Shown here: positions 1-64,000 of the stretch, one piece after another
How the letters are laid out: every line of letters begins with the position of its first letter
Numbering within the stretch: the first letter of the stretch is position 1
NCBI GenBank assembly: GCA_964599565.1
Contig: CAZRFE010000004.1
Coordinates: 3,680 to 67,679 of the forward strand
Source of the DNA: an uncultured Gammaproteobacteria bacterium
Lineage (GTDB): Bacteria > Pseudomonadota > Gammaproteobacteria > Natronospirales > JAJUFS01
Direction: 5' to 3'
DNA length: 64,000 bases
Notes under the pieces: model-generated
Seen by the model: only the letters and a program-made list of their open reading frames with translations
What the model was told of the DNA's origin: nothing
Databases searched by the model: none
Program-made: the position numbers and the translations under genes

Positions 1-1243
1 TTCCCACCCAGCGAAGCCGCCGGCCGATGCGCGGCGGCAGGCCGCGAAGTGCGCGCTCGATGCCGGGCAGCACCTGCGAGAGACCGTATCCCTTCATGGC
101 GAGCAGCTGCATGTAGCGCGCGTAGCGCTCGTAGCCTGCGAACATTTCATCGCCGCCGTCGCCCGTCAGCACCATCTTCACGTGCTGCGCGGCAAGCCGC
201 GACACCAGGAACGTCGGGATGGCGGAAGAATCCGCGAGCGGTTCATCGACATACCATGCAATGTCGCGCAGCAGCGATACCGCATCCGGCCGCACGATCA
301 GCTCGTGGTGCTCGGTGCCAAGATGTTCCGCGACAAGACGTGCGTCACCGGCCTCGTTGTACTGCGCTTCCTCGAAGCCGATGGAGAACGTCTTGACGGG
401 ACGCGGCATGTTGCGCGCCATCATCGCGACGACGAGGCTTGAATCGATGCCGCCGCTGAGAAACGCACCGAACGGCACATCGCTGTTCAACCGCACGGCG
501 ACGGCGTCCTCGACCTGCGCTTCGAGGATGTCGATCAGCGTTTCCTCGTCGTGCTCGAGCTTCGGCGCATAGCTCAGCGTCCAGTAGCTCTCGATGGTCG
601 TGCGTCCGTCGCGAAACACGAGGAAGTGTCCCGGGCGAAGCTTGCGCACGCCTTCGACCATGCAGTCCGGCGTCGGCACGTAGCCGAGCATGAGGTAATC
701 CGCGAGCGCGCTGCGGTCAAGGCGCGCCTCGACGCCGGGAACGCAGAGCAGGCTCTTGAGCTCGGAGGCGAAGAAAAGTCCGCGCGGCGATTCCGTGTAG
801 AACAGCGGCTTCTTGCCGAATCGGTCCCGCGCGAGCACCAGGCTCTGCGTGCGCGAATCCCAGATGGCGACGGCGAACATGCCGCGCAGTTCCGCGAAGC
901 AGTCCGTGCCGTATTCCTCGTAGGCATGCACGACGCATTCCACATCGCTGTTGGTGCGAAATACATGCCCGCGCCGTTCCAGGCGACGCCGCAGCTCGCG
1001 GCAGTTGTAGATCTCGCCGTTGACCACCGCGCAGATGTCGCCGTCCTCGCTGTAAAGCGGCTGCTGCCCACCCGCAGGATCGACGATAGCAAGCCGCCGC
1101 ATGCCGAGAAACGCCTGCGGTGAATGAAACAATCCTTCGTCGTCCGGACCACGATGCCGAATCGCCGCGCACATGCGCCGCGCGATATCGACAGGTGGAA
1201 CCTGGTGACCGCTGCCTGCCGCAGCACCCGCTATTCCGCACAT
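1..1243 (-). CDS. asparagine synthase (glutamine-hydrolysing), AsnB family; C-terminus runs off the window
   Basis: Absent from the ORF track because the frame has no stop inside the window. The reverse complement of 1241-1243 is ATG, followed by TGC GGA ATA (MCGI..., the class-II amidotransferase Cys2 nucleophile). The in-frame translation contains AFLSGGIDSS (PP-loop) at about 440-470. Confidence 0.85.
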   Translation of the reverse strand, partial: MCGIAGAAAGSGHQVPPVDIARRMCAAIRHRGPDDEGLFHSPQAFLGMRRLAIVDPAGGQQPLYSEDGDICAVVNGEIYNCRELRRRLERRGHVFRTNSDVECVVHAYEEYGTDCFAELRGMFAVAIWDSRTQSLVLARDRFGKKPLFYTESPRGLFFASELKSLLCVPGVEARLDRSALADYLMLGYVPTPDCMVEGVRKLRPGHFLVFRDGRTTIESYWTLSYAPKLEHDEETLIDILEAQVEDAVAVRLNSDVPFGAFLSGGIDSSLVVAMMARNMPRPVKTFSIGFEEAQYNEAGDARLVAEHLGTEHHELIVRPDAVSLLRDIAWYVDEPLADSSAIPTFLVSRLAAQHVKMVLTGDGGDEMFAGYERYARYMQLLAMKGYGLSQVLPGIERALRGLPPRIGRRLRWVG

Positions 1244-1276
1244 GTCCCCTGTCCTTTGTTCATTGCGCCGCTCCGT

Positions 1277-2467
1277 TCACGCGCACTCGCCACGGCGCGC
1301 ATCCGCGAGCGCGGCACTCATGTCATAAAGTTCCGCGAGCCTCGCCACGACGGCATCGATGCCCGCGCGCGCAGTCACGCGCTGTCTCGCGGTGACGCCG
1401 AGCTGCGCGAGCGCACTGCGATCCATGCGCGCGATCTCGCGCAGGCTCGCCGTCATGCCCGCAACGTCGCCCGCCTCGACGAGCCAGCCGCATTTGCCGT
1501 TTTCGATGAAATCCTCCGTGCCGCTCACGCGCGTGCCGAGCACGGGAAGTCCCGCTGCCATGTATTCGAGCAGCGTGTTCGAGAGCCCTTCGTAAAGCGA
1601 CGGCAGCACGCCGAAATCCGCCGCGGCAAGAAACTCCTCGACGTCCGCGCGCGCACCCAGCAGCTTGAGCTGATGTTCGCGCCCGAGGCTGCGAATGAGC
1701 GCACCGAGTTCCTCGCGCAATCCGCCTTCGCCGATCATCATCAGGCATACGCGATCGTTCACGGTGTATGCCTGCGTCCATGCCGCGACCAGTGCATCGA
1801 GTCCTTTCTCCGGCACCAGCCGTCCCACGTACACGCCGGTCAGCGAACGCGACGCATCGGGCACCTCCCTGTGTGCGCCCACAAACCGGCGGATGTCGAC
1901 GGCATTCGGAATCACACAGACGCGATCCTCGCGGAAGCCGCGTGCAAGCAGGCGGTCGCGGATCTGCGTGCTTGTCGCCTGGATGTAGTGCGCAAGGCGA
2001 AGTGCGGCGCGCTTCGCGGCCATCATCGGATTGAGTCCCGGTGCGAGCACGCCGTGCTTGATCTCGAGCCAGCCGGTGAGCTTCACGATCACCGTCTTGC
2101 CGAGCATGCGCCCGACGATGCAGCTGACGGCCGCCATGTTGTGCGCGATGTGCGCGTGAATGACGTCGTACTCGCGGCGGTGACGCACAAGGTATGCCGC
2201 GAACCGCACCAACATCATCATGCCGCCGATGAAACGCATCTTCGGATACGGAATGCGCCACACCGCTACGCCGTCCACTTCATCGTGCACGGCGCGCGGC
2301 GCTTCGCGCGTCAGCGGCGCGATGATCTCCACCGGGATGCCGCGCTCCGCGAGATAGCGCGAGATGGTGCGCACCTGCCCTTCGGCGCCGCCGCCGCCCT
2401 CCGTCGGATAGCAGCTTTCAAGCACCATCAGCACCTTGCGCGGGCGTATCTCACGTCGCATCGACAT
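1277..2467 (-). CDS. family 4 glycosyltransferase (GT4)
   Basis: ORF 1277..2488. N-terminus KVLMVLESCYPTEGGGGAEGQ and C-terminal EGLSNTLLEYMAAGLPVLGT (the E-x7-E region) are typical of GT4. Start placed at an internal Met (2467) to limit overlap with the upstream gene; 2488 and 2461 remain possible. Confidence 0.8.
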   Translation of the reverse strand: MSMRREIRPRKVLMVLESCYPTEGGGGAEGQVRTISRYLAERGIPVEIIAPLTREAPRAVHDEVDGVAVWRIPYPKMRFIGGMMMLVRFAAYLVRHRREYDVIHAHIAHNMAAVSCIVGRMLGKTVIVKLTGWLEIKHGVLAPGLNPMMAAKRAALRLAHYIQATSTQIRDRLLARGFREDRVCVIPNAVDIRRFVGAHREVPDASRSLTGVYVGRLVPEKGLDALVAAWTQAYTVNDRVCLMMIGEGGLREELGALIRSLGREHQLKLLGARADVEEFLAAADFGVLPSLYEGLSNTLLEYMAAGLPVLGTRVSGTEDFIENGKCGWLVEAGDVAGMTASLREIARMDRSALAQLGVTARQRVTARAGIDAVVARLAELYDMSAALADARRGECA

Positions 2468-4325
2468 ACTCCCTCTGCCACAGTTCAAGCATCAGGAGCC
2501 GCCACAGCTCCGGGCTCATGTCCCAGCCGCCGCGGTCGTGCGTATCCAGCATCCGCTCGACGAAACCCTGCTCGAAGTAGCCGCGCTCGACGGTGCGCTG
2601 CGAACGCAGCGTGTCGTGCACCAGGTCGCGGAACGCACCCGGGCGCCGTGCCCACAGCGCGATCGGCAGGCCGAAACCCTGCTTGCGTTTCGCGAGTATC
2701 TCCGCCGGCAGCAGGTCGCGCAGCGCGCGCTTGAACAGGTAACGCTTCTGCCGGCCGTTCACCTTCATGGCAGCGCGCAGGCGTCCCGTGAAATCCACGA
2801 GCCTGCGGTCAAGGTACGGATAGGTGACGCACACGCCGGCGGCGTGGCTCGCGCGCTGCACCTTGACGAGATCGTTGTCCGCGATCGCCATCATGAGGTC
2901 GATGTACATCAGGCGGTGAAGTTCATCGGCATCCGGCAGCGCATCGTAATGCCGCTGCATCACCGCGAGCGATGCATCGCGCTCGATGCCTGCGCGCAGG
3001 CACGGCGTCAGCAGTTCCTCGAAGTATTCCGATGCGAACGATTCCTCCTGGTAGAAGCGCGCCGGGTTGGCGAGCGCACCGCGCCTTGCGAAATTCCGCA
3101 CGCGGTTCGCCAGCAGTCCGCCGTCGCGCGACGGCCGGCCGAGCACGCGCGCGATCGTCGCGCGCAACGGTTGCGGCAGCCGCGCGTAGGCGCGATACAC
3201 CGCATCCTTCGCATAGCGTTCGTTGCCGCCGAAACTCTCGTCGCCGCCATCGCCCGCAACCAGCAGGCGAACGCCGTCGTCCGCCGCCGCCGCCGCGCAG
3301 TAGTACGTCGGTATCGCGGACGCGTTGCCGTACGGTTCGTCGTAGGCTTCAAGCAGCGTGGGTATCGCGGCGAGCGTGTCCTGTTCATCGACCTGCCGGT
3401 AACGCGCCTGCGTGCCGTAGTGCGCCGCCGCAATGCGTGCGTATTCAAGCTCGTCGTAGCCCGCTTCCCCGAAACCGATGGAATAGGTCTGCACGGGCGT
3501 TGCATCCGGCATGCGCGCGAACACGCCCGTGATGCTTGAGCTGTCGGTGCCGCCGCTCAGGAACGTGCCCCACTTCACGCCGGATGTCGGGCGGTGCGCA
3601 CCCACGGTTTCGTGGATCTGATCGCGCAGCTCGCTTTCGAGAACATCGAGCGGCGCATCGCGATCGCCCGTGAATCTCGGCCACCAGTAGCGTTCCTCGA
3701 CAGCGGTGCCGGGCGTTGCCATCAGCTGCGTGCCCGCGGGCATCTTCCGCAGCCGGCGGAAGATGCTGTGCGGTGCGGGTATGCACGAGTAATTGAGATA
3801 GTGATACAGCGCCATCGTGTCCAGCTCGCGCGGCAGGATGCCGAGCGCGGTCACGAGACGTGCGTCGGTTGCGAACACCGTCAGCCCGTCGAGCGTCGCG
3901 CGGTACAGCGGCAGTTGCCGGAACGGCGCAGTCAGTGCGAGTGCGCGCGGTTCGCTGTTGTGCACGGCAACGGCGGCGAAGTTGCTGCCATCGAGCGTTG
4001 TCGCATCCACCACGCCGCAGCTGTGCTCCATGAACAGTTGCTCGATGACGCGCGCATCGACGCCGGGAACGTCATGCCGTGCACGCTGGAAGATGCCGAC
4101 GACCGTCGCGGCATCGCCCTTGTGCACCGTGATGCCGCCCCAGCCCGCGGCGATGCCGTGCCGGCCGATGAGCGTCAGTGCGGGCGGAATCTTGCCGCCG
4201 CAGATCGCAGGCCGCAGTGCGCGCACGCGTGCTGCCAGCCGGTCGCGTTGTTCATCGCCGGTCAGCAGGAGCATGAAATGCCCGAGCCCCGTCACGCTGT
4301 TCAGGTTGCTTGTCATTGTTCTCAC
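2451..4325 (-). CDS. asparagine synthase-family amidotransferase lacking the N-terminal Cys nucleophile
   Basis: 624 aa. FLSGGTDSSSI PP-loop and an AsnB-like C-terminal synthetase domain. The N-terminus is MRTMTSNLNSVTGLGHF instead of MCG. Confidence 0.85.
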   Translation of the reverse strand: MRTMTSNLNSVTGLGHFMLLLTGDEQRDRLAARVRALRPAICGGKIPPALTLIGRHGIAAGWGGITVHKGDAATVVGIFQRARHDVPGVDARVIEQLFMEHSCGVVDATTLDGSNFAAVAVHNSEPRALALTAPFRQLPLYRATLDGLTVFATDARLVTALGILPRELDTMALYHYLNYSCIPAPHSIFRRLRKMPAGTQLMATPGTAVEERYWWPRFTGDRDAPLDVLESELRDQIHETVGAHRPTSGVKWGTFLSGGTDSSSITGVFARMPDATPVQTYSIGFGEAGYDELEYARIAAAHYGTQARYRQVDEQDTLAAIPTLLEAYDEPYGNASAIPTYYCAAAAADDGVRLLVAGDGGDESFGGNERYAKDAVYRAYARLPQPLRATIARVLGRPSRDGGLLANRVRNFARRGALANPARFYQEESFASEYFEELLTPCLRAGIERDASLAVMQRHYDALPDADELHRLMYIDLMMAIADNDLVKVQRASHAAGVCVTYPYLDRRLVDFTGRLRAAMKVNGRQKRYLFKRALRDLLPAEILAKRKQGFGLPIALWARRPGAFRDLVHDTLRSQRTVERGYFEQGFVERMLDTHDRGGWDMSPELWRLLMLELWQREYVDAT

Positions 4326-4379
4326 CGTTGCGGCGCGGCCGGCGCCGCGCGTTTCATGCGACTCGAATTGAAGGTCATG

Positions 4380-5498
4380 TCAGCGCTCCACCGCGCATGC
4401 GCTCTCTTCCAGGAGGCAGCGCGCGTAGATGCTTTCCATCTCCGCGGCCATGCGGCGCGGATCGTGAAGACGCCGTATCGATTCCTGCCCGGCGCGGCCA
4501 ATGCGCTCGCGCAATGCAGGATCGCGCGCGAGATCGCACAGCATCGCGGCCAGCGATTCATGGTCGTCCGCGGGAAACAGCAGGCCGGTGTCGAGGTGCG
4601 AGACAAGCTCGGAATTTCCGCCCACGTTCGATGCGACCACCGCAACACCCGCGGACATCGCCTCCATGATCGCGTTGCTCAGCCCTTCGCGATGCGACGA
4701 GCACACGAACGCATCCGCATGCAGCAGGAACGGCACGACATCGGTCTGCTCGCCGTGGAACGTCACGTTCGAGGCGAGCCCAAGTTCATCGCAAAACGAC
4801 TGCATCGCCGCGCGCAGCGGGCCGTCGCCGACGATGTCGAGCTGTGCTGCGGGGATGGCGCGGGCGACGAGCGCGAAGGCGCGCAGCAGGCAGGGAATGT
4901 TCTTGTGCGTCACCAGGCGACCGACGAACAGCACGCGGCATGCATCGCCCGGTGTGCGTGCGCGTTCCGTGCGCTGCTCGAAGACCGGCGGAATGCGCAT
5001 GCCGTTGTAGACGACCTGGACGCTGCTCTGGCGAACGCCCATCTGCAGCGCGGCGTACTCGGCACCGGCGCGCGAGTTCGCGATCAGCGCGGCGGAGTTG
5101 AGCGTCACCAGGCGCTTGATGTTCCACTGCAGCGGCGAGAACCAGTCATACACGCTGCGCGCCGAACCGATGAAGCGCCCCCGTCCCGCGACGAGATTCG
5201 CAAGCCATCCCCAGAACTCGCCGATGAACGAGAAGCCGTGCACGAGATCGAACTCGCCGCTGCGGATGAAACGGCACAGGCGCAGGAAGAAGCCGGGATC
5301 GAGCTTCCAGCGTTTCGGGATGCAGGTGACCTCGACGCCGGCGTCCCGAAGCTCGTTGACATACGGCGAGCCGTTGCGAAAGTACACGACCGTCACATGA
5401 AACGCGCTGCGGTCGATGTGCCGCGCAAGCTCGACGATCTGGCGCTGCGTGCCACCGACTTCCATCTCGTCAGTGATGATCAGCAATCTTCTTTGCAT
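4380..5498 (-). CDS. family 4 glycosyltransferase (GT4)
   Basis: Track ORF 4380..5885 is over-extended. The GT4-like N-terminus MQRRLLIITDEMEVGGTQRQ starts at the ATG at 5498-5496. The C-terminus has EGLSNAIMEAMSAGVAVVASNVGG. Confidence 0.8.
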   Translation of the reverse strand: MQRRLLIITDEMEVGGTQRQIVELARHIDRSAFHVTVVYFRNGSPYVNELRDAGVEVTCIPKRWKLDPGFFLRLCRFIRSGEFDLVHGFSFIGEFWGWLANLVAGRGRFIGSARSVYDWFSPLQWNIKRLVTLNSAALIANSRAGAEYAALQMGVRQSSVQVVYNGMRIPPVFEQRTERARTPGDACRVLFVGRLVTHKNIPCLLRAFALVARAIPAAQLDIVGDGPLRAAMQSFCDELGLASNVTFHGEQTDVVPFLLHADAFVCSSHREGLSNAIMEAMSAGVAVVASNVGGNSELVSHLDTGLLFPADDHESLAAMLCDLARDPALRERIGRAGQESIRRLHDPRRMAAEMESIYARCLLEESACAVER

Positions 5499-6777
5499 CG
5501 ATTTCACCTGGCAGTGAGCGAATGATCCGAAGCAGCCGGCCGCCTTCCGTGTCCGCATCGAACTCATGCCTGACCTTGCGGGCGGCACCCTCGACACAGC
5601 GCGTGCGCAGCACTTCATCCTCGAGCATGCGGCGTATCGCGCGCGCCAGCGCATCCGGGTCGCGCGATGGAACCAGAAGCCCCGTGCGTTCGTTCTCGAC
5701 CAGTTCCGGTATGCCGGAAACATCGGTACTGACGACGGGCGTGCCGGACGCCATCGCCTCCATGAGCGCGACAGGAATGCCGTCCATGTTCCCCTCGCGC
5801 GACCGTTGCGAGGCGAGCACGAACACGCTCGCCGCGGCAAGCTTGCGTTCGACTTCCTGCGAGGGCTGCGCGCCGAGCATGGCAACGCAGTCTTCGATGC
5901 CGAGCGCGCGGATCTGCGCCTTCAGTTCAGCGCGCTTCGGACCATCGCCGATGATCTCGCAGTGAAAGCGCACGCCCTGCATCTTCAGCAGCCGGCACGC
6001 GTCGAGGAGCGTCGGGAACCCCTTGATCTCATCGAGCCTTCCGACGGAAAGCACGCGCCCGCCGCGAACGTCCGGCACCGCAAGCGCGCGGTGCCGTGCA
6101 GGAACGCCGCAATGCACGATCTCGATGCGTGCCGTGGCCTGCGGATGCCGGCGGCGGATGTATTCGCGGTTGAAGTTCGAGATGACGGCGACGAACGCCG
6201 CCTCCGCCAGCTTCTCGCGCATCAGCTGGTCGTCGATGTAGATATCGTGCGCATGCGCGGTAAAGCTGAACGGCCGCTTGACGCGGCGCGAGATCGTCAT
6301 CGCCGCGGTGGAGGCGTACGTCGCCCAGTGCGCATGGATGTGATGCGGCGCGAACGCTGCGATATCGTCAATGAGGCCGAGTGCGCGAAACCACGCGACG
6401 AGACTTTTCGCCATGACGAGCGGCTCCCGCCACAGGCGCCTCATGATGAGAAGAGACATCGACAGCGTCGCCGCCGGCCGCGTGAAAAGACTGCCGAGCA
6501 GCGCGCGCGCGTTGCGATGCCAGGGGCGCGGACACATCACGCGATCCATCAGCAGCTTCGCATCGCTCTGCACGAAGGCTTCCGCGCCCGGGCGCAGCGG
6601 TACGATGCGCACGTCCGCGCCACGGCGCAGCAGCGCATGGATTTCGCGAACGATGAATGTCTCCGACCAGCACGGGAAACTGGAAACGACATAGAGAATG
6701 CGTTCGCCGCCGCCGCGCGATGCGCGTGTCGGAATGGCGGTGTCCGCATCCAGCGTGTTGAACTGCGATATCTGCAT
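5470..6777 (-). CDS. family 4 glycosyltransferase (GT4)
   Basis: This is the C-terminal 435 codons of track ORF 5470..8136. The ATG at 6777-6775 (MQISQFNT...) overlaps the upstream stop as ATGA. Motif EGNMDGIPVALMEAMASGTPVVSTDVSGIPE. Confidence 0.8.
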   Translation of the reverse strand: MQISQFNTLDADTAIPTRASRGGGERILYVVSSFPCWSETFIVREIHALLRRGADVRIVPLRPGAEAFVQSDAKLLMDRVMCPRPWHRNARALLGSLFTRPAATLSMSLLIMRRLWREPLVMAKSLVAWFRALGLIDDIAAFAPHHIHAHWATYASTAAMTISRRVKRPFSFTAHAHDIYIDDQLMREKLAEAAFVAVISNFNREYIRRRHPQATARIEIVHCGVPARHRALAVPDVRGGRVLSVGRLDEIKGFPTLLDACRLLKMQGVRFHCEIIGDGPKRAELKAQIRALGIEDCVAMLGAQPSQEVERKLAAASVFVLASQRSREGNMDGIPVALMEAMASGTPVVSTDVSGIPELVENERTGLLVPSRDPDALARAIRRMLEDEVLRTRCVEGAARKVRHEFDADTEGGRLLRIIRSLPGEIDAKKIADHH

Positions 6778-7895
6778 CACCACGGCTGCGACCTCCCGTG
6801 CCTTGCGAAGCTGAGCAGGCCGAGCACCGCGAACCAGTTGAGCAAAAGGAACGTCGCCGGCACGCGCACCATGCGAAGCCGCTGCGCGGCCGGCAGCAGC
6901 ACGCCAAGAAGCGCGACGATGTAGAGCACAAGCTGTGTCACGAGCAGCGCCTGGTAGGTGGACGATTCGCTCGCGAGCACGAAGTTCGAGACCAGCGCGG
7001 CAAGCAGGAAGAACGGTACGACGAGGCGCAGCAGCTTGTGTGAAACGAACTGCAGCCATATCGGGTTGCGCGCGGGATTCATGAGCCCGGGGCGCAGCAG
7101 CACGAGCTGGTAGTTCCCCGCGATGGTGCGTATCTTGCGCCGCCGCTCGCGCGCCTGCGACGAGGATGGAATGTCGTATGCGATCGCCGTGCGGTCGAAC
7201 ACCACGCGAAGGCCGCGTGCAACGACGTTCATGGGAATGAGCACGTCGTCGAGCACCGTCTCCGGCGGGATCGCGGTGAAGCATTCGCGGCGCATCGCGT
7301 AGATGGCACCGGTGACGCCGACGGACGACGAGAAACGCGATTCCTGCACGCGCAGCCATTTCTCGTAGCGCCAGTACATGTCCATGCCGCCCGCGAAACC
7401 TTCCGCGCCGGGATCGAGCATGAGTTCGCCGCTCGCCGCACCGATGCGTTCGTCCGCGAAGTTCATCACGATGTTGCGCACGGCCTTGATGTCCAGCCGC
7501 TGGCGGATGTCCGTGAACAGCAGGATGTCGCCGGATGCGCGCGCGACCGCCTCGTTGATGCACGCCGCCTTGCCGCGGTGTTCGTGGTGCTCGATGATCT
7601 CGACGCGCGGACTCTCGAACGCACGCGCGCGCGCGACCGTGGCGTCCGTCGAGCCGTCCGAAACGAGCACGACCTCGAGCAGATCGTGCGGGTAGTCGAG
7701 CGTCAGGCAGTTGCCAAGCTTGTCGTCGATCCACTGCTCGCCGTTGCGCACCACGATGATGAGCGTGACGCCGGGCTGCTGGCTGCGGCGCAGTACCACG
7801 CGCGGGCGCAGCCGCGCGAGCGTCCATGCCAGCAGCGGATAGCCCGCATACGTATAGACGAGCATGAACGCGGCGATCCAGAACATCGTTTCCAT
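6777..7895 (-). CDS. family 2 glycosyltransferase with N- and C-terminal transmembrane segments
   Basis: 372 aa. VTLIIVVRNGEQ...VLVSDGSTD...LLFTD are GT2 signatures. The N-terminus and the last ~90 aa are hydrophobic. Confidence 0.8.
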   Translation of the reverse strand: METMFWIAAFMLVYTYAGYPLLAWTLARLRPRVVLRRSQQPGVTLIIVVRNGEQWIDDKLGNCLTLDYPHDLLEVVLVSDGSTDATVARARAFESPRVEIIEHHEHRGKAACINEAVARASGDILLFTDIRQRLDIKAVRNIVMNFADERIGAASGELMLDPGAEGFAGGMDMYWRYEKWLRVQESRFSSSVGVTGAIYAMRRECFTAIPPETVLDDVLIPMNVVARGLRVVFDRTAIAYDIPSSSQARERRRKIRTIAGNYQLVLLRPGLMNPARNPIWLQFVSHKLLRLVVPFFLLAALVSNFVLASESSTYQALLVTQLVLYIVALLGVLLPAAQRLRMVRVPATFLLLNWFAVLGLLSFARHGRSQPW

Positions 7896-7907
7896 GCGAT
7901 CTCCGTT

Positions 7908-8822
7908 TCAGCTCTCGCCCAGGTAACGCTGGCGCAGGTTGTCGTACATGTTGTTGCCGAGCGCGCGGCGCGCGAGCTGCAGGAGCTGGTAGCGGCCGGC
8001 CTGCGCTACGAGCGCAAACGGGTGGTTGCCGAGCCAGTCGCGCAGGTCGCGTTCCGTTGTCGTCGCCCGGATGGCGATGCGCGGGATGATGTTGATGTTC
8101 GATTTCAGCTTCCACTGTCCGGGACGCGAACCGCACACGGCCTTGTAGCCGACGCGCCTCGCCAGTGCCGCGACGAAACCGTTCACGCGTCCGCCGGGCG
8201 CAGCGAAGACCGTCACCGGCTCGCCCAGCCGATCCTCGATGATCCGCCGCGAACGCAGCAGTTCGTCCGCGAGCGAGACGTCATCAAGATCGTCCATGTA
8301 GCGATGCGAATAGCCGTGCGACTGTATCGACATGCCGGCGGACGCCATGCCGCGCAGCTCCGTCCAGCTGAGAAAGCCGTGCTTGCCCACGTTGGCGGGG
8401 TTCACGAAGAACTCGCCGGGCATGTTGCGTTCCCACAGCATGTGCAGCACCGGTTCGAGATGCGACGTCGTGCCGTCATCGAACGTGAGCACGACGGCGC
8501 GGTCGTGCGCGACGGCGTCGCGCGCGGGTGTGGCATCCGCATTCACCTCGATCAGGTCGCCCACCGTCGAAACCGGATGGCCGGTTTCGGCAATCAGGTC
8601 CAGGTGGTCCGCGAACTGCTGCGCGGACACCGAATAGATTCCGTCTGCCGTCGGATCCGTGCACCCCTGCCTGTCGAGCACGCTGTGGTACATGAGCGTC
8701 GTGGCAATGCGCACCTGCGGCGCCTGTATGCGCTCGCGTGTCACCCCTCTGATCAAGTCAACCCCCTTGCGGGTCTCTGCCCCGCGGCGAATAGCTGAGA
8801 AACAAAGTGAGCATGAGTTCAT
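7908..8822 (-). CDS. polysaccharide deacetylase (NodB-homology domain)
   Basis: LMYHSV..., VVLTFDDGTTSH, SHGYSH motifs. The start is uncertain: ATG 8822 gives a 65-nt overlap with the upstream gene; TTG 8756 or GTG 8744 are alternatives. Confidence 0.75.
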   Translation of the reverse strand: MNSCSLCFSAIRRGAETRKGVDLIRGVTRERIQAPQVRIATTLMYHSVLDRQGCTDPTADGIYSVSAQQFADHLDLIAETGHPVSTVGDLIEVNADATPARDAVAHDRAVVLTFDDGTTSHLEPVLHMLWERNMPGEFFVNPANVGKHGFLSWTELRGMASAGMSIQSHGYSHRYMDDLDDVSLADELLRSRRIIEDRLGEPVTVFAAPGGRVNGFVAALARRVGYKAVCGSRPGQWKLKSNINIIPRIAIRATTTERDLRDWLGNHPFALVAQAGRYQLLQLARRALGNNMYDNLRQRYLGES

Positions 8823-10164
8823 CGAACGTGTACTCGGGATCGCTGCTTTCGCGATCGAGGAAGCGAAGCCCGCTGACCAGCGACCACGCGCGGTCTATCC
8901 GGTAATCCAGCTCCGTGCGGAGCACGCGGAAGGTGTCGGAGCGCACGATGTTCTGGTACTCGACATCCGAAACCGTGCCGTTCGCGGAAAGCTGAAGCCG
9001 CGACGAGAGACGGAAGTTGATGCCAAGACGCACGCCGCGTTGTTCCTGGTCGAGCGGCGTGACGAAGTAATCGAGCTCGCGTGCATAAAGGGCCGCGGAC
9101 CACTGGTGCGCGCGCCAGCCCCGCGTGTAACGCAACGTCGCGCTGCTCGAGAAAAGCGGATCGCCGGTGACGATGAAGCTCGATGACGCGCCGGGGTCGA
9201 ACAGGATCTCGTTGCGCAGCATCGCCGTCGCGGTGTCGCTCGCACGGCGCTCCGCGCTGAAATAGAGCGAGGAATCGCTGGTGCGCCGCAGGCCGAGGCG
9301 AAACCATCCCGTTGCAAGTTCACCGATGAGCCCGTCGGCAAGTTCGATGCGCGATTTTCCCGCGGCCACCCACAGGTTCATGGTGTCGTTGCGCGTGCGG
9401 AAATCGAGATGCGCGCTCTGTTCGTCGAAATCCTGCGCGGTCGCTTCCGGCTGGAAATCGACCTCGCTCGCGCTCGCGAGCAGCCCGATGCTCGAGTTCG
9501 CGGTGATGTCGCGCGCGAAATCGAGCGTTGCGGTGCTGCGATCGTGATCGATCGGCGTTTCCTCCGCGTTCACCTCCGCGCGGGATGCACCGATCGTGAG
9601 CTCGTTCCCGCTGCCTGGCCGCAAGGTAAGCCGCGGGCCGGTTTCAAGAACGTTCACGAACTGCACGTTGACGGGACTTGTCGTGCCGAGCGGATTGATG
9701 GGCGCGTTCGCGATACGGTCGGTGACGAACCAGTCGAGCGCATCGGGGATGATGAACCAGTCGCCGGCGGCGAGAAAATTCGCGCGCGCCTCGTCGTCGA
9801 AATCGTTTCGCGTGTAATGGCGGTAGGCGATCGTGCCGTCGAATGCCGCGGCGAACCGCGTGCCGACATAACGCCAGTTCGCGCCGAACTCGCCGACGCC
9901 GACGATCTCTTCCTCCGTCGCATCGGGATCGGCCTCGCGCGTCACGTTGTCCGTTGCAAGCACGCCGAAACGCAGGTTCCACCCTGGCGCCGTGCCGAGT
10001 TCCTCCATCGCGGGCAGGAACGTTTCCGGCCCCGCGGCCGGGCGCGAGGACGCGCCGGAAACCGTCGACGGCGCCAGCGCGAGCAGCACGAGCGCGAGCA
10101 GGCCCGATGCGTGGCGCACACGCCGGGCAAGCCGATCGAAGCGCGCACCGGTGCGCTTCATCAT
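8758..10164 (-). CDS. outer-membrane beta-barrel protein of EPS loci (PEP-CTERM-locus 'hypo_1'-like)
   Basis: 468 aa. Signal peptide (LLALVLLALAPSTVSGA), alternating beta-strand-like sequence and a C-terminal aromatic-rich strand (LTLFLSYS). Position between the kinase-like gene and the deacetylase fits this family. ATGA overlap with the upstream gene at 10161-10164. Confidence 0.65.
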   Translation of the reverse strand: MMKRTGARFDRLARRVRHASGLLALVLLALAPSTVSGASSRPAAGPETFLPAMEELGTAPGWNLRFGVLATDNVTREADPDATEEEIVGVGEFGANWRYVGTRFAAAFDGTIAYRHYTRNDFDDEARANFLAAGDWFIIPDALDWFVTDRIANAPINPLGTTSPVNVQFVNVLETGPRLTLRPGSGNELTIGASRAEVNAEETPIDHDRSTATLDFARDITANSSIGLLASASEVDFQPEATAQDFDEQSAHLDFRTRNDTMNLWVAAGKSRIELADGLIGELATGWFRLGLRRTSDSSLYFSAERRASDTATAMLRNEILFDPGASSSFIVTGDPLFSSSATLRYTRGWRAHQWSAALYARELDYFVTPLDQEQRGVRLGINFRLSSRLQLSANGTVSDVEYQNIVRSDTFRVLRTELDYRIDRAWSLVSGLRFLDRESSDPEYTFDELMLTLFLSYSPRGRDPQGG

Positions 10165-11003
10165 CCGCTCCGGCCGTCGCGCGCTTGCGCGGTGGTTTCT
10201 TCGCTGCCGCGCGGGATGTCGAAATCATTGAAGATGACGCCGACGAACTTCTCGCGCGGGAATGTCGCGACCGCTTCCAGCAGTTCGTCGCGCGTCGCCT
10301 CGCCGTAGCGCACGACGAGAATCACGTACTGGCACCAGTCCGCGAGGATGCGAGGGTCCGCGGATGCGCCCATCGCCGGCGCATCGACGATCACGTAGCG
10401 GTCCGGGTAGCGCCTGCGCGTCACATCGAGGAACGCCTTCATGCGGTGCGAGGTGAAGTATTCCGCGGGACGGTCGCGCCGCCGGCCGACCGGCACGGCG
10501 CGCAGCCGCGGAATGCCCGTGCTGTAGATGATGTCGCCGATGCCGACACCGGACGGATTCTCGAGAAGATCGGTAAGCCCGTGCTTCGCGCGTCCGCCGA
10601 GCAGGCCGTCGACGCTCGGCGCATCGCGGTTGCAGTCGACAAGCAGCGACGTGCGGCTTTCATCGAACGCAAGCGAGGCCGCAAGATTGCGCGCCACGAA
10701 GCTTGCACCGCTGCCGGGACGCATGCCCGTGACCATGGTGACGAAGTTCTGCGCGCTTGCCTGCTGCAGGAGCAGCGTGCGCAGCGTGCGGAACGACTGC
10801 ACGACCGAGGCATGCTCGGAGTTGTACTCGATGATCTGGTGACGGCCGCGCGTCTCGCGCGGCAGCGGCACCGGGTCGCTCATGCGCCGGATCATCAGCT
10901 CCGAACCCGGCTTCTTCAGTATTTCCTCTTCCGTCGCGCCGACGGCAGGTACATCCTGTCCGCCCTCGTGCGGTTCCAGCAGCGGTTTCATCTTGCTTGA
11001 CAT
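10161..11003 (-). CDS. BY-kinase/MinD-like P-loop protein of EPS chain-length machinery, with degenerate Walker A
   Basis: 280 aa. VTGMRPGSGASFVARNLAASLA (Walker A position), LLVDCN (A'), YVIVDAPAM (Walker B). No C-terminal Tyr cluster. Confidence 0.75.
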   Translation of the reverse strand: MSSKMKPLLEPHEGGQDVPAVGATEEEILKKPGSELMIRRMSDPVPLPRETRGRHQIIEYNSEHASVVQSFRTLRTLLLQQASAQNFVTMVTGMRPGSGASFVARNLAASLAFDESRTSLLVDCNRDAPSVDGLLGGRAKHGLTDLLENPSGVGIGDIIYSTGIPRLRAVPVGRRRDRPAEYFTSHRMKAFLDVTRRRYPDRYVIVDAPAMGASADPRILADWCQYVILVVRYGEATRDELLEAVATFPREKFVGVIFNDFDIPRGSEETTAQARDGRSG

Positions 11004-11055
11004 GCAATGCCTCGTTCGTTGTCCCGGCCGCGGAACGGCCTTTCCAGATCCGCGG

Positions 11056-12582
11056 TCAGATGAAATCGTTCATGCGCAGCGCCGCGACCAGCGCATAGCA
11101 GGCGATGAGCATCAGCCCGGCGGCGATGACGGTGCCGCGCACGCGGCGCTGCCGGTTGCGCGCGCGCTCGTCGTACAGCATGGGAACGGTCGCGAGCACG
11201 GGAATCTGCAGTTCGCGGGATATCGTCGAACCGCTGCGGATGCGATCGTCGAAGCGCACGCGGGCGTAGACGAGCGCAAATGCAAGGCCGATGCCGAGCA
11301 GCGGACCGAGCAGCGCGAAGTGCACGAAGCGTATGCCCGACGGCGACAGCGGCACGGTCGGCGGATCCTGGATCGACATCGTCAATCCCTCGCCGCCTTC
11401 ATCGAGGTTCACCGAGATGCGCGCACTTTCGCGGCGCTTGAGCAGGTCCTCGTAGATCTGCTTGGTGACTTCATACTCGCGCGTCAGTTCCGCGGCCTGC
11501 GCTTCGATGCCGCCGATCTCGACACCCTTGCCCTGCGCGGTATTGAGCCATTCCTCGTTGCGCGCGAGACGCTTCTCCAGTGCGGCGACCTGCGTGCGCG
11601 CCATCGACAGCTCGCCGCGCAGTTCCTGGTGCAGCGGGTTGAGCACGACGCTGTCGCTGAACGCCACGCCCGTGTTGCCGGATTCGCGGCGCTCGCCCGC
11701 CGCGCGCAGCTGGTCTTCCAGCGTCGCGATCTTGTGCTTGAGGCTGATGATGTCGGGATAGGTGTCGTGGTACTGCAGGCGCAATGTCGCAAGCTGCGAC
11801 TGCAGGTCGACGATCATGCTGCGCAGCTGGTCCTCCTGCGTGATCATCGCCGTCGTGGACGCCTCGCTCGAAAGCTGCGATTCCAGCGAGCGCACGCGCA
11901 CGCGCGCTTCTTCAAGGTCGAGCGCGGTGTTCTGCATGCTGCGCATCAGCTCGATCACCCGGTCGTCGATCATCTCGCCCGTGCCCGGCTTGACGTTGCC
12001 GTTGCTTGCGAAGAATTCGCGCAGCCGGGTCTCCGACTGCTCCAGCTTCCTGCGGTAGCGGTCGGCTTCGGCGGAGATGAACTTGTAGGCTTCCTGGCTT
12101 TCCCGGTACTTCGCGTCGCGCGTGTTGGAGATGAACAGGTTGGTGAGTTCCATCACCGTGCGAAACGCACGCTCCGCGATGACATCGCGAAAGGAAATCT
12201 CGATGAGATTGTCGCCGACGTTCATCACCTCGAGCCTGCCCTTCACCATCTCGATCAGCTGCTCGCGCTCGATCGGCGTCAGCGGCTCTTCCAGCCAGCC
12301 GGCGTTCTCGAGCGCTTCGTTCAGCACTTCGCGGCTGTGCAGCACCTCGAGCGCGAGATCCGCCTGGTCGCGCACGCTGGTCGGCACGGTCGCACCGCGC
12401 ATCAGCGGACCGATGACCTTCTGTTCCTCGACGAGAATCGTGGCGGAGGATTCGAACTTCTCCTTCCACAGCAGGCCGACGGCGAGCATGGCGAGACTCA
12501 CGAGCAGCACCGTGCTCGCGATGGATGCCATCCGGTAGCGGCTTTCCTTGATGATGATCTGTACCTGTTCGAGCAACGACAT
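11056..12582 (-). CDS. polysaccharide chain-length determinant (Wzz/GumC-type polysaccharide co-polymerase)
   Basis: 508 aa. N-terminal TM, a long coiled-coil periplasmic region and a C-terminal TM (LLGPLLGIGLAFALVY), which is the PCP topology. Confidence 0.8.
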   Translation of the reverse strand: MSLLEQVQIIIKESRYRMASIASTVLLVSLAMLAVGLLWKEKFESSATILVEEQKVIGPLMRGATVPTSVRDQADLALEVLHSREVLNEALENAGWLEEPLTPIEREQLIEMVKGRLEVMNVGDNLIEISFRDVIAERAFRTVMELTNLFISNTRDAKYRESQEAYKFISAEADRYRRKLEQSETRLREFFASNGNVKPGTGEMIDDRVIELMRSMQNTALDLEEARVRVRSLESQLSSEASTTAMITQEDQLRSMIVDLQSQLATLRLQYHDTYPDIISLKHKIATLEDQLRAAGERRESGNTGVAFSDSVVLNPLHQELRGELSMARTQVAALEKRLARNEEWLNTAQGKGVEIGGIEAQAAELTREYEVTKQIYEDLLKRRESARISVNLDEGGEGLTMSIQDPPTVPLSPSGIRFVHFALLGPLLGIGLAFALVYARVRFDDRIRSGSTISRELQIPVLATVPMLYDERARNRQRRVRGTVIAAGLMLIACYALVAALRMNDFI

Positions 12583-12624
12583 GCATGTCCCTCTGTGCGA
12601 TTACTTCGGTGCGGCGGCGGCGGA

Positions 12625-13242
12625 TCAGAGAATCCGCTCGGGAATGGCGATCACATCCCCAGGCTCCAGCGCGTAGTTCGTGGACAGGTCGCCCTCCTCC
12701 AGGATGTCGCCGAGATACACATCGATGGATTCGGTGTCTTCACCGACGCGCCGGTAGAGCACGGCGCGGTTCGCGGACGCGAAATCGGTCAGCCCGCCCG
12801 CTTCCAGCACCGCATCGAGCACGCTCATGCCCGGGCGGTACGGCAGGCTCATCTGCTGGCGCACCGCGCCGGTCACGCGCACGCGCGAAAGAAACTGGTG
12901 GCTGTTGAGTTCCTTGAGAATCACGACGACGTGCGGATCGCGGATGTACTGTGCCAGCGCGCGCTTTATGTTCGCGCTGACCTGCTGCGGCGTGAGTCCG
13001 CCGGCCTGCACATCGCCGAGCAGCGGCATGGATATGCGTCCGTCGGGACGGACGGGAACCGTCACCGACAGCTCGTCGTTCTGCCAGACGTTGACGCTGA
13101 TGACGTCATCGACACCGATGTGATACTCGTCGACATCCGCGGATGCCTGGTGCGCAAGCGTGCTTGCAACCGTGGACGGCGGCGGATTGCTCGCGCAGCC
13201 CGCGGCCAGCAGCAGCAACACGAGGACAGCGATTGATCTCAT
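12625..13242 (-). CDS. polysaccharide export lipoprotein (Wza/Poly_export family, short form)
   Basis: Lipobox MRSIAVLVLLLLAAGCAS. YHIGVDDVISVNVWQNDELS and SLBB-like GAVRQQMSLPYRPGMSVLDAVLEAGG. Start placed at the Met preceding the signal peptide. Confidence 0.8.
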   Translation of the reverse strand: MRSIAVLVLLLLAAGCASNPPPSTVASTLAHQASADVDEYHIGVDDVISVNVWQNDELSVTVPVRPDGRISMPLLGDVQAGGLTPQQVSANIKRALAQYIRDPHVVVILKELNSHQFLSRVRVTGAVRQQMSLPYRPGMSVLDAVLEAGGLTDFASANRAVLYRRVGEDTESIDVYLGDILEEGDLSTNYALEPGDVIAIPERIL

Positions 13243-13574
13243 TGAACGAGCCCCTGTTTCCTGATCCGAAAAGTGCACGCCGCTCCGGTCTGCGGCGTCG
13301 ATGGCGGCGGCGGTATCGCGTGAGTTCTTTCCCGGTTGTCTGGGTGTTTCTGCTTGCCTGCCGATGACCGCTAACGTTACCAGCGGCCCATGGGCGTGCC
13401 ATTGGGTAGATGACCCAACAAAGCGAAAGCTGCTCGGGACTATCCTGTAAGCGCAATTTTCCCCTCAGGTGCATCGTGATATGGACGCATCGGCCCGCGC
13501 GCCTATCATGGACATGAACGCGATGCGCGCGAGCTGCGCGCCGTCGCGCATGCATCCACGGGAAGCGAGCGTTC

Positions 13575-14258
13575 ATGACCGCAACCACCTATCAGCACTG
13601 TTATCGCGTACTGCGCGTGGCTGCGGATTGCAGCCCCGAGGAACTGCGGCTTGCGTATCGCCGCCGCGTGAGAAGCTGCCATCCCGATCGCATGCGCGAT
13701 GACGCCACGCGCGACGATGAATTCAAGGAAGTCGTGAAGGCATACCGCACGCTCGTTGCGTTCCTTCGCCGTCACGGCGAGCTGCCGCCGCCGTGGCTCG
13801 TCATGGCATCGGATGCGGCGACAGCGAATCGCGCGATCGACCGGCGGCGCACGAAAGCGCGCGCTGACGCGCATGCCGTCCTCGACGATTCGCGCATGCG
13901 ATCCGCCGGACGGCTGACGCGTTTCTATGCGGCGGTTGCAGGCGCGTTCGTGCTCGGTGTCGGGACAAGCGCGCTGTTCGGCCAGGCCGGCGAACGTTAC
14001 GACACGGGTGCGGCGAGCAACGGCGGTCAGCTTGTCATCGGCATGGATCCGCAGTCCGTCGTCGAACTGCACGGCGTGCCGAACTACACGAAAGGCTCGG
14101 TCTGGTTCTATGGCGATTCCGGCGTGATCTTCGAGCGCGGCTGCGTGATCGGCTGGGAAGACCGCTCGCCGTTCCCGCTTCGCGCGCTCGTCAGCATGAC
14201 CTATCTCTCGCGCGGCGCGACATTCGAACGCGACGGCTGCACGCCGTCCGCCAACTGA
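13575..14258 (+). CDS. membrane-anchored J-domain (DnaJ-like) protein with a BamE/SmpA-like C-terminal domain
   Basis: 227 aa. YRVLRV...LAYRRRVRSCHPDR (HPD motif). One predicted TM (FYAAVAGAFVLGVGTSALF). C-terminal VIGMDPQSVVELHGVPNYTKGSVWFYGDSGVIFERGCVIGWED. Confidence 0.75.
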   Translation: MTATTYQHCYRVLRVAADCSPEELRLAYRRRVRSCHPDRMRDDATRDDEFKEVVKAYRTLVAFLRRHGELPPPWLVMASDAATANRAIDRRRTKARADAHAVLDDSRMRSAGRLTRFYAAVAGAFVLGVGTSALFGQAGERYDTGAASNGGQLVIGMDPQSVVELHGVPNYTKGSVWFYGDSGVIFERGCVIGWEDRSPFPLRALVSMTYLSRGATFERDGCTPSAN

Positions 14259-14265
14259 CACCCCG

Positions 14266-15693
14266 TCAGCGCGCACCTTTCCCGAACAGCACCACCTCGA
14301 CCGTCTGCAGCAGGATCGTCAGGTCGAACGCAAGGCTGTGGTTCTTGATGTAATACAGGTCGAACTTCAGCTTCTCCTGCGCATCGCGCGTCGATGCGCC
14401 GTAGGGATAGCAAAGCTGCGCCCAGCCGGTGATGCCCGGGCGCATCGCATGGCGCTGTTCATACCAGGGAATCTGGCGCGCAAGATCGCGCACGAACTCC
14501 GGGCGTTCCGGCCGCGGACCGACGAGACTCATCTCCCCGCGCAGCACGTTGAACAGCTGCGGCAGTTCATCGAGACGGGACTTTCGCAGGAAGCGGCCGA
14601 CGCGCGTGACGCGGTCATCGTTGCTTCGCGCCCAGCGCGCGACGCCATCGCTCTCCGCGTCTTCGCGCATGCTGCGGAATTTCACCAGGCGAAACTCCCG
14701 GCCGTGCTTGCCGACGCGCACCTGGCGGAAGAGCACCTTCGCATGCCAACCATCCTCGACCATGATCGCGATCGCGCACGCCAGCATCACCGGTGCGGCG
14801 GGCAGGAGCACGAGACCTGCAACGCACAGATCGAACATGTGCTTGAGGTAACGCTTGAGTCCGCCGTCCGCGAAACCGTTCCGATACAGCCACCAGCTCG
14901 CATCCACGAGTTCAAGCGGAATCCGCCCGCACTCGCGCTCCACGAACGTTGCCGCCTGCGTCACGCGCACGCCGCGAAACCGGCAGGCCAGGAGATCGTC
15001 CACCGGCAGGCTTTCCTCGCGTTCATTGCACGCAATGACGATCTCGTCCACGTTGCGGCGCTGGCACAGCGCACGAAGGCCGGTGCGGCTGTGAAGCAGG
15101 TGCGCAGGATGAATGCCGTTGTCCGTGCGCTCGCCGAGCGGCAGGTAACCGACGATCTCGATGCCGCGACGATCCGAGCGACGCCGAAGCGTGTCGTGAA
15201 AGCAGCGCGCCGCGCTGCCTGCGCCAAGCACGAGAACGTTCCTGCGCAGCGCGGCGCTGTCGATCAGCACGCTCACGATCAGCCGCCACACGAGAAGCAG
15301 CGCGAAACCGAACGCAACGCTCATGCCGAGATGCCCGAACGGTGCGGGCGACGGTGCAAGCGCGGTCAGCATCCACAGCAGCGCAAGCGCGGCAGCCGCG
15401 CTGCACAGGTATTTCATGAGAAGCTGGAAGATCGAACGGCGCGAACGGATCACGTGCATGCCGAGCGCGTGCATCACCGCGATCATCGCAAGCCCGAACA
15501 CCAGCGCGTCCAGCGCGATCCACGGCGACAGGCCAAGTGCGGGCGCGGCGATGGTTTCGCCTTCCTCGACGACCGGCGCCGTACCAAGCGCAAGATGCGC
15601 GGCGAGCGCGAATATCAGCAGCTCCCCGGCGGCGAGCCAGCGCAGCGGCGACCAATGGATGCCGCGCGGTGCGCTGTTCGATTCCATCAGCAT
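14266..15693 (-). CDS. polyprenyl-phosphate glycosyl-1-phosphate transferase (WbaP/EpsB-type priming sugar transferase)
   Basis: Multi-TM N-terminus, a central NAD-binding-like region, and a C-terminal bacterial sugar transferase domain (KFRSMREDAE...DDRVTRVGRFLRKSRLDELPQLFNVLRGEMSLVGPRP). The start among Mets 15693/15687/15801 is uncertain. Confidence 0.85.
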   Translation of the reverse strand: MLMESNSAPRGIHWSPLRWLAAGELLIFALAAHLALGTAPVVEEGETIAAPALGLSPWIALDALVFGLAMIAVMHALGMHVIRSRRSIFQLLMKYLCSAAAALALLWMLTALAPSPAPFGHLGMSVAFGFALLLVWRLIVSVLIDSAALRRNVLVLGAGSAARCFHDTLRRRSDRRGIEIVGYLPLGERTDNGIHPAHLLHSRTGLRALCQRRNVDEIVIACNEREESLPVDDLLACRFRGVRVTQAATFVERECGRIPLELVDASWWLYRNGFADGGLKRYLKHMFDLCVAGLVLLPAAPVMLACAIAIMVEDGWHAKVLFRQVRVGKHGREFRLVKFRSMREDAESDGVARWARSNDDRVTRVGRFLRKSRLDELPQLFNVLRGEMSLVGPRPERPEFVRDLARQIPWYEQRHAMRPGITGWAQLCYPYGASTRDAQEKLKFDLYYIKNHSLAFDLTILLQTVEVVLFGKGAR

Positions 15694-15954
15694 GAGATCC
15701 CCTTTCCCGTTCATTGCAGCGGCGAATGCCGTTGCGCAAGCGTCAAATCTATCGGCTCGCATTCCGCACCGGTATAAAGCGCGTGCATGAGGGGAAGGCA
15801 CTCACGCGCATCGGTGCGTCGCACATTGCGCAACTTAAAGTGTTTCGCGGAATGGAAGACACCGGCGCTCGGCATAGATTTCGGCTCATGCCTGCCCGGT
15901 TCGATGCGCGCATCGCCCGGCAGATTCCGTTTTACCTTGCAACGGAGCAGGAAC

Positions 15955-17310
15955 ATGTCCGGATCCGCTTCTTTCATCCAGGCCTCCATCGCACAACAGA
16001 ACCGCGCCGCCGTCGTACCGCTGCCGGCGGCGCTTCCCGATCTCGATACCGCGCACATCGGTGTGGTCGGACTCGGCTACGTCGGCCTGCCGCTCGCCGC
16101 TGCGTTCGGCCGGCGCTTTCCAACGACGGGTTATGACATCAACCCCGCGCGCATCATGGAACTGGAGGGCGGCATCGACCGCACGCGCGAGATCAGCGGC
16201 GAGGAACTTGCCGGCAGCGAGAAGCTCGGTTTCTCAACTGAGGTCGGCAAGCTCGCGGAATGCAATGTCTACATCGTTTCCGTGCCGACGCCGGTCGACC
16301 GTCACAAGCGTCCCGACCTTCGTCCGCTGGAAGCGGCGTCACGCACCGTCGGCAGCGTGCTGAAGCGCGGCGATGTGGTGGTGTACGAATCCACCGTGTA
16401 TCCCGGTGCAACCGAGGAAGTCTGCGTACCGGTGCTCGAGGAAGTTTCCGAGCTTGTCTTCAACCGCGATTTCTACGTCGGCTACAGCCCGGAGCGCATC
16501 AATCCCGGCGATCATGCGCATCGCGTCGAGGACATCGTGAAGGTGACGTCCGGTTCGACGCCGGATGCCGCCGAGTTCGTGGACCGTCTCTACCGCAGCG
16601 TCATTGCCGCGGGCACGCACCGCACCGAAACCATCCGCGAGGCGGAAGCCGCGAAGGTCATCGAGAACACGCAGCGCGATGTGAACATCGCGCTCGTCAA
16701 CGAACTTGCCACGCTGTTCAACCGTCTCGGCATCGACACCGCCAACGTGCTCGCCGCAGCCGGCAGCAAGTGGAACTTCCTGCCGTTCCGGCCCGGGCTT
16801 GTCGGCGGTCACTGCATCGGCGTCGATCCCTACTACCTCACGCACAAGGCGAAGGAAGTCGGCTTTCTCCCGGAAGTGATTCTCTCGGGACGAAGGATCA
16901 ACGACGAGATGGGCAGCTACATCGCAAACCGCGTCGTGAAGCTCATGACGCAGCGGCGCATCCATGTCGTCGGCGCGCGCATTCTCGTGCTCGGCCTCAC
17001 CTTCAAGGAGAACTGTCCGGACATCCGCAACACGCGCGTCACGGACATCATCGATGAGTTCCGCAACTACCACGCGGATGTCGATGTGCACGATCCCTGG
17101 GTGCATCCCGACGATGCGGCCCGCCTTGATGGCGTGAAGCTCGTCGAACGGCCGGATGCGAACGCCTATGACGCGGTGATTCTCGCCGTCGCGCACCGCG
17201 AATTCGCGGAACTCTCGCGCGATGCGCTGCTTTCGCTGTGCAAGCCGGAGCACGTCATCTACGACGTGAAGAACGCGCTGCCACGCGACGTCGTCACCGA
17301 GCGCCTGTAA
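15955..17310 (+). CDS. nucleotide-sugar 6-dehydrogenase (TviB/WbpO/CapL-like)
   Basis: ATG at 15955 preceded by [26 protein letters not shown] Rossmann fold, catalytic region [12 protein letters not shown], ~451 aa. Confidence 0.85.
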
Positions 17311-17326
17311 GGACGGGGAGGAAACC

Positions 17327-18400
17327 ATGCGTGTACTCGTAACCGGCACGGCCGGCTTCATCGGCTCCGCCGTCGCATTGCGCCTGCTTGCGCGCGGCGA
17401 CGAGGTGATCGGCATCGACAATCTCAACGATTACTACGATGTGCGCCTCAAGGAGTCGCGCCTCGAACGCGTGAAGGATCATGCCCGCTTCATCGACATC
17501 CGCGGCGACATCGCGGATCGCGACTGCGTGGACGCAGCATTTCGCCGCTACGCACCGCAGCGCGTGATCAACCTCGCCGCGCAGGCCGGTGTGCGCTATT
17601 CGCTCGAGAATCCGCGCGCGTACATCGAATCTAACATCGTCGGCTTCCAGAACATTCTCGAAGGCTGCCGGCACGGCGGCGTCGAGCACCTCGTGTACGC
17701 ATCCAGCAGTTCGGTGTACGGCGCGAACACCGCGATGCCCTTCTCCGTCAGCGACAACGTCGATCACCCGCTGAGCCTTTACGCTGCAACGAAGAAATCC
17801 AACGAGCTGATGGCGCATTGCTACAGCCATCTCTATGCGCTGCCGACGACGGGCCTGCGCTTCTTCACCGTCTACGGCCCCTGGGGGCGTCCCGACATGG
17901 CGCTGTTCCTGTTCACCGACCGCATCATGAAAGGCGAAGCCATTCCCGTCTTCAATGAAGGCCGGCACAGCCGCGACTTCACCTACATCGACGACATCGT
18001 CGAAGGCGTGGTCCGCACGCTGGATCGCGTGCCGGCGCCGGATGCCGCGTGGCGCGCGGATGAGCCAGACCCTGCGAGCAGTGCCGCGCCCTACCGCGTG
18101 TACAACATTGGCAGCAACAGTCCCGTGAAGCTGCTCGATTTCATCGACGTGCTGGAACGCAAGCTTGACCGGAAGGCGGAGAAGCATTTCCTGCCGATGC
18201 AGCCGGGCGACGTACCGGCGACATACGCGGACGTCGCGCAGCTTTTCGATGACGTCGGCTACCGGCCATCGACGCCGATCGATGTCGGTGTCGGAAAGTT
18301 CGTGGACTGGTACCGCGATTACTACCCGATGACGGACATGCGCAAACGGCCGGCATCGACAGCCGCCGCGATCCAGGCATCCGGCACGATGGGAGCATGA
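17327..18400 (+). CDS. NAD-dependent epimerase, UDP-glucuronate 4-epimerase-like
   Basis: [14 protein letters not shown]...[18 protein letters not shown]...YAATKKSNE (SDR YxxxK). About 25 aa C-terminal extension. Confidence 0.8.
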
Positions 18401-18401
18401 C

Positions 18402-19214
18402 ATGGCAACCGCCGCGCAGTTCATCGCCAGGACCGCACCGCGCCAGTTCCCGGAGCCGGATGTGGATGCGCAGTTCGAAACCGCACTCGCATGGCTGCTG
18501 CCCGCGCCCATCGCACACCATGGCGGGCGCATCGATCGCCTGCAGCTGCCGTTGCACGCCGCGGAGGAAATGTTCGTGCGAGACGCCGTCGAACGCCGGC
18601 GCATGGAATTCACCGCGGGCAGAACCTGCGCACGCGCCGTGCTTGAGCAGCACGGCATCGCGGAATGCACGCTCGGCATGGGCCCGCGCCGCGAGCCGCT
18701 GTGGCCGGATGGCGTCGTCGGCAGCATCTCGCACGCGGCGGGCTATTGCGTCGCTGCTGCCTGCACGCGCACCCGCATGACGGGAATCGGCATCGACATC
18801 GAAGCCGCAACGCCGCTCTCCGAAACGCTGTTCGATCTCGTCTGCACGCCGCATGAATCGGCCTGGTGCCAGAAACAGCCGGAACGGCTCGCGGGCCTGC
18901 TCGCGAAGTTCCTCTTCAGCGCGAAGGAATCGGTCTTCAAATGTCTTTATCCCGTCTTCCGCGAAGAGCTCGAGTTCGCGGACGTGACGGTGGACATCGA
19001 TCTTCATGCAGGACGTTTCATCGCGCATGCATCGCGCGTTGCGCTCGGCATCGATACGGACATCGAACTTCACGGGCGTCTTGCCTGTACATCGTTCCTC
19101 GTGATGACATCTGCCCTCCTGCCCTGCGCGGACATCGCGCAGCCCACGGCCGAACCGTACGAGTTCCAGCAGGACATCGGCCGCGCACGGCCGTTCCAGC
19201 ACTGCTGGCACTGA
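18402..19214 (+). CDS. 4'-phosphopantetheinyl transferase (EntD/Sfp type)
   Basis: EFTAGRTCARAVL...PLWPDGVVGSISHAAGY...GIGIDIE...FSAKESVFK motifs. The ATG starts 1 nt after the epimerase stop (TGAcATG). Confidence 0.8.
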   Translation: MATAAQFIARTAPRQFPEPDVDAQFETALAWLLPAPIAHHGGRIDRLQLPLHAAEEMFVRDAVERRRMEFTAGRTCARAVLEQHGIAECTLGMGPRREPLWPDGVVGSISHAAGYCVAAACTRTRMTGIGIDIEAATPLSETLFDLVCTPHESAWCQKQPERLAGLLAKFLFSAKESVFKCLYPVFREELEFADVTVDIDLHAGRFIAHASRVALGIDTDIELHGRLACTSFLVMTSALLPCADIAQPTAEPYEFQQDIGRARPFQHCWH

Positions 19215-19228
19215 GGGGTTGCATGCAT

Positions 19229-19262
19229 GAAAAAACGAGGCCTTTCGGCCTCGTTTTTTTTT
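19229..19262. terminator. bidirectional rho-independent terminator between convergent units
   Basis: AAAAAA-CGAGGCC-TTTC-GGCCTCG-TTTTTTTTTT. A perfect 7-bp stem with an A-tract on one side and a T-tract on the other. Confidence 0.75.
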
Positions 19263-19265
19263 GGA

Positions 19266-19580
19266 TCAACGAGAGGCGCGATGCCCGCCGCGGTTCTCCG
19301 CGGCGGCATCGTCTTCATCGTCGTCGGGCGCCAGTTCCTGCCACGTTGCGGGAAAGCGATGCGTGTCGCCCGCTTCGTAGAGAAACAGGTTCATTTCACG
19401 TGCTGCCTTGCGCCCCGATGACGCAAGGCCGGCGAGCGCATTGAACCAGAGAATTCTCTCCTGCCCTTTTGCAGGAACGTCGGCGGTCATTTCGAAGATG
19501 GAATCAAGTGTGCCGAAGGTGGCGTCAGAGGCGAGAAAGAGATTGAAATCGACGGATGCGTTTACGCTTTTTCTGCTCAT
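19266..19580 (-). CDS. hypothetical 104-aa protein with an acidic C-terminus, downstream of the NRPS genes
   Basis: ORF with a GC3-rich second half and a terminator immediately downstream. I recognise no motif. A 260-bp lower-GC spacer separates it from the NRPS stop. Confidence 0.45.
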   Translation of the reverse strand: MSRKSVNASVDFNLFLASDATFGTLDSIFEMTADVPAKGQERILWFNALAGLASSGRKAAREMNLFLYEAGDTHRFPATWQELAPDDDEDDAAAENRGGHRASR

Positions 19581-19840
19581 GGTGATTTCCTTGTTCTGCT
19601 GCTAAGCGTGACAAATGGATGCCGGGACGTTTAGCAGTCGGTAAGGAGACCCGATGGACTTATTCCCCGAAGGTGTTTTATTCGTCCACGCCCGGCAGAG
19701 ACCGATTTCCTTATCGAGGCTGCTACACCCCGCCTCATTCCTGAGGCGAGCGAAGTCTAGGAACTCCACTTCCGGCACAATATCGGGAAATCACGGAATT
19801 GGCATGAACAACGGCGCGGTCCATGCGCCGGAAGCGACCG

Positions 19841-22800
19841 CTATCCGCTCCTGCCGAGCAGCGCGTTCACCATGGTCCGCCACGACAAACCGCTGCTGCG
19901 CGGTTTTGCATCCGCCGCGACACTGCCCGCCTCCTCCACCTGGCGATCGCAGGTTGCGGCGATCTCGCCGAGCGAATTGAGCACGAGCAGTCGCGGCCGT
20001 ATGGTGCAGCCGAGCTCCGTTGCAATGCGCGCGACGACTTTCATCGAGGAGAGCGAGTGTCCGCCGAGGTCGAAGAAGTTGTCGTTGCGGCTGACGGTAT
20101 CGATGCCGAGGATGTCCTGCCAGATGGCGGCGATGCGCCGCTCGGTGTCCGTCTGCGGCGGGACGTGCGCGCTGCGCGGCGCGGCGGTGGGTGACGGCAA
20201 TGCGGCGCGGTTGATCTTGCCGCTCGCGGTGAGCGGCATGGCATCGAGCGCGACGAAGTGCTGCGGGATCATGTACGCGGGCAGCTGCGCGCGAAGATGC
20301 GATTTCAGTTCATCGATGCTCGCGCGCTTGCCGGCATGCAGCGTGAGGTACGCGATGAGCCGCTGGTCGTCGGCGGCGTCGAACGTGCGCACGATGACGA
20401 CGGCGCGCGCGACGGCAGGATGCGCTTCGAGCAGCGCTTCGATCTCGCCAGGCTCGATGCGGTGCCCGCGCAGCTTGATCTGGAAGTCGACGCGGCCGAG
20501 GTATTCGAGTGCGCCGTTCGCGTTGAACCGCACGCGGTCGCCGGTGCGGTAGAGCCGTGCATTCGCCTTGCCGCTGAACGGATCCGCAACGAAGCGTTCG
20601 CGCGTGAGATCCGCGCGGTTGAGATAGCCGAGCGTCACGCCATCGCCGCCGATGTAAAGCTCGCCGGGCACGCCGGGCGGTGTCGGCTGGCCGGACGCAT
20701 CGAGCACGTACACCTGCGTGTTCGCGATCGGGCGGCCGATCGGCACGGGATCGTCGTCGATGCCAAGGGCGTGCGCGGTGGACCACACCGTCGTTTCCGT
20801 CGGGCCGTAGAGGTTCCAGGCGTGTTCCGTGCACGCGATGAGTTCGCGCGCGAGCGGCGCCGGCAGTGCTTCGCCGCCGCTGATCGCGCACAGTTCCGCG
20901 TCGCCCTTCCAGCCGGCGGCGAGCAGCATCTGCCAGGTCGCGGGCGTGGCCTGCATGACGGTCGGCGGCTGGTGCGTGATCCATTCGCACAATGCCGTTC
21001 CGTCCTGCGCGATGTCGCGCGGCACGATGTCCGCATGCGCGCCGATGCAAAGCGGCAGCCACAGCTCGAGCACGGCAATGTCGAACGTGAGCGTGGTGAT
21101 CGCGAGGAAGCGGTCGTTCGAGGTGACGTCGAGCGTTGCCTGCATCGCGCGCAGGAAGTTCGCGACTGCACCGTGCGGCACGATCACGCCTTTCGGCTTG
21201 CCCGTCGATCCCGAGGTGTAGATCACGTACGCGGGATCGTCGGGCGTGTGCGTGATGTGGTTCGGCGAACGCGTCGTGACGCTCGCGTCGGCGGCCGGGT
21301 GCCGGGTCGCCGGCGCGGTCTCCCATTGCCCTTCGGCCGACCGGTCCTGCTGCCGCTCGCGCGACAGCAATGACGCGAGATCAACGGCGCGCCCGCCGAA
21401 GTCGGACAGCGCGTCGTGTTCCGTACCGCGCAGGTTCGTGATGACGGTGCCGGCGTTCGCATCGTCGAGCATCCACTGCAGGCGATCCACCGGTGCATCG
21501 GGATCGAGCGGCAGGTAGGCCGCACCGGCGCGCAGGACGCCGAGCAGTACCGCGGGCAGATCGATGTTTCGCGCAAGCAGCACGCCGACGATGTCGCCGC
21601 GTGCGACACCGCGCGCTGTAAGTGCCGCTGCCACTGCACCCGCCCGGCGTCCGAGCGCGCCGTAATCCATCTGCTCGCCCTGGCTTGAGATGGCAAGCGC
21701 GGAGGGCATCGCTGCAATCTGTTCATCGATCAGCGCATCCACCGTCGTTGCCGGCCAGTCATGTTCCGCACCGCGGGTCCATGCCGACAGCTGCTCGCCA
21801 TCGTGCGCGGACAGCAGCGGTAGCGTGCTGATCGGCTGCGTGGCGTCTTCCGTCACGGCGGCGAGCACGCGCTCGAAGGTCTTCAGCATGCGCGTTGCGG
21901 TGGAGGCCGCGAACAGGTCGGTGCTGTATTCCATGTCGATGTTCATGCCGTCATCGCTTTCGCGGCACCAGAAGGCGATATCCGTCTGCGCGGTGCTGCG
22001 CGGCGGCGTGAGCGGTTCGAACGCGAGGTTGCCGGCGACGAGGCTTTCCTCGGCATCCGGCACCAGTGTCACGAGCGCCTGGAAGATCGGCGTGCGCTGC
22101 GTGTCGCGCGGCGGCTGCACGGCATCGATCACGCGGCTGAACGGCAGCGACTGGTTGTCGAGCGCTTCAAGGCAACGGTCGCGCACCTGCCGGACGAGAT
22201 CGCTGAACGGCGCACTGCGCTCGATATGCATGCGCAGCGCGACGGGATTCATGAGCAGGCCGACGACGCCGTCGCGGTCTGCCTCGTCGCGGTTCGCCAT
22301 CGGCATGCCGAGCACGATCTCGTTCTGCCCGCCGAGGCCGGACAACGTGGCCGCGATGGTCGCCGTCAGCAGCATGAAGCCGGATGCGCGCATGTCGCGC
22401 GCCGCCGCTTCGAGCGTTGCGAGCGTCTCGCGCGGGATGTGCAGGCGAAGCACGTCGCCCTTCCCGCTCGGGAATTCGGGGCGCTCGAAATCCGCGGGAA
22501 GTTCAAGCACGGGCAGCGTGCCGGAGAGTCGGTTCTTCCAGTACGAAAGCTGTCTCTGCGCGGTGCGGCTTTCCAGCTGCTGCGCTTCCCGGCGCTGGAT
22601 GTCCGTGTACTGCGCATGCAGCGCCTGCAGCCTTGGCGCGCGCTGCTCGACGTGCGCGGCGTAGAGTTCCACGAGTTCGCGCTTCAGGATCGCCATCGAG
22701 GTGCCGTCCGCGATGATGTGATCGACGACGAACAGCAGCACATGATCGTCGGGCGCGAGCCGGAACAGCCGGCAGCGGTACAGCGGCGCGTGCATGGCGC

Positions 22801-23347
22801 CGAAGGGTTTTTCCAGCGCGGCTGCGAGCATCGCATGCAGCGCGTTTTCATCGCCGCCGGGAACGGTTTCCGGTTCAAGGTGCGTTTCGCCGACCGATGC
22901 GATGCGCTGCACGGGAGCGGCGTCATGCTCGACGATGACGGTGCGCAGCGCGGCATGGCGCTGCAGGAGATCGTGCAGTGCGGATTCCAGCGCGCGGACA
23001 TCGAGTGCGCCGTGCATGCGAAGCGTGATCTCAAGGTTGAACACGCCGCGCTCGGGCTGCTCGCTTTCGAGATACCACATGGATTGCTGCATCTCGGACA
23101 ACGCGTGCAGGCCGGCAGGCAGATCGCCGAACACCGGGGCTTCGGCGCCGGCGTCATCCAGCGTGGCGTCTTCGCGCAACGCTTCCAGTATCTCCTGCTT
23201 CTGTGCGCGCAGCTCCGCCTGGAGCGTTTCATCGATCACGCCGCGCGGCGCGGTGAGTACAAGACGGTCGTTCTGCTCGCGCAGGTCCACGCCGCGGCGG
23301 CGCAGTTCCCGGACCAGTTCGCGCGCGTTCATGTGCTGTCCGTTCAT
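19841..23347 (-). CDS. NRPS module (here NRPS3): N-terminal TubC-like docking domain - C - A(Gly-like) - T; no release domain
   Basis: 1168 aa. ELVRELRRRGVDLREQNDRLVLTAPRGVI (docking), VVDHIIADGTS (C3), YTSGSTGKPKG, NLYGPTE, GELYIGG, FFDLGGHSL. ATGA overlap with the upstream gene at 23344-23347. Confidence 0.95.
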   Translation of the reverse strand: MNGQHMNARELVRELRRRGVDLREQNDRLVLTAPRGVIDETLQAELRAQKQEILEALREDATLDDAGAEAPVFGDLPAGLHALSEMQQSMWYLESEQPERGVFNLEITLRMHGALDVRALESALHDLLQRHAALRTVIVEHDAAPVQRIASVGETHLEPETVPGGDENALHAMLAAALEKPFGAMHAPLYRCRLFRLAPDDHVLLFVVDHIIADGTSMAILKRELVELYAAHVEQRAPRLQALHAQYTDIQRREAQQLESRTAQRQLSYWKNRLSGTLPVLELPADFERPEFPSGKGDVLRLHIPRETLATLEAAARDMRASGFMLLTATIAATLSGLGGQNEIVLGMPMANRDEADRDGVVGLLMNPVALRMHIERSAPFSDLVRQVRDRCLEALDNQSLPFSRVIDAVQPPRDTQRTPIFQALVTLVPDAEESLVAGNLAFEPLTPPRSTAQTDIAFWCRESDDGMNIDMEYSTDLFAASTATRMLKTFERVLAAVTEDATQPISTLPLLSAHDGEQLSAWTRGAEHDWPATTVDALIDEQIAAMPSALAISSQGEQMDYGALGRRAGAVAAALTARGVARGDIVGVLLARNIDLPAVLLGVLRAGAAYLPLDPDAPVDRLQWMLDDANAGTVITNLRGTEHDALSDFGGRAVDLASLLSRERQQDRSAEGQWETAPATRHPAADASVTTRSPNHITHTPDDPAYVIYTSGSTGKPKGVIVPHGAVANFLRAMQATLDVTSNDRFLAITTLTFDIAVLELWLPLCIGAHADIVPRDIAQDGTALCEWITHQPPTVMQATPATWQMLLAAGWKGDAELCAISGGEALPAPLARELIACTEHAWNLYGPTETTVWSTAHALGIDDDPVPIGRPIANTQVYVLDASGQPTPPGVPGELYIGGDGVTLGYLNRADLTRERFVADPFSGKANARLYRTGDRVRFNANGALEYLGRVDFQIKLRGHRIEPGEIEALLEAHPAVARAVVIVRTFDAADDQRLIAYLTLHAGKRASIDELKSHLRAQLPAYMIPQHFVALDAMPLTASGKINRAALPSPTAAPRSAHVPPQTDTERRIAAIWQDILGIDTVSRNDNFFDLGGHSLSSMKVVARIATELGCTIRPRLLVLNSLGEIAATCDRQVEEAGSVAADAKPRSSGLSWRTMVNALLGRSG
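20052..21835. repeat. direct repeat copy 1 (1784 bp, apparently 100% identical to 23501..25284)
   Basis: All six-frame ORFs in this span recur identically at an offset of +3449 (e.g. 20258..21373 = 23707..24822; 20310..21326 = 23759..24775). Boundaries were read directly from the sequence. Confidence 0.92.
23168..23335 (-). other. NRPS3 N-terminal TubC_N-type (beta-hairpin) docking domain, approximate
   Basis: ARELVRELRRRGVDLREQNDRLVLTAPRGVIDETLQAELRAQKQEILEAL matches the L..L...GV.L....D.L...AP.G.L...L...K..L pattern. Confidence 0.6.
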
Positions 23348-26300
23348 AGCTCGACGATCTCCTGCATGTCATGGTTGCCGGCGATGCGCGCATCGACATC
23401 TTCCGCGAGATCGATCAGCGCCGGTGTTTCGAAGAGGGTCGCGATGGGCAGCGCGCAGCCGAGCTGCTCGCGCAGCACGGTCACGAAGCGCGCGGCGAGC
23501 AGCGAGTGTCCGCCGAGGTCGAAGAAGTTGTCGTTGCGGCTGACGGTATCGATGCCGAGGATGTCCTGCCAGATGGCGGCGATGCGCCGCTCGGTGTCCG
23601 TCTGCGGCGGGACGTGCGCGCTGCGCGGCGCGGCGGTGGGTGACGGCAATGCGGCGCGGTTGATCTTGCCGCTCGCGGTGAGCGGCATGGCATCGAGCGC
23701 GACGAAGTGCTGCGGGATCATGTACGCGGGCAGCTGCGCGCGAAGATGCGATTTCAGTTCATCGATGCTCGCGCGCTTGCCGGCATGCAGCGTGAGGTAC
23801 GCGATGAGCCGCTGGTCGTCGGCGGCGTCGAACGTGCGCACGATGACGACGGCGCGCGCGACGGCAGGATGCGCTTCGAGCAGCGCTTCGATCTCGCCAG
23901 GCTCGATGCGGTGCCCGCGCAGCTTGATCTGGAAGTCGACGCGGCCGAGGTATTCGAGTGCGCCGTTCGCGTTGAACCGCACGCGGTCGCCGGTGCGGTA
24001 GAGCCGTGCATTCGCCTTGCCGCTGAACGGATCCGCAACGAAGCGTTCGCGCGTGAGATCCGCGCGGTTGAGATAGCCGAGCGTCACGCCATCGCCGCCG
24101 ATGTAAAGCTCGCCGGGCACGCCGGGCGGTGTCGGCTGGCCGGACGCATCGAGCACGTACACCTGCGTGTTCGCGATCGGGCGGCCGATCGGCACGGGAT
24201 CGTCGTCGATGCCAAGGGCGTGCGCGGTGGACCACACCGTCGTTTCCGTCGGGCCGTAGAGGTTCCAGGCGTGTTCCGTGCACGCGATGAGTTCGCGCGC
24301 GAGCGGCGCCGGCAGTGCTTCGCCGCCGCTGATCGCGCACAGTTCCGCGTCGCCCTTCCAGCCGGCGGCGAGCAGCATCTGCCAGGTCGCGGGCGTGGCC
24401 TGCATGACGGTCGGCGGCTGGTGCGTGATCCATTCGCACAATGCCGTTCCGTCCTGCGCGATGTCGCGCGGCACGATGTCCGCATGCGCGCCGATGCAAA
24501 GCGGCAGCCACAGCTCGAGCACGGCAATGTCGAACGTGAGCGTGGTGATCGCGAGGAAGCGGTCGTTCGAGGTGACGTCGAGCGTTGCCTGCATCGCGCG
24601 CAGGAAGTTCGCGACTGCACCGTGCGGCACGATCACGCCTTTCGGCTTGCCCGTCGATCCCGAGGTGTAGATCACGTACGCGGGATCGTCGGGCGTGTGC
24701 GTGATGTGGTTCGGCGAACGCGTCGTGACGCTCGCGTCGGCGGCCGGGTGCCGGGTCGCCGGCGCGGTCTCCCATTGCCCTTCGGCCGACCGGTCCTGCT
24801 GCCGCTCGCGCGACAGCAATGACGCGAGATCAACGGCGCGCCCGCCGAAGTCGGACAGCGCGTCGTGTTCCGTACCGCGCAGGTTCGTGATGACGGTGCC
24901 GGCGTTCGCATCGTCGAGCATCCACTGCAGGCGATCCACCGGTGCATCGGGATCGAGCGGCAGGTAGGCCGCACCGGCGCGCAGGACGCCGAGCAGTACC
25001 GCGGGCAGATCGATGTTTCGCGCAAGCAGCACGCCGACGATGTCGCCGCGTGCGACACCGCGCGCTGTAAGTGCCGCTGCCACTGCACCCGCCCGGCGTC
25101 CGAGCGCGCCGTAATCCATCTGCTCGCCCTGGCTTGAGATGGCAAGCGCGGAGGGCATCGCTGCAATCTGTTCATCGATCAGCGCATCCACCGTCGTTGC
25201 CGGCCAGTCATGTTCCGCACCGCGGGTCCATGCCGACAGCTGCTCGCCATCGTGCGCGGACAGCAGCGGTAGCGTGCTGATCGGTGCGTCGTTTCCTGCA
25301 AGGCGCGCCATGAACTGTTCGAGTTCGCGAAACCGCCGCTGCATGCCTTGCGGCGTGAACAGGCTCGCGTCGTACGTGCATTCGAAGAGCACGCCGTCCT
25401 TGCCATCGACGGCATTGATGAACATCTCGAAGTTCTCGAACCGGCGCGGCGTGTTCTCGATGCGCGCGCGCAGGCCATGGAACCCGGGCACGTCATTGCG
25501 GTGATCGATGTTGAGAATCACCTGCACGAGCGGCACGATCGCGGGATCGCGCGGCACGCGCAGCGCATGCACGATGCGTCCCATCGAGCAGTCGCGGTGC
25601 TCCCATGCATCCGACATCGTTTCGCCGATGTGATCGAGATGCGCATCGAAACCTGCATCCGGCGCAAGCCGGCTGCGCAACGGAAGCAGGCTGACGCAAT
25701 GGCCGACGAGACCTTCGAGACCCTCCTCGACCTGCCCTGCCGCCGGCACGCCGAGAATGAGATCGTCCTGCCCTGTCAGCCGGTGCAGGTAGGCGGCGAC
25801 GGCCGCGGCGATCACGGTGAAACCTGTCACGCCGCGCTTCATGCCGCGCGCACGAAGCTTCTGCATGACTTCCGCGGGAATGCGATGGCGAAGATAGTGC
25901 GCGGGAAATGCGCGACGGCCGGGACGCGGGAAATCCTTCGGCAGTTCGAGATTCGATGGCGCATCGGCGAGCGCGCGCTGCCACGCAGCTTCCTGGTCGC
26001 GGCGCGTATCCGCATCCACCTCCGCCTGGCGCTCCGCATACGCCGCGAACGATGGCGCGGGTTCCGAATCGTCCGCTTCACCGCGCACCGCGGCGCTGTA
26101 GAGCTGCGCGAGTTCATCGAACAGCACGCTGAACGACCAGCCATCGCAGACGGTGTGATGCGCGGTGAGCAGCACGGCATGGCTGTAGTCGTCGATGTGA
26201 ACGATGCGGCAGCGAAACAGCGGACCGTTGATGAGGTCGAACGGCGCGGTCACCTCATGCGCGCGCAATGCATCCAGCGTCGTGTCGCTGTGGCGAAGAT

Positions 26301-26628
26301 CCACGGGCGTGACATCAAGCGCGATCTCGCGCGCGATGCACAGCGCCTGCCCGTCCGGGCCGAATGTCGCGCGCAGCGCGTCGTGCCGCTGTGCAAGCCT
26401 GGATAGCGCGTGCGCCATGGCGCCGATATCGAGATGGCCGTGCAGTTCAAGGCAGCGGGATTCGTTGTACGCGCACGATGCCTCGGGGCTGAGCGATGCG
26501 GCCGCCCAGATCTCCCGCTGCGGTTCCGTGGCGGGCACGCTCGCCAGCAGGTCGGCGGCGAACGGGTTGAAGTCGACGGGCGCCGACTCCTTATATATAT
26601 GTTCAAGACTCCTGTCGGCAGGATTCAT
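23344..26628 (-). CDS. NRPS module (here NRPS2): C - A(Gly-like) - T
   Basis: 1094 aa. The N-terminus VDFNPFA...VPATEPQREIW is a C-domain type seen after PKS/aminotransferase modules. AHHTVCDGWS (C3). A-T identical to NRPS3. RBS GAGGGAG upstream of ATG 26628. Confidence 0.95.
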   Translation of the reverse strand: MNPADRSLEHIYKESAPVDFNPFAADLLASVPATEPQREIWAAASLSPEASCAYNESRCLELHGHLDIGAMAHALSRLAQRHDALRATFGPDGQALCIAREIALDVTPVDLRHSDTTLDALRAHEVTAPFDLINGPLFRCRIVHIDDYSHAVLLTAHHTVCDGWSFSVLFDELAQLYSAAVRGEADDSEPAPSFAAYAERQAEVDADTRRDQEAAWQRALADAPSNLELPKDFPRPGRRAFPAHYLRHRIPAEVMQKLRARGMKRGVTGFTVIAAAVAAYLHRLTGQDDLILGVPAAGQVEEGLEGLVGHCVSLLPLRSRLAPDAGFDAHLDHIGETMSDAWEHRDCSMGRIVHALRVPRDPAIVPLVQVILNIDHRNDVPGFHGLRARIENTPRRFENFEMFINAVDGKDGVLFECTYDASLFTPQGMQRRFRELEQFMARLAGNDAPISTLPLLSAHDGEQLSAWTRGAEHDWPATTVDALIDEQIAAMPSALAISSQGEQMDYGALGRRAGAVAAALTARGVARGDIVGVLLARNIDLPAVLLGVLRAGAAYLPLDPDAPVDRLQWMLDDANAGTVITNLRGTEHDALSDFGGRAVDLASLLSRERQQDRSAEGQWETAPATRHPAADASVTTRSPNHITHTPDDPAYVIYTSGSTGKPKGVIVPHGAVANFLRAMQATLDVTSNDRFLAITTLTFDIAVLELWLPLCIGAHADIVPRDIAQDGTALCEWITHQPPTVMQATPATWQMLLAAGWKGDAELCAISGGEALPAPLARELIACTEHAWNLYGPTETTVWSTAHALGIDDDPVPIGRPIANTQVYVLDASGQPTPPGVPGELYIGGDGVTLGYLNRADLTRERFVADPFSGKANARLYRTGDRVRFNANGALEYLGRVDFQIKLRGHRIEPGEIEALLEAHPAVARAVVIVRTFDAADDQRLIAYLTLHAGKRASIDELKSHLRAQLPAYMIPQHFVALDAMPLTASGKINRAALPSPTAAPRSAHVPPQTDTERRIAAIWQDILGIDTVSRNDNFFDLGGHSLLAARFVTVLREQLGCALPIATLFETPALIDLAEDVDARIAGNHDMQEIVEL
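23501..25284. repeat. direct repeat copy 2 (1784 bp)
   Basis: See copy 1. Encodes PISTLPLL...FFDLGGHS, the complete A domain plus the T domain up to the Ppant serine, in both NRPS genes. Confidence 0.92.
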
Positions 26629-26639
26629 TGTGTTCTCCC

Positions 26640-29600
26640 TCAGTTTGCGCGGCTTTCGCCGACGCCAAGCTCCCGGTAGCGGCCCGGACGATCAGGATCC
26701 GGCACGAACCAGCCGGGTTGCCCGTCGGGCCGCCGGCCAAGGCGCGCACCCGGCGCAGGCGGCGCGCCCATCGTGGCGCCCGCCGGTGTTCTCGCCTTCG
26801 CGGGCTTCTCTTGCGCAACCGCCTGCGCTGCATCCGGAAAGAAACCGGCCGCGTGCATCTCGGCGAGCGCTTCCTGGAATACCTTGCTCACCTGCGCGAG
26901 ATCCGCATCGCTGTGCGCGGTGGTCAGGAAACACGGCTCGCCTTCGATCACGTGAACGCCGCCCGCGCGAAGCCTGGCTTCGAGAAGCCCGCGGCACGGC
27001 AGGCGCGCATCGACATCGATGAAGAACCATGACGAGAAACTGCGGATATCGACGGGCGCGTTGACGGCCTTCGCGTGCTGTTCCAGCTCGCATGCAAGTC
27101 TCGCGGTGCGCTCGTTCAACGTGCGCTGCAGCGACGGGCCGGATTCGCGAAGCTGCGCGAGCGTTGCTTCCGCCGCGGCGAGCGCGAGCGAATGCTGCGA
27201 GCCTGATGACGCATCGGCGCTGCACATCGCGTTCGCATCGCCCGCGAGCACGCCGAGCGGCATGCCACCGCCGACGGTCGCGCCATAGCATGAAAGATCC
27301 GCGCGCGTCCCGCAGATGCCGGGCGCGCCCGCGGGATGGACACGAAAGCCGCAGGCGATTTCATCGAACACCAGCAACGCGCCGCATTCGCGCGTTGCCG
27401 CGCGCAGCGCGGCGATGAAATCCGGCGCATAGCGTTCCGGGTGCAGGCTCTGCACGGGCTCGACGAGAACGGCCGCGAGCGTTTCGCGAAGTTCACGAAC
27501 GCGTTGCAGGGCGCGTTCGCTGCCGTAATCGAGAACCTCGATGCCGTCATCCGCTTCCCCATGCCCCCAAATGCGCGCGGACTCATCCGCAAACGTCACA
27601 ACCTTTCGCCGCTGCGTGACCGTGCGGGCGGCGTCGATCGCCGCGTGCAGCGCTTCCGTTCCGGTGGCATGGAAACTGACACGCTCGAAACCGGTCAGCG
27701 CCTGCACGAGGCGCGCAACGCGTCCGGCCAGCGGTGTCTGCAGCCCCGCCTCCGCGCCGCGCTTCATCTGCTGTCGCACAGCGTCGTTGATTGCGGGATT
27801 CGCATGACCGAGCAGGATCGCGCCGTGCGCGTTGACGAGGTCGATGTATCCGTTGCCGTCGATGTCCTGGATTCTCGAACCGGACGAGGATTCGATGACG
27901 ATCGGGTAGGCAATATCCGCGAGCATTGCATCGCCCGGTGCAGGCGCAATGCCGGCGAGATGCGCACGATGCGTGCGCGCAAACGCGCGCGAGCCGGATG
28001 TCCGCCAGGCATGGCGCCGGACGACATCGCGCACGTAATCCTTTCCTGCCGCGGAAAGTTCCTGTGCAGGCGCGCTGCGTGCATCCGTGACGGCACGCGG
28101 GGTGCTTGCAGATGCGTTCCGTGAAATTTCCTCATCCAGCAGCGCCGCGATCGCCGCGAGCGTGTTGTGTTCCACGAGCAGCTGCCGGAAGCGAAGATCA
28201 AGCCCGAAGCGCTTCTTCAGCGCCTGGCTGAACTGCGTCAGGAACAGCGAATCGAGCCCGAGCTGCGCAAACGGCACGGCGTGCATGGCAGGTCCGGTCT
28301 CGAGCCCGGAGACATCCGCAAGGAGTTCACCGAGTTGCTCGATCATCGGGCGTTCATCGACGCGCGCAACCTGCGGCGCGCTTTGCGGGCTGGCAGGTCC
28401 TGGTGATGCATCCGTTCGTGATGCCGCGGTGAGGGGAACGTCGCTCGCCGGCCGGCTGTCGAGCCAGTGGCGCGTGCGTTCGAACCGGTACGTGGGCGCG
28501 GGAACGCGACGCCGCGCGTTGTCATGCAGCGCCGTCCAGTCGATGGAAACGCCGTTCGTCCAGAGTCGTCCCGCGGCATCGAGCATCGCCACGCGCTCGT
28601 CGCTTCCTTCACGGTGCCTGCCGAGCGACGCGATGACCTGTACATCCGCGTCATCCGCGAAGGTCTGCGCGGCAAATGTCGACGCCGCCGTTCCAGGACC
28701 GCACTCGACGAATACAACATGTTCGCGGGATTCGCCCCGCGCCGACTGCAGCGCCTGCATGAAGCGCACGGGCTCGCGCAACTGGCGCGACCAGTACGCG
28801 GGATCCGTCGCCTGCGCCGCATCGAGCGGCGCACCGGTGACGGTCGAGACGATGTCGATGGCGGGCGGTGAAAGCGCGAGCTTGCCGACCGTTGTCTCGA
28901 ACGCCGCTGCAACGGGATCCATCATCGCGGAATGAAACGCGTGCGAGGTGCGCAGCGTGCTGCATGCCAAGCCGGCCTTCTCGAGACGCGACTTCGTGCG
29001 TGCGATCGCGGCATCGTCTCCCGACAGCACGCAGAAGCCCGGCGCATTCAGCGCCGCGATGGCAACGTCATCCGCAAGATGTTCGCGAACCGCGTCTTCC
29101 GCGGCGCGCACCGAAAGCATGGAGCCCGGCGGCTGCTCCTGCATCAGGCGTGCGCGTTCCGCGACCAGGCGTACGGCATCCTCGATACGGAATATTCCCG
29201 CGAGCGTTGCGGCGACGAACTCGCCGATGCTGTGGCCGACGAGCGCATCCGGCCTGACGCCGCGCTGCATCCACAGCCTTGCGATCGCATACTCGGCTGC
29301 GAACAGCGCGGGCTGCGTGTAGCGGGTTTCATCCAGCAGTTCCGTTGCGTTGTCCGTGCTGCCGAACATGATCTCGCGCAGGTCGAAATCGAGATCGTCC
29401 GCGAGCGCATCCGCGCAGCGATCGATGATGTCGCGTACCAGCGGTTCGGCGCGATAAAGCGGCTCGCACATGCCGGGACGCTGCGAACCCTGCCCGGGAA
29501 ACAGGAACACCACCCGAGGCCGTTCCTTTGCATTGCCCGTTCGCATGCGCGCGCCGCTGTTCCCTTTCAGGAGCGCTGCGGCTTCCGCGCGCGAACCCGC

Positions 29601-31106
29601 GGCGACGGCGAGGCGTTTCGCAAACGCCTGGCGGCCGCGCTGCAGTGTCCAGGCGATGTCCTGGAACGAATGCACCGGTTTTGTCTCAAGGAATTCCGCG
29701 AGCGCGGTACGCGCCCGCTCGAGCGCCGCGTCCGTCTTCGCAGAAAGCACGATGAGTTGCGGCTGCCCGCCCTCTTCGCGCTTCGCAACCGGCGGCGGCG
29801 CCTCGAGTACGACGTGCGCGTTGGTTCCGCCGAGCCCGAACGAACTCACGCCCGCGAACCGCGGCGCATCCGCCGGCCACTCGCGCACGCGGTCGATGAC
29901 GTGGAACGGACTTTCCGCGAGATGAAGCTCGGGGTTGGGTGATGTGAAATGCAGCGTGGCGGGAATTCTTCCCTCGCGAAGCGCAAGCGTGGCCTTGATG
30001 AGTCCCGCAATGCCGGACGCCGCATCCAGGTGTCCGATGTTTCCTTTCACGGAACCGATGCCGCAGTAGCCGCGGCGATTCGTGTGCGTACGGAATGCGC
30101 GCGTGAGTGCTGCGATCTCGACGGGATCGCCGAGCGACGTGCCGGTACCGTGCGCTTCGATGTAACCGATGTCGCCGGCATCGACGCCCGCGACTTCCTG
30201 CGCCATCTGCACGACTTCCGCCTGGCCCTGCACGCCGGGCGCGGTGAAGCTCACCTTGCCCGCGCCGTCGTTGTTCATCGCCGCGCCGCGTATCACGGCG
30301 TGAATGGTGTCGTTGTCCGCGAGCGCGTCGGAGAGCCGCTTGAGCACGACGACGCCGCCGCCGCTGCTGAACACCGTGCCTTTTGCGCCGGCATCGAACG
30401 GCCGGCAGCGGCCATCGGGCGAATGGATGCTGCCTTCCTGGTAAAGGTATCCGCGCTGCGGCGGACAGATGACGGACACGCCGCCGGCGAGCGCGATATC
30501 GCACTGGTAATCCAGCAGGCTGTTGAATGCATGGCAGACCGCGACCAGCGAGGTGGAACACGCGGTACTGACCGTGACGCAGGGACCGCGCAGGTCGAGC
30601 TTGTAGGCGACGCGTGTGGCGAGATAGTCCTTCTCGTTTGCGACCATCGCGGGAATCTCGCCGAAGCTCGCAAGCAGCGCCGGGTGCTGCGCCACGTGCG
30701 CGGCGAAATAGGTGTTGTAGCTCATGCCCGCGAACACGCCCGTCAGTGCATCGTGCGTGCCCGCGGCGTAGCCTGCGTCTTCGAGCGCGCGCCAGCACAT
30801 CTCGAGAAACGTGCGCTGCTGCGGGTCGAGCATTTCGGCTTCGCGCGGTGCGATGCCGAAGAATTCCGCATCGAAGCGGTCGGCTTCCGGCATCAGTCCG
30901 CGCACGCGCACGTAGTCGCGCTGCGTACGCAGCGATTGCGGCACGGAAGGATCGAGGTCCGCGTCCGCGAAACGGTCAAGCGTTTCGCGTCCTTCCAGCA
31001 GGTTCTGCCAGTACGTATCGATATCCGCCGCACCGGGAAACCTGCCGTCCATGCCGATGATGGCGATGGCTTCGGAGTCGCGCGCGTTGTCCTGGTCTGC
31101 TTGCAT
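26640..31106 (-). CDS. type I PKS module: KS - AT(malonyl-type) - ACP - class-III aminotransferase-like domain
   Basis: The track ORF is over-extended to 31412. The real start is ATG 31106 (MQADQDNARDSEAIAIIGMDGRFPGA), 2 nt after the NRPS1 stop. KS: TACSTS, EAHGTGT, KGNIGH. AT: GHSIGE, HAFHS. ACP: LGLDSL. AMT: DEIACGFR, GGGMPLG. Confidence 0.92.
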   Translation of the reverse strand: MQADQDNARDSEAIAIIGMDGRFPGAADIDTYWQNLLEGRETLDRFADADLDPSVPQSLRTQRDYVRVRGLMPEADRFDAEFFGIAPREAEMLDPQQRTFLEMCWRALEDAGYAAGTHDALTGVFAGMSYNTYFAAHVAQHPALLASFGEIPAMVANEKDYLATRVAYKLDLRGPCVTVSTACSTSLVAVCHAFNSLLDYQCDIALAGGVSVICPPQRGYLYQEGSIHSPDGRCRPFDAGAKGTVFSSGGGVVVLKRLSDALADNDTIHAVIRGAAMNNDGAGKVSFTAPGVQGQAEVVQMAQEVAGVDAGDIGYIEAHGTGTSLGDPVEIAALTRAFRTHTNRRGYCGIGSVKGNIGHLDAASGIAGLIKATLALREGRIPATLHFTSPNPELHLAESPFHVIDRVREWPADAPRFAGVSSFGLGGTNAHVVLEAPPPVAKREEGGQPQLIVLSAKTDAALERARTALAEFLETKPVHSFQDIAWTLQRGRQAFAKRLAVAAGSRAEAAALLKGNSGARMRTGNAKERPRVVFLFPGQGSQRPGMCEPLYRAEPLVRDIIDRCADALADDLDFDLREIMFGSTDNATELLDETRYTQPALFAAEYAIARLWMQRGVRPDALVGHSIGEFVAATLAGIFRIEDAVRLVAERARLMQEQPPGSMLSVRAAEDAVREHLADDVAIAALNAPGFCVLSGDDAAIARTKSRLEKAGLACSTLRTSHAFHSAMMDPVAAAFETTVGKLALSPPAIDIVSTVTGAPLDAAQATDPAYWSRQLREPVRFMQALQSARGESREHVVFVECGPGTAASTFAAQTFADDADVQVIASLGRHREGSDERVAMLDAAGRLWTNGVSIDWTALHDNARRRVPAPTYRFERTRHWLDSRPASDVPLTAASRTDASPGPASPQSAPQVARVDERPMIEQLGELLADVSGLETGPAMHAVPFAQLGLDSLFLTQFSQALKKRFGLDLRFRQLLVEHNTLAAIAALLDEEISRNASASTPRAVTDARSAPAQELSAAGKDYVRDVVRRHAWRTSGSRAFARTHRAHLAGIAPAPGDAMLADIAYPIVIESSSGSRIQDIDGNGYIDLVNAHGAILLGHANPAINDAVRQQMKRGAEAGLQTPLAGRVARLVQALTGFERVSFHATGTEALHAAIDAARTVTQRRKVVTFADESARIWGHGEADDGIEVLDYGSERALQRVRELRETLAAVLVEPVQSLHPERYAPDFIAALRAATRECGALLVFDEIACGFRVHPAGAPGICGTRADLSCYGATVGGGMPLGVLAGDANAMCSADASSGSQHSLALAAAEATLAQLRESGPSLQRTLNERTARLACELEQHAKAVNAPVDIRSFSSWFFIDVDARLPCRGLLEARLRAGGVHVIEGEPCFLTTAHSDADLAQVSKVFQEALAEMHAAGFFPDAAQAVAQEKPAKARTPAGATMGAPPAPGARLGRRPDGQPGWFVPDPDRPGRYRELGVGESRAN
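26832..27929 (-). other. class-III (GSA/HemL-like) aminotransferase domain with Ala at the Schiff-base Lys position (approximate)
   Basis: DIDGNGYIDL..., VFDEIACGFR, DLSCYGATVGGGMPLG. The GCG codon at 27279-27281 sits where HemL-type enzymes have the PLP lysine (DLTCLGKIIGGGMPVG). Confidence 0.7.
28137..28349 (-). other. PKS ACP domain (approximate)
   Basis: FAQLGLDSLFLTQF, with the Ppant Ser at about aa 953. Confidence 0.8.
28617..29513 (-). other. PKS acyltransferase domain, malonyl-CoA-type motifs (approximate)
   Basis: FLFPGQGSQ, LVGHSIGEF, SHAFHS. Confidence 0.8.
29802..31073 (-). other. PKS ketosynthase domain (approximate)
   Basis: Cys-His-His triad motifs are present (VSTACSTSLVAV, EAHGTGTSLGDP, SVKGNIGHLDAASG). 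Confidence 0.85.
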
Positions 31107-31108
31107 GT

Positions 31109-34100
31109 TCAGCGTTCGAACCTCCCCGTCTGCGTGGATGGCCGCCGGCGCCGCTGCATCGCTGCGCGCCGTACGGCGCCGCGACGTCCCGCATCGCGCA
31201 GGCGTTCCTCGGAATCGTCCGGTTCGCCGTGCGCGAGCCAGTGCGCGAGCGCGGCGATGGTCGGATGCTGGAACAGCCTGACGATGGGGAATGCGCGCTT
31301 GAGCTTCCTGCTCAGGCGTTCGTGAATCTCGATGAGTGCGACAGACTGCGCGCCGACGTCGAAGAAGTTCCGGTCGATATCGAAATTCTCGACGCCCAGC
31401 ACATCGCGGCATACCGATGCAACAAGCGCGGTCATGTCATCGCCGTTGCCGTCATCATCGGCGGCAATCGCGTCACCCGTTGCCGCCGCCTCTTCCTGCA
31501 ACGCGGTATCTGTCGCGCGGCGCATCGGTTTCTTATCCGCATCCAGCACGGTCGTTTCCGTGCGGTTCTGCACGGAGACATGATTGATGACCGTGGCAAC
31601 GCGCACGTCCGGCGTGCGCGTGATCGTGCGCAGTATGTCGATGAGATCGTTGCCGAGCGCTTCGACCGCGGCGTCGTCAAGGAGCGCCTTGTCGTGGAAG
31701 AACTCGATGCGGTGCGCAGGGCCCGGCATGATCGCGACGGTGAGCGGGTAGTTGGTGCGCACGCCGGCGGAGAACTCGCGCACCTTGATGCGCTCGCCCC
31801 AGCGGCGCGTCGCATCGCCGGTCGCGTAGTTCTGCAGAACGAGCAATGCATCGAACAGTCGCGCGCCCGCCGGGCTGCCCGACCATTCATGCACTTCAAG
31901 CGGCGAGACATTCTGGTAGTGATTCACGTCCGCCTGCGTGGCGCGCAGCGACGACAGCCACTCATCGACGCGCTGCTCGGGATTGATGCGCACGCGCACG
32001 GGAAGATCGTTCAGGAACGGACCTACAGTGTTCGCGGCATCCGCAACACCTGCCGTGCGCCCGGAGAATGCAACGCCGAGCGTGACATCGAAACGCAGGG
32101 TGATGCCGGAAAGCAGCAGCGCCCACGCGGCCTGGTACACGACGCCGGGCGTGAGCCTGAGCTTGCGCGCAAGCTGCATGACACCGGCGCCGAGTTCCTC
32201 GGGCAGCGCGATGCTTGCATGCCCTGCATCGTGCGGTCCTGCGCGGCCGTCATCCCTGCGCCGGCTGCGCGTGATCAGCGTGCGCTGCGCACGTCCGCCG
32301 AGATGCTCGCGCCAGAACGCCGCGTACTCGGTGAGATCGCGGTTCATCAGCCACGCGATGTAACTGCGGTACGAGCCGGGCGCATCGAGCACGGGTTCGC
32401 GTCCGGCAACCTGCGCGTCGTGCAGTTCGCCGAGTTCCTGCGCGAGTATCGGCCACGACCAGCCATCCACCAGCGCCTGGTGATGGCTCCAGACGAGCAT
32501 CCACCGGTCATCGCCCGCGCGAATCAGCGTCACGCGCGTCAGCGGTGCGACATGCAGCTCGAACCCCTGCCTCCGGTCCGCATCGAGAAATTCCTTCAGC
32601 CGCTGCTGCTGCGTGGTCTCGTCCAGCAACCGCCAGTCCGTCTTCTGCAGGCGGAACTCGACGTGGCGAAGCACGACCTGGTGCGGCTCGCCAAGACCGC
32701 GATCGACGAACACCGTGCGCAGCGCATCGTGGCGGCGCAGGAGTTCCCGCCATCCCGCCTCGAACGCACCTTCATCGATGCTTCCCTGCAGATGGAACAC
32801 CCATTGATCGAAACCCACGTCCCTGTCGGTGCCGGACAGCGCGTGATGGAGTCGCTGGATCGGCGAGAGCGGCAGGATTTCCTCGACGTTCTCGAGCGCA
32901 ACGGGAAACGCATCGAGCTCTTCCTGCGAGAGACGCGCAAGCGGGAAATCCACGGGCGAGCGCACGATGCCGTTGCGCGTGCGGCAGTGACGGATGATTT
33001 CATGCAGCGCATCGGCGTAATGGCCGGCAAGCGCGCCGACATCCGCTTCGGGAATGGCTTTCGGGCTGAAGCGGAACTCGAATTCCATCCGGTCATCGTG
33101 CACGGCCGCGGTGACCGTCAGCGCGTGCGCAAGGTGATTCTCCGCGCCGCGCTCGCGGCCGGTATCCTCGAAGACATGCTGGAACATGCCGCTTGCCAGT
33201 GCGCGCTCGAACTGGCCGCGGTAGTTGAACAGCACCGGCGCACGCTGTGCCTGCGCGCGGCCGAATGCGACGGCGCCGTTTGCGCGCAGGTAACGCAGCA
33301 TTCCCCAGCCCGCACCCTGGTGCGGCGCGCTTCGCATGCGCGTCTTTACATCGCAGATCAGGCGCGCAGGATTGCCGGCATGCGACTGGTCAAGCGCAAC
33401 CGGCTGCAGTACCGAGAACCACCCCACCGTGCCGGATACATCGAGTTCGCCGAAATTGTCGCTGCGGCCATGCCGCTGCACATCCACGCGCAACTGTCCG
33501 GCATGCGGCCATTTCACGGCGACCGCGCGCGACAGTGCGGCGAGCAGGAGTTCGTGCGTTTCCGTTCCATAGGCGTCATGGATGCCGCCGAGCAGCGCGG
33601 CGGTCGCCGGCGCTTCGAGCGTGATGCGCACCGTGCGCGCATCACGCTCCCTGCCGGGATCGTGCACGGCATCCGCAAGCGCGCTGTCATCCAGCGCATC
33701 GATCACCTGCTCCCAGTACGCATGCTCGCTGCCGATGAGCGCGGACTGAGCCTGGCGTTCAAGATGCGCCGCCCATCCGGCGTAGCTGATCGAACGCCGC
33801 ACGAACGTGGCGTCATGACCTTCCTCCAGCGCGCGGTATGCCGCATCGAGATCCTTGAGGATGATCGTCCACGATGCGGCATCGACGGCAAGCCGGTGGA
33901 TGACGATGAGCAGTCGCGCACCGTCTTCCAGCCCGCCGGTGAAGTGCGCGGCACGCACGAGCAGGCCGGCACTCAGGCTGAGCGATTCCTGGATTTCCTG
34001 CGTGATGAGTCCGACCGCTTCGCGGCGTTCCGCTTCATCGAGGTGATCAAGCTCGATGCGCGAGAACTCCAGCGCATCGGCCGGCTCGACGGGCTTCGAC

Positions 34101-37100
34101 ATCCACTTCCCGTTCGCATCGCGCAGGAACCGGACGTGCAGCGCGTCATGGCGTCGCACGACGTCGAGCATCGCGCGTTCGAGCAGTTCGACATTCGTGT
34201 CAGGCGGCAGTCGGAACAGAAAGCCTTCGTTCCAGTGATCGGGTTTCTCGAATCCCTGGTCGAAAAACCAGCGCTGTATCGGCGTCAGCGCCCACGGGCC
34301 GTCCTTGTTCACGTCGGCGTCCTCCTCTTTGGCAACGGCAGTTCCCGCATGGCTCGCAAGATCTGCGAGCACGGGATGGTTGAAGACATCGCGCGGCATG
34401 AGTTCAAGGCCCGCGGCGCGCGCGCACGCCACGAGCTTGAGCGCGAGTATCGAATCGCCGCCGAGACCGAAGAAATCCTCGTTGCGGCCGACATCGCCGC
34501 GCCCGAGCACTTCCTTCCACAGTCCGGCGAGCGTGATTTCCGCCGGCGTGCGCGGCGGATCGGTGACGGCGGCGGCAACGACGTCCGCGGGGTCTGGCAG
34601 CGCCTTGTAATCGATCTTGTTGTTCGCGTTCATCGGCAGCGCCGGCAGCGCGATGAACATCGCCGGCAGCATGTGCTCCGGCAGCTGCCGGGCGAGCTGC
34701 TCGCGCAACGACGCTTCCGTGTGCTCGCCGTTGTCCGCGACGTAGTACGCGAACAGCCGCCGGCTGCCATCCGCGGTTTCGCGCGGCACGATCAACGCCT
34801 CCGCGATGCCGGGGATGCGTTTCAGCGCGCTGGAGATCTCGCCGAGGTCGATGCGAAACCCGCGTATCTTGACTTCGTTGTCCTCGCGGCCGAGGTAGCA
34901 CAGTTCGCCGTTTCGCATGCGTCTTGCGAAATCGCCGGAACGGTACAGGCGCGCATTGCCGCTGGCTGCATGCGGATCGTCGATGAAACGCCGCGCGTTG
35001 AGTTCGGGACGGTTGAGATATCCGCGTGCAACGCCGGCGCCGCCGACGCAGATCTCGCCGCGCACGCCCGGCGGCACGTTGCGTCCGTCCGCGTCCAGCA
35101 GCCGCACGTAGAGATCCGGCAGCGGCCAGCCGACGAGCGAGCCGCTGTCGTTCGCGACATCGTGACGCGTGATGCGCCGGTACGTGACATGCACGGTGGT
35201 TTCCGTGATGCCGTACATGTTGATGAGCTCTGGGCTGTCATCGCCATGACGGTCGATCCAGCCGGAAAGGCTGCCGAGGTCGAGTTTCTCGCCGCCGAAG
35301 ACCACGCAGCGAAGCGCGGGAAGTTCACGCGTCGCTTCCGCGTCGATGCGCATCAGTTCGCGAAACGCCGAAGGCGTCTGGCTGAGTATGGTCACGCCGC
35401 GATCGGCAAGCAGCTGGTGGAAGGCATCGGGCGAGCGCGCGATGTCGCGCGTGACGATTTCAAGACGTCCGCCGTGCAGCAGCGCACCCCATATTTCCCA
35501 GACGGAGAAATCGAACGCAAAGGAATGAAACAGCGTCCAGACATCGCGGTCATCGGCATGCAGCCATGACTGGCAGGCATCGAACAGGCGCACGACATTG
35601 CGCTGCGTGACCATCACGCCTTTCGGCTGTCCCGTCGAGCCCGAGGTGTAGATGATGTAGGCGAGACTGTCGCCGGTTGCATCCATGGCCGGATCGGTTT
35701 CGTTCGCCTCGCCCGGTGCGACCGAAGGCTCGATGAACGCAAGCGAGGATCCGGGCAGCGCGCTGCGCGCCGATCCGGTCGCGACGACGAGATCGACGCC
35801 GGAATCCTCGATGAGAAACTGCAGGCGTTCCTCGGGATACGCAGGATCGAGCGGCAGGTAGCCGGCGCCGGACTTCAATATGCCGAGCATGCCGACGATC
35901 TGCTCGATGGAACGATCGACGCAAAGCCCGACGAGACGGTCCGCGCGCGCGCCCTTTTCGATCAGGCGATGTGCAAGACGATTCGCGGCCGCGTTCAGCT
36001 CCGCGTAGGTCATCGAGCGCGCACCGCAGGCGATCGCGATTGCCCCGGGATTCGCGGCTGCGCAATGCGCGAAGCGCGCGGCGATCGTGCCCGGCAGGTT
36101 CGGCGACGCGTCGACATCGTGCGGCCAGCAACATGGCAGCGCATCCTCGGCGCGCAGGCAGGAAACGTCCTTCACCGGTATCCACGGTTCGCGTGCAAGC
36201 CTCGTCAGCAGGTTCGCGTAGTGATCGAGAATGCGCGCGGCGGTTTCCTCGTCCGCGACCTCGGGTGCGCAGGCAAGACGAAGGCGGATATCCTCCTCGC
36301 CGTACACCTGTACGTGCATGTCCGCGAGCGGCGGTGCATCGTGGCGGAAATCGCGCGGCCCTTCACCGGCAAGCAGATCCTCGAGCGCCGCCATGGGATC
36401 GCGCAGGTCGAATTCGAGAACCGTATCGAACAGTGCGGCGGATGCATCGGTGCTGCGTTCGATATCCGCAAGGCGGCTGTTCTCGTGCTCGCGCACCAGG
36501 CGATGCGCATCCCGCATCTGCCAGAGAAGCTCGAAGGCGTTCGCGTGCGCGATGCGCGCGCGCAGCGGCACGATGTTCATGAAGGAGCCGAGCGCATCTT
36601 CAAGACCGGGCGGCCCGCTGCGCCGGCAGGAACGCAGCACGCCGAAGGCGACATCGTCGCTGCGCGCATAGTGTGACAGCAGCAGCGCCCAGGCCGCCTG
36701 CGCGAGATTGTTGAGCGTGACGTCCGCAGCCTTGTGCAGTCGGCGCACGCCGTCGCTTGTCGCCGCATCCAGCCGCCGCTCGACATGCACGTAATCCGGT
36801 GCATCCGCGGCGCGCTCGCATCGCGGCAGATCGATGCGCACCGGGTTGAAGTCGCGAAAGCACTCGCGCCAGAACGCGGCATCCGTGGCTTGCGTATCGT
36901 CGCGCTCCCAGCCCGGGGAGCCGGAAACGAGCGCGGCCGTCACCTCGGCATCGTCGCCGCCGGCGCGTATGGTGCGGTAGTTCGCGAACAGTTCGCGCAG
37001 CAGCGTGGACATGGAACGCCAGTCGAGCAGCGCGCGGCGCAGCGTCCACACCACGCGCGATGACGCATCGTCCCAGTTGACGAGCGCGACGTGAAACAGC

Positions 37101-37438
37101 GGCGGCGTGCCGCTATCGAAGCGCATGCGCATCCTGGCCGAACGAAACTCCGCGAAGCGCATCTCGCGTGTCGCGTCATTCGCAAGATCAAGCATCTCGA
37201 TCTCGATGTCGCCGCCCGTCGTCCCGCCGGCGTGCGCGTCATGGAATGCGTTGCGCAGGATGGCGTGCCGTGCGGCAAGATTGCGCCACGCCGCGGTGAA
37301 CGCGTCGCGATCGACGGGATTGTCGAGCGTGAAGACGATCTGCTCGGCGTGATCCCGTTCCAGCCGTGACCCGCCGTCGAACAACGCGCCGGCGCGCGGA
37401 GCGCTGCTGCGGCACGTCTGCCCGGTATCTGCTGACAT
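31109..37438 (-). CDS. NRPS (here NRPS1): C*(degenerate) - A(Thr-like) - T - E*(degenerate) - C - T
   Basis: 2109 aa. Motifs are located by residue count in the domain features that follow. Confidence 0.95.
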   Translation of the reverse strand: MSADTGQTCRSSAPRAGALFDGGSRLERDHAEQIVFTLDNPVDRDAFTAAWRNLAARHAILRNAFHDAHAGGTTGGDIEIEMLDLANDATREMRFAEFRSARMRMRFDSGTPPLFHVALVNWDDASSRVVWTLRRALLDWRSMSTLLRELFANYRTIRAGGDDAEVTAALVSGSPGWERDDTQATDAAFWRECFRDFNPVRIDLPRCERAADAPDYVHVERRLDAATSDGVRRLHKAADVTLNNLAQAAWALLLSHYARSDDVAFGVLRSCRRSGPPGLEDALGSFMNIVPLRARIAHANAFELLWQMRDAHRLVREHENSRLADIERSTDASAALFDTVLEFDLRDPMAALEDLLAGEGPRDFRHDAPPLADMHVQVYGEEDIRLRLACAPEVADEETAARILDHYANLLTRLAREPWIPVKDVSCLRAEDALPCCWPHDVDASPNLPGTIAARFAHCAAANPGAIAIACGARSMTYAELNAAANRLAHRLIEKGARADRLVGLCVDRSIEQIVGMLGILKSGAGYLPLDPAYPEERLQFLIEDSGVDLVVATGSARSALPGSSLAFIEPSVAPGEANETDPAMDATGDSLAYIIYTSGSTGQPKGVMVTQRNVVRLFDACQSWLHADDRDVWTLFHSFAFDFSVWEIWGALLHGGRLEIVTRDIARSPDAFHQLLADRGVTILSQTPSAFRELMRIDAEATRELPALRCVVFGGEKLDLGSLSGWIDRHGDDSPELINMYGITETTVHVTYRRITRHDVANDSGSLVGWPLPDLYVRLLDADGRNVPPGVRGEICVGGAGVARGYLNRPELNARRFIDDPHAASGNARLYRSGDFARRMRNGELCYLGREDNEVKIRGFRIDLGEISSALKRIPGIAEALIVPRETADGSRRLFAYYVADNGEHTEASLREQLARQLPEHMLPAMFIALPALPMNANNKIDYKALPDPADVVAAAVTDPPRTPAEITLAGLWKEVLGRGDVGRNEDFFGLGGDSILALKLVACARAAGLELMPRDVFNHPVLADLASHAGTAVAKEEDADVNKDGPWALTPIQRWFFDQGFEKPDHWNEGFLFRLPPDTNVELLERAMLDVVRRHDALHVRFLRDANGKWMSKPVEPADALEFSRIELDHLDEAERREAVGLITQEIQESLSLSAGLLVRAAHFTGGLEDGARLLIVIHRLAVDAASWTIILKDLDAAYRALEEGHDATFVRRSISYAGWAAHLERQAQSALIGSEHAYWEQVIDALDDSALADAVHDPGRERDARTVRITLEAPATAALLGGIHDAYGTETHELLLAALSRAVAVKWPHAGQLRVDVQRHGRSDNFGELDVSGTVGWFSVLQPVALDQSHAGNPARLICDVKTRMRSAPHQGAGWGMLRYLRANGAVAFGRAQAQRAPVLFNYRGQFERALASGMFQHVFEDTGRERGAENHLAHALTVTAAVHDDRMEFEFRFSPKAIPEADVGALAGHYADALHEIIRHCRTRNGIVRSPVDFPLARLSQEELDAFPVALENVEEILPLSPIQRLHHALSGTDRDVGFDQWVFHLQGSIDEGAFEAGWRELLRRHDALRTVFVDRGLGEPHQVVLRHVEFRLQKTDWRLLDETTQQQRLKEFLDADRRQGFELHVAPLTRVTLIRAGDDRWMLVWSHHQALVDGWSWPILAQELGELHDAQVAGREPVLDAPGSYRSYIAWLMNRDLTEYAAFWREHLGGRAQRTLITRSRRRDDGRAGPHDAGHASIALPEELGAGVMQLARKLRLTPGVVYQAAWALLLSGITLRFDVTLGVAFSGRTAGVADAANTVGPFLNDLPVRVRINPEQRVDEWLSSLRATQADVNHYQNVSPLEVHEWSGSPAGARLFDALLVLQNYATGDATRRWGERIKVREFSAGVRTNYPLTVAIMPGPAHRIEFFHDKALLDDAAVEALGNDLIDILRTITRTPDVRVATVINHVSVQNRTETTVLDADKKPMRRATDTALQEEAAATGDAIAADDDGNGDDMTALVASVCRDVLGVENFDIDRNFFDVGAQSVALIEIHERLSRKLKRAFPIVRLFQHPTIAALAHWLAHGEPDDSEERLRDAGRRGAVRRAAMQRRRRPSTQTGRFER
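31229..31441 (-). other. NRPS1 C-terminal carrier domain (T2) with no cognate A domain
   Basis: FFDVGAQSVALIEIHERL. The Ser2032 codon lies at 31343-31345. Confidence 0.75.
31604..32881 (-). other. NRPS1 condensation domain (DCL-like), intact HHxxxDG (approximate)
   Basis: ILPLSPIQRLHH..., SHHQALVDGWSW (aa 1652-1660). Confidence 0.8.
32954..34306 (-). other. NRPS1 epimerization-like domain with the catalytic His replaced (approximate)
   Basis: WALTPIQRWFF is an E-type N-terminus. The motif reads IHRLAVDAASW (aa 1181-1187; nt 33878-33898) instead of HHxxxDGxSW. Confidence 0.7.
34349..34546 (-). other. NRPS1 T domain 1 (E-associated type, GGDSI)
   Basis: FFGLGGDSILALK; Ser996. Confidence 0.8.
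34589..36091 (-). other. NRPS1 adenylation domain, Thr-like specificity code (approximate)
   Basis: YTSGSTGQPKG, FAFDFSVWE, NMYGITETTVH, GEICVGG, NNKIDYKAL. By-eye 10-residue code DFWSVGMVHK, versus the canonical Thr code DFWNIGMVHK. Confidence 0.75.
36119..37381 (-). other. NRPS1 N-terminal condensation-like domain lacking the HHxxxDG histidines (approximate)
   Basis: The C3 position reads VVWTLRRALLDWRSMS (aa 134-140; nt 37019-37039). Confidence 0.7.
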
Positions 37439-37666
37439 GGATGAGATGTCCTCCCTCGAGCGCGTGATTTATATGGCCGTCCTTGTGAACTGGACGGTTG
37501 CGGATGCCGTGAAGCGAGCGAAAGCGTGGCGCCTGCCGGCCGCGCTCCCCACAGCGGACCGATAACTGGATTTCTAGTGGATATGAGGCAAACCCCATAT
37601 AAGGCTTAGGCAGCAATTTGGGTTTGCTGCGTACACGCTTGCCTGTAGTGGAGTTCCAACGCGGGG

Positions 37667-37696
37667 AAAAAAAGAAAAACGGCGCACGGGCGCCGT
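37667..37696 (-). terminator. rho-independent terminator after the response-regulator gene
   Basis: The minus strand reads ACGGCGC-CCGT-GCGCCGT followed by TTTTTCTTTTTTT. Confidence 0.75.
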
Positions 37697-37775
37697 CTGA
37701 ATTCGAGGGAAGATATCGCGCGGCACGCCGCGAAAGGCATTCGCATGAATGCCTTTCGCCGCATGGAACGTGCGG

Positions 37776-38429
37776 CTAGCGGTCCGGCGCGATCAGGCCA
37801 AGACGCATGGCACAGCGCACGAGGCCGGCGACATCGTGGATGTCGAGGCGGTCCATGAGCTGCGCGCGGTGCGTTTCCACCGTCTTGAAGCTGAGCGAGA
37901 GGATTGCAGCGATCTGCTTGCTCGTGTTGCCTTCCGCGATGAGCTGCAGGATCTCGCGCTGGCGCGGCGTCAGCAGCTGCCGCGTGCGCGGCTGCACCTT
38001 GTTGCGCCCAAGGCACGAGTCGATCACGCTGCGCGAGATCGCAGGACTGAGAAACGTCTCGCCGCGCGAGACGGCGCGCACCGCGGATTCGAGTTCCGTC
38101 GTTGCCGCCGTCTTCACCATGTAGCCCGATGCGCCGGATTTCAGCGTCTGCATCACGTACTGCTCGTTCGCGTGCATGGAGAGCATGATGACCGACGTAT
38201 CCGGCACCGCGGCCTTGAGCTTCGGCAGCGCATCGAGACCGTTCAGCTCCGGCATGGTGATGTCCACGATGGAGACGTCGGGCTTCTTCTCGCGCGCGAC
38301 CTTGATCAGGTCAAGTCCGTTCTCGACTTCGGCCACGACGCTGACGTTGCGCATGTCGTTGAGCAGCGCGCGCAGGCCCGCCCGGAACAGGGCATGGTCG
38401 TCGGCCAGCATTACATTGATCTGTTTCAC
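37776..38429 (-). CDS. NarL/FixJ (LuxR-type HTH) response regulator
   Basis: 217 aa. LADDHALFR...DVSIVDITMPELNG (receiver domain) plus a C-terminal LTPRQREILQLIAEGNTSKQIAAILSLSFKTVETHR HTH. Confidence 0.9.
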   Translation of the reverse strand: MKQINVMLADDHALFRAGLRALLNDMRNVSVVAEVENGLDLIKVAREKKPDVSIVDITMPELNGLDALPKLKAAVPDTSVIMLSMHANEQYVMQTLKSGASGYMVKTAATTELESAVRAVSRGETFLSPAISRSVIDSCLGRNKVQPRTRQLLTPRQREILQLIAEGNTSKQIAAILSLSFKTVETHRAQLMDRLDIHDVAGLVRCAMRLGLIAPDR

Positions 38430-38469
38430 GTTGTTCTCCCCTCTTGCTTCAAGTCATCCGATGACGGTT

Positions 38470-40494
38470 TCAATGAACCCTGCGCCGCAGGTAGCGGCGA
38501 ATTTCGGTGTCCGTGACGGGCGGGCTGAAGAGATTGCCCTGGCCTTCGTCGCAGTCGCTTGAGCGGACGAAGATTCCCTGTGCTTCCGTTTCGATGCCTT
38601 CGGCGACGACGCCGAGGTTCAGCCGCTTGGCCATCGCGATGATCGCCTCGGTGAGCGCGACGTCATCCGCGCTTCCCGGCACGCCGCGGATGAAGGAGCG
38701 GTCGACCTTGAGATAATCGAGCGGAAACTTCCTGAGCATGTGCAGCGACGAATAGCCGGTGCCGAAATCGTCCACCGACAGCGAAACGCCGGTGCGCTTG
38801 AGACGCTGCAGGACGTCGGCGGCGACGACGTGATCCTGCATCATCGTGCTTTCGGTGATCTCGAGCTCGAGACGCTTCGCGTCAAGCCCGGTTTCGCGGA
38901 GTATGTCGAGCATGCGCGTATCGAGGCTGTCGTCGCGGAACTGTTTCGGCGAGACGTTCACGGAAATCCGCACGCCCGGCAGGCCATCTGCATCCCAGGC
39001 GAGCGCCTGGCGGCAGGCATCGCGCAGCACGCGGTCGCCGAGCGGCCCGATGAGGCCGACGTCCTCGGCGAGCGCGATGAAACGCGATGGCTCGACGTCG
39101 CCGAACTCCACGCTGTTCCAGCGCGCGAGGACTTCAAGCGCGCGCACGCGCCCGGTGCGAAGGTCGACGCGCGGCTGGTAGCGCAGGCTGATCTCGTCCG
39201 ATTCGATCGCGTTGCGCAGGCCGTTCGCGAGCGCGAGCGTTTCGAACGCGCGGCTCGACATCTCCGCGGAATGGAAACGATAGCCGCGCCGGCCGCTGCT
39301 CTTCACGTGGTACATCGCTGCGTCCGCGTTGCGCAGCAGCGATGCCGCGTCGTTCGCGTCACCCGGATAGCAGCTGATGCCGATGCTCGCCGACATCGTG
39401 AAGCGTCGTCCGCGGATGTGATATGGCCGCACGAGTTCATCGAGGATCTTCTTTGCGGCGGCGGCGGCATCCTGCGGTTCCGCGATGCCATCGAGCAGCA
39501 CGGTGAACTCGTCGCCGCCGAGACGGCCGATCATGTCGTTGCCGCGCACGCAACGCCTGAGGCGTTCGGAAACCTGCTGCAGGAGATCGTCGCCGACCGC
39601 ATGACCGAACGTGTCGTTGATGTGCTTGAAGCGGTCGAGATCGAGAAACAGGCAGGCGATCATCTCGTCGTGACGATCCGCGCGCCGCGCGCTCTTGCCG
39701 AGCTGTTCCATGAACATGCTGCGGTTCGCCACGCCCGTCAGTGCATCATGGTTGGCAAGATAGGCAAGCTGCTGTTCCTCGCTCTTGCGTTCCGTGATGT
39801 CGACGACGAACGATTCAAGCTGCGCGCCGTCCGCGCCGCACCGGCGCACGTTGCCGCCGTGCCAGAGCCATTTCTCCGCGCCGTTCGCGCAATGCAGGCG
39901 ATGCTCGATCGAAAACGGCTTGCCGGATCGAAGCGCGCGCTGCAGCGCGGTCATGACGCGGCGCCGGTCCGCGGCAGGCACCAGCGCGAGCAGGCGCTCG
40001 CTGCCGTGGCCGGTGAAATGCGATGCGCGGTGACCGCAAAGTTCGAGTGCCTTTGGACTGACGAACGTCACGCGGCCGCCCTCGCCGATGCCGCAGCGGA
40101 GCACGACCCCGGGCAGCCCGGCGATGAGGTCGTGGACCGGTTCCGCTGCATTCCGCGCAATGGCCTTTGCAGCGGCATCATCGCGGTCGTGGTGACGAAT
40201 GTCGGGATCGCCAAGCAGTTCGGCGATCGCCGCCGGCAGGGCATCGAAATCCGCGATGCGCATGCGGCGCGACACCATCGATGTGCGCCCGTTGACAATC
40301 AGCAGGCCGCTCTCGCCGGAAGGCGCATCGAACGCGATCACGTCGTGCTCCCCGAGCGGCAGCGTGATGTCCTTGCCGGGCAGGCGCGGAATGTCGAAGC
40401 ACATGTCGACGCCTTGCGCCGCAAGCGCGCGCTGCGCAGCGCTGCCACGTGCCACCGACGTGCCGACGAACAGCACGGAAATCCTGCGACCCAC
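38470..40494 (-). CDS. PAS-GGDEF-EAL c-di-GMP turnover protein with a receiver-like N-terminal region
   Basis: GGDEF is intact (RLGGDEF) with an RGND I-site 5 aa upstream. EAL-domain motifs EVLARW, DDFGTGYSSL, KVDRSF, EGIETE, QGNLFS. Start chosen at GTG 40494 (GGAG 7 nt upstream); ATG 40644 is the alternative. Confidence 0.85.
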   Translation of the reverse strand: MGRRISVLFVGTSVARGSAAQRALAAQGVDMCFDIPRLPGKDITLPLGEHDVIAFDAPSGESGLLIVNGRTSMVSRRMRIADFDALPAAIAELLGDPDIRHHDRDDAAAKAIARNAAEPVHDLIAGLPGVVLRCGIGEGGRVTFVSPKALELCGHRASHFTGHGSERLLALVPAADRRRVMTALQRALRSGKPFSIEHRLHCANGAEKWLWHGGNVRRCGADGAQLESFVVDITERKSEEQQLAYLANHDALTGVANRSMFMEQLGKSARRADRHDEMIACLFLDLDRFKHINDTFGHAVGDDLLQQVSERLRRCVRGNDMIGRLGGDEFTVLLDGIAEPQDAAAAAKKILDELVRPYHIRGRRFTMSASIGISCYPGDANDAASLLRNADAAMYHVKSSGRRGYRFHSAEMSSRAFETLALANGLRNAIESDEISLRYQPRVDLRTGRVRALEVLARWNSVEFGDVEPSRFIALAEDVGLIGPLGDRVLRDACRQALAWDADGLPGVRISVNVSPKQFRDDSLDTRMLDILRETGLDAKRLELEITESTMMQDHVVAADVLQRLKRTGVSLSVDDFGTGYSSLHMLRKFPLDYLKVDRSFIRGVPGSADDVALTEAIIAMAKRLNLGVVAEGIETEAQGIFVRSSDCDEGQGNLFSPPVTDTEIRRYLRRRVH

Positions 40495-40712
40495 TCGCGC
40501 ACTCCGGAATCCTGCCTGAAGGACGCCCGCCGCCGCCTCGTGGCGTTGCCGCCTGCGAGCCGGTACCGGCTGGCGTGGAAAATGAAAACCCGCAGGTAGT
40601 CTCAGGTGGCAGGAGTGTGGCATTCCATCCGTTAATTCATTCATTTCGGATGCAGCGGCACGCCCAGCCGCGACGCAGGTCACGTTATGTTTCCCCGGTG
40701 CGCGGCGTGCAT

Positions 40713-41735
40713 TCACAACGGCACCCGTATGCAGATCCGCGCGCCCTCGCCCGGCGCGGATTCGACGTCGACCTTGCCACCGAGCACCGCGATGCGCTCG
40801 CGAATGCCGAGAAATCCAAGCTGGCGTCCGCCGCGAATGGTCACATCGCCGACATCGAAGCCGACGCCGTCGTCGCGCACTTCGCAGAATACGTCCTCGC
40901 CGCGGACTTCGAGCATGATCCACACGTTGCTGGCGCTCGCATGCTTGATGACGTTGTTGAGCATTTCCTGGATGCAGCGATACAGCGCGGTTTCGACGAC
41001 AGCGGGTGGACGCTGCGCCAGGCGGTTGTCGACGTGAATCTCGAGGCCTGCACGCTTCGCCACGCCATCCACGAGAAACTCCACGGCGCCGGTGAGGCCT
41101 GCGTTCTCGAGCACGCGCGGCCGCAATTCGTGCGAGACATGGCGAAGGTCGCGCTCGAGTTCATCGAGCAGTTCGTGCGCGCGCCTGAGCTCGTCCCTGC
41201 CCTCCGGCGTCACATGCTTTGCGATGCCGTAAAGCGAGATGTGCACGCAGGCAAGGTACTGCCCCGCGCCATCGTGAATGGCATGCGCGATGCGGCGCAC
41301 TTCATCTTCGAGCATTTCGTTGAGATGCCGCATCGCGGTGCTCGCTTCGCGATAGCCGCGCGAACTCATCTCATATGGCGAGAGAAATTCCGACAGGACG
41401 GTGCCGGCAATATCGCAGCACGCGGTGCGATCGGCGTCCGGCGGCATGGCGTCGAGCACGTCGCACAGTGCGGCGTGATGCATTTCCACGACGGACAGCA
41501 GCCCGACTTCCTTGACGACGGCTTCGCGCCCGAGATGGTAGATGCGAAGCAGATCCTCTTCCTCGCGGTGCGAGAGATAGCGTTCGAGCAGTGCGGTGTA
41601 GCGCTGCCGCAGTTCGTCCGCGGGGTCTGCGCGCGCGGCGTCGGTGTCGATCCTGCGGCGCGTGCGCACGCTCCCGGTCTTCATGGTCGCGACCGTTGCG
41701 GTCTGGCGCGCCGAATGACCGGGCTTGCGCATCAT
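40713..41735 (-). CDS. histidine kinase: RsbU_N-like N-terminal domain + HisKA_3 + HATPase_c (no TM segments)
   Basis: The N-terminus LRQRYTALLERYLSHREEEDLLRIYHLGREAV resembles the B. subtilis RsbU N-terminal (RsbT-binding) domain. IAHAIHDGAGQYL (HisKA_3 His), NNVIKH, DDGVGF, GFLGIRER. ATGA overlap with the upstream gene. Confidence 0.85.
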   Translation of the reverse strand: MMRKPGHSARQTATVATMKTGSVRTRRRIDTDAARADPADELRQRYTALLERYLSHREEEDLLRIYHLGREAVVKEVGLLSVVEMHHAALCDVLDAMPPDADRTACCDIAGTVLSEFLSPYEMSSRGYREASTAMRHLNEMLEDEVRRIAHAIHDGAGQYLACVHISLYGIAKHVTPEGRDELRRAHELLDELERDLRHVSHELRPRVLENAGLTGAVEFLVDGVAKRAGLEIHVDNRLAQRPPAVVETALYRCIQEMLNNVIKHASASNVWIMLEVRGEDVFCEVRDDGVGFDVGDVTIRGGRQLGFLGIRERIAVLGGKVDVESAPGEGARICIRVPL

Positions 41736-42364
41736 GACGAGGTGCTCTCGTCGAGCCCGCGGTAACGAAGCGCGAGCACGAACGCATCGTCCTTGCCGTG
41801 GCAGTGACGTTCGCGGATTGCCTTTGCAAGCGCGGCAGGGCCGATGTTCGGCCGGTATTCGCCGTACCATCCGTAACCGACGCCGTCGGTCGCAACGACG
41901 ATCATGTCGCCCGGCTTGAGCATGGCATGCGAGGGGCGCAGTTCCGGCAGGCGATCGCCGACCACGCCGGCGCGCAGGACGAGCGACTCGAACTGCGGCA
42001 TGCCATGCGTATCAAGCTGGATGCGCACGGCCTGGATGTTGCCGACACTGAGCCACGTCATCGCGCCGGCGGCGGCGTCGATGGAAAGAAGGCACATCGC
42101 GGAGCCGCGCGTGCCCTGCAGCTTGCGGTGACAGTGTTCGATGATGGCGGCGAGCGAGGTATCGGCGTTGCAGTCTGCAAGTTCGCGTTCCGTGCGTTCG
42201 GCCATGCGCGCGGCTTCGCTGCCGTGTCCGAGCGCGTCGATGACGAACGCGAACGCACGCAATCCGTCGACACGCACATCGCCGCTGTCGCCGCTCTCGG
42301 AACCGCCTTCATAGGGAACGGACTCGACGTGCCAGTCAACGATCTGTCGCGTCAGAGCTTCCAC
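41732..42364 (-). CDS. rsbX: PP2C/SpoIIE-type serine phosphatase, RsbX-like
   Basis: GDSGDV..., AFVIDALGHG, ATDGV motifs. About 210 aa from GTG 42364, which overlaps the end of the upstream gene. The track ORF extends further upstream in the same frame with junk-like sequence. Confidence 0.7.
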   Translation of the reverse strand: MEALTRQIVDWHVESVPYEGGSESGDSGDVRVDGLRAFAFVIDALGHGSEAARMAERTERELADCNADTSLAAIIEHCHRKLQGTRGSAMCLLSIDAAAGAMTWLSVGNIQAVRIQLDTHGMPQFESLVLRAGVVGDRLPELRPSHAMLKPGDMIVVATDGVGYGWYGEYRPNIGPAALAKAIRERHCHGKDDAFVLALRYRGLDESTSS

Positions 42365-42780
42365 TTCGTCACCGTGACGCAGGTACCGGCTCCCGCGTTC
42401 GATTCCAGGTCGAAGTTGTCCATGATGTGGCGCACGCCGGCAAGACCAAGGCCAAGGCCGCCGGATGTCGAGAAACCGCCGCGTATCGCCTGCTCGATGT
42501 TGCCGATGCCGGGCCCCGAATCGCGCGCAACGATGCGTATGCCGCTTGCACCGCCGTTGTGCACAAGCTCGAGATGAATCTCCCCGTAGTTCGCGTACTC
42601 GATGATGTTGCGCGCAAGCTCGGAGATCGCTGTCGCGATCAGCGTCAGCTCGCTGGACGAGAATCCCGCCTGCTCGGCGAGCATCCGGCCGGCGTGACGC
42701 GCAGAGACGAGATCCGTGTCGGATTCGATCCGTACGCGTACGCCGTGCTGCTGGGATTCGTGGGTGGTTATCTTCGTCAC
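42352..42780 (-). CDS. rsbT: RsbT-like switch serine kinase (GHKL ATPase)
   Basis: 142 aa. ELARNIIEYA (N-box), DSGPGI (G1), GGLGLGLAG (G2). Confidence 0.85.
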   Translation of the reverse strand: MTKITTHESQQHGVRVRIESDTDLVSARHAGRMLAEQAGFSSSELTLIATAISELARNIIEYANYGEIHLELVHNGGASGIRIVARDSGPGIGNIEQAIRGGFSTSGGLGLGLAGVRHIMDNFDLESNAGAGTCVTVTKWKL

Positions 42781-42789
42781 ATTGCACCG

Positions 42790-43149
42790 CTACGTTTCGG
42801 CGTCCACGGAATCGAGGAATGCAAGACCTTCTTCAAGGTCAAGCGCAGTCGAAACATCGGCGAGCGTTATGCCGAGCTGCACCATTGCAAACGCAACGTC
42901 GGGCTGAATGCCGACGATGACGGTGTGCGCGCCGCGCAGGCGGATCATGTATGCGAGGTCGCGCAGCGTGCGTGATGCAAACGAGTCGAGCACGTCGAGC
43001 GCGGTCACGTCGACGATCACGCCGCGCGAACGGAAGCGTCCGACCTTTTCCACCAGCGCATCCCGCAGCTGCACGAAATCCTGGTCAGTCAGCGCTGCCT
43101 GGATCGTCGCGATCAGGTAATGCGATTGCTTGAGAATAGGGACTGCCAC
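42790..43149 (-). CDS. rsbS: RsbS-like STAS-domain stressosome scaffold/antagonist
   Basis: 119 aa single STAS domain. VIVDVTALDVLDSFASR carries the conserved phosphorylatable Ser. Confidence 0.85.
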   Translation of the reverse strand: MAVPILKQSHYLIATIQAALTDQDFVQLRDALVEKVGRFRSRGVIVDVTALDVLDSFASRTLRDLAYMIRLRGAHTVIVGIQPDVAFAMVQLGITLADVSTALDLEEGLAFLDSVDAET

Positions 43150-43181
43150 CTGGCCTCCCCCCCTGTGTCATTTCCAGTGGA

Positions 43182-44087
43182 TCACGGCTTCTTTGGAGCC
43201 GGAACGTCATCGTGCATCACGACCTTGTAGCCGAGCAGGCGTTCGGCTTCTTCGATACCGCCCTGCAGGTCGCCGACGGTGTTCATCTTCGCGAGATCCA
43301 CGCCGATGTTCACGAGTGTCTGCGCAATGTCCGGCGACAGGCCCGTCACGATGACGGTCGCACCGAGCAGTCGCGATGCTTCCACGGTCTGCACAAGATG
43401 GTTCGCGACGTGCGAATCCATTTCCGCCACACCGGTGATGTCGATCACGACCACGCGCGCGCGGTTTGCGCGAATCGCCTGCAGCAGCTGCTCGGTGAGC
43501 TGGCGTGCGCGCAAGGGATCGATGACGCCGATGATGGGAAGAATGAGCAGGCGTTCACGCACCTGGAGAACCGGCGTGGACAGCTCGCGGATGGCTTCCT
43601 GCTGCTCGCGGATGATGCGCTCGCGCTCCTGCACGAAGCCGACCGCCACCGTGTTCGCGATCCTGTTCGCCGCAGGCTCGTATGCGTCGAGAATGCGGTT
43701 CAGCAGATCGAAGTCGGAGCGGTACTTGCCGAACAGCGATCGTGCAAGCACGTCGCGCAGCAGCAGCACGATGCCGACCACTTCGTCGGTTTCGACGCCG
43801 CGTGGAATGATGCGCTCGGAAAGATTGCGCGCGTATGCCTGCAGGGCTTCGAACGTGCCGGTTTCCAGCGCTTCCACGTAGTTGTCGTACACGGACGTGG
43901 CTTCGGCGAAGATTTCTTCCTTGGTCATCGCCGTGAGCAGGCGCGCCTCGGTGATTCTGCGCGCCCATTCCTCGCGCAGTTCGGTGCGGTTGTCGCGCAG
44001 GTGAGCGACGAGTTCCCGCAGCAGTGCGACAGTGGATTCCGTCATGGCGGGATTTACCGTCTTCTTGGTTGATTTGACAATGGCCAT
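43182..44087 (-). CDS. rsbR: RsbR-like stressosome sensor (N-terminal globin-like domain + STAS)
   Basis: 301 aa. The C-terminal LSTPVLQVRERLLILPIIGVID...VVIDITGVAEMDSHVANHL...IVTGLSPDIAQTLV matches RsbR STAS. RBS GAGGAGG upstream. Confidence 0.85.
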   Translation of the reverse strand: MAIVKSTKKTVNPAMTESTVALLRELVAHLRDNRTELREEWARRITEARLLTAMTKEEIFAEATSVYDNYVEALETGTFEALQAYARNLSERIIPRGVETDEVVGIVLLLRDVLARSLFGKYRSDFDLLNRILDAYEPAANRIANTVAVGFVQERERIIREQQEAIRELSTPVLQVRERLLILPIIGVIDPLRARQLTEQLLQAIRANRARVVVIDITGVAEMDSHVANHLVQTVEASRLLGATVIVTGLSPDIAQTLVNIGVDLAKMNTVGDLQGGIEEAERLLGYKVVMHDDVPAPKKP

Positions 44088-44720
44088 CGCGACCTCCTCG
44101 CTCCGGTATTAAAGGTTGACTGACCTGTTCCGGAATCCTTCCCGGACGGGCATCTGCCGGGGATGAAGCCGTCCTGGCAACCCCCGGCTGCCGGGTACCG
44201 TGATGCGCGCGTCGCGCCGTCTCCCGGGCCTGCCTTTGGCAATGTGCCGGGAGCGGATGACGTACGACAGGATTCCCCCGTTCACGCCGGTTCCGACGTT
44301 CCCTTGTACCGGGGGACGTTCGGGCCGAAGCGGGATCCGTTGTCAAAATGTGGATGATCGTCCCATTAAGAAACATGACCCTATCGCTTTCAAGGTTCTG
44401 GATCAAATCCCTGATGACCTCGCTACGCGGCTACCCCTGAACCCTGCCTGAATATGGCCTAAAACCAGCATGAATCAGGGGGTTACCGGCTGCGCCAAAA
44501 CCCTTAGATCGCAAGGCTAGCCCAGCGCCGATACCGGCTATATACGGTCATCACCTTATATTGGCGCCGTTGCGCGACGCCGCAGCGAACGTCGTCCATG
44601 AGGAAAACAGCGGCAACCCTTCGCCGTACTGCCGGGCACGGATGCCTGCCGCGGATGCGATCTGGCAAAGTCCGTCACCGTCCCGTGAGCCAGCCCGCCA
44701 CCGGCGGAAGGTCGCGCATC

Positions 44721-45284
44721 GTGAGGAGCGCAAGCAATGTTGCCGTTCTTGTCGGCAGCCTGCGCAGGAGCGCATACAACCGGAAGATCGCACAGGCGCT
44801 GACCGATCTTGCGCCGCGCTCGCTGCGTCTTGAAGTCGTCGAGATCGCACGGCTGTCGCTTTACGATCCCGAGCGCGACACCGCCTCGCCACCCCTCGAC
44901 TGGAAACTCTTCCGACAGCAGATACGTGCGGCCGACGCCGTGCTCTTCCTTGCGCCGGAGTGCCGCTGCGCGGTGCCCGCCGTGCTGAGAAACGCACTCG
45001 AGATCGCATCGCGGCCGTTCGCGGACAACGCGTGGACGGGCAAGCCCGGCGGCGTCATGTGCATCACGCCGACGGGCGCCGCCGGAACCTGCGCCGACTA
45101 CCGGCTGCGCCAGACGCTGGTCCTGCTCAACGTTCCCGTCATGCAGCCGCCGTATGCCTGCGTGCGCGAAAGCGATCGCCTGCTGGATGCCGGCGGCCGG
45201 CTGAACGATCCGCGCGCGCGCACGTTCCTGCAGGAATTCATCGGCGCGTTCGACAACTGGGTACACACCACGTCGCGTCACTGA
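44721..45284 (+). CDS. NAD(P)H-dependent FMN reductase family oxidoreductase
   Basis: VAVLVGSLRRSAYNRKIA...ADAVLFLAPE...LRNALEIASRP pattern. GTG 44721 (GGAAGG upstream) gives the typical ~187 aa. The track ATG 44598 would add an Arg-rich extension. Confidence 0.7.
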   Translation: MRSASNVAVLVGSLRRSAYNRKIAQALTDLAPRSLRLEVVEIARLSLYDPERDTASPPLDWKLFRQQIRAADAVLFLAPECRCAVPAVLRNALEIASRPFADNAWTGKPGGVMCITPTGAAGTCADYRLRQTLVLLNVPVMQPPYACVRESDRLLDAGGRLNDPRARTFLQEFIGAFDNWVHTTSRH

Positions 45285-45348
45285 GCGCGCGGTCGCACGT
45301 CGCGTCACTGAGCGCGCGGTCGCACGTTGGGTCACTGATCGTGCGTCC
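45269..45348. repeat. 27-bp tandem repeat: two perfect units plus one degenerate unit
   Basis: CACGTCGCGTCACTGAGCGCGCGGTCG occurs at 45269-45295 and 45296-45322. A third unit at 45323-45348 matches at about 20/27. The units contain the stop codons of the two convergent genes. Confidence 0.8.
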
Positions 45349-46102
45349 AGCCGCGCAGCCGGTAATACGCAAGTCCCGTCAGCTCATGAACCACCAGCCG
45401 CAGCAGCGGCAGCGATTTGCTGTTCGGCAGCCACGCTCGCCATGTCAGCGACGGATCGCCGCGATGATCCGCGGCGATCGCGTGCGGCTGCCTGCCAAGC
45501 GCATGCGCGACCGCCATGGCGCGCGGCATGTGAATCGCGCTCGTCACGATGACGATGTCGCGGTCCGCGTCGATCATCGCGAAACTGTTCCGCAGGTTCT
45601 CAGAGGTATCGAGCGATGCGGGTTCGACGCGAACGTGCGCTGCGGGAACGCCGCTCATGCGCGCAAGCATCGCCATGCGTGCGGCGACGGCAGGCGCTCC
45701 GGGAGGACGAACCGTGCCGGAGAAAAGCAGCGTGCCGCCCGTTGTCCGCCAGGCATCGACCGCGGTCAGCGTGCGACGGAAACTCGCGGCATCAAGCTGC
45801 AGCGCATCCGGCAGCGAGCGGTCATACGAGCTGCCCGACGCCAGCACGACGATGACAGGCTCGTGCAGCTTCATCGCACCGACAGGAACCGGCGGATAGC
45901 GTGCTTCGAGCCGCAGCGCGAGATGATGCGCGAACGCAGGCGTCAGCAGCAGCCAGCTCCACGCGACCGCGGCGAGCAGTACGTAACGCCAGCGATGCAG
46001 GCGTGCACGCGTGCGAAACGCCATCACCGCAAGCCCGATCAGCAGCGCAAGCAGGTGCACGGGCGTTGGCATCAGCAGTTCGATGGGTGTTATCAGCAAC
46101 AC
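45332..46102 (-). CDS. YdcF/ElyC (DUF218) family membrane protein
   Basis: 256 aa. N-terminal TMs, then VIVVLASG...SGV...DTSENL...IVIVTSAIHMPRA, typical of DUF218. Confidence 0.75.
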   Translation of the reverse strand: MLLITPIELLMPTPVHLLALLIGLAVMAFRTRARLHRWRYVLLAAVAWSWLLLTPAFAHHLALRLEARYPPVPVGAMKLHEPVIVVLASGSSYDRSLPDALQLDAASFRRTLTAVDAWRTTGGTLLFSGTVRPPGAPAVAARMAMLARMSGVPAAHVRVEPASLDTSENLRNSFAMIDADRDIVIVTSAIHMPRAMAVAHALGRQPHAIAADHRGDPSLTWRAWLPNSKSLPLLRLVVHELTGLAYYRLRGWTHDQ

Positions 46103-46129
46103 AGGTTGTCACCCGTTTTCCGCGGCACC

Positions 46130-46156
46130 AAAAAAGAGCCCCGCGGGCGCGGGGCT
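46130..46156 (-). terminator. rho-independent terminator after the S8 protease gene
   Basis: The minus strand reads AGCCCCGC-GCCC-GCGGGGCT followed by CTTTTTTGG. Confidence 0.6.
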
Positions 46157-46197
46157 AATCTCCTGGGGGGCCTTGGAGTCGAATAAGGTCTTGCGTG

Positions 46198-47595
46198 TCA
46201 TTCCACCGGTGCTGCGTTCTGCTCGCCGGTGGCTGACCACTTCGTGTCACCGGCAAGAAACGACGGGCGCTCGCCGATCGTGTTCATTGCGGCTTCAACG
46301 GCGGCGCGCACGTCGATGTAACCGGCGCCGACTTCATGGAATGCATAGCCCGGCATCGGTTGCGCGGAAGCCATGATGATTTCCTCGACCTGGTCGGGCG
46401 ACAGATCCGGGTTCGCTTCCAGCAACAGCGCGGTGACGCCGGCAACGAACGGCGTTGCCATGCTGGTGCCGCTCATGCTCGCGTAATACACGTGGTACAG
46501 CGGATGCGAGAGATCGAGCACCGGGCCGAGAATCGGCAGCGGCGTATTCAGTGCACGCGTCGAAACAATGCCGTCGCCGGGCGCGGTGATGTCGGGATGC
46601 TTGTAGAAATCGTTCGCGACGCCGCGGCTTGAGAAATCGGCGAGCTGTTTCCCGGCGTTGCCGGCGGCCACGTTGATGACCCAGGGCGCGATCGCGTACT
46701 GGTTGAGCGTGTTTTCATCCGGTCCCGAATTCGACGCGGCGAACGTGACGATCATGCCGCGACGATAGGCTTCGTAGGACGCCTGGTTGATCGGGTCGTT
46801 CGGATCGAACGCGGTACCGTCACCGCCGCCCCACGAATTCGTGATGACGTCGATGCTGTAGCGGTCCTGGTTCTCGAGCGCGTACTCGAAACCGAGCAAC
46901 GCATGCAGGATCGCGATGCCCTCGCCCGCGCTGATGCCGACGATGTTCGCGGCAGGCGCAATGCCCGCATGGTAGTTCGCGCGACGTTCATCGTTCGCGG
47001 ACGCAGCACCGCTGCCCGCAACCGTGCCGGAAACATGCGTGCCATGGCCGCTGCTCGTATCGGAGTTCAGCTGGCCTTCCAGGTAAAGCGGCGGCAGGCC
47101 GAGCAGTCCGAGATCGCCGATGATCTTGACGTTCTGCACGGTCTTGCTGCCGAGCGCGAGATCGGGATGCGTTGCATCGGTGCCGGAATCGAGCACCGCG
47201 ACGGTCACACCCGCGCCCTTCACGCCGTAGTTGTCGTGCACGTAGTGACCGCCGGTGATCTCGCCTGACGTGAAGTTGTAGTACTCGAGATCGGCGTTGT
47301 AATAGATGCTCTCGACGCTGTCCCACTGGCGGACTGCATTGATCTGCGATTCGCTCAGGACGGCCGCGGCCATGGACAGGTTGTCCAGCCGGATGATGCC
47401 CGGGCCGATCTCGTCGAGCAGGAACTGGAGACCCGAAGGGTCGTTGAAGGTGATGATGACCTGCTGGGGTTCGTGCGTCGTGAGCAGGCGCTGCGCAAGC
47501 TTCGGGTCCAGCAAGCCGTCGGCGTCCGCCGGGACCGCCATGATCGCGGCCAGGAGAACGAAGCCGAACACGCTTTTCCAGATCGTCTGACGCAT
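46198..47595 (-). CDS. secreted subtilisin-like serine protease (peptidase S8)
   Basis: 465 aa. Signal peptide. Catalytic triad motifs VAVLDSGTD, SGHGTHVSGT, SGTSMATPFVAG. Confidence 0.9.
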   Translation of the reverse strand: MRQTIWKSVFGFVLLAAIMAVPADADGLLDPKLAQRLLTTHEPQQVIITFNDPSGLQFLLDEIGPGIIRLDNLSMAAAVLSESQINAVRQWDSVESIYYNADLEYYNFTSGEITGGHYVHDNYGVKGAGVTVAVLDSGTDATHPDLALGSKTVQNVKIIGDLGLLGLPPLYLEGQLNSDTSSGHGTHVSGTVAGSGAASANDERRANYHAGIAPAANIVGISAGEGIAILHALLGFEYALENQDRYSIDVITNSWGGGDGTAFDPNDPINQASYEAYRRGMIVTFAASNSGPDENTLNQYAIAPWVINVAAGNAGKQLADFSSRGVANDFYKHPDITAPGDGIVSTRALNTPLPILGPVLDLSHPLYHVYYASMSGTSMATPFVAGVTALLLEANPDLSPDQVEEIIMASAQPMPGYAFHEVGAGYIDVRAAVEAAMNTIGERPSFLAGDTKWSATGEQNAAPVE

Positions 47596-47756
47596 GTCGT
47601 CACCATCACTGCAACAAGTGAGGTGACAGCTTCACGGTCGGTGAGGGGTAATTGAATCAGTCAATTCGTGTATGTGAGCGTCCCAATTCTAGGTGAGATG
47701 CGCCAATTTCATGACATAACGCGAGGGTGAGGACGATTGCCCCGTGTGGCACCAAT

Positions 47757-47790
47757 AAAAAAAGCCGCGCGGCACGGCCGCGCGGCTTTT
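47757..47790 (-). terminator. rho-independent terminator after the small repeat-peptide gene
   Basis: 9-bp GC stem GCCGCGCGG/CCGCGCGGC. The minus strand is followed by a 7-T tract. Confidence 0.75.
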
Positions 47791-47805
47791 GTCGGCTTGC
47801 GTGGA

Positions 47806-48057
47806 TCAGAGGCGGAGCAGCAGCTGGTTCCACCAGAACAGCAGCATCTCGATCGCGTTGCTGGCGCCCGTTTCCGTATCCGTCAACGGTGTTCCAGTGC
47901 CGATCTCCGCATTCTGCGTTGCCGGTGTGCCGGTGCCGATTTCCGCCATCGTCGTCTGTGCAGGTGCAGGCTCGCCGGTGCCAATCTCCGCGGACAGCGC
48001 CAGCGGCGATGTAAGAAGCAGAAACAGCGCAGTAATAGTGAGTTTTTTCATGTTCAT
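47806..48057 (-). CDS. small secreted protein (83 aa) with three AEIGTG(E/T)P repeats and a hydrophobic C-terminal tail
   Basis: Signal peptide MNMKKLTITALFLLLTSPLALSA. Repeats AEIGTGEPA / AEIGTGTPA / AEIGTGTPL. RBS GGAGGG upstream and its own terminator downstream. Confidence 0.6.
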   Translation of the reverse strand: MNMKKLTITALFLLLTSPLALSAEIGTGEPAPAQTTMAEIGTGTPATQNAEIGTGTPLTDTETGASNAIEMLLFWWNQLLLRL

Positions 48058-48145
48058 TTCATCACCCTCCGCGGGGGGCTTGGGATGAGCCGTGAGTATG
48101 GCTCATTTTTGTATAAGTTCATCCCAATTTTAATAATTTTGTGAG

Positions 48146-48168
48146 TAAAAACACCTTTTTGGGTGTTT
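48146..48168 (-). terminator. possible weak terminator hairpin after 48200..49027
   Basis: AAACACC-N6-GGTGTTT hairpin. The T-tail is partly inside the stem, so this is weak. Confidence 0.35.
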
Positions 48169-48199
48169 CTACCAACGCTCAAAATCTTCTTAACGTAAG

Positions 48200-49027
48200 T
48201 CAATCCTCGAAGTAATACATGCCAATACCTACCTCGCGATATTCCTGGTCAGGCCTCGGCTTGGCGTGCGCCATGCGCGCCAGGGCCTGGTCCAGGGTCC
48301 GTCCCGCTTCGACCGCATGCTCGGAGATCAGCTGCTTGGCATCCCCCACCTTCTCGATGGGAATCGCGTGCTGCCACCAGACGCGCTGCAGGCGGCGCTC
48401 GGATCCCATCACGTGGCTGACGTTGAAATCCAGCGTCTCACCGAGGCGCTGCAGGGCGAATCCCGCGATTCGCAGGGCCTCTTCCGGCGTCGATACAGGA
48501 CCGTAGGCGCGGTTGACGACGATCGCGCGCCCCGCGTCGTCCATGCTCACGCAGCCGGAGCGGATCAGTTCGTCCAGCACGGTCCGCGTGGTGAGGTCGC
48601 CGCTGTACAACTGCACCAGCCGCTCGAAGCTTGCGATCTTGCCTTTCGCCTCGATGTGCAGCGGCGCGGGCGCCCCGTTCTCGTGGAATCGCTGGTCTGC
48701 GACCCAGCCGGCGAGCACGCGCGCGGCGCGATTCTGCTGGTCGGTGAGGATCGCCTCGTCGGGCGAGTCGATCTTGCTCAGACGGTTCACTTCCTTGCGC
48801 GAGAGCCCGGACAGCAAGGCGGCACGCGCGCCGAACGGCTTGCGGCGATGCCAGAACTCCTTGCGGTTGTAGAACTCGTCGACATAAAGCCAGCGAACGA
48901 GATCGTTGACTTCGTTCGCGGAAATACCGAGTCGCAGCAGGATGCGCACAATGGGGCGCAGCACTTTCGCCGCAAACCGGATGGCAATCGGGAACTGCGC
49001 AATGCGCGGGGCAAGTTGGGTGCTCAT
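48200..49027 (-). CDS. hypothetical protein (275 aa), no family recognised
   Basis: A long ORF with GC3-rich codon usage on the same strand as the S8/peptide genes. I see no TM or signal peptide. Confidence 0.65.
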   Translation of the reverse strand: MSTQLAPRIAQFPIAIRFAAKVLRPIVRILLRLGISANEVNDLVRWLYVDEFYNRKEFWHRRKPFGARAALLSGLSRKEVNRLSKIDSPDEAILTDQQNRAARVLAGWVADQRFHENGAPAPLHIEAKGKIASFERLVQLYSGDLTTRTVLDELIRSGCVSMDDAGRAIVVNRAYGPVSTPEEALRIAGFALQRLGETLDFNVSHVMGSERRLQRVWWQHAIPIEKVGDAKQLISEHAVEAGRTLDQALARMAHAKPRPDQEYREVGIGMYYFED

Positions 49028-49328
49028 GCAGTGTCGACCTCTTGGCAGTCGGACTTGATTTGGTACGCCCTACCCTAAAGACGTACTGTCGCCAATTCTG
49101 GGCTAAAAATTGTCCACGTCCAGTGTTTTTTTGTCCTGTAGCGCCCCTGATTGTAGTTCTTTTGAGTACATATACCCTCAGGAAATCGCCCTTAAATCCC
49201 ATCTTTTTGTATTGCAAGGTTTTTTTTCCCATTCCGCCGGTGGTGACGCTCCGCGACGGTTGCAAGCGTGAAAACCGACTCCACCTTCCTTGAATGAAGC
49301 GCACCGGCCTTTAGATGAGGAGAAACCC

Positions 49329-50003
49329 ATGCCCCGTACTTCCCGCTCCCTGGTTGCCGTCGGTCTGTCGGCCATGCTCGCGACGGCCTGCAGCACGCTT
49401 GATCCGTATACCGGCGAAAAGGAAACCGCGAAAGCCGGCAAAGGAGCGGCCATCGGCGCGGTAGCGGGCGCAATCGTCGGCGCCGCGACAGGCGACAGCG
49501 CAAAGGAACGCCGCAAGCGCGCGCTCATCGGCGCGGGCGCGGGCGCACTGGCGGGCGGCTCCGTCGGCTATTACATGGACCGCCAGGAAGCGAAGCTTCG
49601 CGAGGAACTTAAAGGCACGGGCGTGAGCGTCACGCGCGACGGCGACGACATCGTCCTCAACATGCCCGGCAACATCACCTTCCAGACGGAGAGCGCGGCG
49701 CTCAACACCGATTTCTTCGATGTGCTGGATGCGGTCGCATCCGTGCTCGAGGAATACGAGAAGACGCTGGTCGTGATCGAAGGCCACACCGACAGTACTG
49801 GTGCCGATGAGTACAACCAGAAGCTGTCGGAACGCCGCGCGGCGGCCGTCGGCAAGTTCATGGACAGCAAGGGCATCACCACCGAACGCATGGTGATCAT
49901 CGGCCACGGCGAAGCGCAGCCGGTCGCCTCGAACGATACCGCGGAAGGCCGCGCGCAGAATCGTCGCGTGGAGCTGACGCTGGAGCCGTTGACGAAGGAA
50001 TGA
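49329..50003 (+). CDS. OmpA-family lipoprotein with a glycine-zipper region
   Basis: Lipobox LSAMLATACS. GAAIGAVAGAIVGAATG glycine zipper. OmpA_C motifs GHTDSTGADEYNQKLSERRA...NRRVEL. RBS GAGGAG before ATG 49329. Confidence 0.85.
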   Translation: MPRTSRSLVAVGLSAMLATACSTLDPYTGEKETAKAGKGAAIGAVAGAIVGAATGDSAKERRKRALIGAGAGALAGGSVGYYMDRQEAKLREELKGTGVSVTRDGDDIVLNMPGNITFQTESAALNTDFFDVLDAVASVLEEYEKTLVVIEGHTDSTGADEYNQKLSERRAAAVGKFMDSKGITTERMVIIGHGEAQPVASNDTAEGRAQNRRVELTLEPLTKE

Positions 50004-50101
50004 AACGGGCGGTGATGCGCATCACTGTCGCTCACTGATCGCTGACAGCCGATCCCTTATACTCGCGCTCCCGCTCGCACGCCTGGGGAGAGGGTTGCTG
50101 C

Positions 50102-51805
50102 ATGGAACACTTCGACTTCCACCGCGATGCCGAAGGCGAAGAATGGCTGAACGTCCCGTTGCGCGGCCGCGCGCTGCTGTGCCACCCGCTGTACAACAAG
50201 GGAACGGCGTTCGATGCGAACGAACGCGCCGCGTTCGCGCTGACGGGACTGCTGCCTGATCACGTCGCGAGCCTCGGCGAGCAGGAGCGCCGCGCGTACG
50301 AGCACATCACGCGCAAGGTCGACCCGCTGGAACGCTACATCGGCCTCGCGGCATTGCAGGATCGCAATGAAGTCCTGTTCTACCGCTTGCTGCAGAAACA
50401 CCTCGAGGAATTCCTGCCCATCGTCTACACGCCGACGGTCGGCGAAGCCTGCCAGAAATTCAGTCACATCTTCCGCCGCGGGCGCGGCGTGTGGATCACG
50501 CCGGCGCATCGCGGAAATATCGCAAACGTGCTGGAAACCGCGGCATTTCGCGATATCGCCCTCGTGGTTGCAACAGACTCAGAACGCATCCTCGGCCTTG
50601 GCGACCTCGGCGCGGGCGGCATGGGAATTCCCATCGGCAAGCTGGCGCTGTACACGGTCGGTGCGGGCATCCATCCGGCGCGCACGCTGCCGGTATGTCT
50701 CGACGTCGGCACGGACAACCGCGACCTGCTGAACGATCCGCTGTACATCGGCTGGCGGCAGCCACGCCTGCGCGGCGCAGACTATGACGCGCTGGTCGAG
50801 GAATTCGTGGAAGCGTTGCACGCGACGTTCCCCGGCGTGCTGCTGCAATGGGAAGACTTCAAGAAATCGAACGCATTCCGCCTGCTCGACCGTTACCGCG
50901 AACGCCTTCTTTCGTTCAACGACGACATCCAGGGCACTGCGTCCGTTGCGCTCGCCGGCGTCATCGCGGCGTCGCGCGCAACGTCCGTGCCGCTTGCGCA
51001 ACAGCGCATCGTGATACTTGGCGCGGGCGCAGCGGGCGTCGGCATCGCGCGACAGTTGCGCGACGCCCTGCAGCGCGAAGGTCTCGGCGCGGACGATGTT
51101 CGCCGTGCGATCGCCGTGCTCGATTCGCGCGGACTGCTCGTTGACGACCGCGCGCATGACGACGAACACAAGCGCGAATTTTCATGGCCTGTGTCCATAG
51201 CCGCCGCCGCGGGACTCACCGGCGAAAGCGATCTTTCCTCGGTGGTCGAGGCGCTCCATCCCACCGTGCTGATCGGCACATCCGGGCAACCCGGCGCGTT
51301 CGATGAACGCGCGGTTCGCGCCATGGCCGCAGGCGTTGCGCGGCCGGTGATCCTGCCCTTTTCCAACCCGACGAGTTTTTCCGAGGCAAGGCCCGCAGAC
51401 CTGCTGGAATGGACCGCGGGGCGCGCCCTGATCGCAACCGGCAGTCCGTTCGAGGCGGTGGAGTTTCGCGGCGAACGCCGCGAGTTCGGCCAGGGCAACA
51501 ACGTCTACATCTTTCCGGGCGTGGGTCTCGGCGCGCTCGCGGCGCGCGCAACGCGCATCGATGACCGGCTGTTCACGGTTGCGGCAGAGGCGCTGGCAGC
51601 GAACGTCAGCGAGGAATTCCTCGCCCGGGGCCGGCTCTTCCCCGCACTCTCGCACCTGCGCGAACTCAGCCGGAGCATCGCGGTCGCGGTCGCCATGGAG
51701 GCCGTGCGCCTGGGACATGCTCCCGCCGCGCCGCCCGAGGAACTGGTGAAGCGGGTCGATGCACTGGTATGGGAGCCGCGCTATCCGCGCCTGACAGCAA
51801 CGTAA
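50102..51805 (+). CDS. maeA: NAD-dependent malic enzyme
   Basis: 567 aa. LYNKGTAFD..., VYTPTVGEAC, VVATDSERILGLGDLG, FNDDIQGTA, ILGAGAAGVGIA. Confidence 0.9.
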   Translation: MEHFDFHRDAEGEEWLNVPLRGRALLCHPLYNKGTAFDANERAAFALTGLLPDHVASLGEQERRAYEHITRKVDPLERYIGLAALQDRNEVLFYRLLQKHLEEFLPIVYTPTVGEACQKFSHIFRRGRGVWITPAHRGNIANVLETAAFRDIALVVATDSERILGLGDLGAGGMGIPIGKLALYTVGAGIHPARTLPVCLDVGTDNRDLLNDPLYIGWRQPRLRGADYDALVEEFVEALHATFPGVLLQWEDFKKSNAFRLLDRYRERLLSFNDDIQGTASVALAGVIAASRATSVPLAQQRIVILGAGAAGVGIARQLRDALQREGLGADDVRRAIAVLDSRGLLVDDRAHDDEHKREFSWPVSIAAAAGLTGESDLSSVVEALHPTVLIGTSGQPGAFDERAVRAMAAGVARPVILPFSNPTSFSEARPADLLEWTAGRALIATGSPFEAVEFRGERREFGQGNNVYIFPGVGLGALAARATRIDDRLFTVAAEALAANVSEEFLARGRLFPALSHLRELSRSIAVAVAMEAVRLGHAPAAPPEELVKRVDALVWEPRYPRLTAT

Positions 51806-51834
51806 TGTCATTTATAAGTTAATCTTGCAACCCT

Positions 51835-52320
51835 TTGATAATGAATGAATTGAACTACGAAGGCACGCTCGCGCTCGCCGATGGATACCGCGTCATCGTC
51901 CTCAGCGTCGGAAGTGTCGACCGTTGCTATCCCATCGGGCCGAACGGGCATCCGCTCGCGCGCACCGGCTATCCATCCATCGACGAGGCCAAGCAGCGGA
52001 TCGCGGAATTCCGCGCCGCGGGACACTCGCCGGATGTGGACCGCCTGCCGCCGAGCGCGTTGCCGCCGGATCGCCGCCTGCCGCTGGAACCCCTGATGGA
52101 CACCGTCATGCGCGTCGAGATCCGCGGCATCTACGTGGCGCTGCTCGGCATCGTGCTCGGCGGCGATGCGGTGATGTGGATACTCGAACTGCCCTCCCGC
52201 CACAACACGCGCACAAGCAAGATCTACCGCGAGGAATCCGCGGCGGTTGAAGCCTACGAAGCGCTGTGCGTCGAACTCTCCCACAAGTACATCACCCAGC
52301 ATCTCGACGACGGCGCGTGA
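51835..52320 (+). CDS. hypothetical protein (161 aa) with one predicted TM
   Basis: GC3-rich frame; I recognise no motif. The antisense ORF 51808..52329 is judged spurious. Confidence 0.5.
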   Translation: MIMNELNYEGTLALADGYRVIVLSVGSVDRCYPIGPNGHPLARTGYPSIDEAKQRIAEFRAAGHSPDVDRLPPSALPPDRRLPLEPLMDTVMRVEIRGIYVALLGIVLGGDAVMWILELPSRHNTRTSKIYREESAAVEAYEALCVELSHKYITQHLDDGA

Positions 52321-52414
52321 TGCGCGCAACTCGACGCGTACAGCGCGCTATGTCAGGATTGGCCCGCCGCGGCGCGGCATACGTTCATGCATGGAATCTG
52401 GCGGGGGGCCGGAA

Positions 52415-52792
52415 ATGTCTAAGGAACGCAGGGATTTTCCGCGCATCGAAACCGAGCACTCGGTGGAAGTGATCGACGCGGACGGCGGCGTGTTTCCAAC
52501 GCTCGCCCTCGATCTTTCACTGACCGGCATGCAACTGCTCTGCGACGGGCCAACCGCGGAACGTATCGCGCCGGGCGGTGTCACAGACCAGGACGCGCCG
52601 CGCGAATTCGACGTCCGCCTCGGCATCCGCCTGCGCGACACCGGCCGTCGCCGGCTTCGCATCCGTTGCCAGGTGATGAGCGTACGCACGGCGCAGGCCG
52701 ACGACTTCCGCATCGGCGTTCGGTTCATCCGTTTTGAAAACGACAGCTACCACGCGCTCGAAGCCTATATTGATGAGTCGCTGCCCGATTGA
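52415..52792 (+). CDS. PilZ-domain protein (c-di-GMP receptor), paralog 1
   Basis: 125 aa from ATG 52415. RRDFPR (RxxxR) and DLSLTG ([D/N]xSxxG) motifs. Confidence 0.75.
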   Translation: MSKERRDFPRIETEHSVEVIDADGGVFPTLALDLSLTGMQLLCDGPTAERIAPGGVTDQDAPREFDVRLGIRLRDTGRRRLRIRCQVMSVRTAQADDFRIGVRFIRFENDSYHALEAYIDESLPD

Positions 52793-52842
52793 ATGACGGC
52801 GCCCCGCGCCGTCCTGATCCCCACATGCAACCGGAATACGCC

Positions 52843-54435
52843 ATGAAACACGTCCCGGCGCGCCTGCCGCTCCTGCTCCTCCTGCTTTTTTTCACGAACA
52901 TCGCCAGCGCCGCCATTCCTGCAGCGCCGGATCGCGACGAAGGCGAAGGCCCGTACAAGCGGCTGATCCTGCGCGGCGGCATCCTCGTTGACGGCACCGG
53001 CGCACCGCCGCGCGGCCCGGTCGACATCGTCATCGAAGGCGATCGCATCACCAGCATCAAGATGGTCGGTTATCCGAAGGTGCCGATCGATCCCGCCGAT
53101 CGTCCCACGGCAGGGCCAGGCGACCGCGAACTGGATGTCAGCGGCATGTATGTGCTGCCGGGTTTCATCGACATGCACGGTCACATCGGCGGCATGGAAC
53201 AGGGCACGCCCGCCGAATACGTCTTCAAGCTGTGGATGGGTCACGGCATCACGACGATCCGCGACCCCGGCAGCGGCAACGGTCTTGACTGGGTGCTGGA
53301 GCACAAGCGGAAAAGCGCCGCGAATGAAATCACCGCGCCGCGCATCGAGGCGTACACGTTCTTCGGCCAGGGTCATGCAGGACCGATACGCACGCCGGAA
53401 CAGGCGCGCGAGTGGATGCGCCGGCAGGCGCGCGCCGGCGCCGATGGCGTGAAACTGTTCGGCGCGCCGCCGGACGTATTGCGTGCCGCACTCGATGAAG
53501 CGCGCACGCTTGGCCTGCGCACGGCAATGCATAACGCGCAGCTCGATGTCGCGCGCGCCAACGCGCTCGATGCTGCGCGCTGGGGCCTGACGACGATGGA
53601 ACACTGGTACGGACTGCCGGAGGCAATGTTCGAAGACCGCACCGTCCAGGACTACCCCGCGAACTACAACTACTACGACGAACAGCATCGCTTCACCGAA
53701 GCGGGCAAGCTCTGGGCGCAGGCAGCTGCACCCGGCAGCGCGAAATGGAACGCCGTGCGCGATGAAATGATCTCGCTGGATTTCACGCTCAACCCCACGT
53801 TCACCATCTACGAGGCAAGCCGCGATCTCATGGCCGCGCGCCGTGCGGAATGGCACGACGAATACACGCTGCCCTCGCTGTGGGCGTTCTTCCAGCCGGA
53901 CCGGAAATCGCACGGTTCGTACTGGTTCGACTGGAGCACGGCGGATGAAATTGCATGGAAGGAAAACTACCGGCGCTGGATGCGCTTCGTGAAGGACTAC
54001 AACGACCACGGCGGCCGCGTGACGACCGGCTCGGATTCCGGCTACATCTTCAAGATCTACGGATTCGGTTACATCGAGGAACTTGAACTGCTGCAGGAAG
54101 CCGGCCTGCATCCGCTGGAAGTCGTGCGCGCCGCGACGCTCAACGGCGCGCAGGCGCTCGGTCTCGACAAGGACATCGGTTCCATCGAGCCCGGCAAGTT
54201 CGCCGACCTTGTCGTCGTGCCTGCGAACCCGCTCGCGAACTTCAAGGTGCTCTACGGCACCGGTGCGATTCGCGTCACCGACGACAACAAGGTTGTGCGC
54301 GTCGGCGGCGTGCGCTGGACGATCAAGGACGGCATTGTCTATGACGCACCTGCACTGCTCGAAGACGTGCGCGAAATTGTCGCTGCCGCAAAGCAGGCAG
54401 AGGGCGTGAAGGAGCTCCGCCAGCCGGGAAGGTGA
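52843..54435 (+). CDS. exported metal-dependent amidohydrolase-superfamily protein
   Basis: Signal peptide MKHVPARLPLLLLLLFFTNIASA. GFIDMHGHIGG (HxH metal site), C-terminal TGSDSG and GSIEPGKFADLVV. Confidence 0.8.
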   Translation: MKHVPARLPLLLLLLFFTNIASAAIPAAPDRDEGEGPYKRLILRGGILVDGTGAPPRGPVDIVIEGDRITSIKMVGYPKVPIDPADRPTAGPGDRELDVSGMYVLPGFIDMHGHIGGMEQGTPAEYVFKLWMGHGITTIRDPGSGNGLDWVLEHKRKSAANEITAPRIEAYTFFGQGHAGPIRTPEQAREWMRRQARAGADGVKLFGAPPDVLRAALDEARTLGLRTAMHNAQLDVARANALDAARWGLTTMEHWYGLPEAMFEDRTVQDYPANYNYYDEQHRFTEAGKLWAQAAAPGSAKWNAVRDEMISLDFTLNPTFTIYEASRDLMAARRAEWHDEYTLPSLWAFFQPDRKSHGSYWFDWSTADEIAWKENYRRWMRFVKDYNDHGGRVTTGSDSGYIFKIYGFGYIEELELLQEAGLHPLEVVRAATLNGAQALGLDKDIGSIEPGKFADLVVVPANPLANFKVLYGTGAIRVTDDNKVVRVGGVRWTIKDGIVYDAPALLEDVREIVAAAKQAEGVKELRQPGR

Positions 54436-54557
54436 TCGGTACACGCTCCCCTGCCTTCGCTTTATACTCGGCATCCTCCACGACGGCAGGACGCAGTCGT
54501 ACTGTCCCGCCGCGCACGACGGCGGACCCGACACTACAAGAAACAGGGGACAGGCTG

Positions 54558-54959
54558 GTGGTGAGCACGAAGTCGACAGCCGAACGCCGGCTTTACAAGC
54601 GATTCGAAACGGACATTCCCGTCGAAGTGCTTGCCGAAGGCGGCGACGTTTTTGAAGCGCGCTGCCTCAACATCTCGCTGGCGGGCATGCAGCTCCGCTG
54701 CGATCGCGAAACCGTCCAGGGCATCGCGCCGAAAGGTGAGAAGACCACGCCGGACCAGTCGCCCGTCGCGCGCATCCGCTTCGAACTGCCGCGCGCGGGC
54801 GATGCGCATCCTGTCGAAGCGGACTGCCGCATCGTGCTCGTACGGCGCGTGTCGGAACGCGAATACCACGTACACATGCAGTATGAATTCTTCCAGGGCA
54901 ACGGCTACAACGAGCTGGAGGATTTCGTCGACGCCATGCTCGAACATTCGCCGCTGTGA
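54558..54959 (+). CDS. PilZ-domain protein (c-di-GMP receptor), paralog 2
   Basis: GTG start (54558 or 54561). RRLYKR and NISLAG motifs. Shares the CD..T...IAP.G insertion with paralog 1. Confidence 0.7.
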   Translation: MVSTKSTAERRLYKRFETDIPVEVLAEGGDVFEARCLNISLAGMQLRCDRETVQGIAPKGEKTTPDQSPVARIRFELPRAGDAHPVEADCRIVLVRRVSEREYHVHMQYEFFQGNGYNELEDFVDAMLEHSPL

Positions 54960-54982
54960 TTCCCGGCAACAAGGAGAAAACC

Positions 54983-56668
54983 ATGAAGAAGACCACCACC
55001 CTGCTCGCCGGCACGGCGCTTTGCCTCGCGCTCGCGGCGTGCGGCCAGAACAATGACGGCCAGGAAGAAGCATCCGCGGCCGACGTGAACGAAACGGCAA
55101 CGGCGAGCGTGAACGAATACGTCGCAGCGCGCGGCGACATCTATGCAACCGTCGCACTCGATGCGGACATCTCCGCGCTTTCGGACAACCGGAAGCGGAT
55201 GATCGCGAAGCTCATCGATGCATCGGTGATCATGGATGATCTCTTCTGGATGCAGGCGTACGGCGATCGCTCGGCCCTGCTCGCCGGCATCGACGATCCG
55301 AAGGTACGCCGCTTCGTCGAAATCAACTACGGTCCCTGGGACCGCCTTGCGAACGAAGAACCGTTCATCGAAGGCGTGGGCGAGAAACCGCTCGGCGCGA
55401 ATTTCTATCCGCAGGACATGACGCGCGAGGAATTCGATGCCTGGGAGCAGCCCGGCAAGCAGAACCAGTATTCGGTCGTGCGTCGCGATGCCGAGGGCAA
55501 CCTCACGCTCGTTCCCTACCACGTCCTGCATGCGACGGAACTGGAGCGCGCGGCAGCGCTGCTGCGTGAAGCCGCCGACCTTGCCGAGACCGAATCGTTC
55601 GCGAACTACCTCAGGCTGCGCGCAACCGCGCTGCTCGCCGACGACTACCAGGCGAGCGATCTTGCATGGATGGACATGAAGGACAACGTCGTCGAACTCG
55701 TCTACGGACCGATCGAAACCTATGAAGACCGGCTGTTCGGTTATCGCGCGGCGTACGAATCCTACGTGCTGCTGAAGGACATGGAATGGAGCGAGCGTCT
55801 TGCACGCTTCGCGCAGTACCTGCCCGAGCTGCAGCGCGGCCTCCCCGTTCCCGATGCCTACAAGCAGGAAATGCCGGGCTCCGATGCCGACCTGAACGCC
55901 TACGACGTGCTCTATTACGCCGGGCACAGCAACGCCGGCTCGAAGACGATTGCCATCAACCTGCCGAACGACGAGGAAGTGCAGCTCGCCAAGGGCACAC
56001 GCCGCCTGCAGCTGAAGAATGCGATGCGCGCGAAGTTCGACCGCATCATGCTGCCGATCGCGGGAATGCTCATCGCCGAGGACCAGCGCAAGCACGTCAC
56101 GTTCGACGCGTTCTTCGCAAACACCATGTTCCATGAAGTCGCGCACGGGCTCGGCATCAAGAACACGCTCGACGGCGAACAGACCGTTCGCGAAGCCCTG
56201 CTCGAGCATGCAGGCAGCATGGAAGAAGGCAAGGCGGACATCCTCGGGCTTTACATGGTCGGCGAACTGCAGAAGAAGGGAGAACTCGACGGCGAGATGA
56301 TGGATTACTACACCACGTTCCTCGCCGGCATCTTCCGCTCGGTGCGCTTCGGCGCATCCAGCGCGCACGGCCAGGCGAACATGGTGCGCTTCAATTACTT
56401 CAAGGAAGCGGGCGCATTCACGCGCGACCCGGCGAGCGGCGCGTACCGCGTGAATTTCGAGAAGATGCAGCAGGCGATCGCGGACCTGTCACGCCTGATC
56501 CTCACGCTGCAGGGCGACGGCGATTACGCCGGTGTCGGGAAACTCCTGCAGGAGAAAGGCAGCATCGATGCCGAGCTGCAGGCGGATCTCGATCGCCTCG
56601 CCGATGCGGACATTCCTGTCGATGTCGTGTTCGAGCAGGGCAAGAAGGTTCTTGGACTGAGCGAATGA
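54983..56668 (+). CDS. zinc metallopeptidase lipoprotein, DPP III (M49)-like
   Basis: Lipobox LCLALAACG. FHEVAHGLG (HExxH-type) and EEGKADILG as the second zinc-ligand motif. Confidence 0.6.
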   Translation: MKKTTTLLAGTALCLALAACGQNNDGQEEASAADVNETATASVNEYVAARGDIYATVALDADISALSDNRKRMIAKLIDASVIMDDLFWMQAYGDRSALLAGIDDPKVRRFVEINYGPWDRLANEEPFIEGVGEKPLGANFYPQDMTREEFDAWEQPGKQNQYSVVRRDAEGNLTLVPYHVLHATELERAAALLREAADLAETESFANYLRLRATALLADDYQASDLAWMDMKDNVVELVYGPIETYEDRLFGYRAAYESYVLLKDMEWSERLARFAQYLPELQRGLPVPDAYKQEMPGSDADLNAYDVLYYAGHSNAGSKTIAINLPNDEEVQLAKGTRRLQLKNAMRAKFDRIMLPIAGMLIAEDQRKHVTFDAFFANTMFHEVAHGLGIKNTLDGEQTVREALLEHAGSMEEGKADILGLYMVGELQKKGELDGEMMDYYTTFLAGIFRSVRFGASSAHGQANMVRFNYFKEAGAFTRDPASGAYRVNFEKMQQAIADLSRLILTLQGDGDYAGVGKLLQEKGSIDAELQADLDRLADADIPVDVVFEQGKKVLGLSE

Positions 56669-56687
56669 CGCGACGGACGTGACGCGC

Positions 56688-56720
56688 AAAAAAAAGCCGG
56701 GCCCTGCCCGGCTTTTTTTT
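56688..56720. terminator. bidirectional rho-independent terminator
   Basis: AAAAAAAA-GCCGGGC-CCT-GCCCGGC-TTTTTTTT between convergent genes. Confidence 0.75.
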
Positions 56721-56727
56721 CGATTCG

Positions 56728-57624
56728 TCACTTCACCGCTTCCAGCCTTCCCTCCACCAGTATCCGTCCTTTGCGCGCATCCGTCAGCGCGAACACCTCG
56801 TCGGGACTGCGATCGGAGAGACAGAAGTTGCCGAACGCCGGCAGCAGTACCGGCGAGCGGAACTGCGCTTCAAGCCGCTTGCCGACAAGCTCGATGCCGC
56901 GCGTTTCAAGCACGGCGAGACAGCGCGCGAGCGAATACATGCCATGCGCGATGGGCAGCTTGAAGCCGAAACGCTTCGCGGTGAACGGCCACAGGTGAAT
57001 CGGATTCCAGTCGCCCGAGACGCGCGCGTAGCGCCGTCCCGTATCCTCGGGAAACTGCATGTGCAGCAGCGGTACGAAACGGTTCGCATCGCCCTCCCGT
57101 CCGCGCCGCGCGGGACGCACGCGACGCGAGGGATCCGGTTTCAGGAAGGAAATTTCCTCGCGCCAGACACATTCCCCATCGCGCAGCAGATCGGTATCAA
57201 GACGGAACAGCCAGCCGTGTTCCACATCCTCGGGCCCCGTCATGACGCATTCGATGTCGAGCCGATCGGCGGCGCGAAGCGGCGCACGCCATTCGACCGC
57301 CTGGCCGAGATGCACGAGTCCCGCGAGACGAAGCGGAAACGCATCCGAATCCAGCAGGTTGAGTTGCAGCGGCGTTGCCATGACGTGGGGGTAAAGCGGC
57401 GGCATGCGGTCCGGCGGACCTTCGCCGCAGACATGACGATAGCCGGCGATATCCTCCGCCCTGGCGCGAACGCCGCGTTGCCGGTAGATGATCCGTGGAA
57501 CGGCCTCGCCCGGACTCCAGTCCGCACCGCGCTGGAACAGCATGCCTGCATAGATGCGCCACAGCGGCTTCGGCCGATCAAGCTCGACCACGGGCGCACG
57601 CAGCGCGAGCGGATGACCGTTCAT
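56728..57624 (-). CDS. MaoC-like (double hot-dog) dehydratase
   Basis: 298 aa. YARVSGDWNPIHLWPFTAKRFGFKLPIAHGM hydratase motif. ATGA overlap with the upstream gene. Confidence 0.8.
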   Translation of the reverse strand: MNGHPLALRAPVVELDRPKPLWRIYAGMLFQRGADWSPGEAVPRIIYRQRGVRARAEDIAGYRHVCGEGPPDRMPPLYPHVMATPLQLNLLDSDAFPLRLAGLVHLGQAVEWRAPLRAADRLDIECVMTGPEDVEHGWLFRLDTDLLRDGECVWREEISFLKPDPSRRVRPARRGREGDANRFVPLLHMQFPEDTGRRYARVSGDWNPIHLWPFTAKRFGFKLPIAHGMYSLARCLAVLETRGIELVGKRLEAQFRSPVLLPAFGNFCLSDRSPDEVFALTDARKGRILVEGRLEAVK

Positions 57625-58487
57625 TGCCGCGTTCCCGCATCCGCAAGCGTGGCGACGCGAATCTCGTCGGGCATCATGTCGACGACGGCTTCGATGTATT
57701 CCGCAAGTCTTTCATCGACATGGCGGCGCTGTTCGGCATTCAGCGACGCATGCAGGGAAACGATCATCGCGCGGTAGCGCGCGCGATTTTCAGCGGTGCC
57801 CGCCTGCAGCGCATCGGGAAGCGCGTCGCGGCGCAGCCAGTAACCGGCGAGAAAATCCTCGATCTCGCCTTCACCCGGCGATGTGCGCAACAGCGCAACA
57901 AGGCGTTCGTTTCGCTCGATGCGCCATTCCAGCCACATCGGTGCGGTCTCCGTCATCGCACGCAGTTCGTGCGTCAGCATCCGGCGCTGGTCTTCCTCGA
58001 TCGAACCCGTCCATTCCTCGACGTCCTTGAGCGTTTCACCGAGACGGCGTCCCTTGTGATCGTCATCGAGCTCGTCGCGATACTCGTCGGCGTTGTCTGC
58101 AAGACGTTCTTCAAGAATGTCGAGCTGATCGTCATCCAGGCGCGCAAGAATGGCGGCCGCAGCGGGAATGGTTCTCTCGATGCCGAGCGTCGCCAGCGAC
58201 TCCACGCCATCGAACAGCGCATCGATCTCCCCGGCACTGACGCCATCATCGACGGCGGCGCGGGTTTCGACGAGGAAACGGTAGTAGCGCGGCAGTTCAT
58301 CGCGCGCGTGCAGTGCATGACGCGCGCGGAACAGTTCGAGCGCGTGATCTTCCTGGTCGCCCGAGAGGTGGAGATAGTCGTCCACGTAATGGAGCGCGAT
58401 GCGCGGCGCGAGTTCATAGGTGAAGGTCGCGACACTGCAACCGGCCATGACGGTCACTGCCGCAACGGCAAGCGTGCGCTGCATCAT
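57621..58487 (-). CDS. hypothetical lipoprotein
   Basis: MMQRTLAVAAVTVMAGCS lipobox, then an acidic helical protein. The start could also be ATG 58538. Confidence 0.6.
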   Translation of the reverse strand: MMQRTLAVAAVTVMAGCSVATFTYELAPRIALHYVDDYLHLSGDQEDHALELFRARHALHARDELPRYYRFLVETRAAVDDGVSAGEIDALFDGVESLATLGIERTIPAAAAILARLDDDQLDILEERLADNADEYRDELDDDHKGRRLGETLKDVEEWTGSIEEDQRRMLTHELRAMTETAPMWLEWRIERNERLVALLRTSPGEGEIEDFLAGYWLRRDALPDALQAGTAENRARYRAMIVSLHASLNAEQRRHVDERLAEYIEAVVDMMPDEIRVATLADAGTRQ

Positions 58488-58581
58488 GCGGCGCACGCGT
58501 ACCGTGAAGACCGGTGCTGTGCTGTTCGTGATCGACATGGCTGACGCGAAATCCCCGACGAAAACCTGCGCGCTCAGCCTT

Positions 58582-59559
58582 TCATTGTGCGCGCCGGCTG
58601 TCCAGTGTGAGTTCAACGGAACGCGACGCCGCGGAATTCCATTGCACGGTTCCTTCCACATCGCCGGCGCCGGGTGCGGGATCGCCATCCGCGCTCACGC
58701 GCGCCGTCACCATGTACTCGCCGGCCGGCAATCCGGCGCTGCGCAGCAGATCGTTCGCGGTCAGCGGCAGCGTTTCGGGAAAGTCATAGAACTCCACGCG
58801 GCGGGCCGCAAGCGGCAGTCCGCCCTCGCCTTCGCCGTACGGACGCAGGAAGACGAACAGTATGCCGCCGGCTGGCAGCACGTCACGCATGCCGGGCGTG
58901 ATGTCGATCTTCACCGTGAGCAGCGCATCGACAAGCGCGGGATCGATGGATGCAACGCGTCCTTCGACGACCTGGCGGAATTCCGGCGGCAGGTCGCGCG
59001 CCAGCAGTTTCTGCCAGCGCTCGAGCGCTGTGCTGTCGTCGCCGCGCGCCTGTGCGGCAAGTCCGCCGTACCACAGTCCGCGCGGATTCTCCGGATCAAG
59101 CGCCAGCGCGCGATCAAACAATGCGCCCGCCTCGCCTTCCAGCGTCGAAGGGTCCGCGAGCGCGCGCGCTTCCGCGAAACTCGCGATCAGGTCCGCATCC
59201 TCGCCGGGCGTGCGCGTCATGGCTTCATGGAATGCGTTCGCCGCTTCCTGATAGCGGCCCATCAGCACGTACGCGCGGCCAAGCATCGTCCAGCCTTGCG
59301 GATCGTCGGGCGCGCGTTCGAGCCGCTCGGCAAGCTGCTCGATCATCTGCAGGACATCGCCCGGCTGCTCCGCGACAGTCCCTGGCGGTTCCATGCCGAG
59401 ATCGGGCCGCCCGATAAGCAGATACACCGCGCACGCAACGCCGGCGACGAATACCGCCGACAGCGCCGCTTCGGTTCGGCGCGCGCGCCGCCACAGCGGC
59501 ACAGCGGCGACCAGCGCTGCCAGGATCGCCAGCAGCGCAACTCCCAGGAAAAAACTCAA
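58582..59559 (-). CDS. ccmI: cytochrome c-type biogenesis protein CcmI (TPR)
   Basis: TTG 59559 overlaps the ccmH stop (CTTGA), with GAGGAG upstream. Two N-terminal TMs then TPR-like repeats (GWTMLGRAYVLMGRYQEAANAFHEA). Confidence 0.75.
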   Translation of the reverse strand: MSFFLGVALLAILAALVAAVPLWRRARRTEAALSAVFVAGVACAVYLLIGRPDLGMEPPGTVAEQPGDVLQMIEQLAERLERAPDDPQGWTMLGRAYVLMGRYQEAANAFHEAMTRTPGEDADLIASFAEARALADPSTLEGEAGALFDRALALDPENPRGLWYGGLAAQARGDDSTALERWQKLLARDLPPEFRQVVEGRVASIDPALVDALLTVKIDITPGMRDVLPAGGILFVFLRPYGEGEGGLPLAARRVEFYDFPETLPLTANDLLRSAGLPAGEYMVTARVSADGDPAPGAGDVEGTVQWNSAASRSVELTLDSRRAQ

Positions 59560-59969
59560 GGCGTGGTCTCCTCGTCGATATCGGCGAATCGCATGTGGCG
59601 GCGCAAGGTCACGAACAGGACAACGGCGCCGATGCCGAGCAGCAGGAACGGACCCGCCCACAAAAGCACGGTGTTCGCCTGGACCGGCGGACGGTAAAGG
59701 ACAAAATCGCCGTAGCGCGCCGTGAGATAGGCAATGACTTCGTCATCGCTCTTTCCCGCCGCGATCTGTTCTGCGACCTTGCTGCGCAGATCCAGCGCGA
59801 GGTCCGCGTTCGAATCCGCGATGGTCTGGTTCTGGCAGACAAGACAGCGCAGTTCGTTGATCAGGTGCTCGTAGCGCGCCTGCTGTTCGGGATTCTCGAA
59901 ACGAATGTCCGCGCCTTGCGCCGCGGGAACAAGGACAAGCAACGCAACCAGCATCAATGTGCGCATCAT
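59556..59969 (-). CDS. ccmH: cytochrome c-type biogenesis protein CcmH
   Basis: Signal peptide and LRCLVCQNQTIADSNA motif. ATGA overlap with the ccmG stop. Confidence 0.85.
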   Translation of the reverse strand: MMRTLMLVALLVLVPAAQGADIRFENPEQQARYEHLINELRCLVCQNQTIADSNADLALDLRSKVAEQIAAGKSDDEVIAYLTARYGDFVLYRPPVQANTVLLWAGPFLLLGIGAVVLFVTLRRHMRFADIDEETTP

Positions 59970-60514
59970 TCGCCGTTCTCCGTCTGTTCCGCACGCAGCT
60001 GTTCGATCATCGGCAATATCTTCTCGCGCAACACCGCGTCGGTAAGAATGCCGACATGCTTGAGCCTGATGATGCCCGCCGCGTCGATCACGAATGTTTC
60101 CGGCGCCCCGTACACGCCCCAGTCGATGCCGACTTCGCCACCGGCATCGAAACCGATCCTTGCGTAGGGATTGCCGTCGCGTTCCAGCCAGCCGATCGCC
60201 GCAGCACGTTCGTCCTTCCAGTTGAGCCCGTAGACGGGCACGCCGTGCGGCGGCGACTGCGACCATTCGACGAGCAGCGCGTGTTCCTCGTGGCATCCCG
60301 GGCACCAGGTACCGAACACGTTGAGCAGGCTGATCTCACCCGCAAGATCGTCGCTGCTGAAACGCTGATCTGGATCATGCAGCGTCGGCAGCGAGAACTC
60401 GGGCACGGGCTTGCCGATCAGCGGTGACGGCACTTCGCCGGGATTGAGGAACAGGCCGCGCCAGAACACGGCGACGAGTGCGGCGACAATGATGAACGGA
60501 ATGGCAAAACGCAT
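59966..60514 (-). CDS. ccmG: thiol:disulfide interchange protein DsbE/CcmG
   Basis: NVFGTWCPGCHEEH thioredoxin motif and GVYGAPETFVID. Confidence 0.9.
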   Translation of the reverse strand: MRFAIPFIIVAALVAVFWRGLFLNPGEVPSPLIGKPVPEFSLPTLHDPDQRFSSDDLAGEISLLNVFGTWCPGCHEEHALLVEWSQSPPHGVPVYGLNWKDERAAAIGWLERDGNPYARIGFDAGGEVGIDWGVYGAPETFVIDAAGIIRLKHVGILTDAVLREKILPMIEQLRAEQTENGE

Positions 60515-62496
60515 CAGGCACGATCTCCTGCCACCGCCGCGCGCGACGCACGGTGCTTGACGGAATCCTTCAACGGCTTTCGATAGCGGCGATCGAACGC
60601 CGCGATGCCGCCGCCCAGCGCCATCAGCAATCCGCCGAGCCAGATGAAGCGCACGAACGGTTTCACCTGCAGCCGCACGCTCCACGCATCCTCGCCCAGC
60701 GGTTCACCCAGCGATGCATAAAGATCGCGGTCAAGCCGCGCATCGATGCCCGCTTCCGTCATCGCGGATCGCTGCGTCGTGTACATCCGCTTCTGCGGCG
60801 CAAGTACTGCAACGGTTTCGCCGTCGCGACCGACGACGACGCGCGCTTCCTCGCCGTTGTAATTGGAACCGCTGATTTCCCGAAGGCCTTCGAGCGTCCA
60901 CGTATAGCCGCCGTAATCAACCGGCTCGCCCGGCGTCATCGCGGTATCGCGCTCGAAGCCGAACGATGTCACCGCGACAATGCCAAGCGCGGTGATGCCG
61001 ATGCCGAAATGCGCGAGCGCCATGCCTAAGCTCGACAGCGGAATGCGTTTCATGCCGCTGCCGTCGCGCGCATGCCTCATGCGCAACACCGGCTCGGCGA
61101 ACGCCGCGAACAATGTCCACAGTGCAAGCCACAGGCCGACGGCAACCAGCACGCCCGCGCGTCCCCACACGAACGCAATCGCGATCACGGCAACGACAAC
61201 GCTTGCGATCAGCGGAATGCGCAGATCGCGGAATCCGTTGCGCCAGTCATCACGCTTCCAGTTGACGATGGGGCCGAACGCAATCGCGGCAAGCAGCGGC
61301 AGCATCAACGGCACGAATACGGCGTTGAAGTACGGCGGACCGACGGAAATCTTGCCGAGCCCGAGCGTATCGAGAAACAGCGGATACAGCGTGCCGAGCA
61401 GCACGGCGCCCGCCGCCACCGCCAGCAGCACATTGTTTATGAGAAGAAAGGTTTCACGCGACCATGGCCTGAAACCGCCACCGGCGGGAAGCTGCGGCGC
61501 GCGGATCGCATACACCGCGAGCGCGCCACCGACGACAATCGCAAGGAACGCGAGGATGAACACGCCGCGCGTCGGATCCGATGCAAACGCATGCACGGAA
61601 ACCAGCACGCCGGAACGCACCAGGAACGTACCGAGCAGCGACAGCGAAAATGCAGCGATCGCGAGCAGCACCGTCCAGCTGATGAACGCGCCGCGCTTTT
61701 CCGTGACAGCCAGCGAATGAATCAGCGCGGTGCCGACGAGCCATGGCATGAACGATGCGTTCTCGACAGGATCCCAGAACCACCAGCCGCCCCAGCCGAG
61801 CTCGTAGTACGCCCACCAGCTCCCAAGCGTGATGCCGCAGGTAAGGCAGAGCCATGCGGCAGCGGTCCATGGCCGCACGGCGCGCGCCCACGCGACGTCC
61901 TTCTCGCCGCCAAGCAGCGCTGCGAGCGCGAACGCGAACGGCACCGAGAAACCGACGTAACCGAAGTACAGCATCGGCGGATGAATCGCGAGCGCGGGAT
62001 CCTGCAGGATGGGATTGAGATCGCGGCCATTCATCGGCGGCGACGCCAGGCGCTCGAACGGGTTCGACGTGAACAGCGTGAACAGCAGGAACCCGACGCT
62101 CACGAGTCCGAGCACACCGATGACGCGCGCCGCGAAATGTTCCGGCAGGCGGTCCGCGCGAACGGCGACCGCCAGTGTCCAGCCCGCGAGCACGAGTATC
62201 CACAGCAGCAGGGAACCTTCATGCGCGCCCCAGACGGCCGCAATGCGATACGGCCAGGGCAGCGCGGTGTTGGAGTTCTGCGCGACGTACAGCAGCGAGA
62301 AGTCGTTGCCCAGGAACGCCACCGCAAGAATCGCGAACGCCACCAGCACGAACGCGAACTGCCCCGCACCCAGCGTGCGCGCCGTCTGCATCCAGGCGGC
62401 GTCGTTGCGCTGCGCACCCGCAAGGCCGAACAGCGCCTGCAGCGCTGCAACGGCAAGTGCGACGATCAGCGCGAAATGCCCGAGTTCCGGCGTCAT
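60514..62496 (-). CDS. ccmF: heme lyase CcmF
   Basis: 660 aa polytopic protein. WGGWWFWDPVEN tryptophan-rich motif. Confidence 0.95.
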   Translation of the reverse strand: MTPELGHFALIVALAVAALQALFGLAGAQRNDAAWMQTARTLGAGQFAFVLVAFAILAVAFLGNDFSLLYVAQNSNTALPWPYRIAAVWGAHEGSLLLWILVLAGWTLAVAVRADRLPEHFAARVIGVLGLVSVGFLLFTLFTSNPFERLASPPMNGRDLNPILQDPALAIHPPMLYFGYVGFSVPFAFALAALLGGEKDVAWARAVRPWTAAAWLCLTCGITLGSWWAYYELGWGGWWFWDPVENASFMPWLVGTALIHSLAVTEKRGAFISWTVLLAIAAFSLSLLGTFLVRSGVLVSVHAFASDPTRGVFILAFLAIVVGGALAVYAIRAPQLPAGGGFRPWSRETFLLINNVLLAVAAGAVLLGTLYPLFLDTLGLGKISVGPPYFNAVFVPLMLPLLAAIAFGPIVNWKRDDWRNGFRDLRIPLIASVVVAVIAIAFVWGRAGVLVAVGLWLALWTLFAAFAEPVLRMRHARDGSGMKRIPLSSLGMALAHFGIGITALGIVAVTSFGFERDTAMTPGEPVDYGGYTWTLEGLREISGSNYNGEEARVVVGRDGETVAVLAPQKRMYTTQRSAMTEAGIDARLDRDLYASLGEPLGEDAWSVRLQVKPFVRFIWLGGLLMALGGGIAAFDRRYRKPLKDSVKHRASRAAVAGDRA

Positions 62497-62969
62497 TGCG
62501 CACCGCCTTCCGCCGCTTCCTGCTCGCGCTTGCGCTTCACGCCTTCGTAATGCGCGTTCTTGATGGAATCGGCGACTTCCGGCGGCATGTAGTTCTCGTC
62601 GTGCTTGGCAAGCACTTCGTCGGCAACGAACACGCCGGCGTCGTTCAACCTGCCGTGCGCGACGATGCCCTGCCCTTCGCGGAACAGGTCCGGCAGTATC
62701 CCGGTGTATTCGACCGGTATCGGCGTGAGCGTATCGGTCAGCACGAAGCGCACCGTGAGCGAACCGGATTCACGTTCGACGCTGCCATCCACGACGATGC
62801 CGCCGAGGCGAAACTTTGCATCGCTCGGCACTTCACCCTTCACCACCTGGCTCGTGCTGTAGAAATACAGCAGGTTTTCCTGAAATGCGCGCAAGCCGAG
62901 GCCGGCCGCGCCGGCAACACCGATCAGCACGGCGATGACAAGCAGCATGCGTTGCTGTCGTGCAGTCAT
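62493..62969 (-). CDS. ccmE: heme chaperone CcmE
   Basis: N-terminal anchor, RLGGIVVDGSV, LAKHDENYMPPE (heme-binding His). Confidence 0.9.
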   Translation of the reverse strand: MTARQQRMLLVIAVLIGVAGAAGLGLRAFQENLLYFYSTSQVVKGEVPSDAKFRLGGIVVDGSVERESGSLTVRFVLTDTLTPIPVEYTGILPDLFREGQGIVAHGRLNDAGVFVADEVLAKHDENYMPPEVADSIKNAHYEGVKRKREQEAAEGGAQ

Positions 62970-63115
62970 TGGCGATCTCCCCCGCGAAGCGTGCGCAAGA
63001 TCTTTCGATGGGAACGGAACGCGATTATCGCATTCGCGAGCAGCACCGCGAAGGTCAGCCCGAACGACGACCACACGTAGGCGGCGTATCCGTCCATTGC
63101 AAGAAATTCGCTCAT
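62966..63115 (-). CDS. ccmD: heme exporter protein CcmD
   Basis: 49 aa, GYAAYVWSSFGLTFAVLL. ATGA overlaps on both sides. Confidence 0.75.
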   Translation of the reverse strand: MSEFLAMDGYAAYVWSSFGLTFAVLLANAIIAFRSHRKILRTLRGGDRQ

Positions 63116-63840
63116 GGCAGCTCCTTGATCCATGCGCTGCGGCGTTCGCGTTCGAGCGTTTCCGTGCGCGCGCGCTGCAACGCAACCGCGATGAAGAACA
63201 GCGTGAAACCAAGCCACATCACCAGCAGCGGCCAGAGCATGTCGCCGGTGATGGATGGCGAATCGAACTTCGTGATGGTCGCCGGCTGGTGCAGCGTGTT
63301 CCACCACTCCACGGAGTAATGAATGATCGGTACGTTCACCACGCCCACGAGCGCAAGTACGGCGCTTGCACGGTCGCCCTGCTTGCGATCATCGAACGCG
63401 CGATTCAATGCGATGTAGCCGAGATACAGGAACAGCAGGATCAGTTCCGACGTCAGCCGCGCATCCCACACCCACCACGTGCCCCACATCGGCTTGCCCC
63501 AGATGGAACCGGTGGCAAGTGCAAGCGCGGTGAACGACGCACCAAGCGGCGCGATCGCATTCGCGGCGACGTGCGCGAGCTTCATCCGCCAGATCAGACC
63601 GATGCCCGCTGCGATGGCGAGACTCACGTATCCGAACATGGACAGCCACGCACTCGGCACGTGCACGTAGATGATGCGAAAGCCGTCACCCTGCTGGTAG
63701 TCGGCGGGCGCGGCGACAAGCCCGCCCCAGGTGCCGACCACGATCAGCACGAGCGCAGGCCATGCAAACCACGGCAGCAGGCGTCCGGCCATGCGATAGA
63801 AGTGCGGCGGCGAGGAAAGTTGATGAAACCAGGTCCACAT
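63112..63840 (-). CDS. ccmC: heme exporter protein CcmC
   Basis: 242 aa, WGKPMWGTWWVWDARLTSE motif. Confidence 0.9.
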   Translation of the reverse strand: MWTWFHQLSSPPHFYRMAGRLLPWFAWPALVLIVVGTWGGLVAAPADYQQGDGFRIIYVHVPSAWLSMFGYVSLAIAAGIGLIWRMKLAHVAANAIAPLGASFTALALATGSIWGKPMWGTWWVWDARLTSELILLFLYLGYIALNRAFDDRKQGDRASAVLALVGVVNVPIIHYSVEWWNTLHQPATITKFDSPSITGDMLWPLLVMWLGFTLFFIAVALQRARTETLERERRSAWIKELP

Positions 63841-63866
63841 GTTCAGACACCACCTTTCGGTTGAAC

Positions 63867-64000
63867 TCAATCCAGGCTGATGCGCAGCGCGCCGGCCATG
63901 GCGAGCGGCCCGAGGCTCGCCGCCAGCAGCAACAGGAAGCCGAGCATGTACAACGGTCCGGACGGCCATTCTCCGCCCATCGCAAGCTGCGCGCCGCGCG
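63867..64000 (-). CDS. ccmB: heme exporter protein CcmB, C-terminal fragment (N-terminus beyond the window)
   Basis: Manual translation ...GPLYMLGFLLLLAASLGPLAMAGALRISLD*. Position directly upstream of ccmC. Confidence 0.65.
   Translation of the reverse strand, partial: RGAQLAMGGEWPSGPLYMLGFLLLLAASLGPLAMAGALRISLD

Follow-up and report, generated by a model that had tools for sequence, protein, structure and literature searches.

The hybrid NRPS-PKS locus at positions 19841-37438 (minus strand) of the 64,000-nt stretch analysed here (the window) raises the question of whether an assembly line with several degenerate catalytic sites, an A-less module and no release domain is still functional and, if so, what becomes of its product. 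The 17.6 kb segment, from an uncultured soil gammaproteobacterium, contains four uninterrupted, translationally coupled ORFs. With high confidence, it is considered a genuine four-gene NRPS-PKS operon with its own phosphopantetheinyl transferase, held under purifying selection and derived in a lineage-specific manner from a widespread family, with homogenised A-T regions and a decaying aminotransferase domain (AMT).

All features of the assembly line lie on the minus strand. The 2109 aa ORF g1 (31109-37438) encodes the loader NRPS C1-A(Thr)-T1-E-C2-T2, g2 (26640-31106; 1488 aa) a PKS module KS-AT(malonyl, HAFH)-ACP-AMT with a conserved C-terminal tail, g3 (23344-26628; 1094 aa) the module C3(HHTVCDG)-A(Gly)-T3, and g4 (19841-23347; 1168 aa) TubC_N dock-C4(DHIIADG)-A(Gly)-T4 without a release domain. 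Pfam detected Condensation x3, AMP-binding and PP-binding x2 in g1; KS, AT, PP-binding and Aminotran_3 in g2; C-A-T in g3; and TubC_N dock-C-A-T in g4. This order is identical to the one given from motifs in a sequence-only reading of the window, including the docking domain on g4 (TubC_N) and the A-less module, which is supported by HMM and alignment results. The core motifs of all A, T, KS, AT, ACP, C3 and C4 domains are intact. The gene g1 has its own SD GAGGGAGGA and ATG, both kept in orthologs. An 11-nt gap between g2 and g3 (26629-26639) and an ATGA overlap between g3 and g4 (23344-23347) follow from the ORF coordinates, as the same reading had reported; the TGAacATG junction between g1 and g2 is also present, but spans 31104-31111 and not 31106-31111.

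In the loader protein, the degenerate N-terminal condensation-like domain C1 (36104-37366) reads RRALLDW in place of HHxxxDG and has the lowest conservation among the domains. The adenylation domain A1 (34589-36076) gave the code DFWSVGMVHK, the same Thr-like code as read before, while the orthologs carry DFWN[IV]GMVHK, the canonical Thr code. It is followed by the carrier protein T1 (34334-34546; LGGDSI) and by the E domain (32939-34291), a true epimerisation-domain homolog that reads HRLAVDA and lacks both catalytic residues (HH to HR; EGHGRE to QRHGRS). The DCL-type condensation domain C2 (31574-32896; SHHQALVDG) has Gln at the catalytic-His position (SHH-Q-xxxDG), and its conservation equals that of catalytic domains. 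The A-less carrier protein T2 (31169-31381; GAQS) is predicted to feed the KS and is of the type that serves as loader T in distant family members. The degeneracy claimed earlier for C1, E and AMT was thus found at the motif level, but the degenerate sites number four instead of three because C2, which had been overlooked, is also counted. All relatives share the degeneracy of C1, E and C2, and no member of the clade has a catalytically competent C1 or E. Overall, the layout of g1 suggests that part of a larger NRPS (DCL-C, A, T, E, DCL-C) was joined to T2, the ancestral loader carrier. C2 is of the DCL type, lacks the His and is paired with a dead E domain, and its condensation role is putative.

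The PKS protein g2 has a KS with Cys-His-His and an AT with the motifs GHSIG and HAFH, the latter as in the proposed malonyl type. In its class-III aminotransferase domain (26832-27989), the PLP lysine is replaced by Ala (YGA, against YGK in MycA), and about 19 aa are missing at each of two internal sites. Of the family's 68 AMTs, 65 keep the PLP lysine, which is absent only in the window and the related loci L083 and L084; AMT dN was 0.220 without the lysine against 0.030 with it, an approximately sevenfold difference. The identical dead AMT occurs in at least three independent SRA assemblies. Decay of the AMT is confined to the subclade that contains the window. The ultra-conserved C-terminal tail of g2 (ARLGRRPDGQPGWFVPDPDRPGRYREL, 26673-26765; 84-94% identity) is presumed to be a docking element towards g3, and the AMT-deleted family members L021 and L033 still carry a g2-type tail.

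Both A domains of g3 and g4 have the code DILQ(I)GLVWK, matching the Gly assignment made previously. The C-terminal tail of g3, E-x-E-[VIL]-[FV]-E-[LI], is likely the partner of the g4 dock. The protein g4 ends 37 aa past its T domain with a conserved tail (19844-19900), and this basic-hydrophobic terminal-T tail is conserved in about 30 family loci. The absences of TE, MbtH and transporter noted earlier were also observed here: tblastn of a family TE and a family alpha/beta-hydrolase against the window gave no match, a six-frame search found no MbtH signature, and there is no exporter besides EPS export genes. A block of 1,784 bp, which starts at the C-A linker, covers A and reaches the T-core serine, is 100% identical between g4 (20052-21835) and g3 (23501-25284), and therefore very recent gene conversion has homogenised both Gly modules over their A-T regions. 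Two Gly modules do exist, as described, but their duplication is ancestral and their identical look comes from this recent 1.78-kb conversion.

Five metagenomic orthologous clusters (L081, L083, L084, L085 and L086) contain the same genes and flanks at about 60% identity. Across every domain, dN/dS was 0.05-0.26 (C2, 0.095-0.11; C3, 0.09-0.14; E, 0.14-0.26; C1, 0.17), values that are comparative only since dS (0.6-1.9) is near saturation. C2 changes no faster than a working domain does, despite the missing His. Strain-level SNPs over 6.8 kb comprised 11 synonymous and 4 nonsynonymous changes (pN/pS 0.12, binomial P = 1.3e-4).

These data bear on two readings under which the locus would be less than it seems. 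That the cluster is a decaying, non-functional relic without a product is very improbable: the degenerate motifs of C1, E, C2 and AMT, the A-less module, the missing TE, and the AMT deletions with raised AMT dN in the window's subclade would fit decay, but the ORFs remain open and coupled over 17.6 kb, the other core motifs are all intact, the same degenerate states are kept in orthologs diverged to 40-70% identity, a dedicated PPTase is retained, and selection is evident both among present-day strains and in each domain. The identical block could also be an assembly artefact, with one A sequence threaded through both modules of a genome that really has two different A domains; perfect identity over this length is unseen in the orthologs, and the sequence comes from a 70.8-kb contig of the metagenome type. 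This is improbable as well, given that three independent short-read assemblies stop about 49 nt inside the block (in copy 2), the branch signature of a true repeat, that the block edges fall at natural recombination points (C-A linker and T-core motif), and that A3/A4 paralogs elsewhere match each other as well as their orthologs (70% in L083), which fits recurrent conversion. Both modules are Gly-specific in all orthologs, so the predicted product would be unchanged even by an artefact.

Directly downstream of g4 and convergent with it is a gene for an Sfp-type 4'-phosphopantetheinyl transferase (18402-19214, plus strand), syntenic in the orthologs; like the non-canonical C2 and the 1,784-bp identity, it had escaped the sequence-only reading. 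Further leftward come genes encoding an NAD-dependent sugar epimerase (17327-18400, plus) and a UDP-glucose/GDP-mannose dehydrogenase (15787-17310, plus), which keep their synteny with the NRPS-PKS both in orthologs and in the Lysobacter/Frateuria loci of the family, and then a priming phosphoglycosyl transferase gene (14266-15801, minus; TIGR03013 EpsB_2, XrtA/PEP-CTERM type), the first of an EPS locus that extends leftward to position 2. This flank exceeds the NCBIfam cut-offs for XrtA/PEP-CTERM EPS genes. Upstream, the intergenic region (37439-37775, minus) contains the terminator of a response regulator gene (37698-37677) and the g1 promoter/leader with ortholog-conserved blocks. The NarL/GerE-type response regulator directly upstream (37776-38429, minus), syntenic and 98% identical to orthologs, is a candidate regulator of the operon.

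The wider family shares a core of an amino-acid loader A-T, KS-AT-ACP-AMT, C-A(Gly)-T and then C-(A Gly)-T, with a predicted chemistry of one malonate, no reduction and beta-transamination. Loader codes vary (Val, Pro, Ser, Thr), while Gly almost always comes next; sister loci have terminal C-T modules without an A domain, and most members have no TE, although some carry one. No characterised pathway of the same layout was found among the systems compared here. The view that the architecture matches no characterised pathway holds within this comparison, but the architecture is not unique, with five orthologous clusters and a family that is widespread yet uncharacterised. Of 80 family loci, 26 have Bac_transf within 10 kb, a count that overstates independent events because many positive loci are related Xanthomonadales; about 1-2% is expected by chance from general gene densities. 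Positive loci include Xanthomonadales, Burkholderiales, Rhodobacterales, Acidobacteriota and Verrucomicrobiota, and in three phyla the lines lie inside polysaccharide loci of the Wzx/Wzy or XrtA/PEP-CTERM type. In Dyella (L057), genes for a PPTase, EpsB_2, a JmjC-like protein, the NRPS-PKS, a GT2, a deacetylase and a Wzy-like protein abut on one strand, and in L055 and L003 Wzx, Wzc, Poly_export and BBP2_2 adjoin the assembly line. The alpha/beta-hydrolase is conserved in 12 family loci, and its best and sole NCBIfam match is 'hydrolase 1, exosortase A system-associated'. EPS genes are missing from the 10 kb around the Variovorax loci and several others of the family, and some members bear a TE, so the EPS link is neither universal nor proven. 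The EPS neighbourhood, described earlier merely as the location, is probably part of the system, recurring across phyla.

On balance, the locus is best read as a working line that builds Thr-ketide-Gly-Gly and passes its product to a partner in trans, plausibly EPS machinery. A1 would load Thr onto T1 and probably also onto T2, which has no A domain of its own; the family has repeated cases of A-less C-T modules supplied by an adjacent A domain. C2 would join Thr to the T2-bound residue non-canonically or be bypassed, and the KS would add malonate to the aminoacyl or dipeptidyl unit on T2, giving a gamma-amino-beta-ketoacyl-ACP. Relatives with an intact AMT would form a 3,4-diamino acyl unit; in the window's strain the ketone would remain, and with the AMT dead C3 may or may not accept the beta-keto intermediate. 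C3 and C4 would add Gly-Gly. With no release domain in cis, the chain bound to T4, a carrier whose C-terminal tail is conserved family-wide, would be taken by a trans partner, most plausibly the membrane-bound polysaccharide machinery of the XrtA/PEP-CTERM-type EPS locus (UDP-sugar dehydrogenase, epimerase, deacetylase). This EPS hand-over is put forward tentatively; if true, the peptide-ketide decorates or couples to a glycan or lipid-linked precursor.

A free diffusible peptide-ketide made by an orphan BGC, such as a Thr-(Thr)-ketoacyl-Gly-Gly acid or a cyclised derivative, is rather unlikely. Release would then occur by an unlinked type II thioesterase/hydrolase or by spontaneous intramolecular aminolysis, free gamma- or beta-amines being able to attack thioesters, and the EPS genes would be mere neighbours or co-regulated biofilm genes. 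Hydrolytic or cyclising release does exist in the family, where some members end in a TE or adjoin the alpha/beta-hydrolase; the Variovorax loci have no EPS neighbours, and no transferase moving the chain from T4 to a sugar, or other glycan-acyl transferase, was identified in the window. However, neither the window nor the five orthologs have a TE or hydrolase in the sequenced flanks, only EPS export genes could serve as exporters, the EPS association recurs over three phyla in operon-like arrays, and the family hydrolase is itself of the exosortase-A-associated type.

Compared with known systems, the best solved-structure match of the AMT is the MycA aminotransferase (6kfm, E = 1e-56), and the line shares with MycA (KS-AT-ACP-AMT-C-A-T) a non-reducing, malonyl-extending PKS module and a class-III aminotransferase followed by C. 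MycA begins with a fatty-acyl ligase, whereas the window line begins with a Thr-type amino-acid A domain, has an AMT without the PLP lysine, splits AMT and C between two proteins that a presumed docking tail connects, and has only two downstream modules and no cyclising TE. The suggested analogy to iturin, mycosubtilin and microcystin therefore holds for the AMT match and fails on the defining features (loader, dead AMT, no cyclising TE); an iturin/microcystin-type pathway was rejected, the loader being an amino-acid A domain and not a fatty-acyl ligase or upstream PKS. Microginin-type loaders (A-ACP-KS-AT-ACP-AMT, then NRPS modules) make a short linear peptide, and their A domain activates a fatty acid. 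Compared by description, they share with the wider family the order A-T-KS-AT-ACP-AMT and a short linear peptide, but the family has Val/Pro/Ser/Thr-type codes with Asp235 and Lys517, Gly-Gly next and an EPS-locus context.

The glycopeptide-NRPS X domain is a degenerate C/E-like scaffold (HRxxxDD). The E domain of g1 resembles it in keeping the E fold, in reading H[RQK]xxxD[AF] and in being under purifying selection as for a non-catalytic scaffold, but no P450 partners are encoded nearby, and it matches true E domains (PvdL/TycB/GrsA, 1e-50 to 1e-66) far better than the X domain 4tx2 (6e-06).

XrtA/PEP-CTERM EPS loci contain a sub-cluster of acyl-CoA ligase, ACP, PLP-decarboxylase and hydrolase 1/2 (TIGR03098-03101), for which we know of no assigned function. 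The window flank and the Dyella neighbour are of the EpsB_2/XrtA type, the family hydrolase matches hydrolase 1, and both systems place adenylating and PLP enzymes, together with a carrier protein, next to EPS genes. In the window, however, the pathway that uses carrier proteins is a complete multimodular NRPS-PKS, and no exosortase gene was identified there. Dlt places D-Ala on teichoic acids and AlmEFG places Gly/diglycine on Vibrio cholerae lipid A, each with a single stand-alone A protein, a single stand-alone carrier protein and a dedicated membrane acyltransferase (DltB/AlmG). They provide a precedent for delivery of amino acids, including Gly-Gly, by an A domain and a carrier protein to a surface glycoconjugate instead of release as a free metabolite; no DltB/AlmG-type transferase was found in the window, and the proposed likeness is of function only.

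The closest catalogued proteins are those of Milano et al. 2013 (PMC3870968, Table 2), who listed bioinformatically 'A-CP-KS-AT-CP-PLP ... Nrp-Mal-Gly' proteins from Pedobacter heparinus (C6XWU5), Thiocapsa marina (F9UAS6) and Salinisphaera (F7QBN5), without known product or function, and also recorded embedded PLP domains without the Schiff-base lysine. The family shares with them the architecture and the predicted aa-malonate-Gly product. New relative to that catalogue are the C-A-T-E-C-T loader protein with its degenerate C and E domains, the TE-less end and the EPS linkage.

The four minus-strand genes of the NRPS-PKS line were annotated with Pfam and NCBIfam as g1 (31109-37438, 2109 aa; C-A-T-C/E-C-T), g2 (26640-31106, 1488 aa; KS-AT-ACP-Aminotran_3), g3 (23344-26628, 1094 aa; C-A-T) and g4 (19841-23347, 1168 aa; TubC_N dock-C-A-T), which is exactly the domain order given by the sequence-only reading, a careful and overall correct account of the anatomy. 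The genes g1 and g2 meet at TGAacATG, an 11-nt gap lies between g2 and g3, and g3 and g4 overlap at ATGA. The strong Shine-Dalgarno sequence of g1, GAGGGAGGA, is invariant in four orthologous upstream regions and the regulator gene before g1 has its own terminator at 37698-37677, indicating that g1-g4 form a transcription unit of their own. In the leader/promoter region of g1 (37439-37676, minus strand), several blocks were invariant in an alignment of four orthologous loci, including CTAC..C.AGCGTGTA, AAATTGC.G.C.A and TG.GGGGA.CG.GG; they may serve to bind a regulator or form a leader RNA. An Rfam scan assigned no family to this leader, and no sigma-70 consensus match was found in it; the only Rfam match there, to the mmgR/suhB sRNA family (37662-37739, minus strand), was sub-threshold (26.9 bits against a gathering score of 41), coincides in part with the regulator gene's intrinsic terminator and probably reflects no more than its hairpin and T-run. 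Open reading frames antisense to the NRPS genes, defined from stop to stop and clustering as 'conserved families', were discarded as high-GC artefacts.

The A domains matched Pfam AMP-binding with E = 1e-83 to 1e-88, and their codes include Asp235 and Lys517. The Stachelhaus codes extracted by alignment were DFWSVGMVHK for g1, whose loader A domain thus has an amino-acid code of Thr type, and DILQ(I)GLVWK for g3 and g4, in agreement with the codes previously read by eye. The phosphopantetheine serine is kept in all five T/ACP domains, the KS has the Cys-His-His triad with the motifs TACST, HGTGT and KGNIGH, and the cis AT has GHSIG/HAFH. No KR, DH, ER, MT or TE domain was found in g1-g4 by Pfam or NCBIfam. 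The last gene, g4, ends 37 aa past T4, with a terminal release domain (TE, R or terminal C) absent, and no release domain was present in five orthologous clusters either. A search of the window for the MbtH signature gave no match.

The five C-type domains were aligned to one another as well as to orthologs and solved structures, and the catalytic second His of HHxxxDG was present only in C3 of g3 (HHTVCDG) and C4 of g4 (DHIIADG). In g1, C1 has RRALLDW in place of HHxxxDG, and its first ~35 residues are not alignable to a C domain. The E domain is a genuine homolog of epimerisation domains (PvdL, bacitracin synthetase, TycB and GrsA, E = 1e-50 to 1e-66) with HH changed to HR (HRLAVDA) and the EGHGRE glutamate motif changed to QRHGRS, and homology to the glycopeptide X-domain was rejected (4tx2 at 6e-06 versus 1e-66 for true E domains). 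C2, taken earlier as intact, is in fact non-canonical: in ungapped HMMER alignments its SHHQALVDG is one register off McyB (NHHHIILDG) and bacitracin synthetase (TNHHILLDG), so the catalytic second His is Gln, and the orthologs have Lys or Met at this position. The varying residue at the catalytic position (Q/K/M) argued against C2 being a dehydrating (modAA, AmbE-like) C domain, for which AmbE also scored 44 bits versus 244 for the DCL domain of McyB, and against a beta-lactam-forming (NocB-like HHHxxxDG) C domain. The class-III aminotransferase domain (AMT) of g2 was best matched by the mycosubtilin MycA aminotransferase (6kfm, 1e-56); its PLP-lysine is replaced by Ala (YGA versus YGK in MycA), and two stretches of about 19 residues each are missing.

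The same four genes were found in five other metagenomic contigs (L081, L083, L084, L085 and L086) with about 55-65% protein identity. The upstream flank (stressosome-linked histidine kinase, PAS-GGDEF-EAL protein and NarL-type regulator) is kept in L081, L085 and L086, which are those with the flank sequenced, and the downstream flank (PPTase, epimerase and UDP-sugar dehydrogenase) is kept in L081, L083 and L086, with a different gene downstream in L084. The degenerate motifs of C1, E and C2 are present in all five clusters, indicating that these oddities are old and stable. Strains within the window's own population vary over 6.8 kb at 11 synonymous and 4 nonsynonymous sites (pN/pS 0.12, binomial P = 1.3e-4). 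Per-domain dN/dS, to be read as relative only with dS near saturation, was 0.095-0.11 for C2 versus 0.09-0.14 for C3, so that C2 evolves like C3, and on the same relative scale E (0.14-0.26) and C1 (0.17) evolve faster yet are still constrained. These selection data contradict the reading of the operon as a non-functional relic, which is very improbable.

The AMT lysine is kept in 65 of the 68 AMT domains of the wider family and lost only in a single subclade comprising the window, L083 and L084; the orthologs L081, L085 and L086 retain this PLP-binding residue. The AMT dN was 0.030 for L085-L086 (Lys kept) and 0.220 for L083-L084 (Lys lost), and the dead AMT was found in all independent assemblies of the window's population. 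From these sequence comparisons, we conclude that the operon is functional, that C1 and E are kept as non-catalytic parts, that C2 has a role that matters, and that beta-transamination has been abandoned in the window's subclade.

Two features had escaped the sequence-only reading, namely a gene for an Sfp-type 4'-phosphopantetheinyl transferase (PPTase; 4PPT_N + ACPS, 18402-19214) convergent to g4, and a block of 1,784 bp with 100% identity between g4 (20052-21835) and g3 (23501-25284). The identical block spans the C-A linker and the whole A domain, up to the T-core serine. Comparable DNA identity between the Gly modules was not found in the orthologous clusters, and the two paralogs of an A3/A4 pair there resemble one another about as closely as they resemble their orthologs (e.g., 70% in L083), which suggests recurrent conversion. 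Since both modules are Gly-specific in every ortholog, the Gly modules were already duplicated in the ancestor and have become identical only recently. Three independent short-read assemblies (SRR11843815, SRR11843817 and SRR11843822) all stop about 49 nt inside the block, and such breaks are the behaviour of a real repeat. In addition, the left ends of three Logan contigs (L087-L089) all correspond to window ~32020, 915 nt upstream of g2 and inside C2 of g1, suggesting a second assembly-graph branch, from a repeat or strain variation.

In a scan of one genome per species, about 600 loci with g2 relatives were found, and 80 of them were analysed with home-made domain HMMs and code extraction. 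The family has a coherent core, in which an amino-acid loader A-T is followed by KS-AT-ACP-AMT, C-A(Gly)-T and C-(A Gly)-T, and g2 is 40-52% identical to the family PKSs. The window shares with it a non-reducing KS-AT-ACP-AMT fed by an aminoacyl carrier protein, and T2, directly preceding the KS, is of the same type as the loader T ahead of the KS in distant members. The loader codes across the family are mostly Val-like and sometimes Pro or Ser, with Thr in Bradyrhizobium and Acidobacteria. Gly follows the AMT almost without exception, and DILQxGxxWK was found in g3, g4, all orthologs and most family loci. In Xanthomonadales/Burkholderiales, the NRPS protein usually has no TE and the last module is sometimes A-less (C-T).

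The simple A-T loader is not found in the window, where C1-A-T1-E-C2 extends ahead of the loader T, a variant feature of the window clade only. Both C1 and C2 most closely resemble the DCL-type C domains found behind E domains, and close relatives of the T1-E-C2-T2 half are confined to the window clade; the simplest history would be that a fragment of a larger NRPS replaced the A domain of the loader. The architecture first described as unrecognised is an elaboration, specific to one clade, of a widespread orphan family rather than a one-off. No characterised product for this architecture or family emerged from the literature searched. Proteins of the order A-CP-KS-AT-CP-PLP with a predicted 'Nrp-Mal-Gly' product, all of unknown function, were catalogued by Milano et al. 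2013 (PMC3870968, Table 2). The Collimonas carenaemin locus was rejected as the same system, as was that of a Lysobacter genome-mining paper, which mentions only an uncharacterised single-PKS-module hybrid.

Two terminal tails are conserved. The PKS proteins of the window and of Xanthomonadales/Burkholderiales share the tail ARLGRRPDGQPGWF.PDP.RPGRYRE, an HMM of which matches the window clade and about 35 loci, and the last ~31 residues of g2 (ARLGRRPDGQPGWFVPDPDRPGRYREL; 26673-26765, minus strand) have 84-94% identity across orthologs, far above any catalytic domain. The g2-type tail still terminates PKS proteins that have lost their AMT: the AMT is wholly absent and the tail kept in Pseudoxanthomonas sp. 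PXM02 (L021) and Luteimonas soli (L033), with the order C-A(Ser)-T-KS-AT-ACP-TAIL, indicating that AMT loss recurs. These two loci also have a C domain ahead of the loader, an independent parallel to the remodelling of the window clade. The second tail, short and basic-hydrophobic, closes the last carrier protein (…RLRRLFGRR or …LLGRVFGGW in the family and …WRTMVNALLGRSG in the window, at 19844-19900, minus strand) with the motif W[RK]x[VM]xxL[LF]G[RK]x, and comparable final-T tails were found in about 30 family loci, including L017 and L024, two loci with a TE before the final T (C-T-TE-T).

The left flank of the window is an XrtA/PEP-CTERM-type EPS locus with NCBIfam scores above the cut-offs for EpsB_2 (TIGR03013, 492.7 versus 393), the export protein (TIGR03027, 198.3 versus 180) and the chain-length determinant (TIGR03007, 331.1 versus 279), and also contains a tyrosine kinase, a beta-barrel protein, a deacetylase, glycosyltransferases and two AsnB-type amidotransferases. 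The polysaccharide neighbours of the line are EpsB_2, UGDH, an epimerase, GT2 and a deacetylase. Neither an exosortase XrtA gene nor PEP-CTERM substrates were found among the ORFs scanned, and the EPS locus extends past the left window end. In 26 of the 80 family loci, a priming-transferase homolog (Bac_transf) is encoded no more than 10 kb from the assembly line, and homologs of the dehydrogenase, epimerase and GT2 are also frequent. In Dyella (L057), genes for PPTase, EpsB_2 (566 bits), a JmjC-like protein, the NRPS-PKS, GT2, deacetylase and a Wzy-like protein abut on one strand; an acidobacterial locus has Bac_transf, cupin and Wzx ahead of the line and GT4 behind it, and in a verrucomicrobial locus Wzx, Bac_transf, Wzc, Poly_export and a BBP2_2 barrel adjoin the line. 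The EPS neighbourhood is not an accident of one genome. An alpha/beta-hydrolase common to 12 family loci had as its sole NCBIfam match 'hydrolase 1, exosortase A system-associated', at a sub-threshold 82 bits. Canonical exosortase-A loci (a TIGRFAMs property) contain an acyl-CoA ligase, an ACP, a PLP enzyme and two hydrolases of unknown role, and by analogy the NRPS-PKS looks like an elaborated counterpart of this module.

Within the EPS region, a J-domain (DnaJ) protein of 227 aa (13575-14258, plus strand) adjoins the priming glycosyltransferase, and its homologs lie beside Bac_transf in 9 of the family loci analysed (e.g., L024 5673-6671). The AsnB-type amidotransferases are encoded at 2-1276 and 2451-4325 (minus strand); the latter matched the 'XrtA/PEP-CTERM system amidotransferase' TIGR03108 below the cut-off (301 bits versus 817), with weaker matches to lasso-peptide and macrolactam cyclases. 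Enzymes of this kind could act on uronic acids, either by amidating them or, more speculatively, by joining an amine-bearing peptide to them.

On the right flank, the annotation bears out the stressosome/c-di-GMP block first noticed by eye: a complete stressosome (41732-44087, minus strand; RsbR 43182-44087, RsbS 42790-43149, RsbT 42352-42780 and PP2C ~41732-42330) lies directly upstream of, and feeds, an RsbU_N-HisKA_3 histidine kinase (40713-41870) and a PAS-GGDEF-EAL protein (38470-40923), as well as a NarL-type regulator. Kinase, GGDEF-EAL protein and regulator are syntenic with the NRPS-PKS in L081, L085 and L086, where the fetched flanks end before the stressosome genes. The NarL/GerE-type response regulator upstream of g1 (37776-38429, minus strand) is 98% identical (212/217) to its L081 ortholog and 97% to those in L085 and L086, while its neighbours (histidine kinase, GGDEF-EAL protein and NRPS genes) are only 55-65% identical; the constraint on the regulator is unusually strong.

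The inventory of parts, the intact sites, the substrate codes, the conservation and the lack of a release domain in cis are established by the analysis, and the biosynthetic steps are inferred. A1 is predicted to load Thr onto T1, and probably T2 too, and C2 would either join Thr-Thr non-canonically or be bypassed. The KS would add one malonate to give a gamma-amino-beta-ketoacyl thioester, which the window's strain would no longer transaminate, Gly-Gly would be added by C3 and C4, and a trans partner would remove the chain from T4. For this last step, hand-over of the chain from T4 to the polysaccharide machinery is tentatively favoured, at less than even probability, because synteny extends across phyla, a TE is missing from the ends of the lines and the terminal tail is conserved. 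The main rival, only slightly less probable, is a free metabolite released by an unlinked hydrolase. In the 64-kb window, a homolog search found none of the family's TE, alpha/beta-hydrolase, JmjC or Wzy-like proteins. In its full form, the hand-over model is somewhat doubtful: the TE-less line would make no free product and would build a short amine-rich peptide-ketide (an amino-acid-derived gamma-amino-beta-keto or 3,4-diamino acyl-Gly-Gly), which the last carrier, with its conserved amphipathic C-terminal tail, would deliver at the membrane to a polysaccharide or lipid-linked sugar belonging to the XrtA/Wzx-Wzy EPS pathway encoded alongside.

If this model is true, it would represent a new class of NRPS-PKS-made glycan decoration and would assign a first role to the puzzling 'ligase/ACP/PLP-enzyme/hydrolase' modules seen in exosortase-type EPS loci. 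As orphan NRPS-PKS clusters are commonplace, the operon by itself carries modest weight, and the EPS linkage and the domain-decay series matter more. The latter is a natural domain-inactivation series at different stages, with dead C/E domains retained under purifying selection, an AMT that is intact in sister lineages, Lys-less and shrinking in the window and fully deleted elsewhere, and a putative conversion tract that has just homogenised two modules. Such a series helps to understand the remodelling of assembly lines and to tell which 'dead' domains the structure cannot do without. The core family (amino acid, malonate with beta-amination, Gly-Gly) occurs widely among soil Proteobacteria, Acidobacteria and Verrucomicrobia; no product is known for it, and the vicinal-diamine chemistry predicted for it is unusual. 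Its repeated EPS embedding across phyla and frequent lack of a release domain lead to a hypothesis testable in culturable Dyella, Lysobacter and Frateuria, namely that thiotemplate machinery may decorate extracellular polysaccharides.

Compared with known systems, the likeness to iturin and microcystin pathways drawn in the sequence-only reading holds for the KS-AT-ACP-AMT cassette only, and the loader, the AMT Lys, the TE and the AMT-C fusion differ. Iturin/mycosubtilin-type lines start from a fatty-acyl-AMP ligase and ACP loader, whereas the window has a Thr-type loader; their competent AMT with the PLP-Lys is absent in the window and present in L081, L085 and L086, and in place of a heptapeptide released by a TE that macrolactamises via the beta-amine, only two modules follow here, with no such TE. 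In microcystin/nodularin McyE, the AMT module is fed by PKS modules (Adda chain) and fused to C-A-T-C, whereas in the window the module is preceded by an NRPS protein and its own protein terminates in a tail, the C domain being carried by the following one. Dlt and AlmEFG systems have a membrane acyltransferase (MBOAT DltB or AlmG-like) beside the A/carrier genes, and no DltB/AlmG-like acyltransferase Pfam family was found among the window ORFs scanned. The resemblance of Dlt and AlmEFG to the window is functional only, and both are functional precedents for hand-over to a surface glycoconjugate.

Follow-up and report, generated by a model that had tools for sequence, protein, structure and literature searches.

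Probable recent gene conversion between adjacent glycine-loading modules in a gammaproteobacterial peptide synthetase cluster

Introduction

How do two adjacent nonribosomal peptide synthetase (NRPS) genes come to contain the same 1784 bp without a single difference? The question arises from a 64,000-nucleotide stretch of DNA from an uncultured gammaproteobacterium, hereafter the window, in which a direct repeat was originally predicted from sequence and attributed to a very recent gene conversion or module duplication. The answer also has practical weight, as a repeat of this kind can fragment or misdirect both assembly and cluster annotation and, when the locus is cloned, invites deletion or duplication of 3449 bp.

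Results

Exact self-comparison of the window bore out the predicted perfect repeat. Positions 20052-21835 and 23501-25284, at an offset of 3449, are identical base for base (1784 of 1784, 0 mismatches), and the match cannot be extended by one base on either side. Outside the repeat, identity at this offset is 21-38% in 100-nt bins, which is the random level. A repeat search of the window recovered the same pair, and the only further related stretch was a 69-nt match to the A3 motif, at 83%, in the upstream NRPS (35604-35672). An exact match of 1784 bp by chance within 64 kb is impossible. Both copies lie on the minus strand, reading from 21835 to 20052 and from 25284 to 23501. The identity is 100% at all three codon positions and therefore reaches synonymous third positions, so it does not reflect protein-level convergence. 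No identical or near-identical genome, and no close relative of the window, was found in the collections.

The copies sit in two single-module NRPS genes. Gene B (23344..26628, minus strand, 1094 aa) has the Pfam architecture C-A(Gly)-T (Condensation 31-464, AMP-binding 485-853, AMP-binding_C, PP-binding 1015-1076), and gene A (19841..23347, minus strand, 1168 aa) carries the same domains behind a docking domain (TubC_N 10-59, Condensation 82-520, AMP-binding 541-909, PP-binding 1071-1131). Matches to Condensation, AMP-binding, AMP-binding_C and PP-binding exceed the curated Pfam cut-offs in both genes (E-values of 1e-86 and 2e-68 for Condensation and 3e-83 for AMP-binding), in the C-A-T order of an NRPS elongation module. 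The C-domain HHxxxDG motif reads HHTVCDG in gene B and DHIIADG in gene A; the latter form, invariant among gene A orthologues, has another residue in place of the first His and retains the second, catalytic one. The phosphopantetheine (Ppant) site of the T domain, FFDLGGHS, spans 1091-1098 in gene A and 1035-1042 in gene B. Gene A overlaps the stop of gene B by ATGA, and the two genes are in different frames. In both, the repeated block starts in codon phase 0 (PISTLPLL; P505 in gene A, P449 in gene B) and ends at the second base of the Leu codon that follows the Ppant serine of GGHS (S1098 in A, S1042 in B). The protein-level boundaries predicted for it, from the C-A linker to two bases past the serine codon, are exact; in gene A the block covers residues 505-1099.

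Gene A is the final synthetase gene of the set and is without a TE domain. Upstream of gene B on the same strand are a PKS (26640..31412; KS-AT-ACP-aminotransferase by Pfam), which probably has its true start near 31109 (MQADQDN...), and the first NRPS (31109..37438; 2109 aa; C-A-T-C-like-C-like-T by Pfam, searched as whole protein and in pieces), in which the active-site motifs are non-canonical. A gene for an Sfp-type phosphopantetheinyl transferase (18402..19214, plus strand; Pfam 4PPT_N and ACPS) is convergent with gene A, a position kept in six of seven related loci. The cluster adjoins an exopolysaccharide locus.

These seven related loci all come from uncultured Gammaproteobacteria (L001-L005, L020 and L021; the contigs of the last two are short, and that of L021 truncates gene B). 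The adjacent B-A pair was found in every one of them, with the order NRPS1-PKS(KS-AT-ACP-AMT)-B-A in the five with long-enough contigs (L001-L005). A comparison of one versus two Gly modules across orthologous clusters had been proposed; exactly two modules are present in all eight loci, window included, and the one-module form in none. Between genes A and B of the relatives, the A-T units are 57-70% identical in amino acids and the paralogous blocks 61-74% identical in nucleotides (42-62% at third positions). The C domains of the two genes, which had been described as unrelated in sequence, are homologous, with about 27% amino acid identity, and the second halves of the T domains are 10-27% identical.

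What lies outside the block is position-specific. In gene B this comprises the N-terminal part with the C domain (25285..26628, minus strand; B clade with 100% bootstrap) and the second T half with the C-terminal tail and stop (23344..23502, minus strand; helix alpha2, LLAAR...). In gene A it comprises the docking and C domains (21836..23347, minus strand; tree and sliding windows) and the second T half, which bears a 5-aa insertion, with the conserved C-terminal tail and stop (19841..20053, minus strand; helix alpha2, SSMK...). Past GGHSL, all B orthologues continue with LAAR... and end in (E/Q)E(V/L/I)(F/V)E(I/L), the conserved tail that reads ...QEIVEL in gene B of the window, and all A orthologues continue with SSM(K/E)...RPRLLVLN...W(K/R)xV(M/V)xxL(L/F)G.

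Two neighbouring C-A-T modules that share a substrate and have one A-T segment in common, base for base, superficially resemble a tandem duplication, in which one Gly module was recently copied to give the second. Almost no probability attaches to this explanation, given the low identity of the C domains and second T halves, the docking domain present in gene A and lacking in gene B, and the separate orthologues of both genes in seven other clusters, which form two clades with 100% bootstrap. Whole-module duplication is refuted by this orthologue comparison. The idea that an identical unit had been swapped into the two modules also needs correction: both already had paralogous Gly A-T units, one of which probably overwrote the other.

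Trees that contrast position with lineage argue for such overwriting (neighbour-joining with simple distances, eight genomes only). The C-domain tree splits A from B with 100% bootstrap and gives the same genome tree within each clade, and identity of the N-terminal part is 0.43-0.69 at the same position versus 0.09-0.28 across positions. The tree of the A-T block instead groups A with B in L001, L002 and L005 (100%), in L003 and L004 (90%) and in the window (100%). In a four-point test of the block, the 11 genome pairs that cross lineages, those with L020 among them, all had the "lineage" split as the smallest in 95-100% of bootstraps; for the C domain the "position" split was ahead by a wide margin. 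Paralogues are thus nearer each other than positional orthologues in the block, and the reverse holds in the C domains and second T halves. In sliding windows, the position signal is lost between alignment columns ~515 and ~1135, which are the edges of the window repeat. Grouping by lineage rather than position inside the block implies independent homogenisation in at least four lineages, and therefore concerted evolution of the exchange unit, with the window as the youngest episode. The A2-A3 insertion region retained position signal in older lineages, so that the earlier homogenisation events were partial or mosaic and differed in extent from the window event. Thus the very recent gene conversion originally predicted is supported by the trees and the four-point test, and the alternative of duplication offered with it is excluded, since all seven relatives have two modules with position-specific C domains and second T halves.

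An insertion between motifs A2 and A3 (RERQQDRSAEGQWETAPATRHPAADASVTTRSPNH) marks the direction of conversion. It lies at 24706..24810 in gene B and, as a copy recognised by orthologue comparison, at 21257..21361 in gene A (both minus strand). A homologous insertion is present in all six B orthologues that cover the A2-A3 region and is absent or different in all seven A orthologues. Because the block holds this B-type insertion, gene B is taken as the donor, and the diagnostic columns in the block are in the B state at six of nine positions and in the A state at one. These markers establish the apparent direction as B to A. In gene A the insertion is a predicted disordered loop (pLDDT <50 at residues 666-693 of an AlphaFold model).

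Another possibility is that both modules received a Gly A-T cassette of foreign origin. The edges are sharp and without flanking microhomology, as illegitimate insertion would leave them. Horizontal acquisition is nonetheless extremely improbable, as the block shows 58-67% amino acid identity to the A-T blocks of the family, about their own cross-lineage similarity, carries the family-specific B-type insertion, and has a GC of 0.685 and GC3 of 0.85 that match the flanks. A search for an outside donor among 5.8 billion proteins found no closer protein and none >62% identical.

A further concern is that the assembly or its polishing printed one sequence twice where the true copies are clearly different (e.g. 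<95%). An exact repeat of 1784 bp forms a loop (R-X-R) in the assembly graph, with both copies of R emitted from one node, and the read support is not inspectable. Related public contigs L021 and L022 break inside the A domain of gene B, which indicates that the region troubles short-read assemblers. However, both junctions are precise, in frame, and placed where paralogue homology starts and stops in seven other genomes. Reads must bridge the unique flanks into the block, so the copies are identical for at least the k-mer or read length at all four junctions, and copies that differed as much as those of the relatives (61-74% nucleotide identity) would have hardly any long k-mers in common and would stay apart in the graph. 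We therefore regard such an artefact as very unlikely. The "perfect" identity could partly reflect assembly collapse of near-identical copies, in which case a few true differences, at most a few SNPs, may be hidden.

Both modules are assigned to glycine. The specificity code of the window A domain is DILQIGLVWK, and its orthologues have DILQLG(L/V/M)(I/V)WK, so that all 16 A domains (8 genomes x 2 modules) carry the Gly code DILQ(L/I)G(L/V/M)(I/V)WK; code positions were hand-mapped from core motifs with GrsA numbering. The best solved relatives are the Gly modules LgrA module 2 and AB3403, in agreement with the earlier assignment. The conversion goes from Gly to Gly in a family whose two modules are glycine loaders throughout the eight genomes, and so should leave the product unchanged.

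In an AlphaFold model of gene A, the last helix of the C domain spans 481-500, modelled with a pLDDT of about 90, and the start of the block, at 505, follows it by 4 residues. The other end of the block falls on residue 1099, where T helix alpha2 (1099-1112) begins. The natural recombination points originally proposed correspond to the end of the C domain and the FFxxGGxS motif of the T domain.

Recombination between the copies had been predicted to fuse the genes in frame by deletion of 3449 bp. The fusion is indeed an intact ORF of 1112 aa with no stop, but 3449 is not a multiple of 3; it is in frame only because the genes overlap by ATGA, lie in different frames and each hold the block in phase 0. 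This deletion product would join the gene B C domain, the block and the gene A T-domain tail, and the reciprocal expansion product (docking domain, gene A C domain, block, gene B T-domain tail) is also intact, at 1150 aa, and would retain matching docking head and tail. The docking ends of the deletion product would match as well. Selection may keep the copies identical as a recombination substrate, letting the population shift among one, two, three or more Gly modules with variation in product length. If true, the chain length of an uncharacterised product would be polymorphic in a heritable and reversible way. We think it highly improbable, as all eight loci have exactly two modules and the copies have diverged to 57-70% amino acid identity in the seven other genomes, so that upkeep of the identity is not general in the family. 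In this respect the analysis covered plain homology, and that is all it found.

Discussion

We conclude that the repeat is probably the trace of a very recent non-reciprocal exchange, part of a process of concerted evolution, in which the A-T unit of gene B was written over that of gene A. The exchange would be an intragenomic, non-reciprocal homologous recombination (gene conversion, or an equivalent cycle of unequal exchange) between two long-standing paralogous Gly-loading units in adjacent single-module genes, with 23501-25284 as donor and 20052-21835 as recipient. The unit exchanged would consist of the C-A linker, the whole A domain and the first T half (helix alpha1, loop 1 and GGHS). 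Its edges would fall where homology between the two modules stops, at positions fixed by function: the C domains, and the second T halves facing the downstream partner, would have to remain position-specific, and the Gly-activating part would be interchangeable because both modules load glycine. The mechanism would be of RecA type, and homogenisation would have been continuous rather than achieved in one step. Between copies of ~65-74% nucleotide identity, one conversion alone would be inefficient and should leave unconverted fringes; none was seen, which favours repeated homogenisation in this lineage.

The locus adds one more clean case of a known process and is no new kind of system. In NRPS and PKS clusters, concerted evolution makes A domains branch by cluster rather than position, and in the model proposed, modules are "trapped" as they repeatedly diverge and recombine internally, and they escape through divergence (Medema et al. 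2014, PMC4256081). The window family shares this cluster-wise branching. That work treated large multimodular synthetases at the level of domain trees, whereas in the window each edge of the tract is placed to the base, a donor is identified, and the escaped state (the relatives) and the trapped state (the window) are visible together. Intragenomic recombination between modules has been described as a main evolutionary process of NRPSs (Baunach et al. 2021, PMC8097286); the swaps in that study concern the Acore subdomain, whereas linker, Acore, Asub and first T half move together in the window.

A close parallel is cichofactin, in which cif-A4Leu and cif-A7Leu share a Sanger-verified 1251-bp A-domain repeat of 99.4% identity that extends into the T domain at 95%, with identity that drops very sharply at the edges; three related clusters of Pseudomonas lipopeptide synthetases show exchange between these two modules in parallel (Gotze et al. 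2019, PMC7472662). Both cases present a long, near-identical intracluster repeat over A domains of the same specificity. The window repeat is identical throughout its 1784 bp and represents a larger unit: its start is at the beginning of the C-A linker, whereas the cichofactin repeat begins within the first A-domain helices, and its end is at the T-domain serine, not mid-Asub. Its modules, unlike those of cichofactin, belong to two different genes that lie side by side and are connected through a docking pair.

Each edge of the block has a counterpart among recombination boundaries published as natural or permissive. The upstream edge fits the permissive "linker + A domain" substitution boundary and the natural breakpoint hotspot between C and A domains (Calcott et al. 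2020, PMC7486941), although the downstream boundary in that study follows the A domain instead of falling inside the T domain, and its cases alter the substrate. The downstream edge, two bases past the Ser codon of FFDLGGHS and with strictly position-specific second T halves beyond it, resembles that of the XUT unit: evolutionary history changes sharply within FFxxGGxS, the first T half sharing the history of the A domain and the second that of the C domain downstream (Bozhuyuk et al., 10.1101/2022.12.02.518901). An XUT unit extends between T domains (Tp2-C-A-Tp1) with the C domain inside it, whereas only linker-A-Tp1 moves here. Because the upstream edge is at the C-domain end and the C domains were not exchanged, the block is not an XUT.

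Engineering studies have found two boundaries permissive, the C-domain end and the FFxxGGxS motif of the T domain, and the unit edges coincide with these. The agreement supports current thinking on NRPS module cut sites and adds a data point for evolution-guided design. [quoted passage not shown]

Extent and content of the repeat

The two copies of the glycine A-T block on the minus strand, at 20052-21835 and 23501-25284, are identical at 1784 of 1784 positions when compared directly, and an independent repeat search of the window recovered the same pair and no third copy, confirming the perfect direct repeat of the original prediction. The only other repeat match is a 69-nt stretch at the A3 motif in the upstream NRPS (83% identity). 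The exact match cannot be extended by even one base at either end of the block, and outside it, at the same offset of 3449, identity is 21-38% in 100-nt bins, which is the random level. A chance origin of a 1784-bp identity is not an issue.

The copies lie in two adjacent single-module NRPS genes joined by an ATGA overlap: gene A (19841-23347, minus strand, 1168 aa), with a TubC_N docking domain followed by Condensation, AMP-binding and PP-binding domains, and gene B (23344-26628, minus strand, 1094 aa), with Condensation, AMP-binding and PP-binding domains. In both genes the block starts in codon phase 0 (PISTLPLL; P505 in A, P449 in B) and its final base is base two of the Leu codon that follows the Ppant serine of FFDLGGHS (S1098 in gene A, S1042 in gene B). 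In an AlphaFold model of gene A, computed from the window protein together with ten homologues (mean pLDDT 78.8), the C domain has its final helix at residues 481-500, and helices alpha1 and alpha2 of the T domain lie at 1067-1080 and 1099-1112. [quoted passage not shown] Codon positions and model helices thus agree with a unit that runs from the C-A linker to just past the Ppant serine, as had been proposed.

Mapping by hand from the core motifs gave the specificity code DILQIGLVWK for the block and a Gly code for 16 of 16 A domains in eight genomes (the window and seven related loci, two modules each). The closest solved relatives of the block are LgrA module 2 and AB3403, both of which load glycine.

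Several features of these genes fall outside the block. Gene B ends in a conserved acidic tail (23347-23400, minus strand; ...QEIVEL in the window, ...EVFEI or ...ELFEL in orthologues) and gene A begins with the TubC_N-type docking domain (23171-23320, minus strand); the two resemble a matching docking pair, which would fix the order B then A. The C domain of gene A has DHxxxDG, invariant among orthologues, and the second half of its T domain carries five inserted residues (IRPRL) as well as a conserved tail, W(K/R)xV(M/V)xxL(L/F)G(R/K), both found in 8/8 genomes. No thioesterase or reductase release domain was seen in the NRPS/PKS set at 19841-37438 (minus strand; NRPS1, a PKS with aminotransferase, B and A).

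Related loci and the age of the modules

The assembly index holds no exact record of the gene A or gene B protein; the nearest proteins, from uncultured Gammaproteobacteria, are 53-62% identical. Protein, genome-contig and metagenome searches found no close relative of the window: the genome-contig search returned no relative with the head of gene A alone, and only two of the related MAGs and distant NRPSs with an alignment. The metagenome search added one orthologue, L016, which is cut by the start of its contig and was left out of the paralogue test for want of gene B.

Seven related contigs were compared (L001-L005, L020 and L021). L001-L005 have the order NRPS1, PKS with aminotransferase, B, A, and the shorter L020 and L021 have an adjacent B-A pair, gene B of L021 being truncated by the contig end. 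A convergent PPTase gene follows gene A in 6/7 of these loci. L021 and a further partial contig, L022, cover just the last 442 residues of gene B and were used only in part; both are public short-read contigs, obtained independently, of a related cluster, and both start at the A3 motif (TSGSTGKPKG) in the A domain of gene B, consistent with assemblies breaking at sequence common to both modules.

Since B and A occur together in the related loci, both modules are old, which excludes module duplication, one of the two origins originally put forward for the repeat. The paralogous blocks of the relatives are 57-70% identical as protein and 61-74% as DNA, with 42-62% identity at third codon positions.

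Concerted evolution of the block

The other proposed origin, gene conversion, is supported by lineage-wise grouping inside the block only, with position-wise grouping outside it. The C-domain tree splits A from B with 100% bootstrap support and has an identical genome tree inside each clade, whereas in the block tree A groups with B in {L001, L002, L005} (100%), {L003, L004} (90%) and the window (100%). In a four-point test of the block on 11 lineage-crossing genome pairs, the lineage split was shortest in 95-100% of bootstraps; the position split was the clear winner in the C domain and was favoured in within-lineage pairs. In sliding windows the position signal was strong as far as alignment column ~515 and from ~1135 onwards, and absent between them except in one insertion region; these limits coincide with the edges of the window's perfect repeat.

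Immediately after GGHSL, all B orthologues read LAAR... and A orthologues read SSM(K/E)..., except for LSMK in L020. The T domain of this L020 gene A (3398-6793) has GGHSLLSMK, compared to GGHSLSSM elsewhere, so that a B-type residue stands one codon beyond where the edge normally lies, which suggests that the L020 conversion tract ended one codon further downstream. These alignments and trees lead to the conclusion that homogenisation of the block took place on at least four separate occasions: once in each of two ancestral lineages, once in L020 and once in the window, where the event is by far the youngest.

The direction of the window's conversion can be read from a 35-residue insertion between motifs A2 and A3, a predicted disordered loop in the AlphaFold model. 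It is present in 6/6 B orthologues that cover the region and absent or different in A orthologues. Because both window copies carry the B-type insertion, and nine diagnostic columns of the window block include six in the B state and one in the A state, gene B was the donor and gene A the recipient. The insertion difference survived the older homogenisation events, so these were partial or mosaic.

Mechanism and alternative explanations

The conversion probably occurred by non-reciprocal homologous recombination of one paralogous block with the other or, alternatively, through a duplication-deletion cycle via unequal exchange. The junctions are sharp, and the sequence beyond them shows no microhomology. 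A single conversion at the relatives' divergence would be expected to leave unconverted fringes, but identity extends to the very limits of inter-module homology, so it is more likely that the window lineage has been kept in a repeated homogenisation cycle, comparable to the 'trapped' state of Medema et al. (PMC4256081), and that other lineages escaped through divergence. Conversion should leave the product unchanged because both modules load glycine.

Other sources of the identity were considered. Convergence at the protein level was rejected because synonymous sites are identical, and an external donor was ruled out since the identity of known proteins does not exceed 62%. A graph assembler could also print a repeat R twice from one node on resolving a loop R-X-R, which could hide a few real differences between the copies. 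However, the junctions need read support bridging unique flank and block, and copies as diverged as those of the relatives would not merge in assembly. An artefact can therefore turn near-identity into identity but cannot create the finding.

Recombination between the copies would remove 3449 bp and leave an intact 1112-aa ORF (C_B-block-T_A tail), and the reciprocal product would gain a 1150-aa gene (dock-C_A-block-T_B tail). The deletion length is not divisible by three; the fusion keeps the frame, as predicted, because the two genes are read in different frames, each with the block in phase 0. The suggested variation in product length is only a possibility, since none of the eight loci showed a one-module or three-module form.

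Genomic surroundings

Upstream in the direction of transcription are the PKS (26640 to about 31109, minus strand; KS-AT-ACP-aminotransferase) and NRPS1 (31109-37438, minus strand; 2109 aa; C-A-T-C-like-C-like-T). The three condensation-like domains of NRPS1 lack the canonical HHxxxDG, with RRALLDW, HRLAVDA and HQALVDG at the aligned positions, and there is no A domain between its last C-like domain and the T domain that comes next. Directly upstream of NRPS1 (37776-44087, minus strand), genes for a LuxR-type response regulator, a PAS-GGDEF-EAL protein, a histidine kinase with an RsbU_N domain, a SpoIIE-type phosphatase and an RsbR-like STAS protein resemble, as a group, a stressosome-type signalling module.

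Beyond the end of gene A are a convergent PPTase gene (18402-19214) and a large exopolysaccharide gene set (1277-18400). The region 1277-19214 encodes GT4s, an asparagine synthase-like amidotransferase, a GT2, a deacetylase, a BBP2_2 porin, an ATPase, a Wzz-like protein, Poly_export, a DnaJ-domain protein, Bac_transf, a UDP-glucose dehydrogenase, an epimerase and the PPTase. The order of the synthetase-proximal part, from PPTase to BBP2_2 porin, is conserved in L001-L003, and its first genes also occur in L021; L004 instead has a giant toxin-like protein after gene A. The peptide-polyketide and the polysaccharide may be functionally linked. The 626-bp convergent gap between the PPTase gene and gene A (19215-19840) has a G+C content of 56%, compared to 65% for the window, and contained no gene that passed a coding-bias screen and no Rfam match, nor did Rfam match anywhere in the window. 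The counterpart gap in relatives is 7-409 bp.

Relation to known systems

NRPS and PKS domains are known to evolve in concert (PMC4256081). In the cichofactin synthetase, Gotze et al. described a Sanger-verified 1251-bp repeat of 99.4% identity shared by two Leu A domains, with sharp edges and parallel exchanges in three clusters (PMC7472662). The block combines an upstream edge like that of Calcott et al., who found the transfer of an A domain plus its native linker to be permissive when the cut falls right where the C domain ends, and who located a natural breakpoint hotspot between C and A (PMC7486941), with a downstream edge like that of Bozhuyuk et al., who found that phylogenetic history shifts sharply within FFxxGGxS, the first T half going with the A domain and the second with the C domain downstream (10.1101/2022.12.02.518901). 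As the C domain lies outside the unit, the block is not an XUT, and it is larger than the natural swaps of Baunach et al., which mostly retain the native linker and Asub (PMC8097286).

The repeat is genuine and neatly illustrates a known evolutionary process, in a cluster family that is uncharacterised. It carries a practical warning for assembly and cloning of this locus, and its value lies in boundaries defined at the level of single bases and in homogenised and escaped states that are visible side by side.

What the first reader, a model, noticed from the sequence alone, without database searches (positions are those of the whole stretch)
26832..27929. PKS-embedded aminotransferase domain lacks the PLP Schiff-base lysine
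The segment RADLSCYGATVGGGMPLG aligns residue for residue with the HemL/GSA-aminomutase active-site stretch DLTCLGKIIGGGMPVG. The Lys position is Ala (GCG at 27279-27281). The Asp of DEIACGFR is retained, while the following G-T-x-x-G-N-P region is also degenerate (SSGSQHSLA). Without the internal aldimine lysine the domain is either inactive, leaving a beta-keto intermediate, or works non-canonically, for example as a PMP-only or structural/gatekeeping domain.
Basis: seen in the sequence. Interest (0 to 1): 0.6.

Follow-up and report, generated by a model that had tools for sequence, protein, structure and literature searches.

The report
Dead aminotransferase domain in hybrid PKS
A polyketide-synthase module in this soil bacterium carries an aminotransferase domain that has lost its catalytic lysine and two active-site loops but is still kept as a folded piece, so the pathway most likely makes a keto product rather than an amino product; this is a clear but fairly ordinary case of a dead domain in an assembly line.

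Summary
The gene lies on the minus strand (26640-31106) and encodes KS-AT-ACP-AMT. Every alignment puts Ala (GCG, 27279-27281) where MycA, HemL and about 97% of homologous domains have the Schiff-base Lys.

The damage goes beyond that one residue:
- A deletion of about 25 residues removes the YHG/lid loop.
- A deletion of about 19 residues removes the AMT-specific loop before the AGT motif.
- Only 92 of 138 near-invariant family positions survive.

It is not a sequencing error. Lys to Ala needs at least two base changes, and both deletions are in frame. Three relatives with the same gene order, two of them in the same genus, carry Asn, Ser or Arg at this site and show their own active-site decay.

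Other orthologous clusters keep Lys. In those, the AMT is the slowest-evolving domain (dN/dS 0.05-0.12). In the Lys-less lineages it is the fastest (0.24-0.41), though still below 1.

The AlphaFold model keeps the MycA-AMT fold (TM 0.86). KS, AT and ACP motifs are intact.

Best reading: a catalytically dead AMT kept as scaffold or docking element, so the beta-keto group is passed on. Lys-less embedded PLP domains were already noted in 2013. This is a new member of a known kind, of modest interest.

The scan has seen Lys-less PLP pseudo-enzymes before on other DNA.

The parts
26640..31106 (-). Hybrid PKS gene, KS-AT-ACP-AMT* (1488 aa from the ATG at 31106; the open frame runs on to 31412)
   Evidence: Pfam domains. 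An identical 1488-aa database protein, P0002, fixes the start 2 nt after the NRPS1 stop.
29946..31073 (-). KS domain with an intact Cys-His-His triad (TACSTS, HGTGT, NIGH)
28551..29510 (-). AT domain with GHSIG and the malonyl-type HAFH motif
28137..28337 (-). ACP with LGLDSL (phosphopantetheine-attachment Ser present)
26823..27962 (-). Degenerate class-III aminotransferase (AMT*) domain, about 380 residues against about 430 in intact homologues
   Evidence: Pfam PF00202 at 116 bits. Best solved relative is MycA AMT 6KFM, E=5e-56. AF2 model pLDDT 85, Foldseek TM 0.86 to 6KFM. 92 of 138 near-invariant positions kept.
27279..27281 (-). GCG = Ala at the Schiff-base lysine position (residue 1378 of the long ORF, AMT residue 228)
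27363..27365 (-). Retained Asp of VFDE, the residue that binds the pyridine nitrogen of PLP
   Evidence: Invariant column D200. Role of the residue from PMC3870968.
27522..27593 (-). FADESARIWGHGEADDGIEVLDYG: site of the ~25-residue deletion that removes the DYHG stacking-Tyr motif and the following active-site loop
   Evidence: Gap against MycA (167-204 against query 123-138) and against GSAM. Family alignments. Model pLDDT is about 55 here.
27183..27224 (-). CSAD|ASSGSQHSLA: site of the ~19-residue deletion of the AMT-specific loop (DGGxWxYGDDSxPEVGVTFF). The AGT motif reads ASS.
   Evidence: The insertion is described for the family in PMC3870968.
27651..27668 (-). ATGTEA: the phosphate-binding Gly-Thr motif, still present in the window copy
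26832..26933 (-). Well-conserved C-terminal part of the small domain (CFLTTAHSDADL ... EMHAAGFF), a candidate docking or scaffold surface
   Evidence: Conservation in the Lys-less group equals that in the Lys-keeping group over AMT residues 256-375.
31109..37438 (-). Upstream NRPS1: C*-A(Thr-like)-T-E*-C-T, which supplies the chain to the KS
23344..26628 (-). Downstream NRPS, C-A(Gly-like)-T, which receives the acyl chain from the ACP of the AMT* module
19841..23347 (-). Last NRPS, TubC-type dock-C-A(Gly-like)-T, which ends without a TE, R or terminal C domain

Best explanation
The C-terminal domain of this KS-AT-ACP-AMT module descends from MycA-type beta-aminotransferase domains but is now a pseudo-enzyme.

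Shown:
- It lacks the Schiff-base and proton-shuttle Lys (Ala instead).
- It lacks the YHG/lid loop and the AMT-specific loop next to the phosphate-binding Thr.
- A third of the family's near-invariant positions are lost.
- Decay is concentrated on the cofactor site, while the N-terminal part and the C-terminal small domain stay conserved.
- The predicted fold is intact and dN/dS stays below 1.
- The loss is shared by the syntenic clusters of this genus, with a different residue in each.
- More distant orthologous clusters with the same gene content keep a strongly constrained, apparently active AMT.

Inferred:
- KS and AT still extend the Thr-derived chain from NRPS1 with malonate.
- The resulting beta-ketoacyl-S-ACP is not transaminated.
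- It passes with its 3-oxo group to the C domain of the next NRPS and is joined to Gly-Gly.
- The dead domain is kept because the module needs it as a dimerising scaffold and/or as the docking partner for the downstream NRPS.
- Lys-keeping relatives should therefore make the 3-amino congener and this genus the 3-oxo congener.
For: - Ala lies opposite the catalytic Lys in phmmer alignments to MycA AMT and GSAM and in MAFFT alignments of 17 and 49 domains.
- Two in-frame deletions fall at active-site loops.
- The window keeps 92 of 138 near-invariant columns. Forty-four diverse homologues keep 127-138, and the Lys-keeping orthologue L009 keeps 128.
- Syntenic relatives lack Lys with different codons: AAC (Asn), AGC (Ser) and AGG (Arg), against GCG here. 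Two of them have their own loop deletions.
- The AMT branch is 1-2.5 times the KS-AT branch in Lys-less lineages and 0.3-0.8 times in Lys-keeping ones.
- dN/dS of the AMT is 0.24-0.41 in Lys-less pairs and 0.05-0.12 in Lys-keeping pairs, while KS stays at about 0.07-0.15 in both.
- Conservation drops to a third only at AMT residues 120-135 and 245-255.
- The AF2 model has pLDDT 85 and pTM 0.85, and its best structural match is MycA AMT at TM 0.86.
- KS, AT and ACP catalytic motifs are intact.
- The only other class-III aminotransferases in the genome match BioA, HemL, EctB and, weakly, ArgD models, and none lies in the cluster.
Against: - No biochemical or metabolite data exist. Inactivity is inferred from the established requirement for the Lys in fold-type-I transaminases.
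- The window copy still has the pyridine-N Asp, the ATGTEA phosphate motif and a Ser in place of the cross-subunit Thr, so non-covalent PLP/PMP binding cannot be excluded.
- dS is near saturation (pS 0.5-0.6), so the dN/dS values are approximate.
- Monophyly of the Lys-less group has only weak support (71/63), so the number of loss events is open.
- The scaffold or docking role is an inference.
- The assembly line has other odd features (C* and E* without catalytic His, no TE), so its overall logic is not understood.
Confidence: 0.8

Rival explanations
1. The Lys-less domain still does chemistry in a non-canonical way. Examples: it binds PMP and performs a slow or single-turnover amination, or it uses the cofactor for another reaction, with water or another residue as the base.
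For: Asp200, ATGTEA and EPVQ are retained in the window copy. dN/dS is still below 1. Lys-less PMP enzymes exist in other fold-type-I families, such as ColD and E1 dehydratases with His in place of Lys (from my own knowledge).
Against: The residue at the Lys site differs in each relative (A, N, S, R), so no replacement catalyst is conserved. The phosphate motif is lost in L008 (TSAAA) and L018 (TEADA), and the YHG/lid loop is deleted in three of the four. Decay is concentrated exactly on the cofactor site. Ala cannot act as a base.
Confidence: 0.07
2. The domain is dead, but the beta-keto group is still aminated in trans by a free-standing aminotransferase, so the product keeps its beta-amino group.
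For: The genome has four other class-III aminotransferases. The genome is only about 94% complete, so another could be missing.
Against: Three of the four match the housekeeping or ectoine enzymes BioA, HemL and EctB above their curated cut-offs, and the fourth matches ArgD models only weakly. None lies in or next to the cluster. The syntenic clusters in relatives add no aminotransferase gene either. Acting on an ACP-tethered intermediate normally needs a dedicated partner.
Confidence: 0.06
3. The whole assembly line is a decaying, non-functional relic, and the AMT is simply the most eroded part.
For: Several catalytic motifs are missing: the N-terminal C domain reads RRALLDWRS, the E-like domain reads HRLAVDAAS, and there is no TE.
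Against: About 5,860 codons in four coupled genes contain no stop or frameshift, despite 20-45% protein divergence from relatives. KS, AT, ACP, A, T and the elongating C domains keep their motifs. KS dN/dS is 0.09-0.15. The C*, E* and TE-less features are shared with the Lys-keeping orthologue L009, so they are family traits and not recent decay.
Confidence: 0.05
4. The Ala and the deletions are sequencing or assembly artefacts of a metagenome-assembled genome.
For: The source is a 195-contig MAG. Reads could not be inspected.
Against: AAG/AAA to GCG needs at least two substitutions. Both deletions are multiples of three and keep a 1488-codon frame open. An identical protein is on record in the database (P0002). 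Independently assembled relatives show the same kind of loss.
Confidence: 0.01

Closest known systems
AMT domain of mycosubtilin synthase MycA (Bacillus subtilis; PDB 6KFM and 6KFU), and likewise the AMT domains of the iturin and microcystin (McyE) lines
   Same: It has the same fold and ancestry: best sequence match E=5e-56 and best structural match TM 0.86. It sits in the same place, directly after the ACP of a ketide-extending module and before an NRPS C domain.
   Different: MycA has the Schiff-base Lys (YGKIIGGGQPLG) and aminates the beta-keto thioester with Gln as donor (PMC3870968). The window domain has Ala there and is about 40 residues shorter at two active-site loops, so it fails the catalytic definition.
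Orthologous KS-AT-ACP-AMT proteins of the same cluster type that keep the Lys (P0004/L009, P0006-P0008, P0011; uncultured Gammaproteobacteria)
   Same: The gene order is the same: GGDEF-EAL, LuxR-type regulator, C*-A-T-E*-C-T, KS-AT-ACP-AMT, C-A-T, dock-C-A-T, PPTase. KS identity is 74-77% for P0004 and P0006-P0008, and 61% for P0011.
   Different: Their AMT keeps Lys, YHG, both loops and 128 of 138 near-invariant positions, and it evolves under strong constraint (dN/dS 0.05-0.12).
[quoted passage not shown] 2013 (PMC3870968): Thr in Methylobacterium and Methyloversatilis CP-ABHy-PLP-FMO proteins, Val in Sorangium cellulosum A1YBQ7
   Same: These are Aminotran_3-type domains inside assembly-line proteins with the Schiff-base Lys replaced.
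   Different: They have different architectures (after a hydrolase domain, with an FMO) and are not in a KS-AT-ACP-AMT | C-A-T setting. No evolutionary comparison with active orthologues was made for them, and their function was left open.
Inactive tailoring domains of modular synthases (KR0, DH0, ER0, MT0, E0) and pseudo-enzymes in general
   Same: A homologous domain has lost catalytic residues, is kept in the polypeptide, and leaves the intermediate unmodified at that step (general knowledge of the field).
   Different: The domain type is an aminotransferase. Here natural active and dead versions of the same cluster are available side by side.
Glutamate-1-semialdehyde 2,1-aminomutase HemL
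   Same: It is the closest primary-metabolism family: NCBIfam hit at 175 bits, and the active-site stretch aligns residue for residue.
   Different: The score is far below the family cut-off (398). The genome has its own true HemL with DLTTLGKIIGGGMPVG on another contig.

Membership tests
MycA-type PKS-embedded beta-aminotransferase (AMT) domain (Pfam Aminotran_3, GSA-like) | Class-III (fold-type I) aminotransferase fold | tested here: met
   PF00202 at 116 bits against a cut-off of 30.5. AF2 pLDDT 85 and Foldseek TM 0.86 to 6KFM.
MycA-type PKS-embedded beta-aminotransferase (AMT) domain (Pfam Aminotran_3, GSA-like) | Location after the ACP of a ketide-extending module and before an NRPS condensation domain | tested here: met
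   KS-AT-ACP-AMT followed after 11 nt by a C-A-T gene.
MycA-type PKS-embedded beta-aminotransferase (AMT) domain (Pfam Aminotran_3, GSA-like) | Schiff-base / proton-transfer lysine in the YGK(V/I)xGGG motif | tested here: not met
   Ala (GCG, 27279-27281) in every alignment. Lys is present in 79 of 80 and in 112 of 117 homologues.
MycA-type PKS-embedded beta-aminotransferase (AMT) domain (Pfam Aminotran_3, GSA-like) | Asp that binds the pyridine nitrogen of PLP (FDE motif) | tested here: met
   VFDEIACGFR; the column is invariant.
MycA-type PKS-embedded beta-aminotransferase (AMT) domain (Pfam Aminotran_3, GSA-like) | Ring-stacking Tyr of the (D/C)YHG motif and the following active-site loop | tested here: not met
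   The motif reads DESARIWGHG and about 25 residues are missing. Role of the Tyr from PMC3870968.
MycA-type PKS-embedded beta-aminotransferase (AMT) domain (Pfam Aminotran_3, GSA-like) | Phosphate-binding contacts (TGSEA motif; Thr of AGT from the partner subunit) | tested here: inconclusive
   ATGTEA is kept. AGT reads ASS (Thr to Ser) next to a 19-residue deletion. The relatives L008 and L018 have lost TGSEA.
MycA-type PKS-embedded beta-aminotransferase (AMT) domain (Pfam Aminotran_3, GSA-like) | Family-specific surface insertion before the AGT motif | tested here: not met
   Deleted in the window. The insertion is described in PMC3870968.
MycA-type PKS-embedded beta-aminotransferase (AMT) domain (Pfam Aminotran_3, GSA-like) | Transamination of an ACP-bound beta-keto thioester | not testable with these tools
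   Needs an enzyme assay or product analysis.
Catalytically dead (pseudo-enzyme) domain retained in an assembly line | Loss of essential catalytic residues while active homologues exist | tested here: met
   active-looking orthologues
Catalytically dead (pseudo-enzyme) domain retained in an assembly line | Fold retained and sequence still under purifying selection | tested here: met
   Model. dN/dS 0.24-0.41, below 1 but about four times that of active orthologues (dS near saturation, so approximate). Regions away from the active site are as conserved as in active orthologues.
Lys-less PMP-dependent enzymes of the ColD/E1 kind | A conserved alternative catalytic residue (His) at the Lys position | tested here: not met
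   A, N, S and R in four relatives. This is also a different subfamily (DegT/DnrJ/EryC1; from my own knowledge).

The most novel reading that the evidence does not exclude
The dead AMT may be more than a leftover. It could be an indispensable scaffold or docking module, and its inactivation could be an adaptive switch that turned a 3-amino product into a 3-oxo product in this genus. One same-genus genome (G002) appears to carry both a Lys-less and a Lys-keeping version of the cluster. Alternatively, the domain may still bind PLP/PMP as a non-catalytic ligand that gates chain transfer to the next module.
Probability: 0.15. Interest if true: 0.5.

Novelty: new member of a known kind. Interest (0 to 1): 0.3.

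Why it matters
Genome-mining tools read 'KS-AT-ACP-AMT' as 'beta-amino acid unit'. In this genus that prediction would be wrong by one functional group.

The case also offers a natural matched pair: the same orphan cluster exists with an active-looking AMT and with a dead one. This could be used to test two things: what the AMT contributes structurally to a hybrid PKS-NRPS interface, and how downstream C domains cope with beta-keto against beta-amino donors.

Beyond that it is an expected kind of event, domain death in a modular synthase. It does not open a new question.

Tried and rejected
- The + strand reading of the stated coordinates gives only stops. The gene is on the minus strand.
- I looked for a Lys shifted by alignment error. 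There is none within the motif in three independent alignments.
- Sequencing error is rejected on codon distance, in-frame deletions and relatives.
- For a trans-acting aminotransferase, the genome's other class-III enzymes match BioA, HemL, EctB and, weakly, ArgD models, and they lie elsewhere.
- Neofunctionalisation is rejected because no common replacement residue or motif is shared by the Lys-less copies.
- Literature searches for an 'inactive/nonfunctional aminotransferase domain' in PKS found no description. Only Milano et al. 2013 mention Lys-less embedded PLP domains.
- An automatic read-out of A-domain specificity codes by MAFFT was unreliable at three of the ten positions. Only the clear positions (DFW...MVHK, DIL...LVWK) are used, as Thr-like and Gly-like.
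- No closer relative than about 54-61% AMT identity exists in the 5.8-billion-protein collection or in same-genus genomes, so within-species polymorphism could not be examined.
Full report
**What is there**

The stated interval lies inside a minus-strand ORF (26640..31412). The + strand reading of the interval is only stops. An identical 1488-residue protein on record (P0002) starts at the ATG at 31106, two bases after the stop of the upstream NRPS gene.

Pfam gives KS (114-489), KS-AT linker, AT (635-954), ACP (1026-1092) and Aminotran_3 in the numbering of the long ORF. The aminotransferase (AMT) domain spans residues 1151-1530, which is 26823-27962.

**The observation**

RADLSCYGATVGGGMPLG is residues 1370-1387, and the Ala codon GCG is at 27279-27281.

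The best solved relative is the AMT domain of mycosubtilin synthase MycA (6KFM, E=5e-56). There the stretch reads ADLVTYGKIIGGGQPLG. In GSA aminomutase 4E77 it reads DLTCLGKIIGGGMPVG. In both, Ala faces the Schiff-base Lys.

The same placement results from MAFFT alignments with 16 and with 48 homologous domains. The Asp of FDE is retained.

Lys occupies this position in 112 of 117 motif hits among the top database homologues. It also occupies it in 79 of the 80 best species-representative genomes out of 552 relatives found. The single exception there belongs to the window's own genus.

- Against MycA and the family consensus, about 25 residues are missing after FAD. The family has (G)DYHGxFDEVLV...APGIP, and the window has DESARIWGHGEADD.
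- About 19 residues are missing before the AGT motif. The family has LDGGxWxYGDDSxPEVGVTFFAGTFVRHP, and the window has CSAD|ASSGSQHS.
- According to Milano et al. 2013 (PMC3870968), the Tyr of YHG stacks on the PLP ring. The Thr of AGT, contributed by the partner subunit, binds the phosphate and the substrate. The loop before it is an AMT-family-specific insertion.
- Of 138 columns that are at least 95% conserved in 44 diverse AMT domains (each of which keeps 127-138), the window keeps 92, has 16 deleted and 30 changed.
- Still present are ATGTEA (phosphate motif), EPVQ and the FDE Asp.

**Not an artefact**

AAG/AAA to GCG needs at least two substitutions. Both deletions are in frame in a 1488-codon gene. 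Independently assembled relatives show the same phenomenon (below).

**Relatives**

The cluster is syntenic in uncultured Gammaproteobacteria. The order is PAS-GGDEF-EAL, LuxR-type response regulator, NRPS1 (about 2100 aa), KS-AT-ACP-AMT, C-A-T, TubC-dock-C-A-T and a convergent PPTase.

Two same-genus genomes carry it:
- G001 (=P0003/L007) has Asn (AAC) at the Lys site.
- G002 (=P0005/L008) has Ser (AGC), a GG deletion in the motif and its own deletion of the YHG loop.

A further contig (P0010/L018) has Arg (AGG), its own loop deletions and TEADA in place of TGSEA.

More distant orthologues (P0004/L009, P0006-8, P0011) keep Lys, YHG, TGSEA, AGT and both loops. L009 keeps 128 of the 138 near-invariant positions.

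On a tree built from the KS-to-ACP columns only, the four Lys-less proteins form one clade, but support is weak (71/63). One loss is therefore compatible with the data but not proven.

**Selection**

- In Lys-keeping pairs the AMT is as conserved as the KS and more conserved than the AT. In Lys-less pairs it is the least conserved domain.
- Terminal branch lengths of AMT relative to KS-AT are 0.3-0.8 in Lys-keeping lineages and 1-2.5 in Lys-less ones. The window is 0.60 against 0.31.
- Nei-Gojobori dN/dS of the AMT is 0.05-0.12 in Lys-keeping pairs and 0.24-0.41 in Lys-less pairs. KS stays at 0.07-0.15 in both. dS is about 1, so these values are approximate.
- The drop in conservation is local. 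AMT residues 120-135 and 245-255 fall to about a third of the conservation in the Lys-keeping group. Residues 1-89 and 256-375 are equally conserved in both groups.

This is the signature of a dead active site in a domain that is still needed as a folded body.

**Structure**

An AlphaFold2 model built with a 49-sequence alignment has mean pLDDT 85 and pTM 0.85. Confidence is low only at the termini and at the two deletion sites. Foldseek ranks MycA AMT first (6KFU and 6KFM, TM 0.86), followed by GSA aminomutases.

**Rest of the module and the cluster**

- KS (TACSTS, HGTGT, NIGH), AT (GHSIG, malonyl-type HAFH) and ACP (LGLDSL) are intact.
- NRPS1 is C*-A-T-E*-C-T. The first C-like domain (RRALLDWRS) and the E-like domain (HRLAVDAAS) lack the catalytic His.
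- The same degenerate motifs occur in the Lys-keeping orthologue L009 (ARHLLDGRS, HQLAADFAS), so they are family traits and not part of the AMT decay.
- A-domain codes are Thr-like (DFW...MVHK) and twice Gly-like (DIL...LVWK).
- No TE, R or terminal C domain is present.
- The genome's other class-III aminotransferases match BioA, HemL, EctB and, only weakly, ArgD models. They lie on other contigs.

**Mechanism proposed**

Shown: loss of the Lys and of the loops; focused decay of the cofactor site; a retained fold; residual purifying selection; intact KS, AT and ACP.

Inferred: the module still adds a malonate unit. The 3-oxoacyl-S-ACP is not aminated, because the Lys both anchors PLP and carries out the 1,3-proton shift in fold-type-I transaminases (established enzymology). 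The downstream C domain then joins the keto-acyl chain to Gly, and another Gly follows. The dead domain is kept as a dimerising scaffold and/or docking partner.

**Rivals**

- Non-canonical catalysis is unlikely. There are four different residues at the site, and cofactor motifs have been lost lineage by lineage.
- Trans-amination has no candidate gene.
- Whole-cluster decay is contradicted by about 5,860 open codons and low KS dN/dS.
- Artefact is contradicted by codon distance and by the relatives.

**Comparison with what is known**

By descent this is a MycA-type AMT, but it fails that family's catalytic definition. It behaves like the well-known inactive tailoring domains of modular synthases.

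Lys-less embedded Aminotran_3 domains were already mentioned by Milano et al. 2013, in other architectures and without functional analysis. Searches for a described inactive AMT domain in a KS-AT-ACP-AMT module found nothing in the library.

Earlier notes of this scan list several Lys-less PLP pseudo-enzymes on other DNA, one of them related to a PKS AMT.

**Verdict**

This is a new member of a known kind and of modest interest. Its main uses are to correct product prediction and to serve as a natural active/dead pair for experiments.

Noticed in passing
window 36995-37040 and 33870-33900 (minus strand); L009:3429-10004: The N-terminal C-like domain (RRALLDWRS) and the E-like domain (HRLAVDAAS) of NRPS1 lack the catalytic His. 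The same degenerate motifs occur in the Lys-keeping orthologue (ARHLLDGRS, HQLAADFAS) and in the other relatives (HQLAIDAAS). They are therefore old family features, independent of the AMT decay.
   Followed up: partly
window 19841-20060 and 19215-19840: The assembly line ends in a bare T domain. No TE, R or terminal C domain and no hydrolase gene lies between the last NRPS and the convergent PPTase. The same is true in the relatives (L008, L009).
   Followed up: partly
G002:C185 (L015/L017) = P0009: The same-genus genome G002 carries a second KS-AT-ACP-AMT copy that keeps the Lys. However, it has FNE instead of FDE (the pyridine-N Asp is lost), TAESEA instead of TGSEA, and ADT instead of AGT. 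This may be another AMT on its way to inactivity, or it may come from a contaminant contig (genome contamination about 5%).
   Followed up: partly
protein P0020 (JGI metagenome, 1588 aa): Outside the clade, an otherwise intact AMT domain (TGSEA, SYHG, FDE and AGT all present) has Arg at the Lys position (YGRVAGGGMPIG). This is either an independent recent loss or a single-base error.
   Followed up: no
L007:16895-19774 (genome G001): In the same-genus relative G001, the gene after the last NRPS is a giant protein of more than 2850 aa with SpvB, TcdB_toxin_midN and YD-shell Pfam hits. The other clusters have the PPTase at this position.
   Followed up: no
window 20258-21373 and 23707-24822: The two Gly-type modules give shadow ORFs of identical length and identical specificity read-outs.
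   Followed up: no
window 2-17310: A large exopolysaccharide locus flanks the cluster. It holds two asparagine-synthase-like amidotransferases, GT4 and GT2 glycosyltransferases, a polysaccharide deacetylase, a Wza-type export protein, a priming sugar transferase, UDP-glucose dehydrogenase and an epimerase. The PPTase lies directly after the epimerase gene.
   Followed up: no
window 31107-31412: The PKS open frame extends 102 codons upstream of the likely start and overlaps the end of NRPS1. Automatic ORF calls would over-extend the gene. The likely start, ATG at 31106, lies 2 nt after the NRPS1 stop.
   Followed up: yes
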